Origin: a virus
IMG/VR virus record: IMGVR_UViG_3300025012_000003
Length of the DNA: 64,000 bases
Direction: 5' to 3' (one strand)
The position numbers and the translations under genes were made by a program. Position 1 is the first letter of the stretch; each line of letters begins with the position of its first letter. Under the pieces are notes generated by a model that had not been told where the DNA came from, did not search any database, and saw only the letters and a program-made list of their open reading frames with translations. Below, piece by piece: positions 1 to 64,000 of the stretch.

Positions 1-1424
1 GTGTTTAAATTTCCGCTACTTGTCCATACTCCTCCAACAACGTCATCTAGGAATCCAAGAGTAGCTAAGTCATTTTGTTCTTCCTCAGTTAATCCATTAC
101 TTACAGGTCTTACTTCTACTGAGAGATAACAAGGAGTATTTAAGATAAAAGATTTAGATTCTTTAAATTGTTCTTCTACTATTTTAGTATCGTTTTTAAC
201 ATTTAAATATATATTTAATAAAGGCTCTCCTGTAAATTTTTCAGTAACTGCTAGGGTAGTTCCATTTTCTCCCCCAAAGCTTAATCCAGAGTTTTGAGTT
301 CCACATCCAGCTAATAAATCCCTAGCTGTGTTTAAGGCTCCTGAACCTATCCAGATAGTTCCGTTAAATTTTTCAGTAACAGCAGAAGCAGAACCAATAC
401 TCCCTCCAAAACATAACCCCGAATTCTGGGTTCCACACCCAGCCATAGAAGTTTTACTTGCATTTAAATTCCAAGATGTTTGAGTTACCCATACTAATCC
501 AGTGAATTTTTCGGTAGTGGCTAAATAAGTAGTACCATCTGGAGTTCCTCCAAAACATAACCCAGAATTCTGGGTTCCACATCCAGATAAAAAGGCTTTT
601 GCTACTCCCAGATTGCCTGAAGTAGTCCATGTAGAGCCATTAAATTTTTCTGTTATAGCTTGAGTAGTTCCAAATCCAGAACCTAAAGTTCCGCCAAAAC
701 TCAATCCAGAATTTTGAGTTCCGCATCCAGCTAATCCTCTTCTAGCAGTATTCAAAGAACCCGTAGCAGTCCACGTAGAACCATTAAATTTTCCAGTAGC
801 TCCCGTCATAACAGAAGCTGCTATTTGACCCCCAAAACTTAATCCAGAATTTTGAGTTCCACATCCAGATAGATAATCACTAGGAGTTACTAGATTTCCA
901 GTAGCTGTCCAAGTAGAGCCATTAAATTTTTCAGTATATCCAGTAACTCTTTCCCCCCCAAAACTTAATCCAGAATTTTGAGTTCCACACCCTGCTAGTC
1001 TTTGTCTGCCAGTATTTAAGTTACCACTATTAGACCAAACATTTTTTATTAAATTAGTTCCAATAAAATTGGATACATTAAATATTCTATTCCCAGTAGT
1101 TGATACATAAAATTCTTCATACATATCATTACCGTCAAGAATAGTTGCTGAGAATCCCCCACCACCTCCAGAGCCAGAGTCTATAACAGTCTGCCATCCA
1201 GTATTTCCAGAGCCAGATATTTTCACATATACTAAACCTGTTCCACCTGCATTCTGGTCTTCATATAAAGTACCTATGTTAGCAGTAACAACTCCTTCAG
1301 GGGAACCACTTCCATATAATATGATAGAATTGAATGCTGAGTATATAGTATCAAAGTTTGAATTAGCTTGTGCTGATTGAGCTAATGTATTACTTGTAAA
1401 GTTATAAGGTTTATTTACTGTCAT
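1..1424 (-). CDS. Kelch-like repeat beta-propeller protein (putative tail/receptor-binding), runs off the window start; absent from ORF track
   Basis: Manual translation from ATG at 1424: MTVNKPYNFTSNTLAQ..., six W..SGNLNTAR..LAGCGTQNSGLSFGG..TEKFNG repeats, a linker, then the start of a second repeat block; paralog of 10823..13048. Confidence 0.85.
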   Translation of the reverse strand, partial: MTVNKPYNFTSNTLAQSAQANSNFDTIYSAFNSIILYGSGSPEGVVTANIGTLYEDQNAGGTGLVYVKISGSGNTGWQTVIDSGSGGGGGFSATILDGNDMYEEFYVSTTGNRIFNVSNFIGTNLIKNVWSNSGNLNTGRQRLAGCGTQNSGLSFGGERVTGYTEKFNGSTWTATGNLVTPSDYLSGCGTQNSGLSFGGQIAASVMTGATGKFNGSTWTATGSLNTARRGLAGCGTQNSGLSFGGTLGSGFGTTQAITEKFNGSTWTTSGNLGVAKAFLSGCGTQNSGLCFGGTPDGTTYLATTEKFTGLVWVTQTSWNLNASKTSMAGCGTQNSGLCFGGSIGSASAVTEKFNGTIWIGSGALNTARDLLAGCGTQNSGLSFGGENGTTLAVTEKFTGEPLLNIYLNVKNDTKIVEEQFKESKSFILNTPCYLSVEVRPVSNGLTEEEQNDLATLGFLDDVVGGVWTSSGNLN

Positions 1425-1482
1425 GTTTTTAACCTTTATATCATAATTAGTATAATTTCATAGTTCATCCTAAATATAATAT

Positions 1483-1509
1483 AAAAGAAACGAGGGTTTT
1501 AACCCTCGT
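1483..1509 (-). terminator. Intrinsic terminator
   Basis: ACGAGGGT-TTTA-ACCCTCGT hairpin followed by a T-rich run on the minus strand. Confidence 0.75.
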
Positions 1510-1663
1510 AAGAAATATCCTCCAACCGCCCTTCTAGTCGCCTATTATTTACTAGATAAGCCTCTTGATATTAGGTAAGATTCTACATATTTATCTTTTG
1601 GTATCTTTATTGCTTTCTTATTTTTCTTTTTGCTCATCTGCATCTCCTTTAATCTATACTACA

Positions 1664-1692
1664 ATTATAACAGATTTTATCCACCGTGTCAA
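1664..1692 (-). promoter_or_regulatory. Sigma70-type promoter
   Basis: TTGACA-17 nt-TATAAT, perfect consensus. Confidence 0.8.
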
Positions 1693-1699
1693 GTATAAT

Positions 1700-2284
1700 C
1701 TAAATATATTGCTTAATGTAACAACAATTACATATAGGAAGATATTCTAAATTGTCTCCTTCTATTATATTTACATCTTCCCAGAGTTCACTAGGAAATC
1801 CATTTATCCTTCTGAGTATTTTGGTAGCTCTCTTATCTCCACAGAAAGGACATTCTGAGAACAATCTAGTTATCCTGTCGGCTCTTTCTATAAACATGTC
1901 CATTTTATTAAAAGGAGACCCTTTAAAATCAAATTCCAGTCCAGAAGCTATTATGTTTATCTCGTTATCTAAACAATAATTAACAACATCTCTAAAGAAG
2001 ACTATCCAATCTGTTATAAACTGTACTTCATCTATATAGATAGTTTCTAATTTATATAAGCTATCACTATTTTCATGTTCTTTTATAACTTTTAAAATAT
2101 CTCTCGAGTTATCTATCTTTATCGCTGGGTATTTTAATCCGTTCCTTGAAGTGATAAAACCATCCTCTGTTCTTATATCCACCGAGGGATAAAATACTCT
2201 AAACTCTCCTTCGTCCTCTGATATTTTTTTAATAAGTAACTCACTCTTTCCACTTGCCATTGTTCCCGTAATAATTTCAATCAA
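1700..2284 (-). CDS. tdk: Thymidine kinase
   Basis: GTMASGKS P-loop, IDEVQF, SGLEFDFKGSPF, C-terminal Cys pairs. Confidence 0.93.
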   Translation of the reverse strand: MIEIITGTMASGKSELLIKKISEDEGEFRVFYPSVDIRTEDGFITSRNGLKYPAIKIDNSRDILKVIKEHENSDSLYKLETIYIDEVQFITDWIVFFRDVVNYCLDNEINIIASGLEFDFKGSPFNKMDMFIERADRITRLFSECPFCGDKRATKILRRINGFPSELWEDVNIIEGDNLEYLPICNCCYIKQYI

Positions 2285-2649
2285 TCAACTAACTCCTTTA
2301 AGGTCAGATATTTATTTCTATAGTCAATTTCACTAAAAATCTTTAGGTCTAAATAATTTAAATCTATTTTGGATAAGTTATTGGATATGAATTTATCCAA
2401 TAAATGATTACGGTTCTCTAAAAAGTTCAGTTTAACTACTGATTCTTGCTGAGAATTATTCCCCCAGTATCTAACTATTAGATAATATCCAGATTTTTTA
2501 ATTTCTATAAAAGATTCAATGTGTTCGCATCTCTCATCGTAGTATTTAAAATCAAAACAATCAAGTATATGCTCTATGTATGAAACTGTTCCTATATCAA
2601 GTCTCTTTAACTCAGTCTTATCCTCACTAAACTTCCAAAATTTTCCCAC
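2281..2649 (-). CDS. Hypothetical protein with C-terminal tag (LKELVD)
   Basis: ORF track; overlaps the tdk start; ends TTA AAG GAG TTA GTT GAT TGA. Confidence 0.7.
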   Translation of the reverse strand: MGKFWKFSEDKTELKRLDIGTVSYIEHILDCFDFKYYDERCEHIESFIEIKKSGYYLIVRYWGNNSQQESVVKLNFLENRNHLLDKFISNNLSKIDLNYLDLKIFSEIDYRNKYLTLKELVD

Positions 2650-2679
2650 TTGATTTCTTTCGCATTAACTATTATAATG

Positions 2680-2708
2680 ATTATACCACATGTTACCAGT
2701 TAAGTCAA
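2680..2708 (-). promoter_or_regulatory. Sigma70-type promoter
   Basis: TTGACT-17 nt-TATAAT. Confidence 0.75.
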
Positions 2709-2757
2709 TATTGTTATTTAAACACTTAAAAGTATTGATATTATTGGGTTTACGACT

Positions 2758-2771
2758 TTATATTATAAGTA
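2758..2771 (+). promoter_or_regulatory. Putative late-type promoter motif
   Basis: TTATATTATAAGTA upstream of the plus-strand gene at 2818; identical 14-mer at 24036..24049 upstream of the other plus-strand gene. Confidence 0.5.
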
Positions 2772-2817
2772 CAATAGGCTAGTAATCTGTTATTTTAATA
2801 TAAGGACAATTGAATAT

Positions 2818-3504
2818 ATGATTAAGAAAATTATTAGCCTAATTATGACTCTAGCATTAGTTCTATTTATCTCTAATCCTATATCATCTTGTGAAAATAG
2901 ATATAATTCTACTATTATTAACAGAGTAAGAGTTCATGTCCTAAGAGCCGATGCTAAAAATATTAAGATTATAAAAGAACAAGGCAAAATAAAATATCTT
3001 AGAACGGTTGTTAAAGAAAATAATGGTTGGGGAGCTATAAATGCTTCCTTTTATAATATGAATAACCGTAGACCCTGTGGACTTTTAATTATAGAGGGCA
3101 AGGTTATCTCTAAAAATGTGTATAACAGACCCTATATAGTAATAGGAGATAAAACTTATATATCAGATGATAAAAATATAAGTTCAGATGCTAAATTAGC
3201 TGTAGGCGGTGGTAGTTATTTGTTAAAAGACGGTAAAAAATATTTTACCAATAATCATTTTAGCAAACAATTTACTAACTCTGTAGTAAGAAGAACGTGT
3301 ATAGGTATAAATAAAGAAGGGAAAGTTCTCTTAGTTGTTATAAAGGGAGCTAATATTTGGAGATGTGCTAACATCATGAAGAGTCTGGGAGCTACCGATG
3401 CAATATCTTTAGATGGAGGAACTTCTTCACAAATGTATTATGAAGGAAAGTACATAGTAGCATCTAACAGAATAACACCTGTAGTTATTGTTGCTGGATA
3501 TTAA
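2818..3504 (+). CDS. Phosphodiester glycosidase (NAGPA-like) family protein with signal peptide
   Basis: Hydrophobic N-terminus; AINASFY, RRTCIGI, AISLDGGTSSQM motifs. Confidence 0.85.
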   Translation: MIKKIISLIMTLALVLFISNPISSCENRYNSTIINRVRVHVLRADAKNIKIIKEQGKIKYLRTVVKENNGWGAINASFYNMNNRRPCGLLIIEGKVISKNVYNRPYIVIGDKTYISDDKNISSDAKLAVGGGSYLLKDGKKYFTNNHFSKQFTNSVVRRTCIGINKEGKVLLVVIKGANIWRCANIMKSLGATDAISLDGGTSSQMYYEGKYIVASNRITPVVIVAGY

Positions 3505-3813
3505 AACATTCTTCTAAGTTTTTAATAATCCCTCTTCTTTTATTTAACAAGAAATATAAATAATTTAAAATATTAATATCTTCTGATACAATATCCAGTT
3601 TTATGGATATCTCTAGCATACCTTTATCTGATTTATTATTTTTTAGAGCAAAATAAGTATTCTTTTCATCAGGTTTAACTTTTACTGTTTGATTTTCAAT
3701 ACTTATCCTCAACTCTGAACAAACTTCGGAGATAATTAAAAAATCAGCCTCACTTAGATTACAGAGAGTTTTCCTGAATTCTGCCACGTATACCCACCAC
3801 TGTACTATTGAAT

Positions 3814-4041
3814 CTAAATATAATATAAATTATTTACAATGAGTAAATCGTGTAGATTTTTACCTAACCCACAATTCCAACAACCAGTATAAGATGTATG
3901 TGGGATAGGAGATTGATTATCTCTAGTACTTATAACATCCTTGACCCTTAATACACAATTAGTATTTATGTTTCTAATAACCTTGAACAATATTGTCTTA
4001 CAGTTAGGACAACATAAATAAGAACCTTCATAGATAATCAT
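3814..4041 (-). CDS. Small zinc-finger protein
   Basis: CPNC and CWNC pairs. Confidence 0.55.
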   Translation of the reverse strand: MIIYEGSYLCCPNCKTILFKVIRNINTNCVLRVKDVISTRDNQSPIPHTSYTGCWNCGLGKNLHDLLIVNNLYYI

Positions 4042-4628
4042 AATGAACCTCTAAGTTCATTTAACATTTCTACTTTACTTATAAAATCTTTATCTTTTTT
4101 ATATAATTTTTTTAAGTTACTATATTCTAAAAGAGTATCTAAATCAAAGTTAGCTAGATATTTTTCTATGAATTCCTTGGTTAAATCATCTCTTTCGGAT
4201 ATCCAGTCCCAATCTATTATCGGATGTTTATCCGCCATTAATTTTTCTAATCTATGTAAAGAGGCTCTTTTATTAATACCTCTAACTATATTATTATCTT
4301 TCCAAATCATTTCAGCTCTGTTTAAAAAATGGTCGAGTATATTATCTGTTAATAGTACAGTATGTTCTATAAGTATATCATATCTCCAATAATCTTTTAA
4401 CTCTTCACATTCAAGTATTTCTTTACTGTAATTTTTTCTTTTTGAGAGTTCCCAAAAATGCAAATAATCCTTATATTTTATAATGAAATCCTCTGGTAGC
4501 TTATATCTCCATTGGCAGGAAATGAAACCCCACATGATATAATGTAGGTTTAAAGTACCGTTGTCCATTTCTTTATAATCTCTAAGAAATCTTTCAGTAT
4601 ATTTATACTTATGTCTCTCTGTGTACAT
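4038..4628 (-). CDS. Trp-containing helical-repeat protein with C-terminal tag (MLNELRGSL)
   Basis: Repeats such as IDWDWISERDDLTKEFIEKY and LPEDFIIKYKDYLHFWELS. Confidence 0.6.
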   Translation of the reverse strand: MYTERHKYKYTERFLRDYKEMDNGTLNLHYIMWGFISCQWRYKLPEDFIIKYKDYLHFWELSKRKNYSKEILECEELKDYWRYDILIEHTVLLTDNILDHFLNRAEMIWKDNNIVRGINKRASLHRLEKLMADKHPIIDWDWISERDDLTKEFIEKYLANFDLDTLLEYSNLKKLYKKDKDFISKVEMLNELRGSL

Positions 4629-4681
4629 AAAAACTCCTTATGTATATAATAACATAGGGAGTTAAGACTGTCAATATTAAA

Positions 4682-5395
4682 TTATTTAATAGTATATTTT
4701 CTTAACAATTCAGGATTCACTAGCTCTAGCCCAGCAATATGGATAAATTCATTATTAAATATAGTTAATGAATCTTTTATATGATATACTAGTGGTTTAT
4801 CTTTAGTTAAATCTATAGTATAGATATCTCTGGAAGGAATTCTACTGGAATGGAATAACAAATCTCCCTCTAAAGTATCCCCTATAAATCTTAAACTAGA
4901 ATTATCTATAGTAGGTTGAATAGGATAGTTTAAATCTAATACATCATTACCTATTATGATAACTCTTTTATTTTCTCTTTTTTCAAAAATGGCTTCTTTA
5001 GTTAAATTAACTGTTATGTTTATATCCGATAGAATATAGTTCATGAAATGATTATTAATTATAGCAGAAACTTTACTAGAGGCTTCGTTTATTTTTTCCA
5101 TCCTTGGAGCTTGCTTATAAATTAATTCATTAAGAACTTCTAAATCACAAGGTAGTTTTATTTTTATAGGTATAAATTTAGTAGTTTTAATATTAATATC
5201 TGCTTCGTGTAACTTAAAAGCAGGGGTATTTTCAGTTATTCTTATCTCTGCTATAAGACTTATAATACTATTATTAATTATATTTCTAAGTACTGCTTCC
5301 CCATATTTCTCTAATTGTGTTTTATAACCACTTGGAGGTAATTCTGATAATTGTTTAAGAAATAATTCTATATGATTTTGCATAGTATTCTCCAA
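4682..5395 (-). CDS. Hypothetical protein
   Basis: 237 aa ORF; late-type motif TTATATTTTAAATG at 5412..5425 upstream. Confidence 0.65.
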   Translation of the reverse strand: MENTMQNHIELFLKQLSELPPSGYKTQLEKYGEAVLRNIINNSIISLIAEIRITENTPAFKLHEADINIKTTKFIPIKIKLPCDLEVLNELIYKQAPRMEKINEASSKVSAIINNHFMNYILSDINITVNLTKEAIFEKRENKRVIIIGNDVLDLNYPIQPTIDNSSLRFIGDTLEGDLLFHSSRIPSRDIYTIDLTKDKPLVYHIKDSLTIFNNEFIHIAGLELVNPELLRKYTIK

Positions 5396-5425
5396 TTGAA
5401 ATTAACTCTTTCATTTAAAATATAA

Positions 5426-5457
5426 AATAAGACCCTCTTTAACTGGAGGGTCTTATT
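5426..5457 (-). terminator. Intrinsic terminator
   Basis: AATAAGACCCTC / GAGGGTCTTATT inverted repeat followed by Ts. Confidence 0.75.
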
Positions 5458-5496
5458 TAATTCGTATTATCTGGACTCTCCCAGAAGTATTAACCA

Positions 5497-5574
5497 CTAA
5501 GGCAGGTTTCGCACTTTATTAAAATTACTAAAGATAGTATTCGGGTTGTGGGGTTTAGACACCCACGTAATCAT
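5497..5574 (-). CDS. Putative 25 aa small protein MITWVSKPHNPNTIFSNFNKVRNLP
   Basis: GAAAGGA ribosome-binding site; lies between promoter TTGACA-17-GATAAT (5638..5666) and terminator 5426..5457. Confidence 0.4.
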   Translation of the reverse strand: MITWVSKPHNPNTIFSNFNKVRNLP

Positions 5575-6506
5575 AACTATCATCCTTTCAGGTAAACTAT
5601 AACTCTTATAATTCAAATAAAATATATGTATAATTGTATTATCTCATGAAACAGTTAGTTTGTCAAGTTAAAAATTGTTAAGAAATAAGAGATTTAATTT
5701 ATCTTGGGCTTCTAAGAATTCTTTCATTTTCTTTATTTTGAAATCATCTTCATTTAAATGGAACATAGGCTGTTTTATAAAATTCTCAGAAATAGTATAT
5801 AGCTCATTATTTACATCTATTACTCTATTTCTAAATACTTCTTTACTGTCAGTTAGATGTTCGAACATAAAGTCTCCTTGATTAGTCTGTATAAATTAGA
5901 ACTCTGTAACATTTTTTAGATTCATTATTAGTATAAGGCTCTACCGTTCCTCCGTAATGTCTAGCCACTAAATCATCAAATTTACACCCGTTATCACAGA
6001 AAGCTATCAGATTTAATAAGTCTCCATTTAATTTTTCTAATAACTTCTCTTCTGTTCCCCTGTATAAAGTAACATGGTATTCTTTCATGGTTTTATATCT
6101 TGAGGGAATTCTTTTTATCTTAAGGGAGCCATTTATTTCCGATATCTTCATGTATAACTCCTTAACTAATACATATTATTAGTATATATTATAATGAAAA
6201 GTAATTCAAGGGTTTGTTAAGAAGGGTTACATAAAAATACGTTGTTTTTTATGTAACATAGTCTTTTCATCTAACTCGTAGAATATTGACCTTCTATAAT
6301 TTTCTATGATATTGGGATATCTATCTTTTAATCTCATTAACTCTATCCCTGTTATGTTTTTTCCATCAGAAGAAAGAGAATTAATCTGGAATCCAAATAC
6401 TCTAAAAATAGGATTTAATATTATTTTAAGAATACTTCTGTGATTACATATATTATAATCACCAGTAACTCCTTTTTTATATATAACTCCTAGATACCAT
6501 TTCATA

Positions 6507-7412
6507 TTATTTTTTATCCCTTAGCTTATTTTTTAATTTTTCTATTTTACTAGTGTATTTAGTTTCTTGTTTTTCTATCTTAATAGTGTATTTAGTTTCT
6601 TGTTTTTCTATTTTACTAGCGTATTTAGTTTCTTGTTTTTCTATTGCAGTGTTAAATTTATTATCTGCCTTATCAAGTTTTTTTACATAGTTCTCTTTTT
6701 CTTTTTCTAAGTTATTTATAACTTTATTTTTCTTAGTCAAATTTGATTTTAGAGATTTTATTTCTTGGTGTAATTGTTTTTTATCTTTAACATTTACTTT
6801 AGATTCTGTAATTATGCTCCCAGAAACAAATCCCAGATGGATAGCTTTTTGGAATACTTGAGATGGAGTTAATTGAAGTTCCTTCGCTATGGTCTCTACG
6901 GTAGCTTTCGCAGTAACTTTTTCTCTTACTACGTTAAGCTGTTCAGGAGTCCATACATGCCCCCTAGATTTTCTTCTTCCTACGGCACTCTCTGTAGACA
7001 GTCTACCTATTACTGAATTAAGGGGTCTTCCCAAAATTACAGCAATCTCATAATTTGTATAACCGTCTTTCTTAAGAGCTTTTAAAGTATCTATTTCACT
7101 ATCTTTCCAAGAATTTTTTAATTGTTGAACTCCCATTACTCCTCTTATTTCCCCACGTTTAGAGGTTATAGCACTGAAGGTTCTATCGGGTAATATTTTC
7201 ATTAGTTCAAAAACAGACATTCTAGGATTAGTTTTTACGACATCTAATTCTTCATCTGTCCATTTGTCAAAAGAACTTCCTCTATATAATACTTTTATCT
7301 TTTCTAATATCTGGTCTTCCGTTCTTTCTGGAAGTAGTTTTTTCAGAGTTATTAATGTACTGTCCATATTTTGTTTTAATAATTCTGTTTCTTGTTTAGT
7401 CCATTTTTTCAT
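6507..7412 (-). CDS. Myb/SANT-like HTH repeat protein with C-terminal coiled coil
   Basis: Four W(T/K)xxExxxL-type repeats (KKWTKQETELL, KWTDEELDVV, SWKDSEIDTL, VWTPEQLNVV); likely start is ATG at 7412. Confidence 0.7.
   Translation of the reverse strand: MKKWTKQETELLKQNMDSTLITLKKLLPERTEDQILEKIKVLYRGSSFDKWTDEELDVVKTNPRMSVFELMKILPDRTFSAITSKRGEIRGVMGVQQLKNSWKDSEIDTLKALKKDGYTNYEIAVILGRPLNSVIGRLSTESAVGRRKSRGHVWTPEQLNVVREKVTAKATVETIAKELQLTPSQVFQKAIHLGFVSGSIITESKVNVKDKKQLHQEIKSLKSNLTKKNKVINNLEKEKENYVKKLDKADNKFNTAIEKQETKYASKIEKQETKYTIKIEKQETKYTSKIEKLKNKLRDKK
6538..6645. repeat. 33 bp coding tandem repeat, about 3.3 copies (KIEKQETKYxS)
   Basis: Units begin at 6538, 6571 and 6604. Confidence 0.85.
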
Positions 7413-7573
7413 AAAAATAATATTCCTCCTTTTTAATACTATCATAATTTTAGCACGGTATATATAAATATTCAATAGTTTGTAACAAAACATTTACATA
7501 CCAAAAAAACCCGCTTATTTTAACATAAGGGGTTTCTTAGAGCTAAGATATACCGATTTATATAGTAGGTACT

Positions 7574-7804
7574 CTAGTGTTTATCCACATCCATTTTCTT
7601 TTCCATGTCTTCAAGGTAGTCGTAGTATCTACTATTCTCCTTCAAGTGAGCTTTAGCAATAGCTTTAGCTATATCGGGATGATTAGTATGTTCACTTTCT
7701 ACCTCTATCCCTTTTTTCAATTGACCTTCATCAAAATCAGAATCTGGGTCTTGACTATGTTTCAACAGTTTAACCAATTCTGTTATTTTATCCATTTTAC
7801 CCAT
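7574..7804 (-). CDS. DUF5661-like small phage protein
   Basis: GIEVESEHT..AKAIAKAHLKENSRYY..L..ME pattern. Confidence 0.7.
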   Translation of the reverse strand: MGKMDKITELVKLLKHSQDPDSDFDEGQLKKGIEVESEHTNHPDIAKAIAKAHLKENSRYYDYLEDMEKKMDVDKH

Positions 7805-7808
7805 AGTA

Positions 7809-7964
7809 TTATCTCTTTCTAAAGGTTAGGCATTCTTCTATGTTAGCTTCTATCCTATTTTCATGTTGATAGTAAAGGCTTCCACAGTCTCCGCATTTTA
7901 CCATTTCTTTTTCGGCTTCCGAAACATTATAACTAATCTTACATTTAGGACAGATTATAAGCAT
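7809..7964 (-). CDS. Small zinc-ribbon protein (not in ORF track)
   Basis: MLIICPKCKISY...VKCGDCGS. Confidence 0.55.
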   Translation of the reverse strand: MLIICPKCKISYNVSEAEKEMVKCGDCGSLYYQHENRIEANIEECLTFRKR

Positions 7965-8115
7965 ATTTTTTAAATCCTTATTAATATATCTAACCTATAA
8001 GACAAATAAAAATTTATACTACCAATGAATATGTTTAAGAGTAATAACATAATTAAGAAGGTACCTAAATTTTTCTCTATTATATTCATTTTTCCATTTT
8101 ATAAATAAGTATGTC

Positions 8116-8129
8116 TATTTATAATTTAA
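8116..8129 (-). promoter_or_regulatory. T4-late-like promoter
   Basis: TTAAATTATAAATA contains TATAAATA; identical at 18550..18563 and 44914..44927. Confidence 0.55.
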
Positions 8130-8414
8130 ATTTTGAATAAATATTTTCAACGAATTCTTCAGGTTTTACTTCTTTTATAGAAAAAATTGTTTCTTCTTCG
8201 TTAGTGTGTTTAAAAACTATATTTTTACCCTGTTTACTCATTGAGGAAGTTATGTTAAAAGATTTAACGTAGTCATCTATTGAATTCCAAATGTAGTTTT
8301 CTGCATCCTCATAGTTAAAAAATGCTCCTAGAAAAGATTCTTCTATGTAAAATACAGAACCAATAGGATGAGTTCTATAGTCTATAATAGTATCTTCCTT
8401 AATAACACAATAAA

Positions 8415-8771
8415 TCATAATAACTCCTCTATGTATTTGACCTCTTCGTAGTAATCAGACCCATTTATAGCACATCCTTTCATTTTTTGGATGTACTTCT
8501 TAAGAAAAAATTTAACTTTGGGATTTAACCTTATGAATTCTTCTAAACTAAGACTTTTCTTTTTAACGTTATTACAGGGGGTACAACAAATTAACAAATT
8601 ATTTAAAAATGTATTCCCTCCTGATGATTTTGGAATCACGTGGTCTAAGCTTATCTTTCTTTTTTCGTCAAAAGACCTACCACAATAGCAACATTTAGCA
8701 TTTACTTTACGTGCATAGTCCTTTAACTGCTTCTTAAGAGATTTTATTGGCTTTTTTGGAGTATTGCTCAT
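8415..8771 (-). CDS. HNH endonuclease
   Basis: CCYCG...LDHVIPKSSGG...NLLICCTPCN. Confidence 0.9.
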   Translation of the reverse strand: MSNTPKKPIKSLKKQLKDYARKVNAKCCYCGRSFDEKRKISLDHVIPKSSGGNTFLNNLLICCTPCNNVKKKSLSLEEFIRLNPKVKFFLKKYIQKMKGCAINGSDYYEEVKYIEELL

Positions 8772-10019
8772 CCTACTAATTCCTTAAACATGTTATAACA
8801 ATTCCAAGACTCTTTTTTCATAATAACTTTACTTTCTACAGTCCAAGAAGAAAAAGCTATCTCGGGAGAAAAGGAGTAACTAACAGCACCCGTATTATTT
8901 TTAATGTCCTTTAGTACATTTTCAAAGATATATAGTTTATCCCATTGTTTATTCTTTTCTATTAATTTACCTATTTCTTCTGCAACCAATCTTTTCTCCC
9001 TATTATGATTTTCTAAGATTGTCAAATAGGAGGAGCTAGATTTATTATTAAGTTTTTTTATGAAAGGGATTAAATCCTTTCTAATATCCGCTCTTTTCTT
9101 TCTTAGAACATCTCCAGACCTGTATTGTATTAATTCTCCTTTATCTAGTTTATATATAAATTTAGGAGGAGTTAAATCACAGTCGATAGCTTTCCAAATA
9201 TATCCTCCCGATTCGTGAATGTTTTTTAATCTTATTACATTAAAGTCTAATGTATTTAAGGACTTTTTTAAAGAATTAAGAGATGAATATATAACATATC
9301 TAATTTTATCGTCTTCAGTATATCTATATATCTTCCTCATGATACTAATTCCTCTAACATTTTAATTCCTGTAATATCATCCTCGGAAAGATAAGGCAGA
9401 AAATTATAATTAGTGAGAAGTCTATTATAGGTTAAGCATTTAACTAATTCTTTTCTCATCTCCAATAATGTAGTTTTATTAGTTATTTCATAATTATGTA
9501 TTTTTAAATCATGGACACCCATTAAAGAACGAGATTCGTCGATAAGTTTTAGTTCAAAATTACAGTCAGTATCAAAAAGAATACTGTCTAATCTCATAGC
9601 TCTATAATTAAAACTACCATAGCGATAATGGTCAAATATCTTATCTAGTTCTTTAAAAACATTAAAATCTCTAAGTTCCCTAGAAAATAATCTTTGACCA
9701 TTTATATTTAAAAGTATAAAATCTTTTAACTGCATAGTTCCTTCATACTTCTTTTAGTATAGTATTCTAAACATTCATCCTTTTCAAAGTATTCTCGATA
9801 TCCAGAAATCAGTAATTTTCCAAGATATTGTAGTTTGTTATCACAGAATTTAATGGGAAAATTATTAGTTTTAAATCTATCGTGGAAATTATCTATGTAA
9901 GTACATCTATGGTTATCAGGTACTAAAGGATAAATATTATTTAATTTATTTTGATGCTTCTCTAAATAAACTCTACCACATCTGAAGCATTTGTATATAC
10001 CCACATAGCGACTAACCAT
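8768..10019 (-). other. Three overlapping hypothetical CDS, each with C-terminal tag (MFKELVG, MLEELVS, MKELCS)
   Basis: ORFs 8768..9340, 9337..9735, 9726..10019. Confidence 0.75.
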
Positions 10020-10094
10020 AAATAATCTCCTTATATGCTATATAATACAATATAGCATATATTTTACTGTACTACAAGGGATTATTAACTTTTA

Positions 10095-10268
10095 TTAATC
10101 TAAACAATTGGGATTAAAATCTCTAGGTATGATTAAATTGCAAGGTTTTATCATTCTTCTTTTAACAGCCCCACATTTTTTACAAGTTATTATAGGGTCT
10201 TCCATCATACCATGAACAATTTCTTCCTCGGTTTCGCATTCGGGACACCAATAAGAATAAGTAGCCAT
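10095..10268 (-). CDS. FmdB-type zinc-ribbon protein (not in ORF track)
   Basis: MATYSYWCPEC...EIVHGMMEDPIITCKKCG. Confidence 0.75.
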   Translation of the reverse strand: MATYSYWCPECETEEEIVHGMMEDPIITCKKCGAVKRRMIKPCNLIIPRDFNPNCLD

Positions 10269-10699
10269 TTATTTACTTCTCCTCTTTAAATAAAATAATT
10301 TTACTGTATATAATAAGGTAGTTAAAGCATATATAACTAGGGGAGCATCAGACAATACCAGCACTAAGCATAAAATATTTAAAGTTGGGTCAATATTTAA
10401 GGTATAAATAACAAAACTCCCTAACATAATGTTGGTAGAAACTGCTAACAAAATAATCAACAGTATAATAGATAAAATAAAACTTATCATGTTTCTCCTT
10501 AATAATAAAGATTATCGTGTAGTATATCTATTAATACGTCCCTATCGTGCATCAATTCTTTTACTAAACCATCGTCCAAGACATTTTTGTTGTTTTCAAT
10601 GTTCTGAGTTAATTCTTCGATTTCTTCTTTCAACACTTCGATTTGTCTTAATTCGTTTCTGGTAAGTTCCATAAAATCCTCCTATTCACATGTATATTC

Positions 10700-10728
10700 A
10701 TTATACTATACTTTTATTGGATATTCAA
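10700..10728 (-). promoter_or_regulatory. Sigma70-type promoter
   Basis: TTGAAT-17 nt-TATAAT. Confidence 0.65.
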
Positions 10729-10822
10729 GGATTTATGAACTTATGTAACAAAGTAAAACATCTCCTTTTATAGCTAGGAGATGTTTTTATATGAATATCC
10801 TTGAGAGGGGAGACTAAGATAT

Positions 10823-13048
10823 CTAGTAATAGAATACGTTAGCCACTACAGAAGAAACAGGTAAAGTTATTTGAGTATTAAACTTTTCAGTAATTGCAGA
10901 GTTAGCACCTGTCCATCCGCCCATAGCTAATCCAGAGTTTTGACCTCCACATCCAGACAAAGTAATTCTAGCAGTTCCCAAAGAACTTGTGTTAGTCCAA
11001 AGGATACCATTAAATTTTTCGGTATTGGCGACATAGGAACCAGTACTACCCCCAAAACTTAAAGCAGAATTCTGAGTTCCGCACCCACTTAAGTTGGTTC
11101 TAGCAGATACTAACGAAGAAGCAATAGACCAAGTAGCCCCATTGAATTTTTCTGTGTTAGCTAATACATCAGAACCCGTAGTAGTTCCTCCAAAACTTAA
11201 TCCAGAGTTTTGACCTCCACATCCCCCCAGCACATGCCTAGCAGTGTTCATATTACCAGTAGCAGTCCAAGTAGAACCATTAAATTTTTCAGTTATATTA
11301 GATGTAGAACCAGTATTACCTCCAAAGCTTAATCCAGAATTTTGAGTTCCAGCCCCTGCAAGTCCGTGTCTAGCAGTGTTTAAAGCCCCCGAACTTGTCC
11401 AAGTGGAACCATCGAATTTTTCAGTTACAGCAGAAACAGTTCCTGTATTACCCCCAAAGCTTAACCCCGCTGTTTGAGTTCCACACCCTGCTAATAGATA
11501 GCGAGTAGTATTTAAGTTTCCACTATTAGACCACGTAGCACCGTTAAATTTTTCAGTATTATTTAATATAGTAGAAGCGTTATATCCCCCAAAGCATGTT
11601 CCAGTATTCTCAAATCCACAACTTCCCATAGCATATCTAGCAGTGTTTAAGTTACCAGAAGCAGTCCATACTCCTCCAACAACGTCATCTAGGAATCCAA
11701 GAGTAGCTAAGTCATTTTGTTCTTCCTCAGTTAATCCATTACTTACAGGTCTTACTTCTACTGCTAAATAAGCAGGACAATATATTTCAAAAGTATTTAA
11801 ATCGTCTTTTAATGTATTTAATTCTATTATATCATTATTACTACTCAATAAATAATAGGAAAATAAAGGTTCTCCAATAAATTTTTCAGTAACAGCAGAA
11901 ACAGAACCTGTGGCTCCTCCAAAACTTAATCCAGAACCCTGAGTACCACACCCTGCTAATCCCCACCTAGCAGTGTTTAAGTTACTACCACTAGTCCAAG
12001 CAGAACCATTAAATTTCTCAGTGTTGTTCAAATAATTTGAACCGTTGGTGGTTCCCCCAAAACTTAATCCAGAATTTTGAGTTCCAGCTCCTGCAAGACT
12101 GTACCTAGCAGTATTTAAACTATTTGAATTAACCCAAATAGAGCCATTAAACTTTTCAGTAATTGAGGATATTGCTCCTGTCCAGCCTCCAAAACTTAAT
12201 CCAGAATTTTGAGTTCCGCAACCTCCCACAGCCATTCTAGCAGTGTTTAGTGAACCTGAAGTAGCCCAAGCAGAACCATTAAATTTCTCTGTTACAGCGG
12301 AAGCGGAACCAGTGTTACCTCCAAAACTTAATCCAGAATTTTGAGTTCCAGCTCCTGCAAGACCATATCTAGCAGTGTTTAGTGAACCTGAAGTAGCCCA
12401 AGCAGAACCATTAAATTTTTCTGTTACAGAAGAGTAAGCTCCTAATCCAGAAGAATCTCCCCCAAAACTTAATCCAGAATTTTGAGTTCCACAACTTCCC
12501 ATACTTAATCTAGCAGTGTTTAGTGAACCTGAAGTAGCCCAAGCAGAACCATTAAATTTCTCTGTTACAGCGGAAGCGGAACCAGTGTTACCTCCAAAAC
12601 TTAATCCAGAATTTTGAGTTCCAGCTCCGTTAATTCCCCACCTAGCAGTGTTTAAATTCCCAAAATTACTCCAAATATTACTAACTAAATTAGTTCCTAT
12701 ATAATTAGTTAAGTTTATATATCTGTTACCAGAGTCTGAAATATAGAATTCTTTATACATAGCATCTACGTCTAAAGATGTTATGGTTAAACTTCCACCT
12801 CCTCCAGTTCCAGTATTAACTTGAGTCCATCCAGTATTTCCACCATTAGATGTTTTTCTATAAACATAACCAGTTGCAGTATCTTCGTATATAATACCTA
12901 TGTTAGCAGTAACAACTCCTTCAGGAGCACCAGAATCTCTCAGAAATGTGGCATTAATACCATTATATAGAGTATCAAAATCACTATTTACCTGAGCAGC
13001 TAAACTTATTGTATTTCCAGTAAAATCGTATGGTTTACTTAAAGTCAT
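10823..13048 (-). CDS. Kelch-like tandem beta-propeller protein (6+6 repeats), putative tail/receptor-binding protein
   Basis: Twelve NTAR..G.GTQNSGLSFGG..TEKFNG..W repeats in two blocks; N-terminal GAPEGVVTANIG.Y fibre-type motif. Confidence 0.8.
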   Translation of the reverse strand: MTLSKPYDFTGNTISLAAQVNSDFDTLYNGINATFLRDSGAPEGVVTANIGIIYEDTATGYVYRKTSNGGNTGWTQVNTGTGGGGSLTITSLDVDAMYKEFYISDSGNRYINLTNYIGTNLVSNIWSNFGNLNTARWGINGAGTQNSGLSFGGNTGSASAVTEKFNGSAWATSGSLNTARLSMGSCGTQNSGLSFGGDSSGLGAYSSVTEKFNGSAWATSGSLNTARYGLAGAGTQNSGLSFGGNTGSASAVTEKFNGSAWATSGSLNTARMAVGGCGTQNSGLSFGGWTGAISSITEKFNGSIWVNSNSLNTARYSLAGAGTQNSGLSFGGTTNGSNYLNNTEKFNGSAWTSGSNLNTARWGLAGCGTQGSGLSFGGATGSVSAVTEKFIGEPLFSYYLLSSNNDIIELNTLKDDLNTFEIYCPAYLAVEVRPVSNGLTEEEQNDLATLGFLDDVVGGVWTASGNLNTARYAMGSCGFENTGTCFGGYNASTILNNTEKFNGATWSNSGNLNTTRYLLAGCGTQTAGLSFGGNTGTVSAVTEKFDGSTWTSSGALNTARHGLAGAGTQNSGLSFGGNTGSTSNITEKFNGSTWTATGNMNTARHVLGGCGGQNSGLSFGGTTTGSDVLANTEKFNGATWSIASSLVSARTNLSGCGTQNSALSFGGSTGSYVANTEKFNGILWTNTSSLGTARITLSGCGGQNSGLAMGGWTGANSAITEKFNTQITLPVSSVVANVFYY

Positions 13049-13054
13049 ATATTA

Positions 13055-13507
13055 TTAACCCCACATAGCACTTGATACAATATGCCAGTTATCACCATCA
13101 CTAACAACCCTCATATAGGCATATTGACCGCCTATAGTTTTATTTAAACTTCCGTCCAAAGTATCAGTTAAATCACCCTCTATTATCACGTTACCCGTTC
13201 CAGAATCAACCTTTTTAACAATTACTTCTTTACCAGTAACATTAGCAGCGGGAGGTAGGGTTATGGTTCTATCGGAACTTCCAGTAGTAACAGTAGCAAA
13301 ACTTTCATTATTAGCCATACTGTAATCAGTACTATTTACTGCTACAAAAGTAAAACCAGAACTTCCAGTCTGACCTAGTATGTTAGTCCAAGACCCCCCA
13401 TTATCCTGTCCTTGTAAAACTCCAGAGTTAGACCTGATACCTACTTTATTAGCCCCTTTTCCAATAGTAAATGTATCTATCAAAGTACCAATCAGATTAA
13501 GTAACAT
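13055..13507 (-). CDS. Putative tail-fibre-associated structural protein
   Basis: TITLPPAA..GKEVIVKKVDSG...VVSDGDNW domain; N-terminus resembles 26437..27024. Confidence 0.55.
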   Translation of the reverse strand: MLLNLIGTLIDTFTIGKGANKVGIRSNSGVLQGQDNGGSWTNILGQTGSSGFTFVAVNSTDYSMANNESFATVTTGSSDRTITLPPAANVTGKEVIVKKVDSGTGNVIIEGDLTDTLDGSLNKTIGGQYAYMRVVSDGDNWHIVSSAMWG

Positions 13508-13559
13508 TATTATTAATTCCCTTAAATTAAATTACGTGCTTATTCATCATAAAGTTCTC

Positions 13560-13573
13560 TATTTAAAATATAA
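13560..13573 (-). promoter_or_regulatory. Late-type promoter variant
   Basis: TTATATTTTAAATA; identical at 56401..56414. Confidence 0.5.
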
Positions 13574-13622
13574 AAGTCCCAGTAAATAACTGAGACTTTT
13601 TTAGGTATATTTTTATATATTT

Positions 13623-14699
13623 TTAAATTAGTTCATATAGCTTATTTTTTATAATGAAATCAGCTATTCCGTTATCTCTTCCCACATATAAATTCATAGC
13701 TAAAGACATCTTATTACCTAATTCTGAGGTGGCTTTTATAGCATAATCTTTTCTTTGTAAATTTTTATTAGTACTATAGAAATTATCTATCTCTTGAATC
13801 AGCTCATTATATAAAACTACTAATTTTACTCTAAATTCTTCTAGGTACCTTAATAAATCTTTATCTTCTTTAAATAGTGGAAGAATATCATCTAGCCCAT
13901 TGCCTAGAATAAGTTCAGATAAGTGTTTTTTATTAGAAACATTGTCCTTGCAACGATGTTTTTTAATGTAATCCAAGGTTTTGAATTTCATCCTTTGTCC
14001 ATTATCAAAAACTATTACAAATCCTTCTCTACCAGAAGCAGTTTCTTGTAATTTAGCAACATCTTCTAAACTTATATTGTACTTTTTTACAATTTCAAAA
14101 GGACATTCCTTTAATTCATGTACGGAATGATATTCTCCTGTTAGCATATTTCTCAAAGCTAACAAAACCAATTTTTCTTCGGGATAGAATAAGACTATTT
14201 GGTTAGTAGGTGCTACATATTCTGCAAGAACCGTATATCCTTTATCTATCCAATCATTACAGAAATCTTTATAAAGATTATTATTATTTATTATTTCGGT
14301 GGCTCTGATAGCTTGGTCGGAATAGGGGGTAGATTTAGTTTTAGCCAATAGTTTACCGTTTGGAAGTTTACCCACCATTATTAAGCTACCGTCTGTTTTT
14401 TCAGTGATAGATGTGGGGGTCAATTGAGATACTAACAATTTATCCGTGAAAGGATTCTCTTCATAGTTGAAGAACTTTTCAAAAGGTCTAGCGAATATAG
14501 ATAAATTTTCATGAGTATCTCTCATAAAAGATATGCCCCTACTTTCTAATGAACATTCAGACAGCCAATCACTGTAACTAGCTAATTTGTAAGAGAAAGT
14601 TTGTATAATATACCCATCATATTCATGTTCTATTTTATAAAAAACTTCACTATGCTGAGTTAGTTTAGATAGATTCTCGTACAAAGTTAATATGTCCAT
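13623..14699 (-). CDS. RNA ligase, T4 Rnl1-like
   Basis: ESRGI, RPFEKFFN, EKTDGSLI (KxDG), EYVAPTNQIV, EGFVI; AAGGAG precedes ATG at 14699. Confidence 0.9.
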   Translation of the reverse strand: MDILTLYENLSKLTQHSEVFYKIEHEYDGYIIQTFSYKLASYSDWLSECSLESRGISFMRDTHENLSIFARPFEKFFNYEENPFTDKLLVSQLTPTSITEKTDGSLIMVGKLPNGKLLAKTKSTPYSDQAIRATEIINNNNLYKDFCNDWIDKGYTVLAEYVAPTNQIVLFYPEEKLVLLALRNMLTGEYHSVHELKECPFEIVKKYNISLEDVAKLQETASGREGFVIVFDNGQRMKFKTLDYIKKHRCKDNVSNKKHLSELILGNGLDDILPLFKEDKDLLRYLEEFRVKLVVLYNELIQEIDNFYSTNKNLQRKDYAIKATSELGNKMSLAMNLYVGRDNGIADFIIKNKLYELI

Positions 14700-15432
14700 C
14701 AGTATCTCCTTCATTAAAATATTTCCACAAATAACCACCTGCTATTTTTCTTTTATTTTTACAAACCTGTCCTATGTTCTGTGCGGGGATGCCGTAAAAT
14801 TTAGATGCTTCTGACATACTTTGAAATACTAAACCTGTTGTTACATTAATTACCCTTTTTCTATTAGGGTTGTTTTTACTAACTTTTATTTTCATTTCTT
14901 CGGTATGTTTATATCCTAGGCAATGTTTATTATTTTTTAAAGCTTCACTTAATTTTATTCTAGTTTCATCTTTGGTTATTCTAAGTTTTCTAGCATTCCT
15001 TAGTTTCACTTTAGTTTCTTCAGTATGAGGAATACCTTTGTTACTAGCATTACGTCCCTTAAGTGCTTTACTTAAATTATTTTTATGCTCATCTGAGAAT
15101 TCAATACCTAAATTACTTTCAGCAATTCCTCTCTTATTATAACCGTATCTTGGATTGTTAGCTTTTAAACTATCTATCCAATATTGCTCTTTTTCCAACA
15201 ATAAATTCTTTAATTGTTCCACATCTTTAGATAATACTATATATTCTAAAACCTCAAATATGAAATTATCTTTCCCGTATTTATTATAAGAACTTTGTAA
15301 ATGTTTATTATGATGTACTCCTCTTTTTAAGTTATCAAAATGTTGTTGTTTTCTACTTTTTAAGCGAGAGGAACTACCAATATAGTATTTACCAGTTACT
15401 GTATTAATTATCTTATAAACACCTTGATTCAT
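14665..15432 (-). mobile_element. Free-standing GIY-YIG homing endonuclease gene (NUMOD3/NUMOD1-type C-terminus)
   Basis: GVYKI..YYIGSS; HTEETK-type repeats; SMSEASKFYG...AGGYLW. Confidence 0.88.
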
Positions 15433-15905
15433 GTTGTTAATTCTTGCATTGATAATCTTGTTAATAATTTATTATAGCATGACAGGTATGTTAAGTCAAT
15501 ATCTTTCTCTTGGATACATTTAAAATCTTTAACATTAATTAATATCTTGTCAAAACTATTATCTAATAGAAATTCCAAGAAAGTATTTGTTATAGTTTCA
15601 TAGGATACATCATTTTTGAATACTATCTTCCATGTTTTTCTATCTTCAAAGGCTAAACATCTCTTATTGAAATAGTGTATTTCATAGATAAAACTATTCC
15701 TAGTTGTATTATTGAATATTTGATAGAGTATAAAAGGATATTGACTTACTCCCAATTCTTGACATCCCATACACTCGGTTAAGAAATCACCACAATAATG
15801 TATTCTCTTAAATTGTTCCTCTGTTCTATGACTTTCATACTTATACTTCAAAAACGAGTACAGAATGCCTATAATTCCGCCTACTATAATTTCATTAAAA
15901 ATCAT
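15429..15905 (-). CDS. Hypothetical protein with C-terminal tag (MQELTT)
   Basis: ORF track; ends ATG CAA GAA TTA ACA ACA TGA. Confidence 0.65.
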   Translation of the reverse strand: MIFNEIIVGGIIGILYSFLKYKYESHRTEEQFKRIHYCGDFLTECMGCQELGVSQYPFILYQIFNNTTRNSFIYEIHYFNKRCLAFEDRKTWKIVFKNDVSYETITNTFLEFLLDNSFDKILINVKDFKCIQEKDIDLTYLSCYNKLLTRLSMQELTT

Positions 15906-16852
15906 ATAAAATTTTTACCGTTAGTGGCAATTGTTATAAGTTTATCTACATCATATAGTCTTGTGGAAATAGCTAAAGTCTCTAATTCTTTATACATATC
16001 TCCATCATTAAAGGGTAGCATTAAATCAGATATGTTATCGGTTCCTATTCCTACTTGTATTTCGTATTCCAACATCTCATCTACAGGTGTTATAGAATTA
16101 TGTACTGGTTGTAATTCTTCTTTTCTGGGAGAATCCAACCATGCCCTAGGACAACAGATAATAGAAGTTCCCGTTTCTTTTAAATAATCATAGATAAAAT
16201 TTCTATAATTTCTAGGATGACTAGAAAGAGAAATACAATGTATTAATGATACTTGTCCTTCTAATCCATATTCTACTATCTTATTTAATACTAGCTCGGT
16301 CTCTTTTTCTTCGGAAGAATTGAATTGGTCTACATGAACATGAACTTTTTTAGATAACTGTTTAGCCCTTTTAAATACTATATCCAAATGAGCTTCTAAG
16401 TCAATATCTCTAGCAGGTAAAGAACCTATAATATCACAATAGGCAGAACCCATGTCAAAATAATACCTGTTTTTTTCATCTAAAATACCTTTTAGAGTTT
16501 GGTTAGCACATTTTAGGTCTATTAAAGCTCCAAAATTTCCTTTAACATTTTCAAAAGCTTCGTATGGTTTAGATTCTGATACTTCATCAAAGTCTAAAAA
16601 GGTACATATTCCTCTAGCTCCGTTCATTTTTTGATAAGTAACAGCATTCATCATATTAGTAGTTAGTTGTTTTACAGTTATTTCTTTCTTTATAGTATCT
16701 ACTAAATGCCATTTTTGTTTTAAATTCTTATTGGATACATTAAAATTTTCATCTGTAAGAGTATAAGCTCTATCCAAGTGAGCATGACAATTATAAAATC
16801 CGCCCTTTTTCTCTATGAGGTCTCTAAAATATCCTTCTACGTTAAAAAACAT
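15902..16852 (-). CDS. Amidohydrolase, cytosine deaminase-like
   Basis: HAHLD, HVHVDQ, HCIS, GTDN metal-binding motifs. Confidence 0.85.
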   Translation of the reverse strand: MFFNVEGYFRDLIEKKGGFYNCHAHLDRAYTLTDENFNVSNKNLKQKWHLVDTIKKEITVKQLTTNMMNAVTYQKMNGARGICTFLDFDEVSESKPYEAFENVKGNFGALIDLKCANQTLKGILDEKNRYYFDMGSAYCDIIGSLPARDIDLEAHLDIVFKRAKQLSKKVHVHVDQFNSSEEKETELVLNKIVEYGLEGQVSLIHCISLSSHPRNYRNFIYDYLKETGTSIICCPRAWLDSPRKEELQPVHNSITPVDEMLEYEIQVGIGTDNISDLMLPFNDGDMYKELETLAISTRLYDVDKLITIATNGKNFI

Positions 16853-16860
16853 ATTACTCC

Positions 16861-17448
16861 TTAAAATTTAACTTTACAAGACTTATCTATTCTAGTTAGA
16901 ATACTAACTCCACTAAATTTTTCATCTCCATTCAAGTTCATCAGAGCTTCTACTATACCCACTGCTTCTCCCCTACTATTTAATACTGGACTGCCAGACC
17001 ATCCTTTAGCTATGAAAGAGTCTGAGACAAGATAGTTGTCGGTAACTCCAAATATTTGACCAGAAGAAGAACTAACACAATTGTTAATTTTTATCTTATC
17101 CCCTTTTTTAATGGTACCTATAGAATATGGGGCTATTCCTTCTGTATTTATATTTATGGTGGTTATAGTGTTAGTCAAGTATTTAACCTGACTCTGACTT
17201 ATCAATCTAGCTTTGCCTTTAATATCTATAAAAACATATTCAAAATTATTATTTAAGATATGGGTAGCTGTTATTATTTTATTTTTTCCAACAATAAAAC
17301 CATGACCATAGGCTATATGGTTTTTATCTACTACTCCTATAATTAAAACAATTCTATCGTCCTGACATCTTTTTAGAAGAATATCTTTGGCACAACATTG
17401 GATAGCTAATAAAAAACAAAACAAAATGGATAATAAAATTCTAAACAT
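16861..17448 (-). CDS. Trypsin-like serine protease with signal peptide
   Basis: GFIV...ITATH and GWSGSPVLN..G..VGI. Confidence 0.82.
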   Translation of the reverse strand: MFRILLSILFCFLLAIQCCAKDILLKRCQDDRIVLIIGVVDKNHIAYGHGFIVGKNKIITATHILNNNFEYVFIDIKGKARLISQSQVKYLTNTITTININTEGIAPYSIGTIKKGDKIKINNCVSSSSGQIFGVTDNYLVSDSFIAKGWSGSPVLNSRGEAVGIVEALMNLNGDEKFSGVSILTRIDKSCKVKF

Positions 17449-17469
17449 AAAAATATCTCCTTTTATTTG

Positions 17470-17498
17470 ATTATACCAAACACGGAGATAAAAGTCAA
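17470..17498 (-). promoter_or_regulatory. Sigma70-type promoter
   Basis: TTGACT-17 nt-TATAAT. Confidence 0.7.
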
Positions 17499-17499
17499 G

Positions 17500-18411
17500 T
17501 TAAAAATTCATGAATTTTTGTAAAGCTTTTTCTACATCATCTACTTCAGAATCATCTAACTCTTTATCATCTATTAAATCTTCTAAATCAGATACTAATC
17601 TATTATATAAAAATCTGGATAATAGTTTATATTGAGCATTGTCATCTTCCCACTCTGGGGTATCAGCACTGTGCTTTCTTCTTATTTCTTTCCAATGTTT
17701 TTTATCTTGAGAAAGGGAGGCTATTTCCTGTTCCATAGAGTCCAATTTATCTTGTAATAAATCTCTTAATTGTATTTTAGTCTCTTCAGGAACTCTTCCC
17801 ATAACATTTCTGAGATACCTATAATCTATCAAATCTCTTCTTAATTTACCGATATCTAAATCTGCATCTTTAGTGAGATACTCTATTTTAGAAAACACGT
17901 CTTTAAATACTTCGTAGGGATTGTATGTATCTTGTTTTAATATTGGTTTTTTAATCCAAGTATTTTGTAGCAGTGAATAAACTCCTATACTTTTTAAATC
18001 TGACTCTTCATCAAACTCTACATACACTTCAAAAGGATGAATACCTGCATACCAATTATTTTCTTCTCTATTATCTTTGTACCACTTCATTACTTTTTTG
18101 GTAAACTCTAAATTATCTTCTCCCTCTATTTGGTCAACATTAGGAATTATATGAATATCTATATCCGATTCATCATCGTATATATTGGATGTTATGGAAC
18201 CTATGATATAAATATCCCTAGATAGTTCAATAAGATTATAATACGGATAAGCTCTTAGTGCTCTAAATATTTTGTTTTTTACGTCTTTTCTAAGGACGTA
18301 ATCTTCATTATCTTTAAAAAACCAAACATCCTCAGAAGGTTTTTCATGAGGAAAGTCTATGGAGGACTCATTTAATCCGCCAATAATGTTTTTAATCTTT
18401 TTTAATGACAT
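17500..18411 (-). CDS. Pol-beta-fold nucleotidyltransferase with N-terminal motif
   Basis: IIGSI...SDIDIHI (GS + DxD); starts MSLKKIKNIIGGLNE. Confidence 0.75.
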   Translation of the reverse strand: MSLKKIKNIIGGLNESSIDFPHEKPSEDVWFFKDNEDYVLRKDVKNKIFRALRAYPYYNLIELSRDIYIIGSITSNIYDDESDIDIHIIPNVDQIEGEDNLEFTKKVMKWYKDNREENNWYAGIHPFEVYVEFDEESDLKSIGVYSLLQNTWIKKPILKQDTYNPYEVFKDVFSKIEYLTKDADLDIGKLRRDLIDYRYLRNVMGRVPEETKIQLRDLLQDKLDSMEQEIASLSQDKKHWKEIRRKHSADTPEWEDDNAQYKLLSRFLYNRLVSDLEDLIDDKELDDSEVDDVEKALQKFMNF

Positions 18412-18580
18412 TATTTCTTTTCTTCTGTAAGAGGTCTAAGCTCTTTACTTTTCTTCTCATCTACCAAACTGCTAATGTTCATTAATAATTGTTTAATTTT
18501 TTCTAATCCTTGTTCCATACCAAATTTCCAGAATTAATTGTACTCTATCTATTTATAATTTAAAATAAGTATGTAACAAA

Positions 18581-19530
18581 CTAATCTATCAGTTCTTTTA
18601 GTACTAGATATTTATTAATATCTTCTTCATTTATAGGTAATAACTCTGTATCAAATCTATATCTAGTATACATTTTTATCATTTCTTTACCCAATAGCTC
18701 ATTATCCAACATAAATATAATTATTTTATTAAAAATATCTTGAATATCATCGTTTCTAACCTTATAGTAACTAATCTCTATGTTATTCCCCCAGCTAAAT
18801 CTTAAAGATATTTCAAAATTATCTATATCCAACCTATGCAGTATTATATCGTACTTTCTATCGAAGGCTTTTATAGAATAAAGTAATTTACTCAATGTAG
18901 GATTTTCTATAATAGTTGAAATTTCTATTTCATTCGGATACATATCTAACTACCTGTCAGCTCTAATAGCATTCCTAGCCTACATCTTAAATCCTCTGAT
19001 AAATTTGAATTTTCTAAAATATTATTTAATTGATAATTTTCTATTTGGTCATATCCTTCATTATCTAAAATATATTGGACTAATTCAGTAGGGCACTGAC
19101 CTATAAAAAATGTAAAAAAATTACTAAATGAAAAATCCATCAACCTAACATCGAATTTTGCTTTATTAAACGCAAATCTATTTACTATTATATGAAGAAT
19201 ATCCCTTTCTGTTATGTTAGTTCTTTTTAATTTTCCGTGAAAAACTGTTCGGGTTATGAAACATTGAAATTCTTTATAATTCACTTTTTCTTTTGGGATA
19301 TGTATAGTATGATTAGGTAACTCAGTATAATAATATCCAAGAGCTATTATTTCTGTAGCTTTGTTCGGTATTATTAGTTCAGAGGGGTCATTGTTATAAT
19401 ATTCTATCTCTTCTATTTGCATGGAAGATTCTAATATTCTTATATTTTTAGTATTACTTTTTATGGCATTATTTCCATAATCCCTTGGTTTAATATTATA
19501 TTTTTCCATAAAAGAAGCTAAATTACTCAT
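18581..19530 (-). other. Two hypothetical CDS with C-terminal tag (VLKELID, MLLELTGS)
   Basis: ORFs 18581..18943 and 18946..19530. Confidence 0.7.
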
Positions 19531-20786
19531 ATTATTAGTTTTTCATATCCTCGAGGATACTTATAAATTTATCTATCTCTTTCTTTTCTATAAGACCACA
19601 TTCATAGTCTCCGACATCTCTATTAAAGGCATATCTGACACCTAGCCACAATCTTTTAAAGAAGTTATGTTGTTTTGGATTAAGTCTAACATCCGCATAA
19701 ACAGTATCATCTCCCTCTACGGTATAGAAACGTAGTACATGATGAGCACAACAACATTCACACTCAACATAACCAACTTTAAAAGTACAATTATTGGCAC
19801 CTTCGTATTTATTTATCATATTTATTTCTCCTCTTCGTCTTTGTTCTCTTTTATGAAACTAGATTCTTTAGACAATTTATTCTGTTCATCTAAAAGTTTA
19901 AAATAATCTTCTTTTGTGGGAGCTAACATACTAATACTACCATTAGTTATTATATAGACTAGATAATAATTGAGATTTCTTACTATGTCATTAAGTATCT
20001 CCTTATTATATCTATAGAAGACACTGACACATAAGATAGAAAGAACTCCATTAAGTACTAAGTTAGTTCCTCCCAGAATACCCATTAGATGATATAATAA
20101 AGATATAGGAAAAATATATAAAACTGCTATATTTAATAAAGTTATTACTAGGGATATTGCTATAAATCTAGGGTTCATTAAAATTCTCCAATAATCTACT
20201 TTAAATCAGTATAACATCAATTATACTGATTTACAATACTATGTTAAGTTTAATTAACTCCAAATATGTGTTAAATATTTTTGAAGAGATTTAAAGAATC
20301 CTTCGTAGTTCTTTTTCTCGAAAGCTACTACTTTGTGTATATACTCTTTTTGTTCTGGAGTAGACTCTTTAAATCTAAGATGACCTTCTTCTGTTCTTTC
20401 GAACCACTCATCTACATTATCACTACAAGGCATATCCCCTAAGTATTTATGGGAGTTAGAAAACCTATCCATACGACCACGAATTACATCTATCTTCTTA
20501 ACTGTCCAAGGAGCATCATAATGTATATCATCCTCTACCATAACTTTCCTTAGTCTTCCTAATTTAAAGTCTATTATTCTTAGCAGATAATCATAATCCC
20601 AATCCTCATCATTATATAAAACAGGAATCCATCTAATTAATCGTTCTGCAAACCTAAATTGCTTTCTTATGAAATAGGCTACGTCATTTTCTAATAGTAA
20701 ATCTCCCACTTTTGTAAAAATAGTTTCTTCTCTGGGTTCGAAATTTTTAATTGCTTTTGGACTTAACATAATTTATTCTCCTCATA

Positions 20787-22909
20787 TTAATCTAGTAATT
20801 CTCTCATAGATATTAAACTTTGTACATTATCACTAAATATCCTACCTTCTTCTTCGAATATCTTCCTTAACTCTTTTAAAGATATATTATTATTTACTGA
20901 AACATAGCCAGTACTAGGAACTTCCTCCATTATAACTGTCTTTTTAAACGTACCTGTTTCTGTTAATTTGTATATTGTATCCCTAGCTAGCATATAAATA
21001 GTCATGTTAATTCTCTTATCATTTTAAGTCTAAACTGAACCTGAGTAGGTAAGTGGGATAATTTTAAATACTTGATATCCAATAAATCTAAATTTTTTAA
21101 AATAAACTCTTCGGATAACTTTTGAAATTTGGAAAGCATCCTAGATACCTTTTTGAACTCTTCGGGACATTCGTATTGTATTAGCTCTAACAGTCTGACA
21201 CAAGACTCTTCCGATAATTTTTGAATTTGTAGCAGGGATACTAATCCAGATATATCTATAGTATTATCGCTTTTGGAACGAATTATAGTTTCCAAATATT
21301 TATTTAAAAATTTTTCAGTATAGTTTAATTTTACATAAGTAATTTCTGTGTAGTTGTGAGGATGACCAAACACTTGTTTAACCAAGGCACTAAGTACAAT
21401 GCCCTCTTCTAATTCTAATTCTCTCTCTACCCTACCCATTCTTAGTTTTCTACAAGAATGACCATGAGTAAGAGAAAACCACCGATACTTATTGTCTTCA
21501 GAATCGGAGAAAATTTTAGTATAATCATACCATTTTGATAATTTTACTTCTTTAGTTATCTTTTTCATCTTCTGTCAGGACTATCTCCTCTACCAATTCT
21601 CCTTTATCGTCGTAAAGGATGACTTTAATGCTTCCTTTAAAGTCGTTCATTTCTTTTATAGCCTTTAAAAAAGCCTTATCCTGTTCTTCTTCTTTTTTAA
21701 AGCCATCAAGGATTATATCAAAATCTGCTAAATCTTCTTTTTTTACTTCTGGGTCTATCTTATACAAAGATAGATAATTTTTAATTCTAGTAACGAATTC
21801 TTCTTTTAATTTTACCATCCCATACAGGGTTGTTATCTGACCCCGTAGTTGTTCAGAAGGTTGGTAGGTTTCTTCATCTATACTATTTTCTTCTACGCAT
21901 TTTAGGTGTTCCTGCATAGTATCTTTTCTTAAATCGTTTATTTGTTCTACTAGGGTTTCTAATCTGGAAAGATATAAAAGTATTTTTTCTCCAGCTAACA
22001 TAATTCCTCCATTTATTAATCTTCAACCAATTCTTGCATTAACTTTATTCTTATCTTAAAATCTTCTGGTATATTCTTGAAATCCCCACTCAGCATGTAT
22101 TCTCTGTTATGATATTTAGGATAGATAGAATGAAACATTTTCCAGAATAAATCTTCATATAAGTACATATATTTACAATGTCTTAGATAATTTTCTACTA
22201 ATATACTATCATCTATATATTTTAACCAAAAGGATTCAGGTAAAGGAGGTATCTCGTCTTTAAATAAAAAATTTAATACTATCATATCTCTATCACAAGT
22301 ATGTAAAGTATCTAATAACATCTCTAATGCAAAAACATCTCTATGTGCTTTATACATAAAATAGAAATATACTATATTTTCTTTATCGTGCCCCATATAA
22401 GCATTTATAACGGCTTGCTGGAAGACATACTCGGGTATCTTTTCAACCAATTGAGGATGCAATGGTAAAACATCTCTATAAATGCTAGGAGCTTGGTTGT
22501 TTTTTATTAAGTTTATTACTATATCTAGGCATACATCTTCTCGATAGTAATTTCTATTTAAAAAGTCATTTAACTTTTGATAATCTACACATGTTATAAA
22601 ATCAAAATTCATATATTAATCACACAATTCCGATAAGGCAAGATACCTGTGTGTAATCTCGTCCATATCTTCCGATTTATATATAACGTCTGTATTCTTT
22701 TCGTAGTCTTCTAAGGCTTTAGAGAAATTAATGTATTTAAAATTCTGTCCCATATCTACAAATCTACCACTATTAGAAATAAAACCATGACTGACACCAT
22801 CTATGGGAGTCTTCAGACCTGCATGGAATATACTAATCTCATTTACATATTTCAAAGATAGCCCTTCCCCATCCCTGATTATATAATACATAGTCTTTTT
22901 ACGTTTCAT
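20787..22909 (-). other. Five hypothetical CDS, four tagged (MRELLD, MIRELT, MQELVED, LSELCD)
   Basis: ORFs 20787, 21002, 22016 and 22616 tagged; 21552 untagged. Confidence 0.7.
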
Positions 22910-23953
22910 TTATTCCTCGTTCTTTATCAGATATTTATTAGAAATAGACTTAAAAGAAATTACTTGATTGTTAATTAAGTTTTTAGATTTAAATACTAAT
23001 CCTTCTCTTTCAGAACCAGATATAACGGATTTACCTTCTGCCATTTTTAGTAAATCAGCTACTGTTAAGTTATCTAGGTTAGTGGAACCCAGTATCGGAA
23101 CATGGGGTATCTCTATTCCATCTATAACATTTAATTCTTTAAGGGTATTTAATCTTTCTTCTGGAGTCATATATCTCTTTTTATCAATATCAAAAATATC
23201 GAAGAGTTTAAAATGGTGTCCTTTGTATTTACCTCTATTTTTTTGTATACCTTCTCCCACTAATTCTCCCTGTAAAGATATATTTTTATTATAAATTTCT
23301 AATTTTTCTAATATCCTTAAGCTTCTTACGATGTCCCAGAAGGTATTACCCACAGTTTCTTTAAGTTCATAGTTTCTGGAGCATACACCTTGCTCTCCAT
23401 CTTTTCTAAAGACTGTACAAGAACTACCATCCTCTTTTTCAGATATCTCAAACTCCTCATACCTATATTTTTCTAAATAATCGGGTAAGTTTTGAATTCT
23501 CTCTTGGTCTGTTTTAGAAATTCCCGATGGAAAATTTCCTTTTATATTTCCAGCTAGGTTAGCTGGAAGAGGAGGTTCGTATTTTAGAATACCCAGACTC
23601 TCTGTAACATCATCTCCTACTTGTAAATTAAAAGCAAACTCATGATTAAACAATTTATGTGGGTCTAAAACCAGTCCTTGGCTTATTTGCCCACGTAACT
23701 TCACTGTTCTGAGACGTTCTCCCCTAATTCCCTCATATTCTTTAGGTTCGTAACCTTCTCTAGTTAGAAACGGTGCTATATTAGTGGGTATAAAAGAGTC
23801 AATCTCAAAGTAGCAGACCTTATCAAACTCTTTAAATTCATTTTTCTTTACTACCACAATCCACCCGCCTAAATGAGCTGCTTCTATGGCATCTGCTCCT
23901 TCTATGGGAGCTATTTTATCTATCTGTCTTATAGTTGCTAATTTTCTTTCCAT
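22910..23953 (-). CDS. RNA ligase, Rnl2/DRB0094-like
   Basis: RKLATI..I.PIEGADAIE, KTDQERIQN, EKEDGSS, QGELVGEGIQ, EREGLVFK, FKSISNKYL. Confidence 0.9.
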   Translation of the reverse strand: MERKLATIRQIDKIAPIEGADAIEAAHLGGWIVVVKKNEFKEFDKVCYFEIDSFIPTNIAPFLTREGYEPKEYEGIRGERLRTVKLRGQISQGLVLDPHKLFNHEFAFNLQVGDDVTESLGILKYEPPLPANLAGNIKGNFPSGISKTDQERIQNLPDYLEKYRYEEFEISEKEDGSSCTVFRKDGEQGVCSRNYELKETVGNTFWDIVRSLRILEKLEIYNKNISLQGELVGEGIQKNRGKYKGHHFKLFDIFDIDKKRYMTPEERLNTLKELNVIDGIEIPHVPILGSTNLDNLTVADLLKMAEGKSVISGSEREGLVFKSKNLINNQVISFKSISNKYLIKNEE

Positions 23954-24072
23954 GATGTTATTCTCCTTATTATTTTCTATTAAGATTATACCAAAGAAAT
24001 ATCCAAAAGTCAAGCTATGTTAAGAAATGTGTAGCTTATATTATAAGTAGAGGTAAAGATGGGAGATAGATT

Positions 24073-24384
24073 ATGTTTGATTTTATTAAGAAATTTTTTG
24101 AAAAAACTAATGAAGTACAGAGTAAGATTGACGAAGTGCAAGTATCTGCACAGAGTAAAATAGATGCTACTGAGGATATTGAAAAATCCTTAGAGGCGGA
24201 ACTTGTAGAAACTAAAGAACAGTTAATTACTTATAAAAATTTCTATTCCACTGTTACTACTCTAGTAAAAGACATTCCTATAACTCTTACTAGCAATGTA
24301 AAAGATGAAACTATAGCCAAACTTCAACATATTGTAAATTTCTACAATGCTCAACTAGCTAAAGTAAAAGCTCCACGGTCTTAG
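24073..24384 (+). CDS. Coiled-coil hypothetical protein
   Basis: GGAG ribosome-binding site; late-type motif at 24036..24049. Confidence 0.7.
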   Translation: MFDFIKKFFEKTNEVQSKIDEVQVSAQSKIDATEDIEKSLEAELVETKEQLITYKNFYSTVTTLVKDIPITLTSNVKDETIAKLQHIVNFYNAQLAKVKAPRS

Positions 24385-24663
24385 TACATTTTTTACATAC
24401 ATATACAGCTCTAAGTTTATGGGGAGGAGAGAATTCTTTACAGCCATTTCCTCCTCTTACCGAGGATATCCTAGAAGATATCTTACAGTAGGTTCTATGG
24501 TAGGCACATTCTTCGAATTGAAATTCCCTTTTTCTTTCTCCATTTAGAGTTTCCCGATATTTTTTAATTAAGTGTTTGCATGCTCCACAATTGGAAGTAG
24601 TATACTCTTCTTTTTCGTATACTTTTTCATAATTATGATTACAAAATATCTTCCTTATCCTAT

Positions 24664-25308
24664 CTAACATACCAATCCCTCAAGAATCTTGGCTTCCTCC
24701 GAGATTCTTTCTTTATATTTTGCTATAAAATGTTCATGGTAGTCCCTGTTATATGCTTCATAATCATTTTTAACACGACCATTAAAAAGGATATCTCTTC
24801 CTGAAAAATATTCCTTTAACTGTTCAAAAGACACTGGGGTATAATTCCACTTATCCACACCTACATCAGTGGATAATCCGTAGTCTGGACAAGTATTATG
24901 TACGTGTCCGTACAAATGCCAAGCTCCGTGAAAGGAACGATTCCAGCTTCTGTGAGGATAGTGGGAAAGATAAATATATTGACCGTCTACTGTTATGCTT
25001 TTACCTTTATACATTCCTTGAATTAGACCGTCTATCTGCATCTTTCTATATACTTGTTCCGTATCGTGGTTTCCAAGAATTAAAAATTTCTGTCCGTTCA
25101 GCATAGGGAGTACATGTTTATAATTCTGATGTCCCCATATCATATCGCCCAACATCCATATAGTATCTCTGTTAGTAACAACGGAGTTCCAATTATTTAT
25201 TAAAGCTTCGTTCATCTCTTCAACTGATTTATAGGGTCTATTGCAATATCCTATAATATTTTTTGACCCTATATGTAAATCTGCTGTAAAGAATATATTA
25301 GATTTCAA
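24664..25308 (-). CDS. Calcineurin-like metallophosphoesterase
   Basis: ADLHIG, LGD, GNHD, GHVH. Confidence 0.9.
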   Translation of the reverse strand: MKSNIFFTADLHIGSKNIIGYCNRPYKSVEEMNEALINNWNSVVTNRDTIWMLGDMIWGHQNYKHVLPMLNGQKFLILGNHDTEQVYRKMQIDGLIQGMYKGKSITVDGQYIYLSHYPHRSWNRSFHGAWHLYGHVHNTCPDYGLSTDVGVDKWNYTPVSFEQLKEYFSGRDILFNGRVKNDYEAYNRDYHEHFIAKYKERISEEAKILEGLVC

Positions 25309-25962
25309 GATATCAGCTCCTCCATCATTATTTTTGTGCTTATATAATCCATTGCTTCTTTTTTAGTATCAAATTCATACCAAATACTGTTGTCCCTGTT
25401 GTTATTTATAGAAAGATATATTGTAGCTAGGAACATTGATTGGTCTAACTTACAATAATCCATTTTATTTCCTTTATAGTATTCTTCATGGAATATATGT
25501 TTATCATATCTATACAATAATTCTAATTGGGAGTCATCTTTAAATTTCTTTATATATGCTTTATTGGGATTTATATTACCTAACTCAGCAAGTCTCATCT
25601 ACTAACTCCATCATAGTAAGAGTAGCTAACATAGCTTCTTCATCTATCCCGCCATGTCTTTCTAGTAGGGTATCAATTATGTTACAAGAGACGTATCCAT
25701 ATACATCTTGAACAGGTTCATTCAGTGTTTCTGCTAACCAATTATCAAAAGGTTCTGGAAATCCTATTTCTAAGTGGGAATACTCTACATTCTCATCTTT
25801 GGGGGTACAGTAGTGATGAGAGCTACCTTGAATACTAACGGTAAATCCATCTTTACAAACTATAGCAGGTCTAGGAAAACTGTATCTTCCGAAAGGTGCA
25901 CGTTTGTATGATAATTTAAGGTATTCTTTTAAATTCATCCTAGATACCGTTTTCTTGTACAT
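25305..25962 (-). other. Two hypothetical CDS with C-terminal tag (MMEELIS, TMMELVDETC)
   Basis: ORFs 25305..25598 and 25585..25962. Confidence 0.7.
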
Positions 25963-26146
25963 GTTTTAATAATCTTTTAACTTCTATAGCAGGAACAGTT
26001 ATGTTTTTTAATAATTCGTCATTAGTATTTAATAAATCATCTACTGATAAATTTATTATATCTTCTTTTATATAATATTGTGATGATAATAATTTTTCTA
26101 ATAATGAATTTTTGTTTTTTGACATATAATTTCTCCTTTTACATCC

Positions 26147-26183
26147 ATTATAATAAATAAAAGGGTTGTTGTCAACCCTTTTG
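26147..26183 (-). promoter_or_regulatory. Sigma70 promoter overlapping a terminator-like hairpin
   Basis: TTGACA-17-TATAAT; the -35 box sits inside AAAGGGTTG/CAACCCTTT. Confidence 0.7.
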
Positions 26184-26436
26184 TAAAGAAATATTTATCT
26201 ATCTTTAGTTACTTTAATTTGTACGATATGGTTAGGAGTGATTACTGACCAGTCTTGATACTGTACTGTTACCCAAGGATGACGAAGGTAAGTATAACTA
26301 GGTTCTTCTACTACATCCTGTATGAGTTCTCTCATAGTTTCTTTAACTAGATGTTTCTCATAAGCTTCCATATAGCATTTCTTGGGAGCCAATTGAAATT
26401 GTTTAGGTTGTTTAGTTTTTTCCCAACGTCTACTCA

Positions 26437-27024
26437 TTATTTTAGATACACTATAACTCTTCCAGAACCTTGAGTAGGGGTTCCAGTAAAATATATTCTT
26501 ATATCGGAATTATAAGAATATTCAAAACCGCTTGCTTTTTCATATAAGTTAGATACTGTTAGTTCTGAATCTGTAGCAATAGTAAACAAATCAGAAACGA
26601 GAGCATCCCCTACCGTTATTGTTCCTTCGTCAAATGCACTTTCTACTTCTATTACTACTTTATCTACAAAATACCCGTCATAGGTATTTCCTATAGTAAT
26701 CCAATCTAATCCAAAAGTATTAAAATCAAAATCTCCTACAATTTTGCCTATTTCATCATATACTTCTTTAATTGCGTTTTGTACGTTAGTGGATGTTAAG
26801 TTACCCGTAGGAGTAAAAGGTAAATCAGTAGCAGTAGCACTTCCAGACACGTCGCCTGTTGTACTTTTAAGTATTCCCCCAAGGGTACCAATTTTTAAAT
26901 TAGGTACTATGGTCTTTTTATCAATAGTTAATCCGCTTGCATCCGACGTAAGGGTAGTTTTGTTAGCTTTACCAATGGAAAATACTCCACTAAGGGTACC
27001 GATAATGTTTTCAATTAATCCCAC
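26437..27024 (-). CDS. Putative structural/tail-fibre-like protein
   Basis: FTPTGNLTSTNVQNAIKEV fibre-type motif; N-terminus similar to 13055..13507; promoter TTGACA-17-TATAAT at 27071..27099. Confidence 0.5.
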   Translation of the reverse strand: MGLIENIIGTLSGVFSIGKANKTTLTSDASGLTIDKKTIVPNLKIGTLGGILKSTTGDVSGSATATDLPFTPTGNLTSTNVQNAIKEVYDEIGKIVGDFDFNTFGLDWITIGNTYDGYFVDKVVIEVESAFDEGTITVGDALVSDLFTIATDSELTVSNLYEKASGFEYSYNSDIRIYFTGTPTQGSGRVIVYLK

Positions 27025-27090
27025 AACAAATTTCTCCTTTTATGAATACTATACGATATCTTTTTAATTAATTATATCACGATAACGGGA

Positions 27091-28092
27091 TTATGTCAAG
27101 CTACTATAAATTTTATCTATCATATCTTCTATTTTAGTATCCCCAGAGAATTCAAAGGATAATCTTTTTTTATCTACCGTTTTTCCTATCTTAATATCTA
27201 TCTGGATATCAGAATATTCTTGATATTCTTTGTGTTCTTTTCCAGCATTATAATAAATAGTAATCATGCCACTGAAAAGTTTCCCTTTAAATCCAATTGT
27301 GGTTTTAAGGAATTTTTCCCCATAAGGATAATTTCTAACTATTTTAAATCTATCTCCTAATTTATTAGATAGCATTCCTAACATTTTTTCTATTATGTTA
27401 GTTTCTAAATACTCATCTCTTTTTTGAGTTATCTTCCCAGTAGCTTTTTCCTGTCTCAGTTCAAAAGTTTCTATTATCTCAAAAGAATCTCTAGTCAAAA
27501 ATATGGCTTGGTGGGGTTCGTCTGGATGTATGATAGATTTACTTTTTTCTTCAGCATTATCTACTAAAACTTTTATCCCAGCTTTTACTAATAATTGATT
27601 ACTTATCTTGGGGCTTAGTACTGTTTTATTAGTCAAACCTACAGTTATCATTCTGTAAAATTGATATCCAGCTCTTATTCCCCTATTAACTACGTAATTT
27701 TGATAAATAACATCCCATCTTTCCTCTGGAAACATTATACTTAAATAGTGAATAAATTGTTCCCTTGTTAAATCTTGTAAATATAGGGTTTGGTTAGGGA
27801 CAGTATTTCTAACAATTGCTAAATATCTTCTATTTGTTCCAAATCCTATGTCAGAAGGATGATGCACAACATAGTCAGCGGGAAAAGCATATACCCCAGC
27901 GGGGTCTTCATGTGTTCCAGCAGGGTCATAGACTATCCTTTTATCCAGAACATCAGATTTAAAATTAGAGAAGTGAACATACAAGTTATCTAAGTTTTGA
28001 GTTTTGTATTTTTCTACAAAATTGACAAATTGCTTAGGATAGTAGTCGGTATAATGCACCTCATTTATTAAATTTATAATTTTTTTAAACAT
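27091..28092 (-). CDS. Hypothetical protein with N-terminal motif (MFKKIINLINE)
   Basis: 333 aa ORF; YVHFS and PAGVYAFP motifs. Confidence 0.65.
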   Translation of the reverse strand: MFKKIINLINEVHYTDYYPKQFVNFVEKYKTQNLDNLYVHFSNFKSDVLDKRIVYDPAGTHEDPAGVYAFPADYVVHHPSDIGFGTNRRYLAIVRNTVPNQTLYLQDLTREQFIHYLSIMFPEERWDVIYQNYVVNRGIRAGYQFYRMITVGLTNKTVLSPKISNQLLVKAGIKVLVDNAEEKSKSIIHPDEPHQAIFLTRDSFEIIETFELRQEKATGKITQKRDEYLETNIIEKMLGMLSNKLGDRFKIVRNYPYGEKFLKTTIGFKGKLFSGMITIYYNAGKEHKEYQEYSDIQIDIKIGKTVDKKRLSFEFSGDTKIEDMIDKIYSSLT

Positions 28093-28093
28093 G

Positions 28094-28801
28094 TTATTTA
28101 CCTATATAAGGTTCTATCTCTAAATTCCAAAACTCTTCTGGAGATTTAAAGTGTTGTTGAGCTAACATTCTCTTAAAAGCATTAGCATTAGCTACTTTTT
28201 CTAATGGTAAGTTTTCATATGCTTTTCTTTCTTTTATCATGTCTCTTAAATATAGTTTAAAATCCTCATCACTGGTTATTTTAAATTCTTCTTTATTTCT
28301 TTTAAAATATTCGGCATGTTCTTTATAGGATTTATTATAAAAGTCTGGGCTTACTATATAATTCAGAGCATGTTCTATCTCATGAACTAATTGTTTGGGT
28401 CTATCCAACACAGATATTCTATTGTCTATAGATACAAAAGGTATTTCTTCCCCAGATGCTGTTTTCCCCACAGAAAAGAAACTTCCTTCGGGTTGGAATA
28501 TTATAGGCAACCCTCCTATTTTCTTATAAACAGTGGGAGCTTCGGAAGTTAATAAGTCTGATAATTTAATATCGTTAGTTAAGCTTTTATCATAAATAGT
28601 CTGATTGAATATGGGAGCCTTATTCATAATATCCCAGAAATCTAAACCGTAGTAACTTTCCAACCATTTTTGGAATTCGGGGTATGTTTTTATATCTGAG
28701 CTTAATACTTCTGATTTAAGTAATTCTAAATCTTTATTTAATATATGCTTAGTTAGAGGATTGACTCTCTCATTAACTAGCTTTAATATTTTCTTAAACA
28801 T
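28094..28801 (-). CDS. Putative zinc metallopeptidase with N-terminal motif (MFKKILKLVNE)
   Basis: LVHEIEHA (HExxH) and a downstream LEKVAN Glu. Confidence 0.55.
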   Translation of the reverse strand: MFKKILKLVNERVNPLTKHILNKDLELLKSEVLSSDIKTYPEFQKWLESYYGLDFWDIMNKAPIFNQTIYDKSLTNDIKLSDLLTSEAPTVYKKIGGLPIIFQPEGSFFSVGKTASGEEIPFVSIDNRISVLDRPKQLVHEIEHALNYIVSPDFYNKSYKEHAEYFKRNKEEFKITSDEDFKLYLRDMIKERKAYENLPLEKVANANAFKRMLAQQHFKSPEEFWNLEIEPYIGK

Positions 28802-29347
28802 ACCATAACCCTAATAAACATCTTCGTTTATAATATAAATTAATTAATCGTCATCATCTAAATTAAAGGTATTAGAAGTAATACCATAATTAGGGTTTAA
28901 TCTAGGTAATCCTCCATTTATAATTAAAGGCATATAAGGGGCATGTATCACGCTTCTCAACATAGCTTCTAAATCATCTTTTTCATTATCATCTGTTAAT
29001 TCAGCCATAACCCTAGAAGATAGATGAACGCTATCAAGATATTCTATTAATGATTCCCTATCTTTAAAATGGATTGGACTAAAATTATCAGCTTCCAACT
29101 CTTCTACTTTTAAACAATAGTTACCTTCAAAGATTCCATATCCTTCTTTATTAGCTATATAATTATAATAGAGTTCTCCTTCATCATGATACATTATATT
29201 ATCCGACAAGAATACAACTTTATCAGCTCTCTGAGTATCTGCTGATTTAAGGTAGACAAATCCTCCTTCAGAAGAAAGTTTTTCTACTATAGTTGTAGCT
29301 AAAACAAGATTATCTAAATGTTTTAATTTTAAATACATGACTAATCC

Positions 29348-30553
29348 TTAGTTAGATTTAAAGTTATAGATAGGTTTTATGATATCCAATATCTCTACAG
29401 TATCCTGAACTAGCATAATTATCTCTTCTGAGGGTTTGTAAGCCATAGGAGCTTCATCTAAAGTGGATTGTTTTACAGAAGTGGAATAAACATTCGCCAT
29501 TTCTTTTTCAAAATCTTCCAATTTTAAAGTATCCTTAGCTTTAGACCTAGACATCAATCTTCCAGCACCGTGGGGAGCCGAATAATTCCAATCTTTATTA
29601 CCTTTTCCAATAGCCAGTATAGAACCGTCCCTCATATTTAAAGGAATTAAAACTAGTTCTTCTAACTCTGCCGAGATAGCTCCTTTTCTTATTATTCCAT
29701 TTTCGTCAATATAATTATGGATAGTTTCAAATCGTTCTATTTCATTTAAGCCTAGAGATTTAACTATTCTGTTAGCCATATTATGTCTACTAATAGAAGC
29801 ATATTTTTGAGCAATTCTTAAATCATATATGTATTCATCCTTAAGGGTACCCTCTAAGAAACACAAATGTTTAGGAGTTTTATATTTTTCGTTATACTGC
29901 TTAGTTTCTTCTATATAATTCTGTAATTCTTCAAACTTGCCTTCTTGTTTAAAAGATTCTATCTTTTCTTTATGAAAAGCTTTTACTTTATCCGCACAAT
30001 ATTTCTCTGCTATTCTCTGATGATACTCTGCAACACATTTTCCAAAATTTCTCGAACCGCTGTGAATTACTAGGTACTTATTATCCTCTGAATCTACGTT
30101 TATTTCTATGAAATGGTTTCCTCCACCTAAAGAACCCACACCTTTTAGAAATTCTCCAAAATCCCTGCCAAGTTTCTTACCTATTTTTTTAACATCGTCC
30201 TCTATACTAGAAACATTAGCAACAACTTTATTATTGTTTTTAAATCCGTGTGGAATATTATGTCTTATATAATCATCTATGTCTGATAGATTTAATTCTG
30301 ATTTATCCAACTTAACTGTAAGCATACCACAACCAATATCTACCCCTATTAAATTAGGAACAACCCTATCTTTCATGAGAGCAGTAAAACCTATCACGCA
30401 TCCTTTACCAGCATGTGTATCAGGCATAATTCTCACATTAGCATCTACGAAAGCAGGAGTGTTTATTAATTCTATTACTTGACTCAATGCTTCTTTTTCT
30501 ATATTGTCAGTATATATTATTGCATTACTATATTTGCCATCTAAATTTATCAT
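29348..30553 (-). CDS. rtcB: RtcB family RNA ligase
   Basis: MPDTHAGKGCVIG, GVDIGCG, LGGGNHFIE, IHSGSR, HNY, RKGA, APHGAGR, DEAPMAYK. Confidence 0.95.
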   Translation of the reverse strand: MINLDGKYSNAIIYTDNIEKEALSQVIELINTPAFVDANVRIMPDTHAGKGCVIGFTALMKDRVVPNLIGVDIGCGMLTVKLDKSELNLSDIDDYIRHNIPHGFKNNNKVVANVSSIEDDVKKIGKKLGRDFGEFLKGVGSLGGGNHFIEINVDSEDNKYLVIHSGSRNFGKCVAEYHQRIAEKYCADKVKAFHKEKIESFKQEGKFEELQNYIEETKQYNEKYKTPKHLCFLEGTLKDEYIYDLRIAQKYASISRHNMANRIVKSLGLNEIERFETIHNYIDENGIIRKGAISAELEELVLIPLNMRDGSILAIGKGNKDWNYSAPHGAGRLMSRSKAKDTLKLEDFEKEMANVYSTSVKQSTLDEAPMAYKPSEEIIMLVQDTVEILDIIKPIYNFKSN

Positions 30554-30612
30554 TATTTTTCTCCAATTGTCTATATATTCCAAGCATAACATAAATTTTT
30601 ATATATTTCAAG

Positions 30613-31203
30613 CTATTTTCTTAAATCATAAAGATATGTTACTTTTGGTTTAGTTTTTACGTAAATAGCTTCTCCAGTTTCTAAAGCTTTTTTAATTTCT
30701 TTAGCGAACGGTTTAAGTTCTCCTTTATTTTTAGTTCTTATACATTTATCATGATATCTTTTATCTCTATATAAGATAACTCTTCCAGCACTGGTATATC
30801 CAATATGTTCGAAGTTACTTGCTTTGTATATTATCCCAGTGTGTCCAAAAGTTTGGTCTGCGTAGGAAATTACTTTTTTAATATCTGTATTTTTCTTTAA
30901 CCATTTTAATGTTTTCCCTATGAAATAGCTCTCTGTATTTCGAGGAGTATCATCTATACAGCATAACCTTCTTAATTCTATCACATCTCTCTCTTCATCA
31001 GCATACTTTTTCCAACAATTAGCCATAGCCATCTTACCATAAATCATGGCACCAATCATTTCATCACCTTTCATTAACCTGAAACAGTAATCTATTCTCA
31101 GTCCATTAATACTTTTACTGTAGTGCCACTTCTCTACAAAGTCTTTTATATCTTTTCTGGTACATAGTTCTACAATATAATTTCTTACAGAAGTTTCTTT
31201 CAT
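30613..31203 (-). CDS. Mom-like (GNAT-fold) DNA modification protein
   Basis: KWHYS, ELRRL, PRNTESYFI, SYAD..GHTGIIYKASNF. Confidence 0.8.
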   Translation of the reverse strand: MKETSVRNYIVELCTRKDIKDFVEKWHYSKSINGLRIDYCFRLMKGDEMIGAMIYGKMAMANCWKKYADEERDVIELRRLCCIDDTPRNTESYFIGKTLKWLKKNTDIKKVISYADQTFGHTGIIYKASNFEHIGYTSAGRVILYRDKRYHDKCIRTKNKGELKPFAKEIKKALETGEAIYVKTKPKVTYLYDLRK

Positions 31204-31364
31204 TATGCTAATATATTTCTTTCTGGAAAATTTATTATTTTCTTATCTTTATTTATTTTAGAATTTAATAATTTTTTGCAAAGTTTAGCACAATCTGTGC
31301 AAATTAATAAATCTCCGTCTCCTAGGTATTTTTCTTTATCTTCTTTACAAAATCTACAAGACAT
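31203..31364 (-). CDS. Standalone ClpX-type C4 zinc-finger protein (not in ORF track)
   Basis: MSCRFCKEDKEKYLGDGDLLICTDCAKLCKKLL...; AAGGAG ribosome-binding site. Confidence 0.65.
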   Translation of the reverse strand: MSCRFCKEDKEKYLGDGDLLICTDCAKLCKKLLNSKINKDKKIINFPERNILA

Positions 31365-31374
31365 TTTTATCTCC

Positions 31375-32483
31375 TTAATTAACTAACTCGTTTAACATTT
31401 TTAAACTATTCAATTCTTCTTCCGACACTACGTATGCGTTATGTCCTTGTAGCACATTTCCAACTATACTATCTGCTATATCACAAATGTTCCAAGCACT
31501 CTTTTGTTTAGTTTTATCTTTCCAGAGCATGTCATATTTTAAAGGGTAGCAACATCCGACATACCTGTAAACCCAATACTGAGAACCAGATTTAAAACAA
31601 TTAACTATATCGTCGAAAGGAGAGGTTAGTACAAATATTTCCCTACTTGTTAGATAATTTGTTACTTCAGATAATGTCTCTTCTTCTAATTTAATCATTT
31701 ACTAACTCATCCATCATCTCAAACCTAAATTCATCTAAAGCTATAAAATTTTTATTATTAAGTATGTACTCTTTTAACTCTTTTCTACCCATACCATGTT
31801 TATTATGGAACATTTCATGAAAATTACCTGTTTGAGGTATTTTATTTCGAGATTGAAGTTTCCAGCCATCATACCCTTCCACTAAAAGATATCCAGTTTT
31901 CAATAATCTATTCCAAAAAATCATCCTATTAATTCTCCCATGGTTATAGAAGGGAGAACAAAGTTGTATATTAATTCGTTAGACAGTAATCGTTCTTTAA
32001 GACCCATGAACAATACCGTAGTAGGAGTATCTTCAGAAATTAATTCATTTAACTCTTTAACTATCTGGCAGGGACAGTCCTTCAGATAAAAAATATCTAT
32101 TATACAAGATAGCCTATTATATACATGAGGATTTTTAGTCTGTTGTTTGTAATACCTACGTGCTTCTCCTCGGTATTTTTCCATCTCATCGAACAAAGTA
32201 TTCAAAACTATCCATTTATCTATTATCATGAAACTAGCTCTATCATTGTTTTTATAGTATCTAACTCTTGAGTTACTATTTCGAAGGGGTTATCACAACA
32301 TTTTTTATAAAGTTCATCAAAGTTGGTAGCTTGAAATTGCATACCCCATTCTCTGTAATAGAAGTCATACTCTATGGTATAAACCCCTACACCAAACCTT
32401 AGTACTTGACATAGGTGTTTTATTTCTTTATGATATACAAAGAATTTTTCTAACATAATATATTTCCTTAAATAAAATCGCAA
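31375..32483 (-). other. Four small tagged CDS (MLNELVN, MMDELVND, MGELIG, MIELVS)
   Basis: ORFs 31375, 31691, 31921, 32226. Confidence 0.75.
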
Positions 32484-32553
32484 GGTGGGGGAATCGAACC
32501 CTATACCGTCTTGAGTTTTGGAGACTCCTATTCTACCATTGAACTAACCCTGC
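32479..32553 (-). tRNA. trnW: tRNA-Trp(CCA) with atypical T-arm; CCA end not encoded
   Basis: Acceptor GCAGGGT/ACCTTGC, D-loop AATGGTA, anticodon loop CTCCAAA, TTCGATT T-loop, discriminator G. Confidence 0.82.
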
Positions 32554-32768
32554 ATATCTTATATAATATCATACACTATAATTTATTTCAAGTATTTGTT
32601 AAGGAATATTAATTATTTTTAATTCACAACAAGTGCATCTTGTTTTTCTACATTCATGACATATTTTTATGAAAGAATTACTTTTTAAAAATTCTTCTCC
32701 GCATACTATACATTTAGATTTAGATACACAGGGAAAACCAATTTTTCTAGCACATCTTATACAAAACA

Positions 32769-35604
32769 TTATCCTACTAACTCCTGCATTATTACCACAC
32801 TTTGAATTTCCGAAAAATTTTCTATTTCATATAAATCTTGTCTTAAAAAACCAAGGATAAGATTATTTTTCCATTTTTTATAATCTATCTTATAAGCATA
32901 TTTAAATAAATTAGATAAATCTGTTCCGATACTAAACATCTGACTTCTATAGGTACTATTATTTTCAGAATACATTAAGATAAAATATCTATCTCTTTTA
33001 AGAATATATTTTTTATCCTTGGATATATTTTTCCCGTCTGATACTTTTTTCATACTATCCCGCAGTTAATTCTATCATTGTTCTTAGTGCTTGTAATTTT
33101 TCTACAACTTTATCAAAATCGTTTGAAATATCATATATAACTTTAGATATCTCGATATCATTTAATTGGGAGATATCCTCTCCCTTATAAAAATCTTTAC
33201 CCATAACAACTTCTACCTTTATAGCATAATCTAATTTAAGTTTATCTTCTTGACCTATGGGAAAGCCGTACCTGATTTCGGACAGATTGGGAAAACATCT
33301 CAAGTCTGGATTGACATTAATAGTATTGATAGTACTTTTTATCTTTTCCCAATTTTTAAAATGGAGTATTCTTAAGGATAAAGGGGTACCCCACGGAAAA
33401 TTACTTGTATCATTTTCAGATAATGTTATAGATAAACTATTTCCCGAATTACTCCATGCTAAAGGGTCATGGAGGATATTGGAGTTTACGACAATGGAGG
33501 GAGGGGAAAGAACTGAAGGGTAATTACGATACTCCACAGAGCAACTAAAAATAGGGGCATACCAATAATAATTGTTTTTCTGAACATTGAATATCTGGAA
33601 TTCTTGTAAATTTTTTAAATCCCCTTCTATAAAAGGAGGAAGCGTAAAATTAATAACTCTATCCCTGTTGTGATATGGAATACATAAAAAATTAGGAATG
33701 TTTTCTTCAAAAGTGTCATGTCCAAAGTCTTTATAGAAATTTAAATAAGTTACTTTATAATAATACACAATTCCAGTATTTTTTAGAGATTCATTATAAA
33801 TATCTATTATTTCTTTTACATCTTCCATAGAGCTATCTTCCTTTCAGAACATTTCTTATTTGTTCTACCGAAGTTATTATATCTTTAATATCAGAAATAC
33901 TCTTTTTGTACAGTTTTAATGATTGTTTTACTACAAACTTTAGGAAGAAATTAGATTTCTCCAATTTTATTAACGATTCTTTTTCTTGTCTCTGTAATAA
34001 TTTTAGTATCAATTGATACATTCTCATCAGTTTATCAATTTTATTTAATAAATCTATCCTGATATGTAATTGAAAAGCATTTTCTTTTTGTTCGTTCACT
34101 AATATTAATAAATCATGAAGGTCTTTCCCTGATTTTTTTATTAAAGTATTAGCTATTTTTATTTTATTCATTCTGATAACTCCTTCATCACTAAAAGGGA
34201 CTCAAACTCTTCTTTATCCTCAAATTCATGTATTCTAAACTCTCTATAGCTAGTAAAACTAGTTAAATTTAATAAAACATTAGAGATTCCAAAACAAGTA
34301 GCACTGTGCCATCCATTGTCTCCTAGACTGTCAACATCAAAAGCTCTAACATACTGGAACTGTTTCCATTTATTCCCTATGGTTAGATGAAAATATTTTT
34401 TATTATGGCAGGTACGGTGGGTTCCCTCTATAACATAGAATTTTCCAGAGTCTAATGTTTTCAAAGTAAATACAGTATCCCTTCGGAGACTGTCTTTTCC
34501 ATTAGGAACCATAGCATATATGGGTAAATCTAATCTCATTAATTTGTCAACTCTTCCATAACTTTATGTTTCTGATAACTTTCTATTAAATATTCCATAA
34601 TTAAAGGTTTATCTTCTCCTTCTAACTTCTCATCTATAATTTTTAATGCCCGATAGAAAACTTTTTCAGCGGTGTTGTGGTCATAGAACATAAATTCTAC
34701 AATTCTATCTATTAGAGAATATTCATTATAGAACTTTTCATAGCATCTCGATTTGATACAATCATTTATTATATAATATTCTTCTGGATTATCTGGTCGT
34801 ATAACACCTAATTCACTATCTAGTATTCCCACAAAACGTTCTCTTATAAAAATAACTTCCATATTCCACAAAGCCATATATTTTAATATGCTATTTATGG
34901 TTTCTCCAAAAGGTTTTATGATATTTAAATTCATCCTACTAGCTCCTCCATACTTTTAACAGCATGGAGTTCATCCAAACTATCAAGTTCATAAACTTTC
35001 TCCTTTGAGAAGTAAGGACGTTTTATATAAGTTAAATAGATATTTATCTCTTGTAATAATTCCCTCTCCCACAAACCGTGGTCAAAGTGGATATTACCAT
35101 AAGGATATCCAGAACTATCTTCTTGATAAAATTTCCACAATTTTTTTTCTTTATCGAATAGGTACCAGTGGTAATTATTTCCAGATTTAAAAAGATAAAT
35201 CTTATCTTGATATATGCTATTTATTTTAACATGCTTCTCTAATATTATCATGATACAAGTTCCTGCATACTGAAATAAGTATCTAAAAGTCCTACAATTT
35301 CTTCGTCTTCTAAGGGGATTAATAATTTAGCATATAATCTACTATAACCTTCTGAATCTCTATGTTGCAGGTTAAAGGGGAATGAATACTTTAATTCCTT
35401 AGTTTCTTTTTCCAATATACTGATATAGCTAAACACATAATCGGTATTACTTTTTATATATAATATTTCATACTTATAGGTACGATGGAATAGGGCAGTG
35501 ATTATATTTGTTATTTCTAAAATTTCCATAAATTTTAGTTCTAATCTAAGGGGTTCAAATATTTCATATATTTTACATTCGTAGGATGGTTTTACTAATT
35601 TCAT
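32769..35604 (-). other. Seven hypothetical CDS, six tagged (MQELVG, MIELTAG, MKELSE, MEELTN, MEELVG, MQELVS)
   Basis: ORFs 32769, 33055, 34168, 34539, 34931, 35248 tagged; 33833 untagged. Confidence 0.75.
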
Positions 35605-36015
35605 ATTACTCCTAAAGAAAAAGGAAGAGGTTAGTGAAAAGTAAGGTTAAAGGTCAAGACAGGAAAAACTAACCTCTGTTACGTTAATTGTTAATGTAGA
35701 ATGTTGCTGTAACTATGACATCGAGTATATCGCTGTAGGACAGCATGCCGTTGTCGTGCATTGTTTCTCCTATTATACAAAAATCTTTATTAAAGAAAGC
35801 ATCTGCTATTTTTTCAAATCCACGTATTTTAAGATACTGAACTAAGTCTGATTTTTCTACGTCTTCAGCATATATTTCTAATTCTAATCTTTTAAGGACT
35901 TTATTTATTTTAGTTGTAGTACTCATAATTTTCTCCTTGACTTAACCTTATATAATTATCATAACAGAAAAAGAACTATATTTCAAGTTCTTCGTTAATA
36001 ATTATTAAGATATTG

Positions 36016-36065
36016 TTACACTTTTCGTAAGGAGTTTTACGATATTTTTACACTTTTCGTAAGGA
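36016..36065. repeat. 18 bp direct repeat, two copies
   Basis: TTACACTTTTCGTAAGGA at 36016..36033 and 36048..36065. Confidence 0.8.
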
Positions 36066-36364
36066 ATCCTATAAAACCACACTATTTCTAGGTCTTATCT
36101 TATATTTTGGTAGATATACTTGTACTTCCTTGCCATTAAGAGTATATTTTACATTAACTTCATTTTCAGAAGGGCTAGAATCACTCACTACCTCTGCATC
36201 GATACCTGTTTTTACCTCTGGAACAGTACTATGCTCGTCTTGTACCATGACCTTCATCCCTTTTTTAAATGTTTCATTTAAAAAATTACATAAATAGATA
36301 GTTTTATTTAATTTCATTGTTTTAGTCTCTAACTAGATAATCTAATTATAATGTAAAATAAAAG

Positions 36365-38992
36365 TTATCCAGTTAGTTCAGACATTGACCTTCTTATCAA
36401 ATTCTCATTAGATACTCTAATACGTTCTTTTTCTAGGTATTCAGACATTCCTTCTATGGAAACTATTTCCTTCTGAAGATTTATATATAATTGTTTCTCT
36501 TTACCCTCAGAAGTACTTATATCATGGGGAATTCCATTTCCATATACTATATCAACGGCTCTTCCAATCATCCAATATTCAGAAGTGTCATAAAGAAAAC
36601 TTGTTTTGGCATTGACTGGAACAAACCATGAATTTTTAACCTTAGTTCTATATTCTTTCAGTATACTGAAGATGATTTCTATAGCTTTATCTTCATTAAT
36701 CATCATTATCTAATCCATCTTTTAGATTCCAAGCAACTGTACCGTCCTTTTGTTTCATACCAAAAATAAGAGCATGTTTTATTAGTTCCGATACACTACT
36801 CATACCGAGTTCTTTAGCATATAACTTCATTCTTAACATCTCGTCTTTATCAAATCCGTCAAAACTAACCTTAAACAATTTCCCTTTCAGAACCTTTTTG
36901 GCTCTACGTTGTCTTTTGCTTTTTTTCCAAGTTTTCATTTTATCAATTCCTCCATTATTATTTCTAAATATTTTTTATCATCGTAATAGTATTTGTTTAT
37001 ATAATCTACTCCATATCCATAATCCTTTTCCGTCTCTTTGTATACCCCACATTTTTGACATTGGTAGAATACATGGTCATCTGGAGATAAGAAAGGTTTG
37101 CTCATATTTTTTACGATTATCCAGTCATGAAAACAAAATTTCTTTTTAAAGTAATTAATTATTTTATTTTTCATATTTCTCTTTAAGCTTTAAGTATAAT
37201 TTATGCTCTTCCTCATCTCTTTTAATAGCCTCTTTTTCTTTCATCTCCTTTATTCTATCATCTATAATTTTCCTATTTTCTCTAATAATTCTTAACTCTT
37301 CTTCGTATTTATCAGTCAGTTCTTTTTCAAAATCTTCATAGAAAAATCTTATTGGGAAACCTATCATTCTAGTGTCTTCGTCTCCGTCTTGTTGAGTGAG
37401 TTCTACATATTCTTCTATATCATCGACGGGATATAAATCTACACTGACTCTATTGTCATCATTGAACTCAAAGCCATAATCCTGAAAACTCCAATGGTCA
37501 AAATTCTTTTCAGCACAAGCTTTATCCTGCTCAAATTTTCTTTCGGCATTAAGTACCTTATTTCCTATCTCAACAGCCTTCGTTCTAAATCTTTTGAAAC
37601 CTTCTAAAATTTCTTTACTCATGACATTCTCCTAATTTATTAATTCTTTCATTGTATCGTATACTTTCTTCTGGTCTTCTGTAAAATATTCTCTAAGACT
37701 CAATTTTTCAATAAATCCTTTTTCTTTTTCTTCTCTATCCATGCTCATTTTAAAAGCTATATCGGGATTAGTGGTGAAAACTAAGGATAACATAAATCCA
37801 GTTTTTAATTCTTCTATCTTTGTTTGAGCATCTACGTAATCTTTTGTAGCCACATCGCTCCAAGACGTACCGTTTATTGCTTGTACCGCATTTAAATTTA
37901 CGTCGGAGGTGGTGATTACCTGACCCGCTGTAAAACTATAAGGACTATTTAGGGACATTCTTAATTCACCAATTCATTCATTACTAATAATTCATGATAG
38001 TACTCATTTGGATATTTTTCTAGCACTTCCAGTATACCTGTTTTTAATTTTTTGTTATTTAATAATTTTAGCATATCTTCCTTATCAAGTAAAGTATGCA
38101 ATTCTGAAAAAGATTTAAATTGTACTTCGTTTAATAAAACGAATACTAAATGTTGTCCCAAATATTTAATCTGAGAACGAATACATAATTTTCTTCCCGT
38201 ATCAGTATTAACTATGTTTCTTTTTATTAACATAAGGAAGTAGCTAATTTCTTCTAAATCTTTATGTCCTATATTATACCCTAACGAATCTTTTGGAAAA
38301 AACTCATGGTTGAACCAAACAGGGTCTAAATAATAATATTCATTTATTATTTTAGTTGTCATTAATCAATTCTCGCATCATTAAATAAGTCTCTGTGTCT
38401 GGATATTCAGTACATCTGAATTTGCTGTATTCTAAATCTGATAATCCGTAATTTATCATATAGTCATAGCAACTTGCCATAGAATGAAAATCTTTAGGAG
38501 CTATTATTTTTTTCTTAATTTTATTTTCGGAAGATATATAATTGCTTACAGTTTCTATAGCCAGATTGTCGCCTTCTCTATATATGAATTTAGATTTCCA
38601 AAAACAGCTATCGTATCTTTCCTTAATAGGTTCTATAAGATAACACTTATTGTTTTCATATACCTCATGTATTGTATAACTCTTTAAGTCCATTAAGTGG
38701 TCAACTCCAACATAGCAAAAAGTTTAGTTATTTCATCTGGTTCTAATATTACAAATCCTATTAGATAGGCTTCTATTATTTCTTCTGGAATTCTAGGAAA
38801 TAATTTCCTCATTCCTACTATTGTCTCTTTTACTAGATTCCAATCTGTTTCATAATTTTCAAGGTAGCTTCCAAACTCGTCTGAAAATGTTAAATATTTT
38901 GCACTAATTGATATATGTAATCTTATTGATGAACGAGGATAGTATTTCATTATTAATGTATTAACTATGCTAGTTAATTTATCATAGTTCAT
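36365..38992 (-). other. Cluster of small CDS, six tagged (MSELTG, MEELIK, MKELIN, MNELVN, MRELINDN, MLELTT)
   Basis: ORFs 36365, 36935, 37632, 37961, 38352, 38693. Confidence 0.75.
36696..36938 (-). CDS. Possible ribbon-helix-helix DNA-binding protein
   Basis: FKVSFDGFDKDEMLRMKLYAKELGMSSVSELIKHAL. Confidence 0.5.
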   Translation of the reverse strand: MKTWKKSKRQRRAKKVLKGKLFKVSFDGFDKDEMLRMKLYAKELGMSSVSELIKHALIFGMKQKDGTVAWNLKDGLDNDD

Positions 38993-39374
38993 ATTTTAAA
39001 TTTCTCCACGAATTCCCATTCTTTGTCATTGAAAGCCGATATAACAGGGAGACCTTCATAATTAAAAAATAAAAAAGGATAGCTTTTATGACCTTTATCT
39101 AAATTTGGATTAGTGTTATTAAAAACGGTACACACTGCTCTCATGTGAGGAATCCAAAAGTCTCCCACGTATTTGTTATCTCCCTCTAATGTCTCTGCTA
39201 ATTCCTTTCTAGTTGCATATTTCTTTTGTCCTTTTAGCTTAAACTTATTTTTAGTACTTCTTCTAACTGTTTCATTTTTAAGGAATTGCTCAAAAGTCAT
39301 GCCTTCGTTTATTCCTTCTATTTGACAGCTATAAAAGGATTCTTTGAGAAGTAGTATCTCACGTAGATTCATCA

Positions 39375-40463
39375 TTAGTTATATCTCCCATATTCATTTG
39401 AAAATGCGTACATCCAATAACCTATTTGGGTTAGTAGAACTATTAAAAAAGTAACCATGTAAGCCCACGAAGGAGGGTCTATCTGCATGTAGTTAAACTT
39501 GCTGAAGTCTTTTATCTTATAATTTTCTATAACTTCCTGCTTAATTAATGGGATTATACTATCATCCACTTTATTATCCAATATAATAGACTCCAAATTT
39601 CTTTTCACTAATGATTTTTCTGTCCATCCGAAAACATAAGACCATCTATTTCCTTCTATTCCCCCATAACAAATCACTAAGTCGTTCTTCTTACCCCCAA
39701 TCCAAGCAGATTCTTGATACATAGCTTGTTCTTTATCTTTGTTTCCAAAGTAAATTATAATTAAGTTTACTTTTTTAGTAGCCCCAAGCTCAGTATTTAA
39801 AACATCCCAAGCATGTGGAGTTATAGTAGACACGTTGATAAGTCTATCACTTTGAAACCAATTATTATTTTGAGGATATTCAAGAGTCTTCATATTTTTA
39901 GGAATTTCTATAAAGGAAAAGTTAGATTTTGTTGCTTTTATTATATTTGTCCAACTTCTTGTCGTTGTGGTGGGGAAATAAACCTTACCTGTCTTATTGT
40001 AGGCAACATATATATTACGGTCTCCTCCGTCAAATCCAGATTTATTTCCATCTTCTGTATTATAATTTCCAAAAGTATTAGATATTTGTTTAAATGTAGT
40101 TTCTTCTATATTATTACTTTCTCCCGTAGAAGAATTAGCTTCCCAATATCTATTATGGGTTCTATGTTCGGTAGTGTAGTAAGTAGTACAAACTTCGTTT
40201 TTACCGCTACCTGAACAGGATGTATGAGCTTCTTGATATTCTTCAATCCATTCGGGATAATAAGTGGCTCTTATTATATGTCCAGACCAAGTTTCTGTAT
40301 CTGATGTCATTCCAGCGTATAAACATCCATGGATGATACCAACTGTTGCAAATCCTATTAGAACACTAAGTAACCACTCCCACCAAACTATCTCTTTTTG
40401 TGTTATCCATAAATAACATCCTATTATAAGAGGAATAAAACATATTAGATATAAATTTCCCAC
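39375..40463 (-). CDS. Membrane protein (two N-terminal and one C-terminal TM segments)
   Basis: Hydrophobic segments flanking a large soluble domain. Confidence 0.75.
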   Translation of the reverse strand: MGNLYLICFIPLIIGCYLWITQKEIVWWEWLLSVLIGFATVGIIHGCLYAGMTSDTETWSGHIIRATYYPEWIEEYQEAHTSCSGSGKNEVCTTYYTTEHRTHNRYWEANSSTGESNNIEETTFKQISNTFGNYNTEDGNKSGFDGGDRNIYVAYNKTGKVYFPTTTTRSWTNIIKATKSNFSFIEIPKNMKTLEYPQNNNWFQSDRLINVSTITPHAWDVLNTELGATKKVNLIIIYFGNKDKEQAMYQESAWIGGKKNDLVICYGGIEGNRWSYVFGWTEKSLVKRNLESIILDNKVDDSIIPLIKQEVIENYKIKDFSKFNYMQIDPPSWAYMVTFLIVLLTQIGYWMYAFSNEYGRYN

Positions 40464-40547
40464 AATTATCTCCTTATTATGTGCAATAATATCATATTAG
40501 CACACAATTAATTAAATATCAACTATTTCGTTATAAAAATTTACAAA

Positions 40548-40776
40548 TAAAAAGAGTAGTCCAGCTCGACTACTCTCTAAATTAAAAGGAATCCCTCAGT
40601 CTAAGATTCCTTTGGCTACAAATAGAGTACCCGTAGTCTGCCACACTACACGGAACCAGAGTATTTATAACAGCACGTAATTGACTGATGACGTACTGTT
40701 TTTATTTACCTCCGAAACGCAACTTAGCTTTCGTGGATAGCTACTCCCTACTTGCTGGGAAGAATACGTCTCACAT
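40548..40776 (-). ncRNA. Putative structured non-coding RNA, about 230 nt
   Basis: Promoter TTGACA-17-TATAAT (40783..40811), no minus-strand ORF in track, several stems, terminator AGAGTAGTC/GACTACTCT plus Ts. Confidence 0.6.
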
Positions 40777-40821
40777 AATTTTATTATATCACTACAGAGT
40801 AAATTTGTCAAGAGATAAATA

Positions 40822-43373
40822 TTATCTAAGACTATGTTTAATATATAGGTTAAGTATCATTCCGCCCTTTTGAACTTGCTTAGGACTATTTCTGAAAGTT
40901 ACGGAATCCCAACTAACTTTATATTCTCCATCGACTCTCCAGAGGTCTCCCCCAACTAAATTATTATAGTTTAATTCAATGCCTTCAGATATTAATTTAT
41001 CAATAATGATAGAATGTAAAGCGGAGAAAGCATCCCAAACATATAAATCTTCTGTTTCTAAATCCACAAAGAATCTTAGAGCTTTAGGTCTTGAACTATT
41101 TTCTGGTTGAGCAGAATTTCTTATTAAGTGTTTAATATCAGATAAAGAAGGGTTTTTAAATACAGTAGCTTCCGACCATTTAGATTTAATAGTCGTTAAA
41201 TACTCTTCTTTCAATATATTTAATATCTTACTAAACATTATTTTCTATCACTCACATCTACAATTAAAACTTTAGGTCTAACTCCTAAGATAAAAGCAGT
41301 ATCTAGTCTAGTATTACCAGACATAATCCTGTATCCCCTGCTGAATTTTAATACTATAGGAACTGGCATAGAATCATTATTTTCAAACCCTTTAATGATT
41401 CTATCAACATCCCTAGGAAATTTATAATGACTTACAAGTTCTTTTAAGGATTCTATTGATTTAGTTTGACTTCTATAATCTATATTATCATCAAAGTTTT
41501 TATCTATTTCTACAATTTTCCCTTCTTTAGCTTTCTTTATAAATTCCTTCTCGCTGTCGAAAAGATTCCAATTCTTAATATTTCTTATTTCATATTCCCA
41601 ATGATATTCTTGACTTAATTCTTTATCGTCTGGAAGTCTCCAAGAATTATACTCAGAAAAATTCTCTTTTATTATTTTTAGAATCTTTTTAAACATGTTA
41701 TTTTCTAGCCATCCCTTTAACACGTTCTTCGACCTCTTGATTCACCTTGTTAAAATCTATATCTAGTTTATCGTGTAGGAAATTGCCTCCATGGTGAACC
41801 ATATCTTTAAGCCTGTCAAATTTAAGAACAAGAGTTTTAATGTCATCATAATCTTGCCCTTCTTTTACCAACTCAACAGCCTCTACATTGTTCTTAGCTA
41901 GATTATAAAATTCCTCATTTTCTTTAGCTTGTTCTCCTCTGAAGTTAATAAGAATATCTGATAAACCTTCTTCATCTAAATCTAAAAACCTATTTATGTT
42001 ACCTTCTTCATCCTCTTCTTCGGTTATGTAAGGCTCCAATAAGTCTCTTAATTCGTCATCTTCCATGTGTTTAAATATGGAAGTATTTAATATACCAAAA
42101 GCAAAACGATATCTACCTTCCCCATTTATATACTCCATTAAATCAGGGCTATACCAATCTTCTAATACTGCTTCCCTAAGTTTTTCCAATAAATTCTCTA
42201 ATCCTGATATATCCTCGGATTCTTGATATTCCGAATAGTCCCCTCCAAGAGCTTCAGCTAATTCTACTAAACCATGTTCAAATAACCAATCTGTTAATTT
42301 AAAGGATATTTGCTCTGTGGCTTCTTCTATATATTTTCTTAGTTGATTCTCTTTACTATCATTAAGTTTTCCAGCTTGAGATAAATATGTTAAAACTCCT
42401 ATTTCCACTAGCATATCATCTAATTCAAGATAGTCTTCGAGTAAACTTTCAGTAAGTTGTTTTAATCTTTTAAAATAGTTATTCATAAAAATGTTCTATT
42501 CCACTATGCTGAAAATAATAAATTTTACCATCTTCGCTTCTGCCGTATTGATAATCATTTGGATATTTTTTCATATCAAGTAATATATTTTTATCTATAT
42601 TACATTTTTTTAAAAATTCTTCTTTAGTTATATCCTCACCATAATAAGTGGCATCATAATATCTCTTCTGGTCTTTTTTACAAATACCTACGCAAGTTTG
42701 AGTGAAATCTAATTTTTCTATTAAATTTATAATTTTTTTAAACATATTATTTAACCTGAATATAATTCCCTAAGCTTTGCTTCTCCCCTTTTAGTAAGAT
42801 AGTACTTACCCTTCATATCTTTAGCTATGTAATTATTAGCTAAGGCAGAATGAAGTTGTATTCTTATATCATTTATAGTTTTAAATCCTTCTTCGGGGCT
42901 TCTGTGAGAGGCTATATTATAAAGAAGGGTTGTCATCCCTAAGTCTGTTCTATTTTTAGCAATATCCATGGGAAGAACAGCTTCTCCTAAAATATCTTTC
43001 GTTATTTTCTTTAATCTCTCGAGAGACATTATTCTCCTCCTCCGTCTCCACCATCCCCATCTCCGTCATTATCATCATCGTCTCCATAATGACCAAAATA
43101 AGGATATCCCATAATACCTTTATGAGATTTTCTTTTCTTATGTTTTTTCTTTTTTCTTTTTTCGTCTATTTCTTGGGGAACTTCTACAGAATTACATAAT
43201 GCTATAATAGTATCAAATGATTCTTTTTTCGAGTTATATGCAATCGCTTGTGCTTGCTTCAAAGCTTCTTCCTTGGTTTCTGGGGAGGAAGTTCCAATTT
43301 TACCCGTACGTTTCCATTTGTGCATGAGTTCTTTAATTATATCACTTTTACTTTTTCGTTTATCGATAGGCAT
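40822..43373 (-). other. Block of six small/acidic CDS, five with the N-terminal motif (putative virion-internal proteins)
   Basis: Starts MFSKILNILKEE, MFKKILKIIKE, MNNYFKRLKQLTE, MFKKIINLIE, MSLERLKKITKDILGE. Confidence 0.6.
41238..41696 (-). CDS. ParB/Srx-like domain protein with N-terminal motif
   Basis: MPVPIVLK...YRIMSGNTRL; likely start ATG at 41696. Confidence 0.6.
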   Translation of the reverse strand: MFKKILKIIKENFSEYNSWRLPDDKELSQEYHWEYEIRNIKNWNLFDSEKEFIKKAKEGKIVEIDKNFDDNIDYRSQTKSIESLKELVSHYKFPRDVDRIIKGFENNDSMPVPIVLKFSRGYRIMSGNTRLDTAFILGVRPKVLIVDVSDRK

Positions 43374-44887
43374 TATTCTTCACCCTCTTTGTGTATAAAA
43401 TTAGTAATAGAATATTTAACAGCAGATAATGTTTCATCTGCAAAATATTCTTCATCAAAACCATCCCAACCATATCTAGGTTCCCATATTTTTATTAGAT
43501 ATCCTTTGTTCTTAGACATTGTATAGTAAGGTAAAAATCCTTCATCTTGAATACTACTAAAATCATCTGCATAATCTACAGTGTCTTTTATATCTTCCAT
43601 ATTAAAATTAACTATAAAGTTATCATTTTCCCTAATTATGTCAGGAAAAGTATCTTTAAGAGTATTCATAATGGTATCGTAGGCTTCCGATTCTGTACCT
43701 GATGTTTTAGCATTTCTAGCACTACTACTTATCTCATCCAACATTTCTTCTATATCGTCGAACCCCGATTTTTCTTTGAGTTCTTCTAATTTATCTTCGT
43801 CTCTACCATCTTCGAAATAATCTACTATGTCATTAAACGATAAATGAATTTTATATAAATACTCATCTATGTCTGAGCGTTTACTATTTTTCATATTTTT
43901 TAATTCATATCCGATACTACCATTGTCTATATCCACATCTAGGAAAAAGTCATTATCCCCAGAAAGTATTGCATAAGCTGAATCGGGACTAACATAATCC
44001 CCTCTATTCCCTTCAGTAACAGTATCATTTAAGAAACTGTCTATATTTCTTTCATATTTTATATTTTTAGTTTCTGGGTCATACGTTAATCCATCATCTA
44101 TTTTCTCTAAAAATTTTATTATCTCTTCGTCAGTATGTTCTCCTATTAGAAAGAAAAATTGAGGAGTGCTTTCTAATATACTAGGATTATTTTTAGCTAA
44201 TTTTAAGAAATACTCCATAAGAGAAGGACGTTCCTCCAAAAATTCTATCATATTAATTTGACGGTCATTCTTATCCATGAATTGTTGAGATTCGAAATGA
44301 AACTGATATTTTTCGGTAGGGTCTTCTTTATTTATAATTATAAATAAATCCCCATCTTCAGTATAACTATCGTAGTAGCTACGAGTATTGCTAGTAGCTG
44401 TGCACCAAGAAGTCCCCGCTCCTAATTTACAAGAAGCTTCGTAGGAAGTAGGAGTCCATATCTGCCATTTATCATCCTCAAATAAAAGTTTAGCATCTTT
44501 CATACCCTGCTTTTTTAACTCTCTCTGCTGTTGTCTGGCTGATAGTTCAGTATCTTCCCCAGATATTTGTTGTAGAGCATTGTACAAATCAGGAAGAGAT
44601 TTGAATTGAAATATATCTTTATTAGTAAATTTCTTTTTATTTTCTTCGAAAGAGTTTAAGTACTCAGTAACTTTATAGAAATCTTCTTCCTTTAAGTTTC
44701 CTTTATTGTATATAGAAAGAATCCACCTACCGTAGTTACCTAGATTCTCATTACCTTTGTAGGTAGGGTCTAGGGCTATAAGCTTTCTAATCATATCTTC
44801 CTCTATATTAGGAAAATATTTTTTAATCTCCGCAATACCTTCATATATTAATTTATCAACCAACTTTGTAATCTTATTAAAGTTCAT
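43373..44887 (-). CDS. Large acidic phage protein with N-terminal motif; paralog of 53869..55464
   Basis: Shared DPTYKG, KEEDFYKVTEYL, YEASCxLG.GT.WCTA, KYQFHFESQQFMDKND. Confidence 0.7.
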   Translation of the reverse strand: MNFNKITKLVDKLIYEGIAEIKKYFPNIEEDMIRKLIALDPTYKGNENLGNYGRWILSIYNKGNLKEEDFYKVTEYLNSFEENKKKFTNKDIFQFKSLPDLYNALQQISGEDTELSARQQQRELKKQGMKDAKLLFEDDKWQIWTPTSYEASCKLGAGTSWCTATSNTRSYYDSYTEDGDLFIIINKEDPTEKYQFHFESQQFMDKNDRQINMIEFLEERPSLMEYFLKLAKNNPSILESTPQFFFLIGEHTDEEIIKFLEKIDDGLTYDPETKNIKYERNIDSFLNDTVTEGNRGDYVSPDSAYAILSGDNDFFLDVDIDNGSIGYELKNMKNSKRSDIDEYLYKIHLSFNDIVDYFEDGRDEDKLEELKEKSGFDDIEEMLDEISSSARNAKTSGTESEAYDTIMNTLKDTFPDIIRENDNFIVNFNMEDIKDTVDYADDFSSIQDEGFLPYYTMSKNKGYLIKIWEPRYGWDGFDEEYFADETLSAVKYSITNFIHKEGEE

Positions 44888-45341
44888 ATAACATACCCAT
44901 CAAACATTTATCCTATTTATAATTTAAAAGAAATGTAGTAGAATTGTTTAAAAACTACTACATTTTATTTATTAAGTTTACAGTTACTATTTATGGGTTA
45001 TTGTAGCTATCCTTAAGCCCCCATCGGTGGTAAGTCTCACATCATATACTTCAGGGTCTCCTCCTTTTTTGAGGTAATCTTCTATATAGTCATTAACTTT
45101 TTTTTCCAATACGTCTAACTGTAGACTAGTTTGAAAAAATTTTACTTTCATGCTCTTTCTCCTTTTATAACTTTTATGAGATGTTCCACGAAATCGTATG
45201 TGTCCTGATAGAAGTCCAATGTTACTACGGGAATAAGAATACCATCATCTCCTTTAGCATCCGTTGTTTTGGACAACACTTTCATTTCTTTACTTTCATC
45301 ATCAATCTCAATGATGTAACATGAATCTTCGTAATATTTCA

Positions 45342-45983
45342 TTAAGGTAAGTTTCCTCCAGTTATTAATTGTCCAGAACAAGCCCATCCTGTCTTATCTT
45401 TCTGACAATCATTTGTGTATCCTTTTAAATATATAGGATAAGCATCGTTGGGAGAATCAACTCTATTAGCAACAATACCTGTAGAAGTAATCCAGAAATA
45501 GAATACATCTTCTCCAGCGACACTTTTACCTTTAACTCCGTCTACATTTACTAGTATATCTCCGCATATATTATTCATGTGTTGTTGAGCATAATCACAA
45601 TTAGGAAATATCATTCTTGGCATTATAACGATTCCGTTAGCCAGAGCATACTTCTCATTATTAAATGTTTCTGGGAACATGCTACCGTCTTGTAAGGATA
45701 CATTTCTTAATCCAAGACTGTTATCATTACCCGAAGCAGTTTTTAAAACTACTAAATATTTTTTTAAAAAATCACTATTTAAATTTTTAAGAGTTCCTCC
45801 ATTATCGTTAGAAGCCATTTGTCCCGCATTACTTAATACACTGGCTATTACTTGTACTTGACTTCTTCTTTTAATATCTCTTATCTTTGTAACAGTTGTA
45901 GGGATTGTCAGAGCACATATAACTCCGATGATAACTAACACTAGCAGAGTCTCTGCAAAAGTAAAACCATTTCTTCTTTTCAT
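45342..45983 (-). CDS. Type IV pilin-like protein
   Basis: Class III signal peptide G-FTFAE plus hydrophobic helix; C-terminal Cys pairs; AAGGAG ribosome-binding site. Confidence 0.85.
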   Translation of the reverse strand: MKRRNGFTFAETLLVLVIIGVICALTIPTTVTKIRDIKRRSQVQVIASVLSNAGQMASNDNGGTLKNLNSDFLKKYLVVLKTASGNDNSLGLRNVSLQDGSMFPETFNNEKYALANGIVIMPRMIFPNCDYAQQHMNNICGDILVNVDGVKGKSVAGEDVFYFWITSTGIVANRVDSPNDAYPIYLKGYTNDCQKDKTGWACSGQLITGGNLP

Positions 45984-46011
45984 TTTAATCTCCTTTTATT
46001 TAACCTTACCT

Positions 46012-46050
46012 AATTAGTATAGCAAAGAAAAAGGACTTTTTCAAGTCCTA
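46012..46050 (-). promoter_or_regulatory. 39 bp terminator/promoter cassette, copy 1
   Basis: AGGACT-TGAAAA-AGTCCT-TTTTCTTT; TTGAAA-17-TATACT; identical to 50137..50175. Confidence 0.75.
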
Positions 46051-46079
46051 AGTTACATAAGGTTAAGCTATTGTTACAA

Positions 46080-46361
46080 TTAAATTAATTCTATTAGTTT
46101 ATTAAATCTATAGACAAATATTAAATCTTTTGGATTTTCTACCCCTTCAAAATCTGAATTATCTTTAAATATATTTTTAATTTCAGATATTTGATTCTTA
46201 CTGGGTATTCCTTCTATAGAGTAACTTATAGTTACTTCATAGTTTTCTTCTTCGGCATTCTCTAAATTAATGCCCCGCTCTTTTAACTTGTCTCTTAACT
46301 CTTCGATGTATATCTTTAAGTACCCATCTTCGAGTATCTTCTTTAATTTCTTATATGACAT
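46080..46361 (-). CDS. Hypothetical protein with N-terminal motif (MSYKKLKKILE)
   Basis: ORF track. Confidence 0.6.
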   Translation of the reverse strand: MSYKKLKKILEDGYLKIYIEELRDKLKERGINLENAEEENYEVTISYSIEGIPSKNQISEIKNIFKDNSDFEGVENPKDLIFVYRFNKLIELI

Positions 46362-46370
46362 GGTTCCTCC

Positions 46371-46919
46371 CTATTTTTTGAAAACGCTTACGTCATCATC
46401 CTTACCAGTTTTAAATGAGTTTTCTGTTCTTGTGGATGTTACTATAGTTACATCTATTTCATCCCTTCCAATAATTTTAAGGAATAATCCACTTGGGAAT
46501 TGTCTTAAGAGTTGCTTATGCTGTCTATTCAAGTCAAGAAGTTCTTTCTGTCTCATTGTAAAAGAGTCTCTTGAAGATGTTATAATATTCTGCAAATTTT
46601 GAAATGTTTTAGTATCTACATTAGGAACTGACTCCTGAACCCAGTTCATAATAGCCTGACCAGAATCTTTGCCTTTTCTGGCATCTGCATAACCAACTAT
46701 TATCTCTTTAAGAGCATCTTTTTGACCTTGTGTTACTTCAGCCACTTGACTAATTTTCTTAAACATATTGTCATATTCGCTGGCATTGTCTTCTTGTTTG
46801 GTTTCAATAGCTGTCCTAAGAGTTACCTCTTGGTTGGAATAATTTACGAACATACTTCCGACAAAGAACACCGCCACTATAACTATTGTAATAATACCTA
46901 ATAAAATTCTAACTAACAT
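46371..46919 (-). CDS. Membrane-anchored hypothetical protein
   Basis: Single N-terminal TM helix followed by a helical soluble domain. Confidence 0.7.
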   Translation of the reverse strand: MLVRILLGIITIVIVAVFFVGSMFVNYSNQEVTLRTAIETKQEDNASEYDNMFKKISQVAEVTQGQKDALKEIIVGYADARKGKDSGQAIMNWVQESVPNVDTKTFQNLQNIITSSRDSFTMRQKELLDLNRQHKQLLRQFPSGLFLKIIGRDEIDVTIVTSTRTENSFKTGKDDDVSVFKK

Positions 46920-47395
46920 AATTTCTCCTTCTTTTATTTCTTCTTATACTATAACATAATTAAATTTATTTTTAAAGTGTTTGTTAAGAAATATTAATCC
47001 AAATAAGTTTCATGTCCTTTTTGGATAGCCCTATTTGTCCTTTCATTATTTAAATAGACTAATCCACATCCAGAACAAACCATCCAAGGGATACATTTTA
47101 ATTTTCTGGGTTTATGGGGTTCCCATTTTATTTTAGGTTGTTCCTTCATTAATCCTTACCTGTATAAAAGTATAACGATGTTTCTATAGTAAAAGGTATC
47201 TCTAAATTAAATAAAAACATATCACAACACTTACATCCATTTACATATCTAAACCAAAAATCATCTACTGATATGGGTATGAGATACAATTTAAATTGAG
47301 CTTCCCTGAAGGGGATACTAATAGAAAACCCAAATAAACAATACTTAAATAAATATATTCTTAAAAAATCAAATATTTCCAGTTCAAACATCTTG

Positions 47396-50118
47396 TTACT
47401 CCGTTAGTTCTATCAAAGACCTTATTACTTCTATAGATATATCTCTATATTCTTCTGTATTTTTAGGGTTAAAACAATCAGCTACCAAATTTAATACTTT
47501 ATTAAATTTTGAATAGGATTTCTCTCGTGTGTTGTCTATCATGTCTACAGGAATAAATAGTTTAGCAGAAGATTTAAAAGTAAATTCTATGCCAATCCAC
47601 TCACTTTCTGAGTTTTCACTAAATTTACTTATCTTGATAACATATCCAGCTACTTCTTTAGTATCTATTATTCCGTTCCCTATTATATTTATTATCACAG
47701 CACAAGTTCTCTCATCATAGTGTATGTTGTTTTGACTCCTTTACATCTTAAGTATATTTCAAACTTATCATTTATATTAGTTGTAGAGTCATACCTATAT
47801 TTTATAAATCCTACTCCAACACCATAAATAACACTAGAAGTGTGTTGAAGGAATAAAGGTACGTTATTATTTTTCAATACTACTAACACTTTAGAAGCAG
47901 GTTTATTAGCTTGTAGTGTCTTCATCAATTCTCTAGTATCTTTTCCATACTCTATAAGAGTCTTATCTACTCTAGGAATATGTTCTCTAAATAAAACCAT
48001 ATCGAAAGAACTGTTGGCTTCATAGGATATATCTGAATTTTCCACATAAGGATTTATGTAGGTAATAACATTACCCTCCCATATAGCTTCTTCTACCTTT
48101 AAAAATCCTATTAAAGAATCTAATTCTAATCTAAAATTCATCCAATTAGCTCCCACATTGTTAGTCGAGTAGTTAATTCCTCTTCGTTATCAAACTGAAT
48201 GTAAGTAGGATTAATTTTCTTACTTAAATGTATATCGGGTAACATTTTTTGAATCCATTTGTCTTTTTCATTTCTTATAATGACACAATAATCTTTATTA
48301 ACAAATAAGTAAAATTTAGTTTTATCAAACATTAAATCGAAAACACTCATGATACAAGTTCTCTCATAGCTACCAGTTTAATCATGAACTCCCCGTAGCT
48401 TTTAATGTCTTTAAATATTTTTAACTTGCATCCATCTTTTATGTTACTGTTTATAAAATGCTCTGCATCCCAATTATTCATAGTGTTTACTAATTCACAG
48501 TTATGGTCGTAAGCCACGTAACACAGAGAAGTAACATTTTTAATAACATAATATGAATCGTCGTCATATACTACATAAAAATAATTTGGGTTTATATCTT
48601 TTATTTTCCTACTCATATAATCTCCTAATAAAATAGAGTTGTTACCAACTCTGGGGGAAAAAGGGAAAGGGGTTTATTATTTTATTAACTCTTTTATTAC
48701 TCTTTCGTTAGTTATACAATCTTGGTTATGATATCTCTTGCTACTGTACCACATACCCGTTTTTTCTTTAATATTTATACAACTGTTTCCTTTGTCTATC
48801 CATTTTTTACACCCATCACAAACAAAAGATTTTCTACTCTTTTTTACATAAATTACTTGTCTAGCACTCGTATCCATTAAAGTTTTTCTCCGCATAATAT
48901 ACAATGATGATTCATTTGACAAGTGTAGCAAATATTGGTAAATCTTGTTTTGAACTTCTTTTTACAAACTTTGCATTTTACTTCTATGGCTTCTTCCCTC
49001 TTCAAATCTTTCTTTTCGCATTTGTTACACTTCATCTTTATCAAACTTTCTTTTGTTGTACTATAAATATACCACAATTAATTAATTTTTACAAGTATTT
49101 GTAAACTTATTGTTACATTATTCTACTAGTTCTTGCATTGTTTTTCTAATTATATTAAGTTTCTTCATGGTATTATTAGCTTTTCTCTGGAGTCTCGCCC
49201 TATTATACCCAATAAAAGAGATATGTGTTTTATTTTTATCTTTTTTATCCCTCACATACTCTTCCATCTCTCTAATTTTACAAGTAGGAACAAGTCTGGG
49301 GAAATCTTCATCTGTTTTTATTTCTATTCCACTATGGCTTTCTGTAGCTTCCACGGTACATTTAACTCCTACGGAGTACTCTTTGTATTCATCAAGGGTG
49401 AAATATTCAACATAAGCCCTAGATTCTATTTCTTGTTCCATAAATTTATGATTATATTCATCTCTCAATCTATTAGCTTCATAACAAGAAGTAAATATGC
49501 CTACTAATTCGGTAGTTCTGGTAGAGAAACAACCTCCATTATACTTAAGGGAACCATAGTGAACCCACATATTATCAACATCTTCATGAATTAAATATAA
49601 AGTATAAACAACATTATCCATTATTCTACTAGCTCCTGCATTGTTTCATAGTGGGGGAAAGCATCTAAAAATATTTCAGAATGCCATATAATCATACTCA
49701 CTAATTGTTCATATTCTATTTTATTCATGAATTCTTCTTTAGCTTCTTCTAGCATTTCTGCCTTATGTAATGCTCTTGACATTACAGGAGTTAAATTAGA
49801 CTCTGTTTCAAAAACCTTATCAGGAAGTAACTTAAAATTCTTAAAAACATCTTGAGCTATTAGATTAGCCGTGGCTTTAGTAGCTTCTCTTGAAGTAGCC
49901 AGTTTCATTTGTGGATACCCTCCCACAAACCTTGTTCTCATCCTAACTTCAGTATCCCACACACTACGCATAGCCATATCAATAGCCATAACATACTCTG
50001 AAGAATTAGTGGTTTTAACTATAGGTTTAGGAAATTTAATATTATTTTTACCATATAAGTTATTATTGTGAACGTGCCCTAATTTATTTAAGTGCATTCC
50101 AAAAGGCTTTTTACCCAT
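47396..50118 (-). other. Cluster of small CDS, seven tagged (LIELTE, MRELVL, MWELIG, MRELVS, IKELIK, MQELVE twice)
   Basis: ORFs 47396, 47695, 48138, 48347, 48677, 49118, 49621. Confidence 0.75.
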
Positions 50119-50136
50119 ATATTATTTCCTTTCTAA

Positions 50137-50175
50137 AATTAGTATAGCAAAGAAAAAGGACTTTTTCAAGTCCTA
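50137..50175 (-). promoter_or_regulatory. 39 bp terminator/promoter cassette, copy 2
   Basis: Identical to 46012..46050. Confidence 0.75.
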
Positions 50176-50515
50176 GGTCATGAGTATTAAATTATTGTTA
50201 CAAATTATCCTTTAAATCTTTTTTCTTCTTTTAATTCATGTATCATATCATATTTAAGCATTATATCTTTCCATTCTTCATTACCCTCAAACATTTCACA
50301 TCCTATACCATGTCTTCCAGATAGCATAAAACTCTCTGTTTCATTGTATGTAAAAGAACATACATAACAATAGGAAGTAGAAATGGATTTTCCGTTGTGC
50401 CACGGGTGCCCGCACACGAGTCTGTGGTGGATACATTGACAACAACAGCCTATACAGGGCATACCCGTTGAAGGTTCGTAGGTATAGTGAGGAAATTTAT
50501 CTATATTATACTTTT

Positions 50516-50863
50516 TTATACCCATAATCGTAATCTCGCCAAAGATTTAGGGAGAGTAGTCTCTTCTATCGGATAAATTACTATACCTGTAAGAGTTCTT
50601 CCTTCGAATTCAGTAAATCCCTCGTCTATTATATCATGATAAGGGATATTATTATCTTCTAAAGTCTTTCTAAGGTTGTTTAATTTCTCTAAAGAAGAAA
50701 TTTTTAATAAAATCTTTCTTCTATAAGATTCTTGTACCCATTTAGCATGGTTATCTTTAGCTCCAGACCAAATAAAATCTACTCCGTGTCCTACCTGAAT
50801 ACTCATTTTAGCAGGAGACATATTTAAGTCTTCTCTTAATAAAAAATATGCTTTAACGACCAT
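50516..50863 (-). CDS. Peptidyl-tRNA hydrolase, Pth2 family
   Basis: LREDLNMSPAKMSIQVGHG, KILLK, IDEGFTE..GRTLTGI. Confidence 0.8.
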   Translation of the reverse strand: MVVKAYFLLREDLNMSPAKMSIQVGHGVDFIWSGAKDNHAKWVQESYRRKILLKISSLEKLNNLRKTLEDNNIPYHDIIDEGFTEFEGRTLTGIVIYPIEETTLPKSLARLRLWV

Positions 50864-50964
50864 ATAATACTCCTAAAGACATTGTTTTAATAAGTCTTCT
50901 CTGCTCGGGAGTTATCTCTGCCATAGGTATTTTATAATACTCACAAGCCATTCTTTTATAAACA

Positions 50965-52101
50965 TCATATTTTGGTGGGATTTCGTAAGTTTTCTTCATA
51001 TTTTATCCTATACTGGTTATCTAATTGACCTACATATTCATGAGAATAGCACAGTCTTCTTGTGTCTAATTTCATGTGGTGCCATAAATCTTTTTTACTT
51101 TGTTTTTGTGATTTCTCTCTACTTTTTAAATTAGTGGAAGTTGGTCTCCATAAGTTACTATTTTGTCTATACTCTCCCATTCTGATATGGGCTGTTTTAG
51201 AAAAATATCTATAACCTTGATTTAAAAACATCTCTCCGATGCTGTCAGAAAATCTAGTTCCAATACCCATTCCTTGATAGTCGGGTAAAACTACTAATCT
51301 ACTTTCTCTAAATTTATTTCTATCGTCCCCTTCGTACAGAGGAGGAATTCTACTGGGAAGAGACAAATTTCCAGAAAATACTATTTCCTGATTTCCCCAT
51401 AATCCTACATAACATCTAGCTGCTTTATTCATATCATTATTCAGATAATGATGTTTTGAGAACAAGTTCCAAGTTTTATAATCTGTTTCGTATATGTCGA
51501 TTTTAATTTGAGGTCTGCATCGAAGTAACCTCCGTTCGGTTAATTGTCCAGAATCGGTATCAAAAATCCAATCTGGGTCTAACCATTCCACTATATCTCT
51601 ATGACAACTTGATATAGTTATATTCTTTAAATTATTCTTTCTTATATATTTAGATATCGCAACAGAGCAAGCTTTGGCTACATTTCTATCCACCACAGAA
51701 GTAAATTCATCTATGATAGCATTATCTCTAAGAGCCATAGCTAATTCCGCTCTAAATTTTTCACCATTGGATAAGACATAATAGGGTTTAGTCCAAGAGG
51801 GTATAGTATTTAAACCCACCGCTGATAGTTTATCTATAGCTTCTTCTGGGCTATTGAAATGACTTGCAATACATTTATCATAATCCCACACACTATGAAG
51901 TTCTTTCCCGAATTCTCTAAGAAGCGTAGTTTTACCACTACCTGAAGAACCTACTATCAAACCAATGTTGTAGTTGCTATCAGAAAGTATGGGTTTTTCC
52001 CAACAATTAAATATACTAACTCCACTGAATTCATAATCAAAACATTTAGATATTTTTTCAGTGTATTCATCAGTTTTAACAGTACATTTAACTTGTCTCA
52101 C
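50965..52101 (-). CDS. ABC-type ATPase fused to GNAT acetyltransferase
   Basis: GSSGSGKTT, LSNGEKFR, IIDEFTSVVDR; RLVVLPDYQGMGIG. Confidence 0.85.
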   Translation of the reverse strand: MRQVKCTVKTDEYTEKISKCFDYEFSGVSIFNCWEKPILSDSNYNIGLIVGSSGSGKTTLLREFGKELHSVWDYDKCIASHFNSPEEAIDKLSAVGLNTIPSWTKPYYVLSNGEKFRAELAMALRDNAIIDEFTSVVDRNVAKACSVAISKYIRKNNLKNITISSCHRDIVEWLDPDWIFDTDSGQLTERRLLRCRPQIKIDIYETDYKTWNLFSKHHYLNNDMNKAARCYVGLWGNQEIVFSGNLSLPSRIPPLYEGDDRNKFRESRLVVLPDYQGMGIGTRFSDSIGEMFLNQGYRYFSKTAHIRMGEYRQNSNLWRPTSTNLKSREKSQKQSKKDLWHHMKLDTRRLCYSHEYVGQLDNQYRIKYEENLRNPTKI

Positions 52102-52463
52102 TGACTAACCTCTCTCATCAAATTCCTCTGTCATCTCTTCATAGAATTCACAATCTTCAACAGATTCCAATATTTCTTCACAAAATTGTTTTCTTTTGGA
52201 GCAAAAGAATTCTAAGTTAAAAGCATACCCTCCATCATTGGTATCTCCCTCTCCTAGGGTTTTTAATCCCGAATGATTACAATTAGAACAATTCTTTTCT
52301 TCTAAACAATCCCTATTTCCACACATAACTATATTCCTTTTTAAAAACATTATATCACGGTATTTATAAAATGTCAAGCAATAAAAAAGTAGTTAAGTCT
52401 GTAGGGCAAACAGCTACATTTTTAACTACTATAAGAGAAAAGGCAAAAAATGTGTATACTTTT

Positions 52464-52491
52464 ATTATAGCACTATTTAATTATTTGTCAA
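52464..52491 (-). promoter_or_regulatory. Sigma70-type promoter
   Basis: TTGACA-16 nt-TATAAT. Confidence 0.65.
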
Positions 52492-52500
52492 GATGTCAAT

Positions 52501-53169
52501 TTAAAATTCGTAAATATCCCCAGTAACTTCTCTTATTGTAACTTCGAACATCGTAGAATTTTCTGGGGACTCTTCTACTTCCAAAGAGTATTTACCATGT
52601 CTTAGATAATCAGACAATGCTTCTATAAGGTCATCCTTACTTATTCTTTCATTGTTATTGTCTGAAAGTTTATGCCACACTTTATATACATTGGGTAATA
52701 TTCTACTGTATATCAAGTCGTTATCCTTGTCATATTTATCTTTTATTATAACTTTATAGATTCTGTCTTTTACTTCATTAAGTTTTGTTATAGCTCTGTT
52801 AATTCTTATTCTTTCTAAAGTCTCTGAATCTTTCTGACCATTTCCCATATTAGATTCTGGGTCTATAAGAGTTATATCATATCCTTTAGTTGTTTTACTT
52901 ATCCTTACATCGTGGTCATCTTGAGATTGTTTTACAGTATTCAACATATCTTCATTACTTAATTCCGATTCAAAATCAGGTTCATTTCTCTTATATAGAC
53001 TTTTAGCTACATGGAAAGTATCTTTGTCTAATCTCGTATAAACAAAATCAGTATCTCCGCTAGTATTCAGATAGAATACATTTTGTACTTCGGGAAATAC
53101 ATAATCTAATCCTTTTAGAGGAACGTCCGACTTTACATAATCAAGTAATTCTAATATTCTTTTTAACAT
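52501..53169 (-). CDS. Hypothetical acidic protein with N-terminal motif (MLKRILELLD)
   Basis: ORF track; internal twofold repeat (D.DFVYTRL / DNDLIYSRI). Confidence 0.6.
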   Translation of the reverse strand: MLKRILELLDYVKSDVPLKGLDYVFPEVQNVFYLNTSGDTDFVYTRLDKDTFHVAKSLYKRNEPDFESELSNEDMLNTVKQSQDDHDVRISKTTKGYDITLIDPESNMGNGQKDSETLERIRINRAITKLNEVKDRIYKVIIKDKYDKDNDLIYSRILPNVYKVWHKLSDNNNERISKDDLIEALSDYLRHGKYSLEVEESPENSTMFEVTIREVTGDIYEF

Positions 53170-53813
53170 AATTTATCCACCACATTTCCGATACATTCTA
53201 CTAATTGTATAAATCTCATAAAATCTATATTCGCACTCTCTTTACATTTTATTCTAGTTATATCATCCCCAAATTTTATTATAGATAAATCCAATTCTGA
53301 TAGTTTATTAATCAAATCTTGGTCGTCCGTATGTTCCATTATTCTGGGAATGAATTCTGTTCTTATCTCTTTTATGTCTTCTTTTATGTCGTTATGGTAT
53401 TCTATAAAAATATCTCTATGTTTCATATCTTCTTGAGAATCCAAGTAGTTTAATTCTTTTACAAGATTTTCTATGATTCCTGATATTTCTTTTCTGTTCT
53501 TCTTTTTATACATCAAATTCTTAACGATGTCAACAAAATTAAATTTCATTGATATTTTAACTAAGAGCTTTATTAAATGTTCATTAAGAATACTATAGTG
53601 AATATGTCTAACTTTCTCCCACTGTTTATTATTTTGTCTTTTCATGAATTTATCTATAATGAATAAACCTATAACCAACTCAAAACAAAATTGACCCCAA
53701 CCCGCTATCAGGTTTGGAGCGAAATTCTGCCAACCAAAACTAAGTCCGTAGATTGTTAAACCTATCCCAACGGCTAAGAAAATTATGGTGTAAAGTATAA
53801 GTTCGATATTCAT
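53163..53813 (-). CDS. Hypothetical membrane protein
   Basis: Two N-terminal hydrophobic helices. Confidence 0.65.
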   Translation of the reverse strand: MNIELILYTIIFLAVGIGLTIYGLSFGWQNFAPNLIAGWGQFCFELVIGLFIIDKFMKRQNNKQWEKVRHIHYSILNEHLIKLLVKISMKFNFVDIVKNLMYKKKNRKEISGIIENLVKELNYLDSQEDMKHRDIFIEYHNDIKEDIKEIRTEFIPRIMEHTDDQDLINKLSELDLSIIKFGDDITRIKCKESANIDFMRFIQLVECIGNVVDKLC

Positions 53814-53868
53814 AATCTTACCTAATAGTTCTTCTCACTTAAAATATAAAAGAAATACAGTTAGGGGA

Positions 53869-55464
53869 TTAATCTTCCAACATATCTAATTGTCTAAGAA
53901 TTGCTTTTATACTTTCATGCCCTAATTTTAACTTCTGTTGGTTGTTTCTCTTGTCTGTTAATATATCCTTATGTTTTTGGAACACCTTCATCACATCTTC
54001 AAAGAATTGTTCAGATTCTTCAAAAGGTTTTTTAAAGTCTTCCATTATATCTTCTATCTTCTCTTCTTGATTTTCGTCTAAGTATATATCATTATATCTT
54101 AAATTCTCATCAGCCATCCACTCTGCATTACTTTCTATGCTTCCTCCAATATCCCCAAAGTCGGATTTTAATTCATAGTATTGAAAAGGAACCCACAAGT
54201 ATTTGAGATAAGAACCGTGAAAATCTTTTTTCTCATATCCAACAATATCTTCTATCTGTTTTATAGTCTCTGGACTTATAACACCGTACCTGTGTAATAG
54301 ATTAACTAAATCCCCGTGCATATCTGGATACAGAGTTAAGAAAGAATCAAGAGATTGTTCTCTCATATTCACGTCAAAGAATTTTTTAACATAACTGGAT
54401 ATTTCCTCATTCTGAGTTAAAGACCTCCAGATGGATTCTTTAGTTTCGTCTGCATAAACGGTGTCTATAAAATCGGCTATGTCGCTATCCATTTCTTTCA
54501 TAAGGTCAGACAACTGAACTTCTTGATAAACCCAATTATCTTTTACTTTAAAAACATACCCTGTAAGTTTATCCATACCATTAGCTATAGCTTCATTGGA
54601 AGGGTCTTTTACTAGCATAAACAATTCAGGGTGCTTCTCCAGATGTTCTTCTGCCACATCTGAAAAGAACTCTTTAAGACCTTCATGTTCAGATAAAAAT
54701 TCAAGTAAACTTACTTCTCTGTCATTTTTATCCATAAACTGTTGAGATTCAAAATGAAATTGATATTTCTCAGAGGGGTCTTGATTATTTATTATTACGT
54801 AGAGGATACCTTGTCCACTATAGGTATCGTAATAATATCTATCTGAGGTAGAAGCAGTACACCATCTGGTACCAGAACCTAAATTACATGATGCTTCATA
54901 GTTGTTAGGAGTCCATACCTGCCATTCTTTATCCTCATAAACCTTATCTGCATTCTGAAAACCTTGTTTTTTTATTTGTCTTTGCTTTTGTTTATTGGAC
55001 AAAGCTAATTCTTGGTCTTGTACAGAGTCTAATCCTACAGCTAAGTCAGGTAATGTCTTGAATTGGAATATATCTTTATTAGGAAATTTCTTTTTATTTT
55101 CTTCGAAGGAGTTTAAGTACTCAGTAACTTTATAGAAATCCTCAGTCTTTAGATTATTAGTAGTCCAAAGTTTTAATATCCATCTGGCATAGTTTCCAGC
55201 AATATCTCCTCCCTTATAGGTAGGGTCGAGATTAACAAGTTTCCAAAACAACCCATTATCAATAGCTGAGTAGTACTTTTTGTACATATCCTCTAAGCCT
55301 TCATTGAAGAATTCTTCAGTTACTTGTTTTAATTTCTTCTTTTTCTTTTTATGTTTCTTAGGGGATTCAGGATAAATAGCAAGATTAGTAGCAGGAGGAT
55401 ATGATATCTCCACATCGCCCTTTAGGATACCCTCGACTATCTCTTTAATCTTACGTAAACTCAT
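53869..55464 (-). CDS. Large acidic phage protein with N-terminal motif; paralog of 43373..44887
   Basis: Starts MSLRKIKEIVE; shares the WCTA and KYQFHFESQQFMDKND block. Confidence 0.7.
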   Translation of the reverse strand: MSLRKIKEIVEGILKGDVEISYPPATNLAIYPESPKKHKKKKKKLKQVTEEFFNEGLEDMYKKYYSAIDNGLFWKLVNLDPTYKGGDIAGNYARWILKLWTTNNLKTEDFYKVTEYLNSFEENKKKFPNKDIFQFKTLPDLAVGLDSVQDQELALSNKQKQRQIKKQGFQNADKVYEDKEWQVWTPNNYEASCNLGSGTRWCTASTSDRYYYDTYSGQGILYVIINNQDPSEKYQFHFESQQFMDKNDREVSLLEFLSEHEGLKEFFSDVAEEHLEKHPELFMLVKDPSNEAIANGMDKLTGYVFKVKDNWVYQEVQLSDLMKEMDSDIADFIDTVYADETKESIWRSLTQNEEISSYVKKFFDVNMREQSLDSFLTLYPDMHGDLVNLLHRYGVISPETIKQIEDIVGYEKKDFHGSYLKYLWVPFQYYELKSDFGDIGGSIESNAEWMADENLRYNDIYLDENQEEKIEDIMEDFKKPFEESEQFFEDVMKVFQKHKDILTDKRNNQQKLKLGHESIKAILRQLDMLED

Positions 55465-55467
55465 TAA

Positions 55468-55953
55468 CTACTCTCTTCCGTCAATAAAAGATTTTAACTT
55501 ACTAACAAAAGGTTTTAGTGTCCTTCTTACTTCCTCTGAGTCGGAGTCAGTACTCATAGAATAATATAGACCGTCTTCTATTTCCTCTAATTCTTTTACT
55601 AAACTAGATAGCTCAGAACTATCCTCGTAGTTGTAGCCTTCATTTACTATCTTTTGTATTTTTTTAAATGACATTTTAAAACCTCAAACTATTCTATTCT
55701 TAGTATACTCTTTTTTAATACGTTCCTTCATTATACCGAATTTGGATTCTCCAAGAGAGGATATCAAGGCATCTTGAATGCCTCTTAAATAATATTTATT
55801 CTTCTCTGATTTATGCTCTCGGTAATCATAGTATGCTTTTCTATATAAGCTTATTGCGGATTTATCCATAGCATCTCTAGTAGGAGTACCTTTATTTGAT
55901 ATCTCCTCAAACAACTTTGTATCTTCTATATTTTTCAATATTTTCTTGAACAT
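55468..55953 (-). other. Two small CDS with N-terminal motif (MSFKKIQKIVNE, MFKKILKNIE)
   Basis: ORFs 55468..55674 and 55684..55953. Confidence 0.65.
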
Positions 55954-55954
55954 T

Positions 55955-56359
55955 TTAATATCTCAGTATCGTTACCGCTTGTTTTACTTTAGCATTAAAG
56001 TAATTTCTACAATATTCTTCTGCCATTTCTTCATCGTAATCTTTACAGGAGTAGATATTTAGTGAAACTTTATCAAGATTATCGAAGGTGTGTATGGTTA
56101 TATTAGATGTTTTTAAGAATAACACAGTGGAGCATCCTTTAAGATGCTCAAACTCTTCGGGTGTTTTATCGGGGTCTTGTGTTGTATATTCCCAAGTATG
56201 TATCTCTACTGAAGTCATATCTATGAAATTGCATAAATCTTGAGTAAACTTCTCTACTCTATCTTTATTGAAATCTTTTAAATTACAATTATGTAAATCC
56301 AAAATTAATTCTTTTCCAAGTATTCTCCCCGAGTTTATTTTATCTTGTATTTCCGACAT
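55955..56359 (-). CDS. speD: S-adenosylmethionine decarboxylase-like proenzyme
   Basis: GKELILDLHNC, GCSTVLFLKTSNITIHTF, NIYSCK. Confidence 0.78.
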   Translation of the reverse strand: MSEIQDKINSGRILGKELILDLHNCNLKDFNKDRVEKFTQDLCNFIDMTSVEIHTWEYTTQDPDKTPEEFEHLKGCSTVLFLKTSNITIHTFDNLDKVSLNIYSCKDYDEEMAEEYCRNYFNAKVKQAVTILRY

Positions 56360-57486
56360 TCTAGTATTCCCTCAACTAATGCTAAAAACAAATAATTATC
56401 TATTTAAAATATAAATTAATCAATTGTTTTTTGCACATTAATTGGTTAATTCCTGCATCATCCTAATACTTGTTATTTCATCCACACTGTCCAGTTCAAA
56501 TATTTTAATATCGTAGTTTTTTAATCTAAAGCCATACTCAAAATATCCTAACTTACCTTTAAATACTTCTAATAAAAAATTTTCGGTTAGAACAGTATTG
56601 TCTTGTCTTGGATTTCCATAACGATATTCTCTCCATTTACTTTTCTTTCCTCCACAAGTATAAAAGAACCTATACTCTGGGAAAGCAGAAAGGGATTCAT
56701 TCCAATGATTAATTCCAGTCTTCTTATAGCAGTAAACTTTAAGAGGGTTTAAATTTTCAGGAGGTTCTATCTTTCTTATCATCCAATAAGCTCCTGCATC
56801 ATCTTTCTAGCTTCTCTAAACTTATAGGATAATCTAAATCTATGACAATTTTGAGCATTCTTTTCATAACTAGCTTTATGACAAGGTTCTCGTTTATTTT
56901 CGTTATGTTCACATCTTCTGCAAACTTTATAAACACACCTACTAGCATTACATTTAGCTTTTCCACCATTACAACCTATACAACTCATCCTACTAACTCC
57001 CTCATCATTAAATGGTTTTTATATTCAAGGGGAGTCATACACTCATAAGATATCAATTCGTTACTTTCGGTGTATGCTTCTAATACTTGCTGAATACTTG
57101 TATAGCCAGTACGTCTGAATTTACCTTGATAATTATTCAAGATAACAAGATACTTATTTGTACTTTTTTGTTTATATATTAAGATGTCGGGCTTTACATC
57201 ATAATCCCAAGCAGGACTTACTATTAATTTATGGTAGATTGTCATTTCGTAAGTTCTTTCACAGTACAAGTTCCCTCATTATTTTATACTCCTCCACGGC
57301 TTCCCAGAATTCTTCCTTAGTTATCTTAGTCCAATTTCTTTTAGCTAGGATACTTTTACCCTGTGTAGTATTTGTGTAAAACTTTTTTATGCCGTTCAAA
57401 TGATAACTATGGGTTAATCCCCACTCATTTATTAAATGATAACTACCATAACCATCTTTATAGTATTCTGACATTACTCCCTCTTA

Positions 57487-57539
57487 ATTGTAACCTATAG
57501 GTTACATTTTACTCTACTGATTGTAACCTATAGGTTACA
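57487..57539. repeat. Two copies of a perfect 18 bp palindrome TGTAACCTATAGGTTACA
   Basis: 57489..57506 and 57522..57539, period 33 bp, intergenic. Confidence 0.9.
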
Positions 57540-57954
57540 CTTTACTTTATAATCTATAGGTAATAATTTTAAATTTAAATTATCATGGATAGGTTATAAT
57601 TTTAAGATACTAACTCCTTCATCATAAAGTAACTGTTGTAATGGGACTCGTTTTCAAACTCTAATAAGTCCATGTGAGGTTTTTCATAATAAACATGAGC
57701 ATAACCAAAATATTTAGTTAGATAAGAAACCAGATGATTTACTTTTAAGCAATGCCATCTACCTTTATCGTCTTTAAGATAGATACCGCTCTTATCTCTT
57801 TTTATAGCCAATTCTTTAAAGTCGTCATTTTTAAATAGTGTGGTAGGGAAAGCTATGGCATAGAATTTACCTTCCTTGAATAGCTCACTGGGAATTTTAT
57901 AATTCTTGGTTATATTAGATAATTTTATCTTTTTCATTTTATTAGTAATCTTAC

Positions 57955-58191
57955 TCATTCCGTTAATTCCTGTATGTGTTTCCACTTAGCCATACTCTCA
58001 TCATCTATGGTTAAACAATCATAAGGGCAATGTTCTACTGCTTTTATTATCTTTAATTCATTACCTTCTACGTTCTGATACTTTATATCTATTAGAAAAA
58101 AAGAATTTGGACTATCTATCAGAAAAACTTCGGGACAATAATACTCACAACGCTTACATAATTGACATTCATCTTTTATATGTATTATCAT
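57955..58191 (-). CDS. Monocluster ferredoxin with C-terminal extension ending in the tag
   Basis: CQLCKRC..CPEVF...HCPYDCL. Confidence 0.8.
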   Translation of the reverse strand: MIIHIKDECQLCKRCEYYCPEVFLIDSPNSFFLIDIKYQNVEGNELKIIKAVEHCPYDCLTIDDESMAKWKHIQELTE

Positions 58192-61100
58192 CTGATAAGT
58201 TCTTCCATAACTTTAATTTTATCTATCTCCTGTTGAATCATAAAGTCTGGCATATCATGAAGTTTTTGGAAGTCTTCCCCGCACAGATTGTAAATTCGTT
58301 CTATTATCTTGAATTTTATCGCATCGAAAGTTATCCTAGATACATGAGAATATAGAAAGGCTGTGTTTATATAATCAAATATCTCTTCTTCATAAGTCTT
58401 CTGGACTATCAATGTTAATAGTTCGGTTCGTAGAGGGTCAACTACACAATCATCCGTCATGAATTCAATACGTATACCACATTGAATTTCACCATGAATA
58501 CTATCAGTTACTTCTATATCTATTCTTGGATTTATCATATTTCTACTTCATTCTAAGGATAGATATAATTCCAGTAACTGTGAATATTGAATAAAAACAA
58601 TAAGCAAATATGAACATTCCCAAACAATTAAAAGATGCAGTAGCCATTCCCATAAATATGGAAAAGATAGGAAATAATAAAAGACTCATAAAGGTATAGA
58701 TTATTACTGCTGTTCTATTACTTTTTAGTTCCTCAGCTACTCTTTTCAACATCTGTTCTTCAGAAGACCAACCATTTCCTACGAAGCCTTCTATACCTTT
58801 AGCTATAGTGAGTATTTTAGTAGCCTTCTCTTCTATCTTTTTGTCATCGATGATTTTATATTTTATTAAATCCACTAATTCTAAAGCTTTATGTACCAAG
58901 CTCAAAGACAATTTAATCATTTTATTCTCCTTCTAATTAACATATATAATAATACCATAAATTAAGTTATTTGTAAAGTGCTTATTAAGATTAATTACTT
59001 AATTCTAACATGACTAGAATACTTTCTAATTCATCTAAACTTTCAAATTCTTTTACAATACTGCATCTCCATTCCTCACGAATAGTTTTTAGTGATTCTT
59101 CTTTACTTATACCCTCCAATAAGGAGTTGGATTTTCTATCTAAACGACATCCATCAAAAGTCAAATATACTTTATCGTCTTTGTATTCGTACACAACCAT
59201 CAGAGGGTCATTTATCCAACCCGCTAATACATAACTCATGATATAAGTTCTTCCATAACTTTAATTGGAATATAATGGATACCTAGCTCTTCTTCAACTT
59301 CCTCCTCGGTTAGGAAAGACCAATCTATCAATTGTTCCAAACTTCGTTTACCATTACCGTATTCAAGTAATTTATCTAATCTTTCATCAGAGACACTCCA
59401 ATTATTTTTATCGAAATAACATTCCAAGATTCCAGACCAAACATTTAATCTATAAAAGGATTTATAATTATAACCATTGTCAAATAAATAATATACGTAG
59501 TCTATGGGTTTCATAAAGTTAGCTCCAACATAGTAAGCATGGCATCTACTCTATCCTCGTCTTCTATTACTTCTCTCTTAATACCTTTTTTAGCGAGATA
59601 TAACATATCATCATAAGATTTTACCCACATTCCATCATCCTGCAATTTTTTATTAGAATAACGCTCAAATAATACATATTTACCTTTTTCGTAAAAATAT
59701 GTAGTATGCTTGATTCCTTCTATTATTTCTATAGTAATAAATCTTCTCATTTTATCATCTTGTCCAAATTATCTAATAAGGATTTTATAACGGGGTCTTC
59801 ATCTTTATCTTCATTCTGAGTTAATTCTCTCATCATGTCAGTCTTGAGTTTAAGATTCTTCTCTCTAATATCGATATAGATATTTATAACGAGAGGTACT
59901 CCAATACAAGCCAATGTCATTATTATATAAACAGTAATTCCTGTCCCTAAAGCTTCCATCATCTCCAATACCACTCATCCCAGACTTCTGATTCGTCTTG
60001 TGTTAATTCATTCATCATTCTTCTCTTAAGCATATCATTTTTGTATTTTCTTTCTTGTATCCAAAAATTAAGCATGCTTATACCCGTGCTTGAAAAACAC
60101 ACAACCCAAGCCCACACGTGGGCTTTCTCGGAATGTAATGAATTGAGATATGCTATTATGGCACAACATACAGTACATTGTATTAAATTAGCGTATCTTT
60201 TTATTTTTTCAATTTGCTTTTCGTTGAAAGTTCGTAACATATTTTAATTAATTCTAACTCTTTCTGTTTTTTCTCATAAAGATATTTAATAAATTCCAGA
60301 GTATTTTTATCACTTGAAACTATGTTGACGTGAATACCAAATCCATCCGAACAAAATGGTTCGTAATCGTAAACAACATAACTATTGTATTTACTTTTCC
60401 ACTCCACTCTTTCTATACTTGCATTTTCTTGACCCACTAGATTAACTAAGTCATCAAGAACTTTCTTATCGGGCACTTCAATTTCTAAACTATGTGTCAT
60501 TTAAATACCTCTTATCTCATATAACTTTTTAAATAAAGGATATAGGATACGAAAGAATAGCTTCTACTATATGAGATATCGTTGCGTATCCCTTACCTAT
60601 TTATAATACTACCATAAAAAAAGAGAGCCGTCAAGACTCTCACAGTAAACATCACATTATTGTTACAATTTATTTTAATGTGGCTATTCGAGAGCCATCA
60701 CTAAAACCAAATTTCTTTTCTTCATTATTCTTAGCTGTCTCCTCGACTTGTCTTTTCTCTGCCTTTTCTGCAAAGAAAATCATCTCGTCCAATAGTTGTT
60801 CAGCATATCCTCCCTCTTTAGCCTCTAGTAGCCACTTTGAAACTTTTTTATCATAAGCTTCTATCTCACTGGAAGCTCTGAATTCCAGTATGCCTTTTAG
60901 AAAATCCGACAATTCCAATCTCCTTTAACTATTAATCTGTTTCAATTCTTTTGGAGGATTTTTAAGGGTCTCCAGTTTTGTACTATACCTATTGAAGGGG
61001 TGAGAACGAAATACAGTCTTACCTTCTTTAAGCTCTTCCACATTATCTATCTTAGTAAATCGTGTCCAAGTACCATCACCATTTTCATAGATAACCATAT

Positions 61101-61332
61101 CGTCGAGATTTTCTTCTAACTTTGATTTTTCTTCTCCAAGTTTATCCATCTCATCTTTTATTTGTTTTAATCTTTCAACTTTATCTTTCATCTTTTTCCT
61201 CCACTTTTTTATAAGGTTTGCTTCCGAGCATCTTATGGAATAACCAAGGAGCTAAACCCCAAGGTAAACTTATTTTATAAAATTCACAGAAGTCCCAAAT
61301 GTATGACCAAATATTATTTTTGAAAGTGAACA

Positions 61333-61632
61333 TTATCCTTTTAATATTCCTATGATGTCTCTTTCAGTAATAATCTTATAAGGCTTCTGGTCTACTTTAA
61401 TTTCTACTCCAGCCATTCTATTAAATACTACGATGTCTCCCACTCTAACTTCAGGCTCTACTCTAGCACCGTTACTTAAGATAAGACCAGCCCCAACAGC
61501 TACAACTTTAGCTTTCTGAGTTGTCTCCTTTACTACGGTAGATTGTGGAAGAACGATACCGCCTTGAGTAATGGCTTCCGTGTCAAAAGGTTCAATAATA
61601 ATTCTATCACCTATTGGTTGTAATTCTGACAT
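61333..61632 (-). CDS. groS: Co-chaperonin GroES
   Basis: LQPIGDRIII..GGIVLP..VVAVGAG..VGDIVVF..ERDIIG; promoter TTGACA-17-TATAAT at 61665..61693. Confidence 0.95.
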   Translation of the reverse strand: MSELQPIGDRIIIEPFDTEAITQGGIVLPQSTVVKETTQKAKVVAVGAGLILSNGARVEPEVRVGDIVVFNRMAGVEIKVDQKPYKIITERDIIGILKG

Positions 61633-61695
61633 AGTGATTTCCTTTCATACTAATATACTTTTACATTATATCATTTTGTGATTCTATTGTCAATC

Positions 61696-62085
61696 CTATA
61701 ACTCTTCTATCTTAATTTTAAATTTATCTTCAAACCAATCCGCAAAGATTCTTCTATGACAGAATTTATTCTTACCTTCATAACATAGAAAAAGATAAAG
61801 ATTCTTTTCATTGTGCATTTGTTTTATTATATCTAATACAGCTCTACCATCGATAGAAGTTTCAAAATAGTTTTCTATTCCTTTTATATACATCTCTTTA
61901 AACTTATCTTTATTTATTGCCCCTGCTTGATATAAATTAAATAGGGTCTGAGACGGATACAGACAAGGAAGTTCCCTCGCTTTGTCTGTAATTTCTCCTC
62001 TAGGAGAAGTCCTAGATATTTTAAACAGTATTGCTTCTTTAGGAAACTTTCTCCAGTTAGCGTAATAGGATGTACAGATAGTCAT
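61696..62085 (-). CDS. DUF488-like protein
   Basis: TSYY..ISR..LYPS..LCYE...FCHRR. Confidence 0.7.
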   Translation of the reverse strand: MTICTSYYANWRKFPKEAILFKISRTSPRGEITDKARELPCLYPSQTLFNLYQAGAINKDKFKEMYIKGIENYFETSIDGRAVLDIIKQMHNEKNLYLFLCYEGKNKFCHRRIFADWFEDKFKIKIEEL

Positions 62086-62330
62086 AAATTAGTCCCTATG
62101 AAATTCGTGGCAGTATCCACAATATTTATTTTCTACATCTTTTGGATGATAAGAAGTCTTGTTACATTTTAAACAAGTTATCCTAAGCATAAATCTTAAT
62201 GTAGAACCTGCCGTGTCTATAAAATATGTTTTCTTATTCTCAACAGCTCTTCTCCTAGGAATACCATATATCCATGACATTAGGAGTAAAAAAGATATAG
62301 AAAATATTAATAAGAATACTATAAAAAATG

Positions 62331-63855
62331 TCATGATACTAACTCCCTCAATGTCATATAAGAAGTAAAATGGTCTTCGTCTATTTCCTCTAACGATGTA
62401 TAAGATGATTTCATAGGTATCCCAGAATGCTCCCAACTATGTTTAACTTCGTCCCAAAAGTATAGAAACCCAGTTGGAGAGGTTCTATAATAAGAGGAGC
62501 CTAGATTAGTTGTATATTTGAAATATTTAACCACTTACAAGTTCTTTCATTATTCTTAATTTTTCTATGTCATGAGTGTTATCTATTATCTTATAACCCA
62601 TGTGAACTTCTAAAAATTCTTTTTTACCATACTCATATATATCTGTACCATGGTAGATAATATGCCAAATATTTCCCCAGATTCTTCCAGTTTTAGCATC
62701 TACTTTGTCTCCAGCAACCCTAGCTAAAGAATTACCGTCTATTTTAACTATCATGACTTTTCCATCTGGGTCATGTACTAAGTAAAAAGGTTTTCTTCTA
62801 TCAGCCATCTTTTCTCTTCCTAGTACGTTTTGGTTTAGGTGGATTGTCCCTTTCCCATAACAGCTCTGACAGAAAATAATAATCTCTACAATATACTTGG
62901 TCGGGGTCTATGCCTTTTTTCTCACAATCTTTGATAAATTCTTTAATACAATTTTCATAGAATTGAAATTCTTTCGGATATTTCTCTTGTTTATATCTAA
63001 ACATTTCTATATGTGTAGGAATTTTAACGTCTACGGGTTTTGCATCCATTACTATTTCCACTTCTACTATTTCTAATTCATCAGCTTTATAGTAATGGGT
63101 TGGGGTAGAATAATCAGCATTAAACCACTCCGTACTATTTCTACGTACCCATTCTGCATGTTCAGGAGTCATAGACATCCAACAATTTATATTGTCTTTA
63201 TCTACCTCTATTATATACTGGAACTCTCCACAGAAATCTCCTCCCTCGTTAGAGGAGAGTCTTACTTTTAAGAATTCATTTTTAACTTTATGTCTTAGTC
63301 TATACTCTTTCACGGTTCCTGCCAGTCTTCACAAAACTCTTGTTCTATGTTAGTAATAATATTTTCTTCCACAGAACAAGTACCGTCTAAATAATGCTTA
63401 CAATTCTTACAACAGAGTTTCATGTTAATCTCTGTAAGTAATGAAGAAAGTTACGATATAGGAATTAGCTTGATTGTAGGGAGATTTAATTCCTTCTATA
63501 TTACTTTGTATTCCCAACACCGATTCTTCTGGGATATTAAATCTTGTCAATATTTCGTTCAAAGTCTCCGTAAGATTTTCATTATTAACATGATTCTTTA
63601 CATTAACTGCCTCTTTTACAACTTTAATCACAATATCTCCTCTGTTAATTCTTTCATAACTCTCATTTTATCTCGATATTCATAATCCGATGCTTTGATA
63701 TCTATTACCTCATCAAGGATACCATACATCCACATCTCGTTAAATAAGTCTAAGCCATAAGAGTCTAATCTCCGTCTCATAGCTTCTTCTATATGTTCTC
63801 TCTCCCTGTTAGGGAGAGTTCCTTTTCTTTTATAATCTTCAGAAAAACTATTCAT
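62331..63855 (-). other. Cluster of small CDS, three tagged (LRELVS, MKELVSG, MKELTEEIL)
   Basis: ORFs 62331, 62527, 63628. Confidence 0.7.
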
Positions 63856-64000
63856 ATTTATTTACCACAAAGTACTTTAGCGGTAGTGTAAGCTGTTGTA
63901 TCTGGAGGAATTGCTTTCCAATTAGTCTTAAAATCTAGGAAAGCATCCTTATTTCCCATATAATCAAATCCTTGTCCTATTTCATTATTTTTAGAGTCAT

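Follow-up and report, generated by a model that had tools for sequence, protein, structure and literature searches.

Docking of different proteins on one hub by a short acidic-hydrophobic peptide at the very C-terminus is known from the clamp-binding tails of T4/RB69 gp43, gp33 and gp55, the SSB tail, the EEVD-TPR peptides and the encapsulin cargo-loading peptides. The E Block signal of Legionella is a Glu-rich stretch lying ~10-17 residues from the protein end. Legionella Icm/Dot substrates are reported to carry a C-terminal translocation signal with an "E Block" (PMC3096851). The internal proteins of T-even phages are diverse, counter host defence and share only a targeting peptide (PMC3012670), and in T4-type phages modular shuffling is reported to proceed through PeSL promoter-terminator cassettes (PMC2839356, PMC4122927).

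The window, the whole 64,000-nucleotide stretch of viral DNA analysed here, contains many genes whose products end in a common peptide tag that seems to be an address or docking label not described before. Nothing resembling it was found in Pfam, PHROGs or the searched literature, in agreement with the sequence-only reading, which had called a signal of this form undescribed. In its loose form, [MLIVF]-x-E-L-[VITLSC]-x(0-3)-stop, the tag ends 48 of the 127 minus-strand genes called between 2281 and 63855; 34 of the 127 carry the strict form, M-x-E-L-[VITLSC]-x(0-3)-stop. The tagged genes in the window are as follows, each end being given up to the stop.

2281..2649, minus strand, 122-aa gene, end LKELVD
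8415..8771, minus strand, 118-aa HNH endonuclease gene, end IEELL (weak match, chance possible)
8768..9340, minus strand, 190-aa gene, end FKELVG
9337..9735, minus strand, 132-aa gene, end LEELVS
9726..10019, minus strand, 97-aa Cys-rich gene, end MKELCS
15429..15905, minus strand, 158-aa gene, end MQELTT
18581..18943, minus strand, 120-aa gene, end LKELID, no coupled downstream gene
18946..19530, minus strand, 194-aa gene, end LLELTGS
20787..21005, minus strand, 72-aa gene, end MRELLD
21002..21568, minus strand, 188-aa gene, end MIRELT
22016..22612, minus strand, 198-aa gene, end MQELVED
22616..22909, minus strand, 97-aa gene, end LSELCD
25305..25598, minus strand, 97-aa gene, end MEELIS
25585..25962, minus strand, 125-aa gene of the ~110-aa HGGID family, end TMMELVDETC (longer tail)
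31375..31698, minus strand, 107-aa gene, end MLNELVN, missing in G001 (deletion ends within tag codons)
31691..31924, minus strand, 77-aa gene, end MMDELVND, hybrid tag MMDELVN in G001
31921..32229, minus strand, 102-aa gene, end MGELIG
32226..32483, minus strand, 85-aa gene, end MIELVS
32769..33053, minus strand, 94-aa gene, end MQELVG
33055..33828, minus strand, 257-aa gene, end MIELTAG
34168..34539, minus strand, 123-aa gene, end MKELSE
34539..34934, minus strand, 131-aa gene, end MEELTN
34931..35251, minus strand, 106-aa gene, end MEELVG
35248..35604, minus strand, 118-aa gene, end MQELVS
36365..36706, minus strand, 113-aa gene, end MSELTG, no coupled downstream gene
37632..37958, minus strand, 108-aa gene, end MKELIN
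37961..38362, minus strand, 133-aa gene, end MNELVN
38352..38693, minus strand, 113-aa gene, end MRELINDN
38693..38992, minus strand, 99-aa gene, end MLELTT
46080..46361, minus strand, 93-aa gene, end LIELI, no coupled downstream gene
47396..47698, minus strand, 100-aa gene, end LIELTE
47695..48156, minus strand, 153-aa gene, end MRELVL
48138..48350, minus strand, 70-aa gene, end MWELIG, missing in G001 (deletion ends within tag codons)
48347..48616, minus strand, 89-aa gene, end MRELVS, hybrid tag AMRELIG in G001
48677..48931, minus strand, 84-aa gene, end IKELIK, no coupled downstream gene
49118..49621, minus strand, 167-aa gene, end MQELVE, no coupled downstream gene
49621..50118, minus strand, 165-aa gene, end MQELVE
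56438..56782, minus strand, 114-aa gene, end MQELTN, no coupled downstream gene
56779..56988, minus strand, 69-aa Cys-rich gene, end MQELIG
56985..57269, minus strand, 94-aa gene, end MRELVG
57259..57474, minus strand, 71-aa gene, end MRELVL
57602..57985, minus strand, 127-aa gene, end MKELVS, no coupled downstream gene
57955..58191, minus strand, 78-aa single-cluster ferredoxin (Pfam Fer4_13) with an appended helix, end ...DDESMAKWKHIQELTE
58188..58538, minus strand, 116-aa gene, end MEELIR
58991..59239, minus strand, 82-aa gene, end MLELSN, no coupled downstream gene
59236..59514, minus strand, 92-aa gene, end MEELIS
59511..59750, minus strand, 79-aa gene, end MLELTL
62331..62534, minus strand, 67-aa ORF, end LRELVS, overlaps its neighbour and was hence dropped in gene calling
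62527..62808, minus strand, 93-aa gene, end MKELVSG
63628..63855, minus strand, 75-aa gene, end VMKELTEEIL (four-residue tail past the tag)

With 48 loose matches, the earlier count of about 50 tagged minus-strand ORFs was therefore correct. Across the whole phage (a 190,151-bp contig), 71 strict and 101 loose matches were found among 349 genes, and tagged proteins make up ~30% of the total; the same pattern's internal frequency predicts 0.22 strict and 1.6 loose genome-wide. Permuting the last 30 residues gave means of 0.19 strict and 1.7 loose matches, so that the enrichment over shuffled controls proposed from sequence was upheld (101 of 349 versus 1.7 for the loose form), and 547 non-gene ORFs contained 3 strict and 7 loose matches. 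The gene set consisted of simple longest-ORF calls, by which a few tagged ORFs such as 62331-62534 were lost, and the tag counts are therefore conservative.

All but two of the tagged genes lie in the small-gene half of the contig (0-103 kb), and none was found among the replication and structural genes at 104-184 kb. Tagged genes form uninterrupted runs of up to 22, with a median size of 99 aa, and encode small proteins that evolve fast. They are preceded by sigma-70-like promoters, which in this half suggest early expression. Recognisable enzymes had been said mostly to go untagged, as was observed for RtcB, RNA ligases and thymidine kinase; the LYELI end of an Rnl1-like ligase looks like a chance match. 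In two genes the tag is internal, with 18-53 further residues after it.

The motif is the terminus of a capped amphipathic helix of 15-22 residues; the helix suspected ahead of it was recovered in the extended consensus phi-x-E-phi-[TS]-x-E-E-phi-[DEN]-x-phi-[LKR]-x-M-x-E-L-[VIT]-[SGN]-stop. A conserved strand (phi-x-E-phi) precedes the helix, whose N-cap is Thr or Ser, whose first turn is acidic and whose hydrophobic stripe closes with Met-x-Glu-Leu-[Val/Ile/Thr]. Capping residues at both helix ends (T/S-x-E-E; G/N/S or K) are also expected of a merely stable helix. One residue separates [Val/Ile/Thr] from the stop, and the tail from Leu to the stop is two residues in all junction classes. 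When the unbiased pattern M-x-?-?-[VIT]-x-stop was used, the free pair was E-L in 57 of 57 matches in G000 and 58 of 58 in G001, with no conservative substitution found in either genome.

Selection conserves the tag as a peptide and not as DNA or RNA. Both Glu codons (GAA 65, GAG 36) and all six Leu codons (TTA 42, CTT 20, CTA 18, TTG 12, CTG 7, CTC 2; close to genome usage) are used, which bears out the codon diversity reported earlier. In 86 ortholog pairs compared with the relative G001 (~85% nucleotide identity), the tag Glu showed 19 synonymous and 0 replacement changes and the tag Leu 33 and 0, compared with 20-30% replacements at body positions; the tag is kept in 86 of 87 tagged orthologs of G001. 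The claim of protein-level conservation thus stands.

The ribosome-binding site overlaps the Glu codon only at coupled genes, where this codon doubles as the Shine-Dalgarno position of the overlapping next gene (NNG-GAG ... NNA-TGA), and the invariance of Glu is in part due to this second role as Shine-Dalgarno core. The Glu codon lies 8 nt ahead of the overlapping ATG, the usual GGAG-to-start spacing being 5-8 nt, and coupled genes are richer in GAG (39%) and a preceding G (55%) than uncoupled ones (18% and 29%). GGAG spans the x-Glu codons in only 22 of 101 tags, in keeping with the remark that many copies lack AGGA/GGAG. As had also been noted, the genes at 18581, 36365, 48677, 49118, 56438, 57602 and 58991 have no coupled downstream gene: no ORF start (of at least 40 aa) falls within 30 nt of their stops. 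Altogether 17 tagged genes lack any start within 30 nt of the stop, and the motif is intact in them, with baseline codon usage. The motif keeps its place relative to the stop irrespective of where the next gene starts. An embedded ribosome-binding site was accordingly insufficient, as proposed, contributing only a secondary bias at synonymous sites. Modelling of ribosome-binding sites and overlaps and third-position constraint, set beforehand as able to overturn the peptide reading, were both run and neither did so.

The tag is an add-on to unrelated bodies, members of outside families included. Once the last 24 residues had been cut off, tagged bodies were tied by iterative HMM searches to their own orthologs only, which confirmed that they are mutually unrelated; the set includes one ferredoxin (Pfam Fer4_13) and proteins with a membrane-spanning stretch or with Cys-rich, zinc-ribbon-like patterns. 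The gene at 25585-25962 belongs to a widespread ~110-aa family (2,096 matches) whose core ends ...KHGGID. Among the best 150 representatives, ~145 stop shortly past ...HGGI(D) without a tag, and only ~5, all from phage-like contigs, are tagged. The untagged homologues have a short D-K-T-F tail, which the tag extends. The expectation that outside homologues lack the extension was mostly borne out, by the ferredoxin and by this family.

Tag codons also serve as short homologies for in-frame gain, loss or swap of whole genes. Crossovers between relatives fall inside them, and hybrid tags mark the whole-gene indels: MMDELVND and MLNELVN gave MMDELVN, and AMRELVS and TMWELIG gave AMRELIG. The same 15-20 nt serve three ends, as peptide tag, Shine-Dalgarno of the next gene and recombination homology. 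Related uncultured phage lineages bear their own variants: ~21 ORFs of L039 end in M-phi-x-E-L-x-K-stop, with rare ACG and TCG codons making GGAG, L118 has the same tag type as this phage and L117 a looser form. In one ortholog pair both members, from this phage and from L039, have the tag.

The tag may be a portable C-terminal docking label for one common partner, a tentative explanation that we place somewhat below an even chance. A partner of this kind, encoded by phage or host, would fit the invariant Glu-Leu, the Met and the free C-terminus and would treat all tagged proteins alike, for example through timed removal, hub recruitment or delivery to one place; we infer both the partner and the outcome of docking, for which turnover, chaperoning, localisation and export are candidates. 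Neither ClpP nor a clear AAA+ unfoldase was found in the phage genome as candidate reader. The only cytoplasmic reader candidates that can be named probably have other roles.

Alternatively, and possible though unlikely, the helix folds onto its own protein as a structural cap, stabilising marginal accessory proteins or shielding C-termini from host proteases; it would have no common partner and spread by cassette recombination within the helix, as the crossovers inside tags would explain. AlphaFold predicts an ordered tag helix (pLDDT 84-97 overall; ~95 in the 125-aa protein, 84-88 in an 82-aa protein), and this high confidence would be expected more of a helix lying against its own protein than of a docking arm standing free. 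The preceding strand, the D-K-T-F tail already present in untagged HGGID homologues, and N-cap, C-cap and acidic first-turn residues typical of a helix stable in itself point the same way. However, a helix fitted to ~100 unrelated surfaces should accept I, V, M or F in its core, where E-L is invariant and Met strongly preferred; the tag stops two residues past Leu even without a constraining downstream gene, and most HGGID-family members and typical ferredoxins fold without it.

Improbably, the tagged proteins could form one hugely diverged paralogue family, in which an ~80-aa ancestor was tandemly duplicated and the C-terminal strand-helix is the sole recognisable remnant. Their runs and similar sizes fit this, and 86 small tagged proteins given to AlphaFold as an alignment yielded a compact alpha/beta model of moderate confidence (pLDDT 68.6). 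The tag-free bodies nevertheless lack similarity in iterative HMM search, a ferredoxin, a membrane protein and zinc-ribbon-like proteins are among them, different folds are already evident from sequence (ferredoxin versus HGGID-family protein), and one tagged protein sits in a widespread family of mostly untagged members. A subset of the tagged proteins may share an ancestor, but shared ancestry cannot account for all of them.

Little likelihood is given to an action inside the ribosome, whereby the last ~20 residues, still in the exit tunnel when translation ends, delay release at the stop codon and so favour re-initiation at the overlapping next start. The conserved stretch (~22 aa) equals the length held in the tunnel, the motif-to-stop distance is fixed, and a next gene that touches or overlaps is seen for 77% of tagged genes, compared with 54% of the untagged genes of that region. 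Against this, the full motif occurs in the 17 genes without a nearby start, two genes have internal tags, the capped, amphipathic residue pattern marks a folded helix and no known arrest peptide resembles the tag.

Equally doubtful is a capsid cargo signal or prohead-protease site, with phi-x-E in the tag (M-x-E|L) and before the helix as S77 T4-type cleavage sites and the helix loading proteins into proheads for injection. The phage encodes an S77 prohead protease and a separate set of proteins with T4 CTS-like N-terminal leaders ending phi-x-E, and the T-even internal proteins count in favour. But the tag is C-terminal, and the loss from a cut after M-x-E would be just three residues; sigma-70-like promoters, not TATAAATA late motifs, precede the tagged genes, the N-terminal leader class does not overlap the tagged set, and ~100 cargo species would be unprecedented.

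Very nearly negligible is a by-product of embedded ribosome-binding sites and ATGA/TAATG overlaps with the constraint on RNA, which the spacing, the GAG and G bias and the rare L039 codons favour but which is largely refuted by free third positions at Leu and Glu, synonymous-only changes against G001, stop anchoring and uncoupled genes, the Met, Leu and upstream acidic helix having no RNA rationale.

Among known systems, the clamp-tail class shares the position and acidic-hydrophobic character of the tag, which is here a candidate docking label only. Those docking peptides have other motifs (SLDFLF-type, GSL-type) and few clients, not a third of a proteome. The tmRNA (ssrA) tag likewise determines the fate of proteins from their C-terminus, and the phage has its own permuted tmRNA, for which the predicted tag end is ...RKMALVA, with M..LV in common with the motif. 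Trans-translation appends the ssrA tag, whose end is non-polar, whereas the phage tag is gene-encoded each time, with an invariant Glu and an end in S, G or N (K in the L039 lineage). The Legionella Icm/Dot signal is reported to be similarly common to hundreds of unrelated proteins, loosely defined, sought in C-terminal parts and read by one machine, but it is degenerate, bacterial and served by a type IV secretion system (PMC3096851); the tag has invariant residues at a fixed distance from the C-terminus, with no secretion machinery in evidence. PeSLs, as reported, resemble tag codons as short conserved gene-boundary sequences in variable regions and as crossover sites for whole-gene indels or replacement between close relatives, but are non-coding regulatory DNA conserved in nucleotides (PMC2839356, PMC4122927). 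The crossover sequence of the tag is coding and peptide-conserved, with free synonymous sites and in-frame hybrid ends. In the T-even CTS, as in the tag, a short conserved peptide is the sole common part of diverse, fast-changing accessory proteins of a T4-type phage (PMC3012670), and this phage, like CTS carriers, has an S77 protease and CTS-like N-terminal leaders, which do not co-occur with the tag. The CTS is N-terminal, ~10 residues long, basic, cleaved at L/I-x-E and present on few proteins, whereas the tag is C-terminal, acidic and helical and is carried by ~100 proteins encoded behind sigma-70-like promoters.

The tag was scored in a loose form, C-terminal [MLIVF]-x-E-L-[VITLSC]-x(0-3)-stop, and in a strict form with Met first, using a gene set made up of our own longest-ORF calls. 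The sequence-only reading had put the number of tagged minus-strand ORFs at about 50; at 2281-63855, 48 of 127 genes match the loose pattern and 34 the strict one. Genome-wide, the tag is present in 101 of 349 genes (loose) and 71 of 349 (strict), against 1.6 and 0.22 expected from the frequency of the pattern inside proteins, and shuffles of the last 30 residues and 547 non-gene ORFs yielded background numbers only. Tagged genes (median 99 aa) form runs as long as 22 genes, are confined to 0-103 kb of the contig plus two at 184-185 kb, and encode proteins that diverge faster than their untagged neighbours (median identity 87% vs 92%). None was found among the replication and structural genes, in line with the earlier remark that core enzymes mostly lack the tag.

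Alignment on the motif gave the consensus phi-x-E-phi-[TS]-x-E-E-phi-[DEN]-x-phi-[LKR]-x-M-x-E-L-[VIT]-[SGN]-stop. Its residue pattern suggests that a short strand leads into an amphipathic helix of 14-15 residues, capped at its N-terminus, acidic in its first turn and closed by a C-cap residue; the amphipathic helix proposed earlier fits this upstream conservation. The last residue is mostly S (28), G (17), N (16), E (8) or D (7). A complete tag was also observed internally in two minus-strand genes on L001, a piece of the contig outside the window; these look like products of read-through or of fusion after stop-codon loss.
Contig 66309-66695, minus strand: ...EITEEEANSIMIMRELVD, continuing by 53 further residues.
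Contig 77142-77420, minus strand: ...MMRELTE, continuing by 18 further residues.

The 190,151-bp record, whose first 64 kb are the window, has direct terminal repeats, is rated complete, has a GC content of ~30% and carries almost all of its ~350 genes on the minus strand. The phage is a distant T4-type, with an S77 prohead protease, a family A DNA polymerase, a DnaB-like helicase and a portal that shares ~30% identity with the portals of T4-like Rhizobium phages. An intein-bearing large protein adjoining the portal gene is probably the large terminase; its intein carries a LAGLIDADG homing endonuclease, and inteins also occur in the terminase and ribonucleotide reductase of related contigs. 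RtcB, two RNA ligases, a PTH2 peptidyl-tRNA hydrolase and a permuted tmRNA form a large translation-repair kit, accompanied by 15 tRNAs. The tmRNA lies at the end of the tRNA array, and its ARAGORN tag peptide, GNNTVSLDFGRKMALVA, ends in ...KMALVA, a likeness to the motif that is too short to weigh. The motif TTGTAACAAT(A) directly follows stop codons in 17 intergenic regions across the genome, and in most cases a GC-rich hairpin of the type ...CTTGAAA... comes next. It is a possible middle-promoter element or one associated with terminators.
L006:7263-10187 (contig ~165.3-168.2 kb): 974-aa protein by the portal gene, probable large terminase with intein (Hint, Hom_end).
L001:8296-8497 (contig ~71.3 kb, 7.3 kb past the window end), minus strand: permuted tmRNA (Rfam RF04321, 98 bits, E 3e-19).
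~45990-46080, 48935-49118, 50120-50205 and 60500-60670: examples of TTGTAACAAT(A) sites.

The bodies that carry the tag are unrelated, as had been claimed. All-against-all BLASTP among the tagged proteins returned few pairs, and iterative phmmer/hmmsearch on sequences trimmed of their last 24 residues joined bodies only to their orthologs in the related phage contig G001. Pfam and PHROGs identified very few of the tagged proteins: they gave no family common to 86 of them or to ten tested singly, and no profile matched the C-terminal module significantly. The identifiable domains are diverse: one body matches Fer4_13 and one HNH, and others are Cys-rich zinc-ribbon-like proteins or a membrane protein. 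A homologue search with the tagged ferredoxin returned only the ferredoxin itself. An exhaustive search was made with one further tagged gene, a member of what is termed here the HGGID family, which has no Pfam match.
57955-58191: single-cluster ferredoxin with an appended helix of ~13 residues (Pfam Fer4_13).
25585-25962, minus strand: tagged HGGID-family member.

The HGGID family is widespread, numbers 2,096 representatives (E <= 0.001) of ~110 aa and shows the conserved pattern RP..C.DGF..SVQ...HYC.PR...E.GFPS...TVYGYVP...KHGGI, with a core ending in ...KHGGI(D). Some 145 of the best 150 representatives end a few residues past this core in unrelated tails, and only ~5 (P0122, P0163, P0245 and P0203 among them) run into the tag; the ortholog on the metagenomic contig L039 is tagged too. 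The check proposed earlier, that homologues should lack the extension, thus bore out the expectation, and since most relatives are untagged, the tag is judged from these comparisons to be an add-on to pre-existing domains.

A close isolated phage was sought and none was close; among metagenome contigs, some are near-identical to this phage and others ~85% identical. The contig L039 (ENA, GC 28%), whose leucine-rich-repeat (LRR) protein is 44% identical to that of this phage, encodes ~21 small ORFs ending M-phi-x-E-L-x-K-stop, preceded by T-x-E-E helices, with a terminal Lys that is constant across stop and junction types. Contig L118, from another metagenome, has tags of this phage's type, and L117 has a looser form, K-Y-phi-phi-phi-x-x-L-x-x. 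Cross-lineage orthologs hold their state, one pair being tagged in both members and three untagged in both. In the T4-like relative L037 (ENA ERZ15610580 NODE_548), the LRR-protein gene matches its database protein only when TGA is read as Trp, which suggests either that this relative uses genetic code 4 or that the phage is recoded. A profile of the 86 tagged proteins had no match at E <= 0.001 among 5.8 billion proteins, a null result that is uninformative on rarity because the module scores merely 15-29 bits on true members and profile searches are therefore blind to it. Back-translated tag patterns in IMG/VR matched this clade and single chance sequences only, a look-alike search of the ESM Atlas gave no usable match, and a literature search turned up no tag of this kind.

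Five concordant tests demonstrated that the selected entity is the peptide. The Leu of the tag uses all six codons in genome-like proportions, and the Glu is encoded by GAA 65 and GAG 36 times, compared to 73/27 genome-wide. G001 (158.5 kb, colinear, ~85% nucleotide identity, 106 tagged genes) retains the tag in 86 of 87 tagged orthologs. Where both orthologs are tagged (86 pairs), 19 synonymous changes fall on Glu and 33 on Leu, with no replacement at either, while body positions show 20-30% replacements; the protein-level conservation claimed from codon variety therefore stands. When E-L was left free in the pattern M-x-?-?-[VIT]-x-stop, it was recovered in 57 of 57 cases in this phage and 58 of 58 in G001. 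The tail from Leu to stop is two residues long at all junction classes (ATGA overlap, TAATG, small and large gaps). In the fifth test, the motif proved complete in 17 genes without a coupled downstream gene.

The reading tentatively preferred here is that the tag is a portable helix by which the proteins dock to a single shared partner. It is favoured chiefly because Glu-Leu shows no substitution, even a conservative one, across more than 100 unrelated bodies, and also because Met is strongly preferred, the distance to the free C-terminus is fixed, the tails are lineage-specific and the tag behaves as an add-on. The likeliest outcome of docking would be timed removal of accessory proteins or their recruitment to a hub.

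The alternative that survives best is a structural cap, in which the tag helix packs on its own body. An AlphaFold model of the 86 small tagged proteins as an alignment reached pLDDT 68.6 overall and 84-88 in the terminal strand and helix, and a model of the 125-aa HGGID protein with 108 family homologues reached 93.4, with ~95 in the tag helix (108-122). This alternative stays alive because such high helix confidence is compatible with packing on the body; the same invariance of Glu-Leu on unrelated bodies chiefly favours docking. Foldseek searches of the PDB with both models gave nothing significant and matched no solved fold.

Capsid loading by the tag is less likely, because a separate T4-like N-terminal leader class exists and because tagged genes lie behind TTGACA-N17-TATAAT promoters and not behind the late-type motif TATAAATA. 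The second shared peptide was observed in ~13 untagged proteins as a basic leader, M-[FS]-x-K-[KR]-I-x-x-phi-phi-x-E (such as MFKKILKLVNE or MSFKKIQKIVNE), and the leader and tag sets do not overlap. It resembles the T4 capsid targeting sequence (CTS) with a phi-x-E cleavage site, in a phage that has an S77 prohead protease.
17500-18411, 27091-28092, 28094-28801, 42479-42745, 52501-53169, 53869-55464, 55468-55674 and 55684-55953: leader-bearing genes in the window.
Contig 72.2, 156.2 and 162.4 kb: further leader-bearing genes.

An embedded Shine-Dalgarno or coupling sequence was rejected as the explanation, since the motif is tied to the stop and not to the next start and is present where no gene follows. 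The motif is complete even in the 17 tagged genes whose stop has no ORF start within 30 nt; all seven genes singled out earlier as uncoupled are among them, and the argument that a ribosome-binding site cannot fully explain the tag holds. Such a site within the tag is real but secondary. Coupled genes (n=84), in which the next start lies within 30 nt of the stop, use GAG in 39% of cases with a preceding G in 55%, placing GGAG or GGAA 8 nt 5' of the overlapping ATG, whereas uncoupled genes (n=17) show 18% and 29%, the baseline. Nucleotide-level constraint was likewise rejected, as third positions are free apart from this secondary NNG-GAG bias in coupled genes. The enrichment did not vanish when ribosome-binding sites and gene overlaps were taken into account, nor were third positions as constrained as first and second, the two outcomes named beforehand as contrary to a peptide signal. 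A single paralogous family is dismissed as the whole explanation, the bodies showing in iterative HMM searches no homology without the tag beyond their own orthologs.

Comparison with G001 revealed ~10 whole-gene insertions, deletions or replacements whose two end points each lie no more than 30 nt from a tagged stop and whose flanking alignments overlap by 3-34 nt. In one, ...MMDELVND* + gene + ...MLNELVN* corresponds to a lone ...MMDELVN* in G001; in another, ...AMRELVS* + gene + ...TMWELIG* corresponds to ...AMRELIG*. These hybrid tags indicate that recombination within the tag codons gains or loses one gene in frame, with the downstream ribosome-binding site and start kept.

A tag reader was sought among phage candidates and none was found; ClpP is absent from the phage, and no clear AAA+ unfoldase was found in it.
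16861-17448, minus strand: serine protease with a chymotrypsin fold, 195 aa, of staphylococcal Spl/V8 (S1B) type, which bears a GWSGSP motif and matches SplA-F best in the PDB.
43373-44887 and 53869-55464, minus strand: a pair of paralogues of ~500 aa, with BspA-type leucine-rich repeats (LRR_5/LRR_8) in their relatives.
The protease gene has its own consensus sigma-70-like promoter and, judged from its sequence, its product is apparently an early, exported, phage-made protease; its hydrophobic, signal-like N-terminal leader means that it probably acts outside the cytoplasm, and it was rejected as reader. The LRR proteins were set aside as more likely virion proteins because TATAAATA precedes the first, the second has a CTS-like leader, and homologues in related T4-like contigs adjoin terminase and portal genes. 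A MoxR-like ATPase and DUF2201 VWA/metallopeptidase pair, which adjoins two tagged genes (contig 184.6-185.4 kb), was also rejected; such pairs are widespread in phages that carry no tag.

A broader proposal, which we regard as rather unlikely, is a proteome-wide address code in large phages, with a genome-specific C-terminal helix on a third of the proteins and one dedicated reader. The tagged set would comprise the accessory proteins that evolve quickly in the small-gene half, and the reader would set their common fate, such as destruction at a set time, recruitment or delivery. The tag codons would also act as a universal junction, in frame and translationally coupled, through which recombination plugs new genes into the array, and the variant tags of L039 and L117 would then reflect a single general and undescribed principle by which phage genomes are organised. 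If one reader acts on ~100 accessory proteins, most "dark matter" genes of large phages would come under one control point, and the tag would be a handle for pulling down the reader, predicting unknowns in the same programme and routing foreign proteins. Whatever the function, one 15-20-nt stretch is at once a selected peptide, an overlap with the next ribosome-binding site and an in-frame cassette crossover point, which shows how large phages can exchange accessory genes fast while frames and translational coupling stay unbroken.

Among known systems, ssrA-like degrons (ClpXP, Tsp or FtsH type) have a non-polar LAA-like end, whereas the tag ends mostly in S, G or N. The T4-type capsid targeting sequence is an N-terminal leader of ~10 residues that ends in L/I-x-E and is removed by the S77 protease; the present tag is C-terminal. 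The cassette junctions resemble the PeSL boundary cassettes of T4-type phages (PMC2839356, PMC4122927), in which exchange end points are described as lying within a conserved boundary element. PeSL, however, is a non-coding promoter plus stem-loop, whereas the element described here is in-frame coding, spans the last 5-20 residues of the upstream protein and is conserved as peptide.
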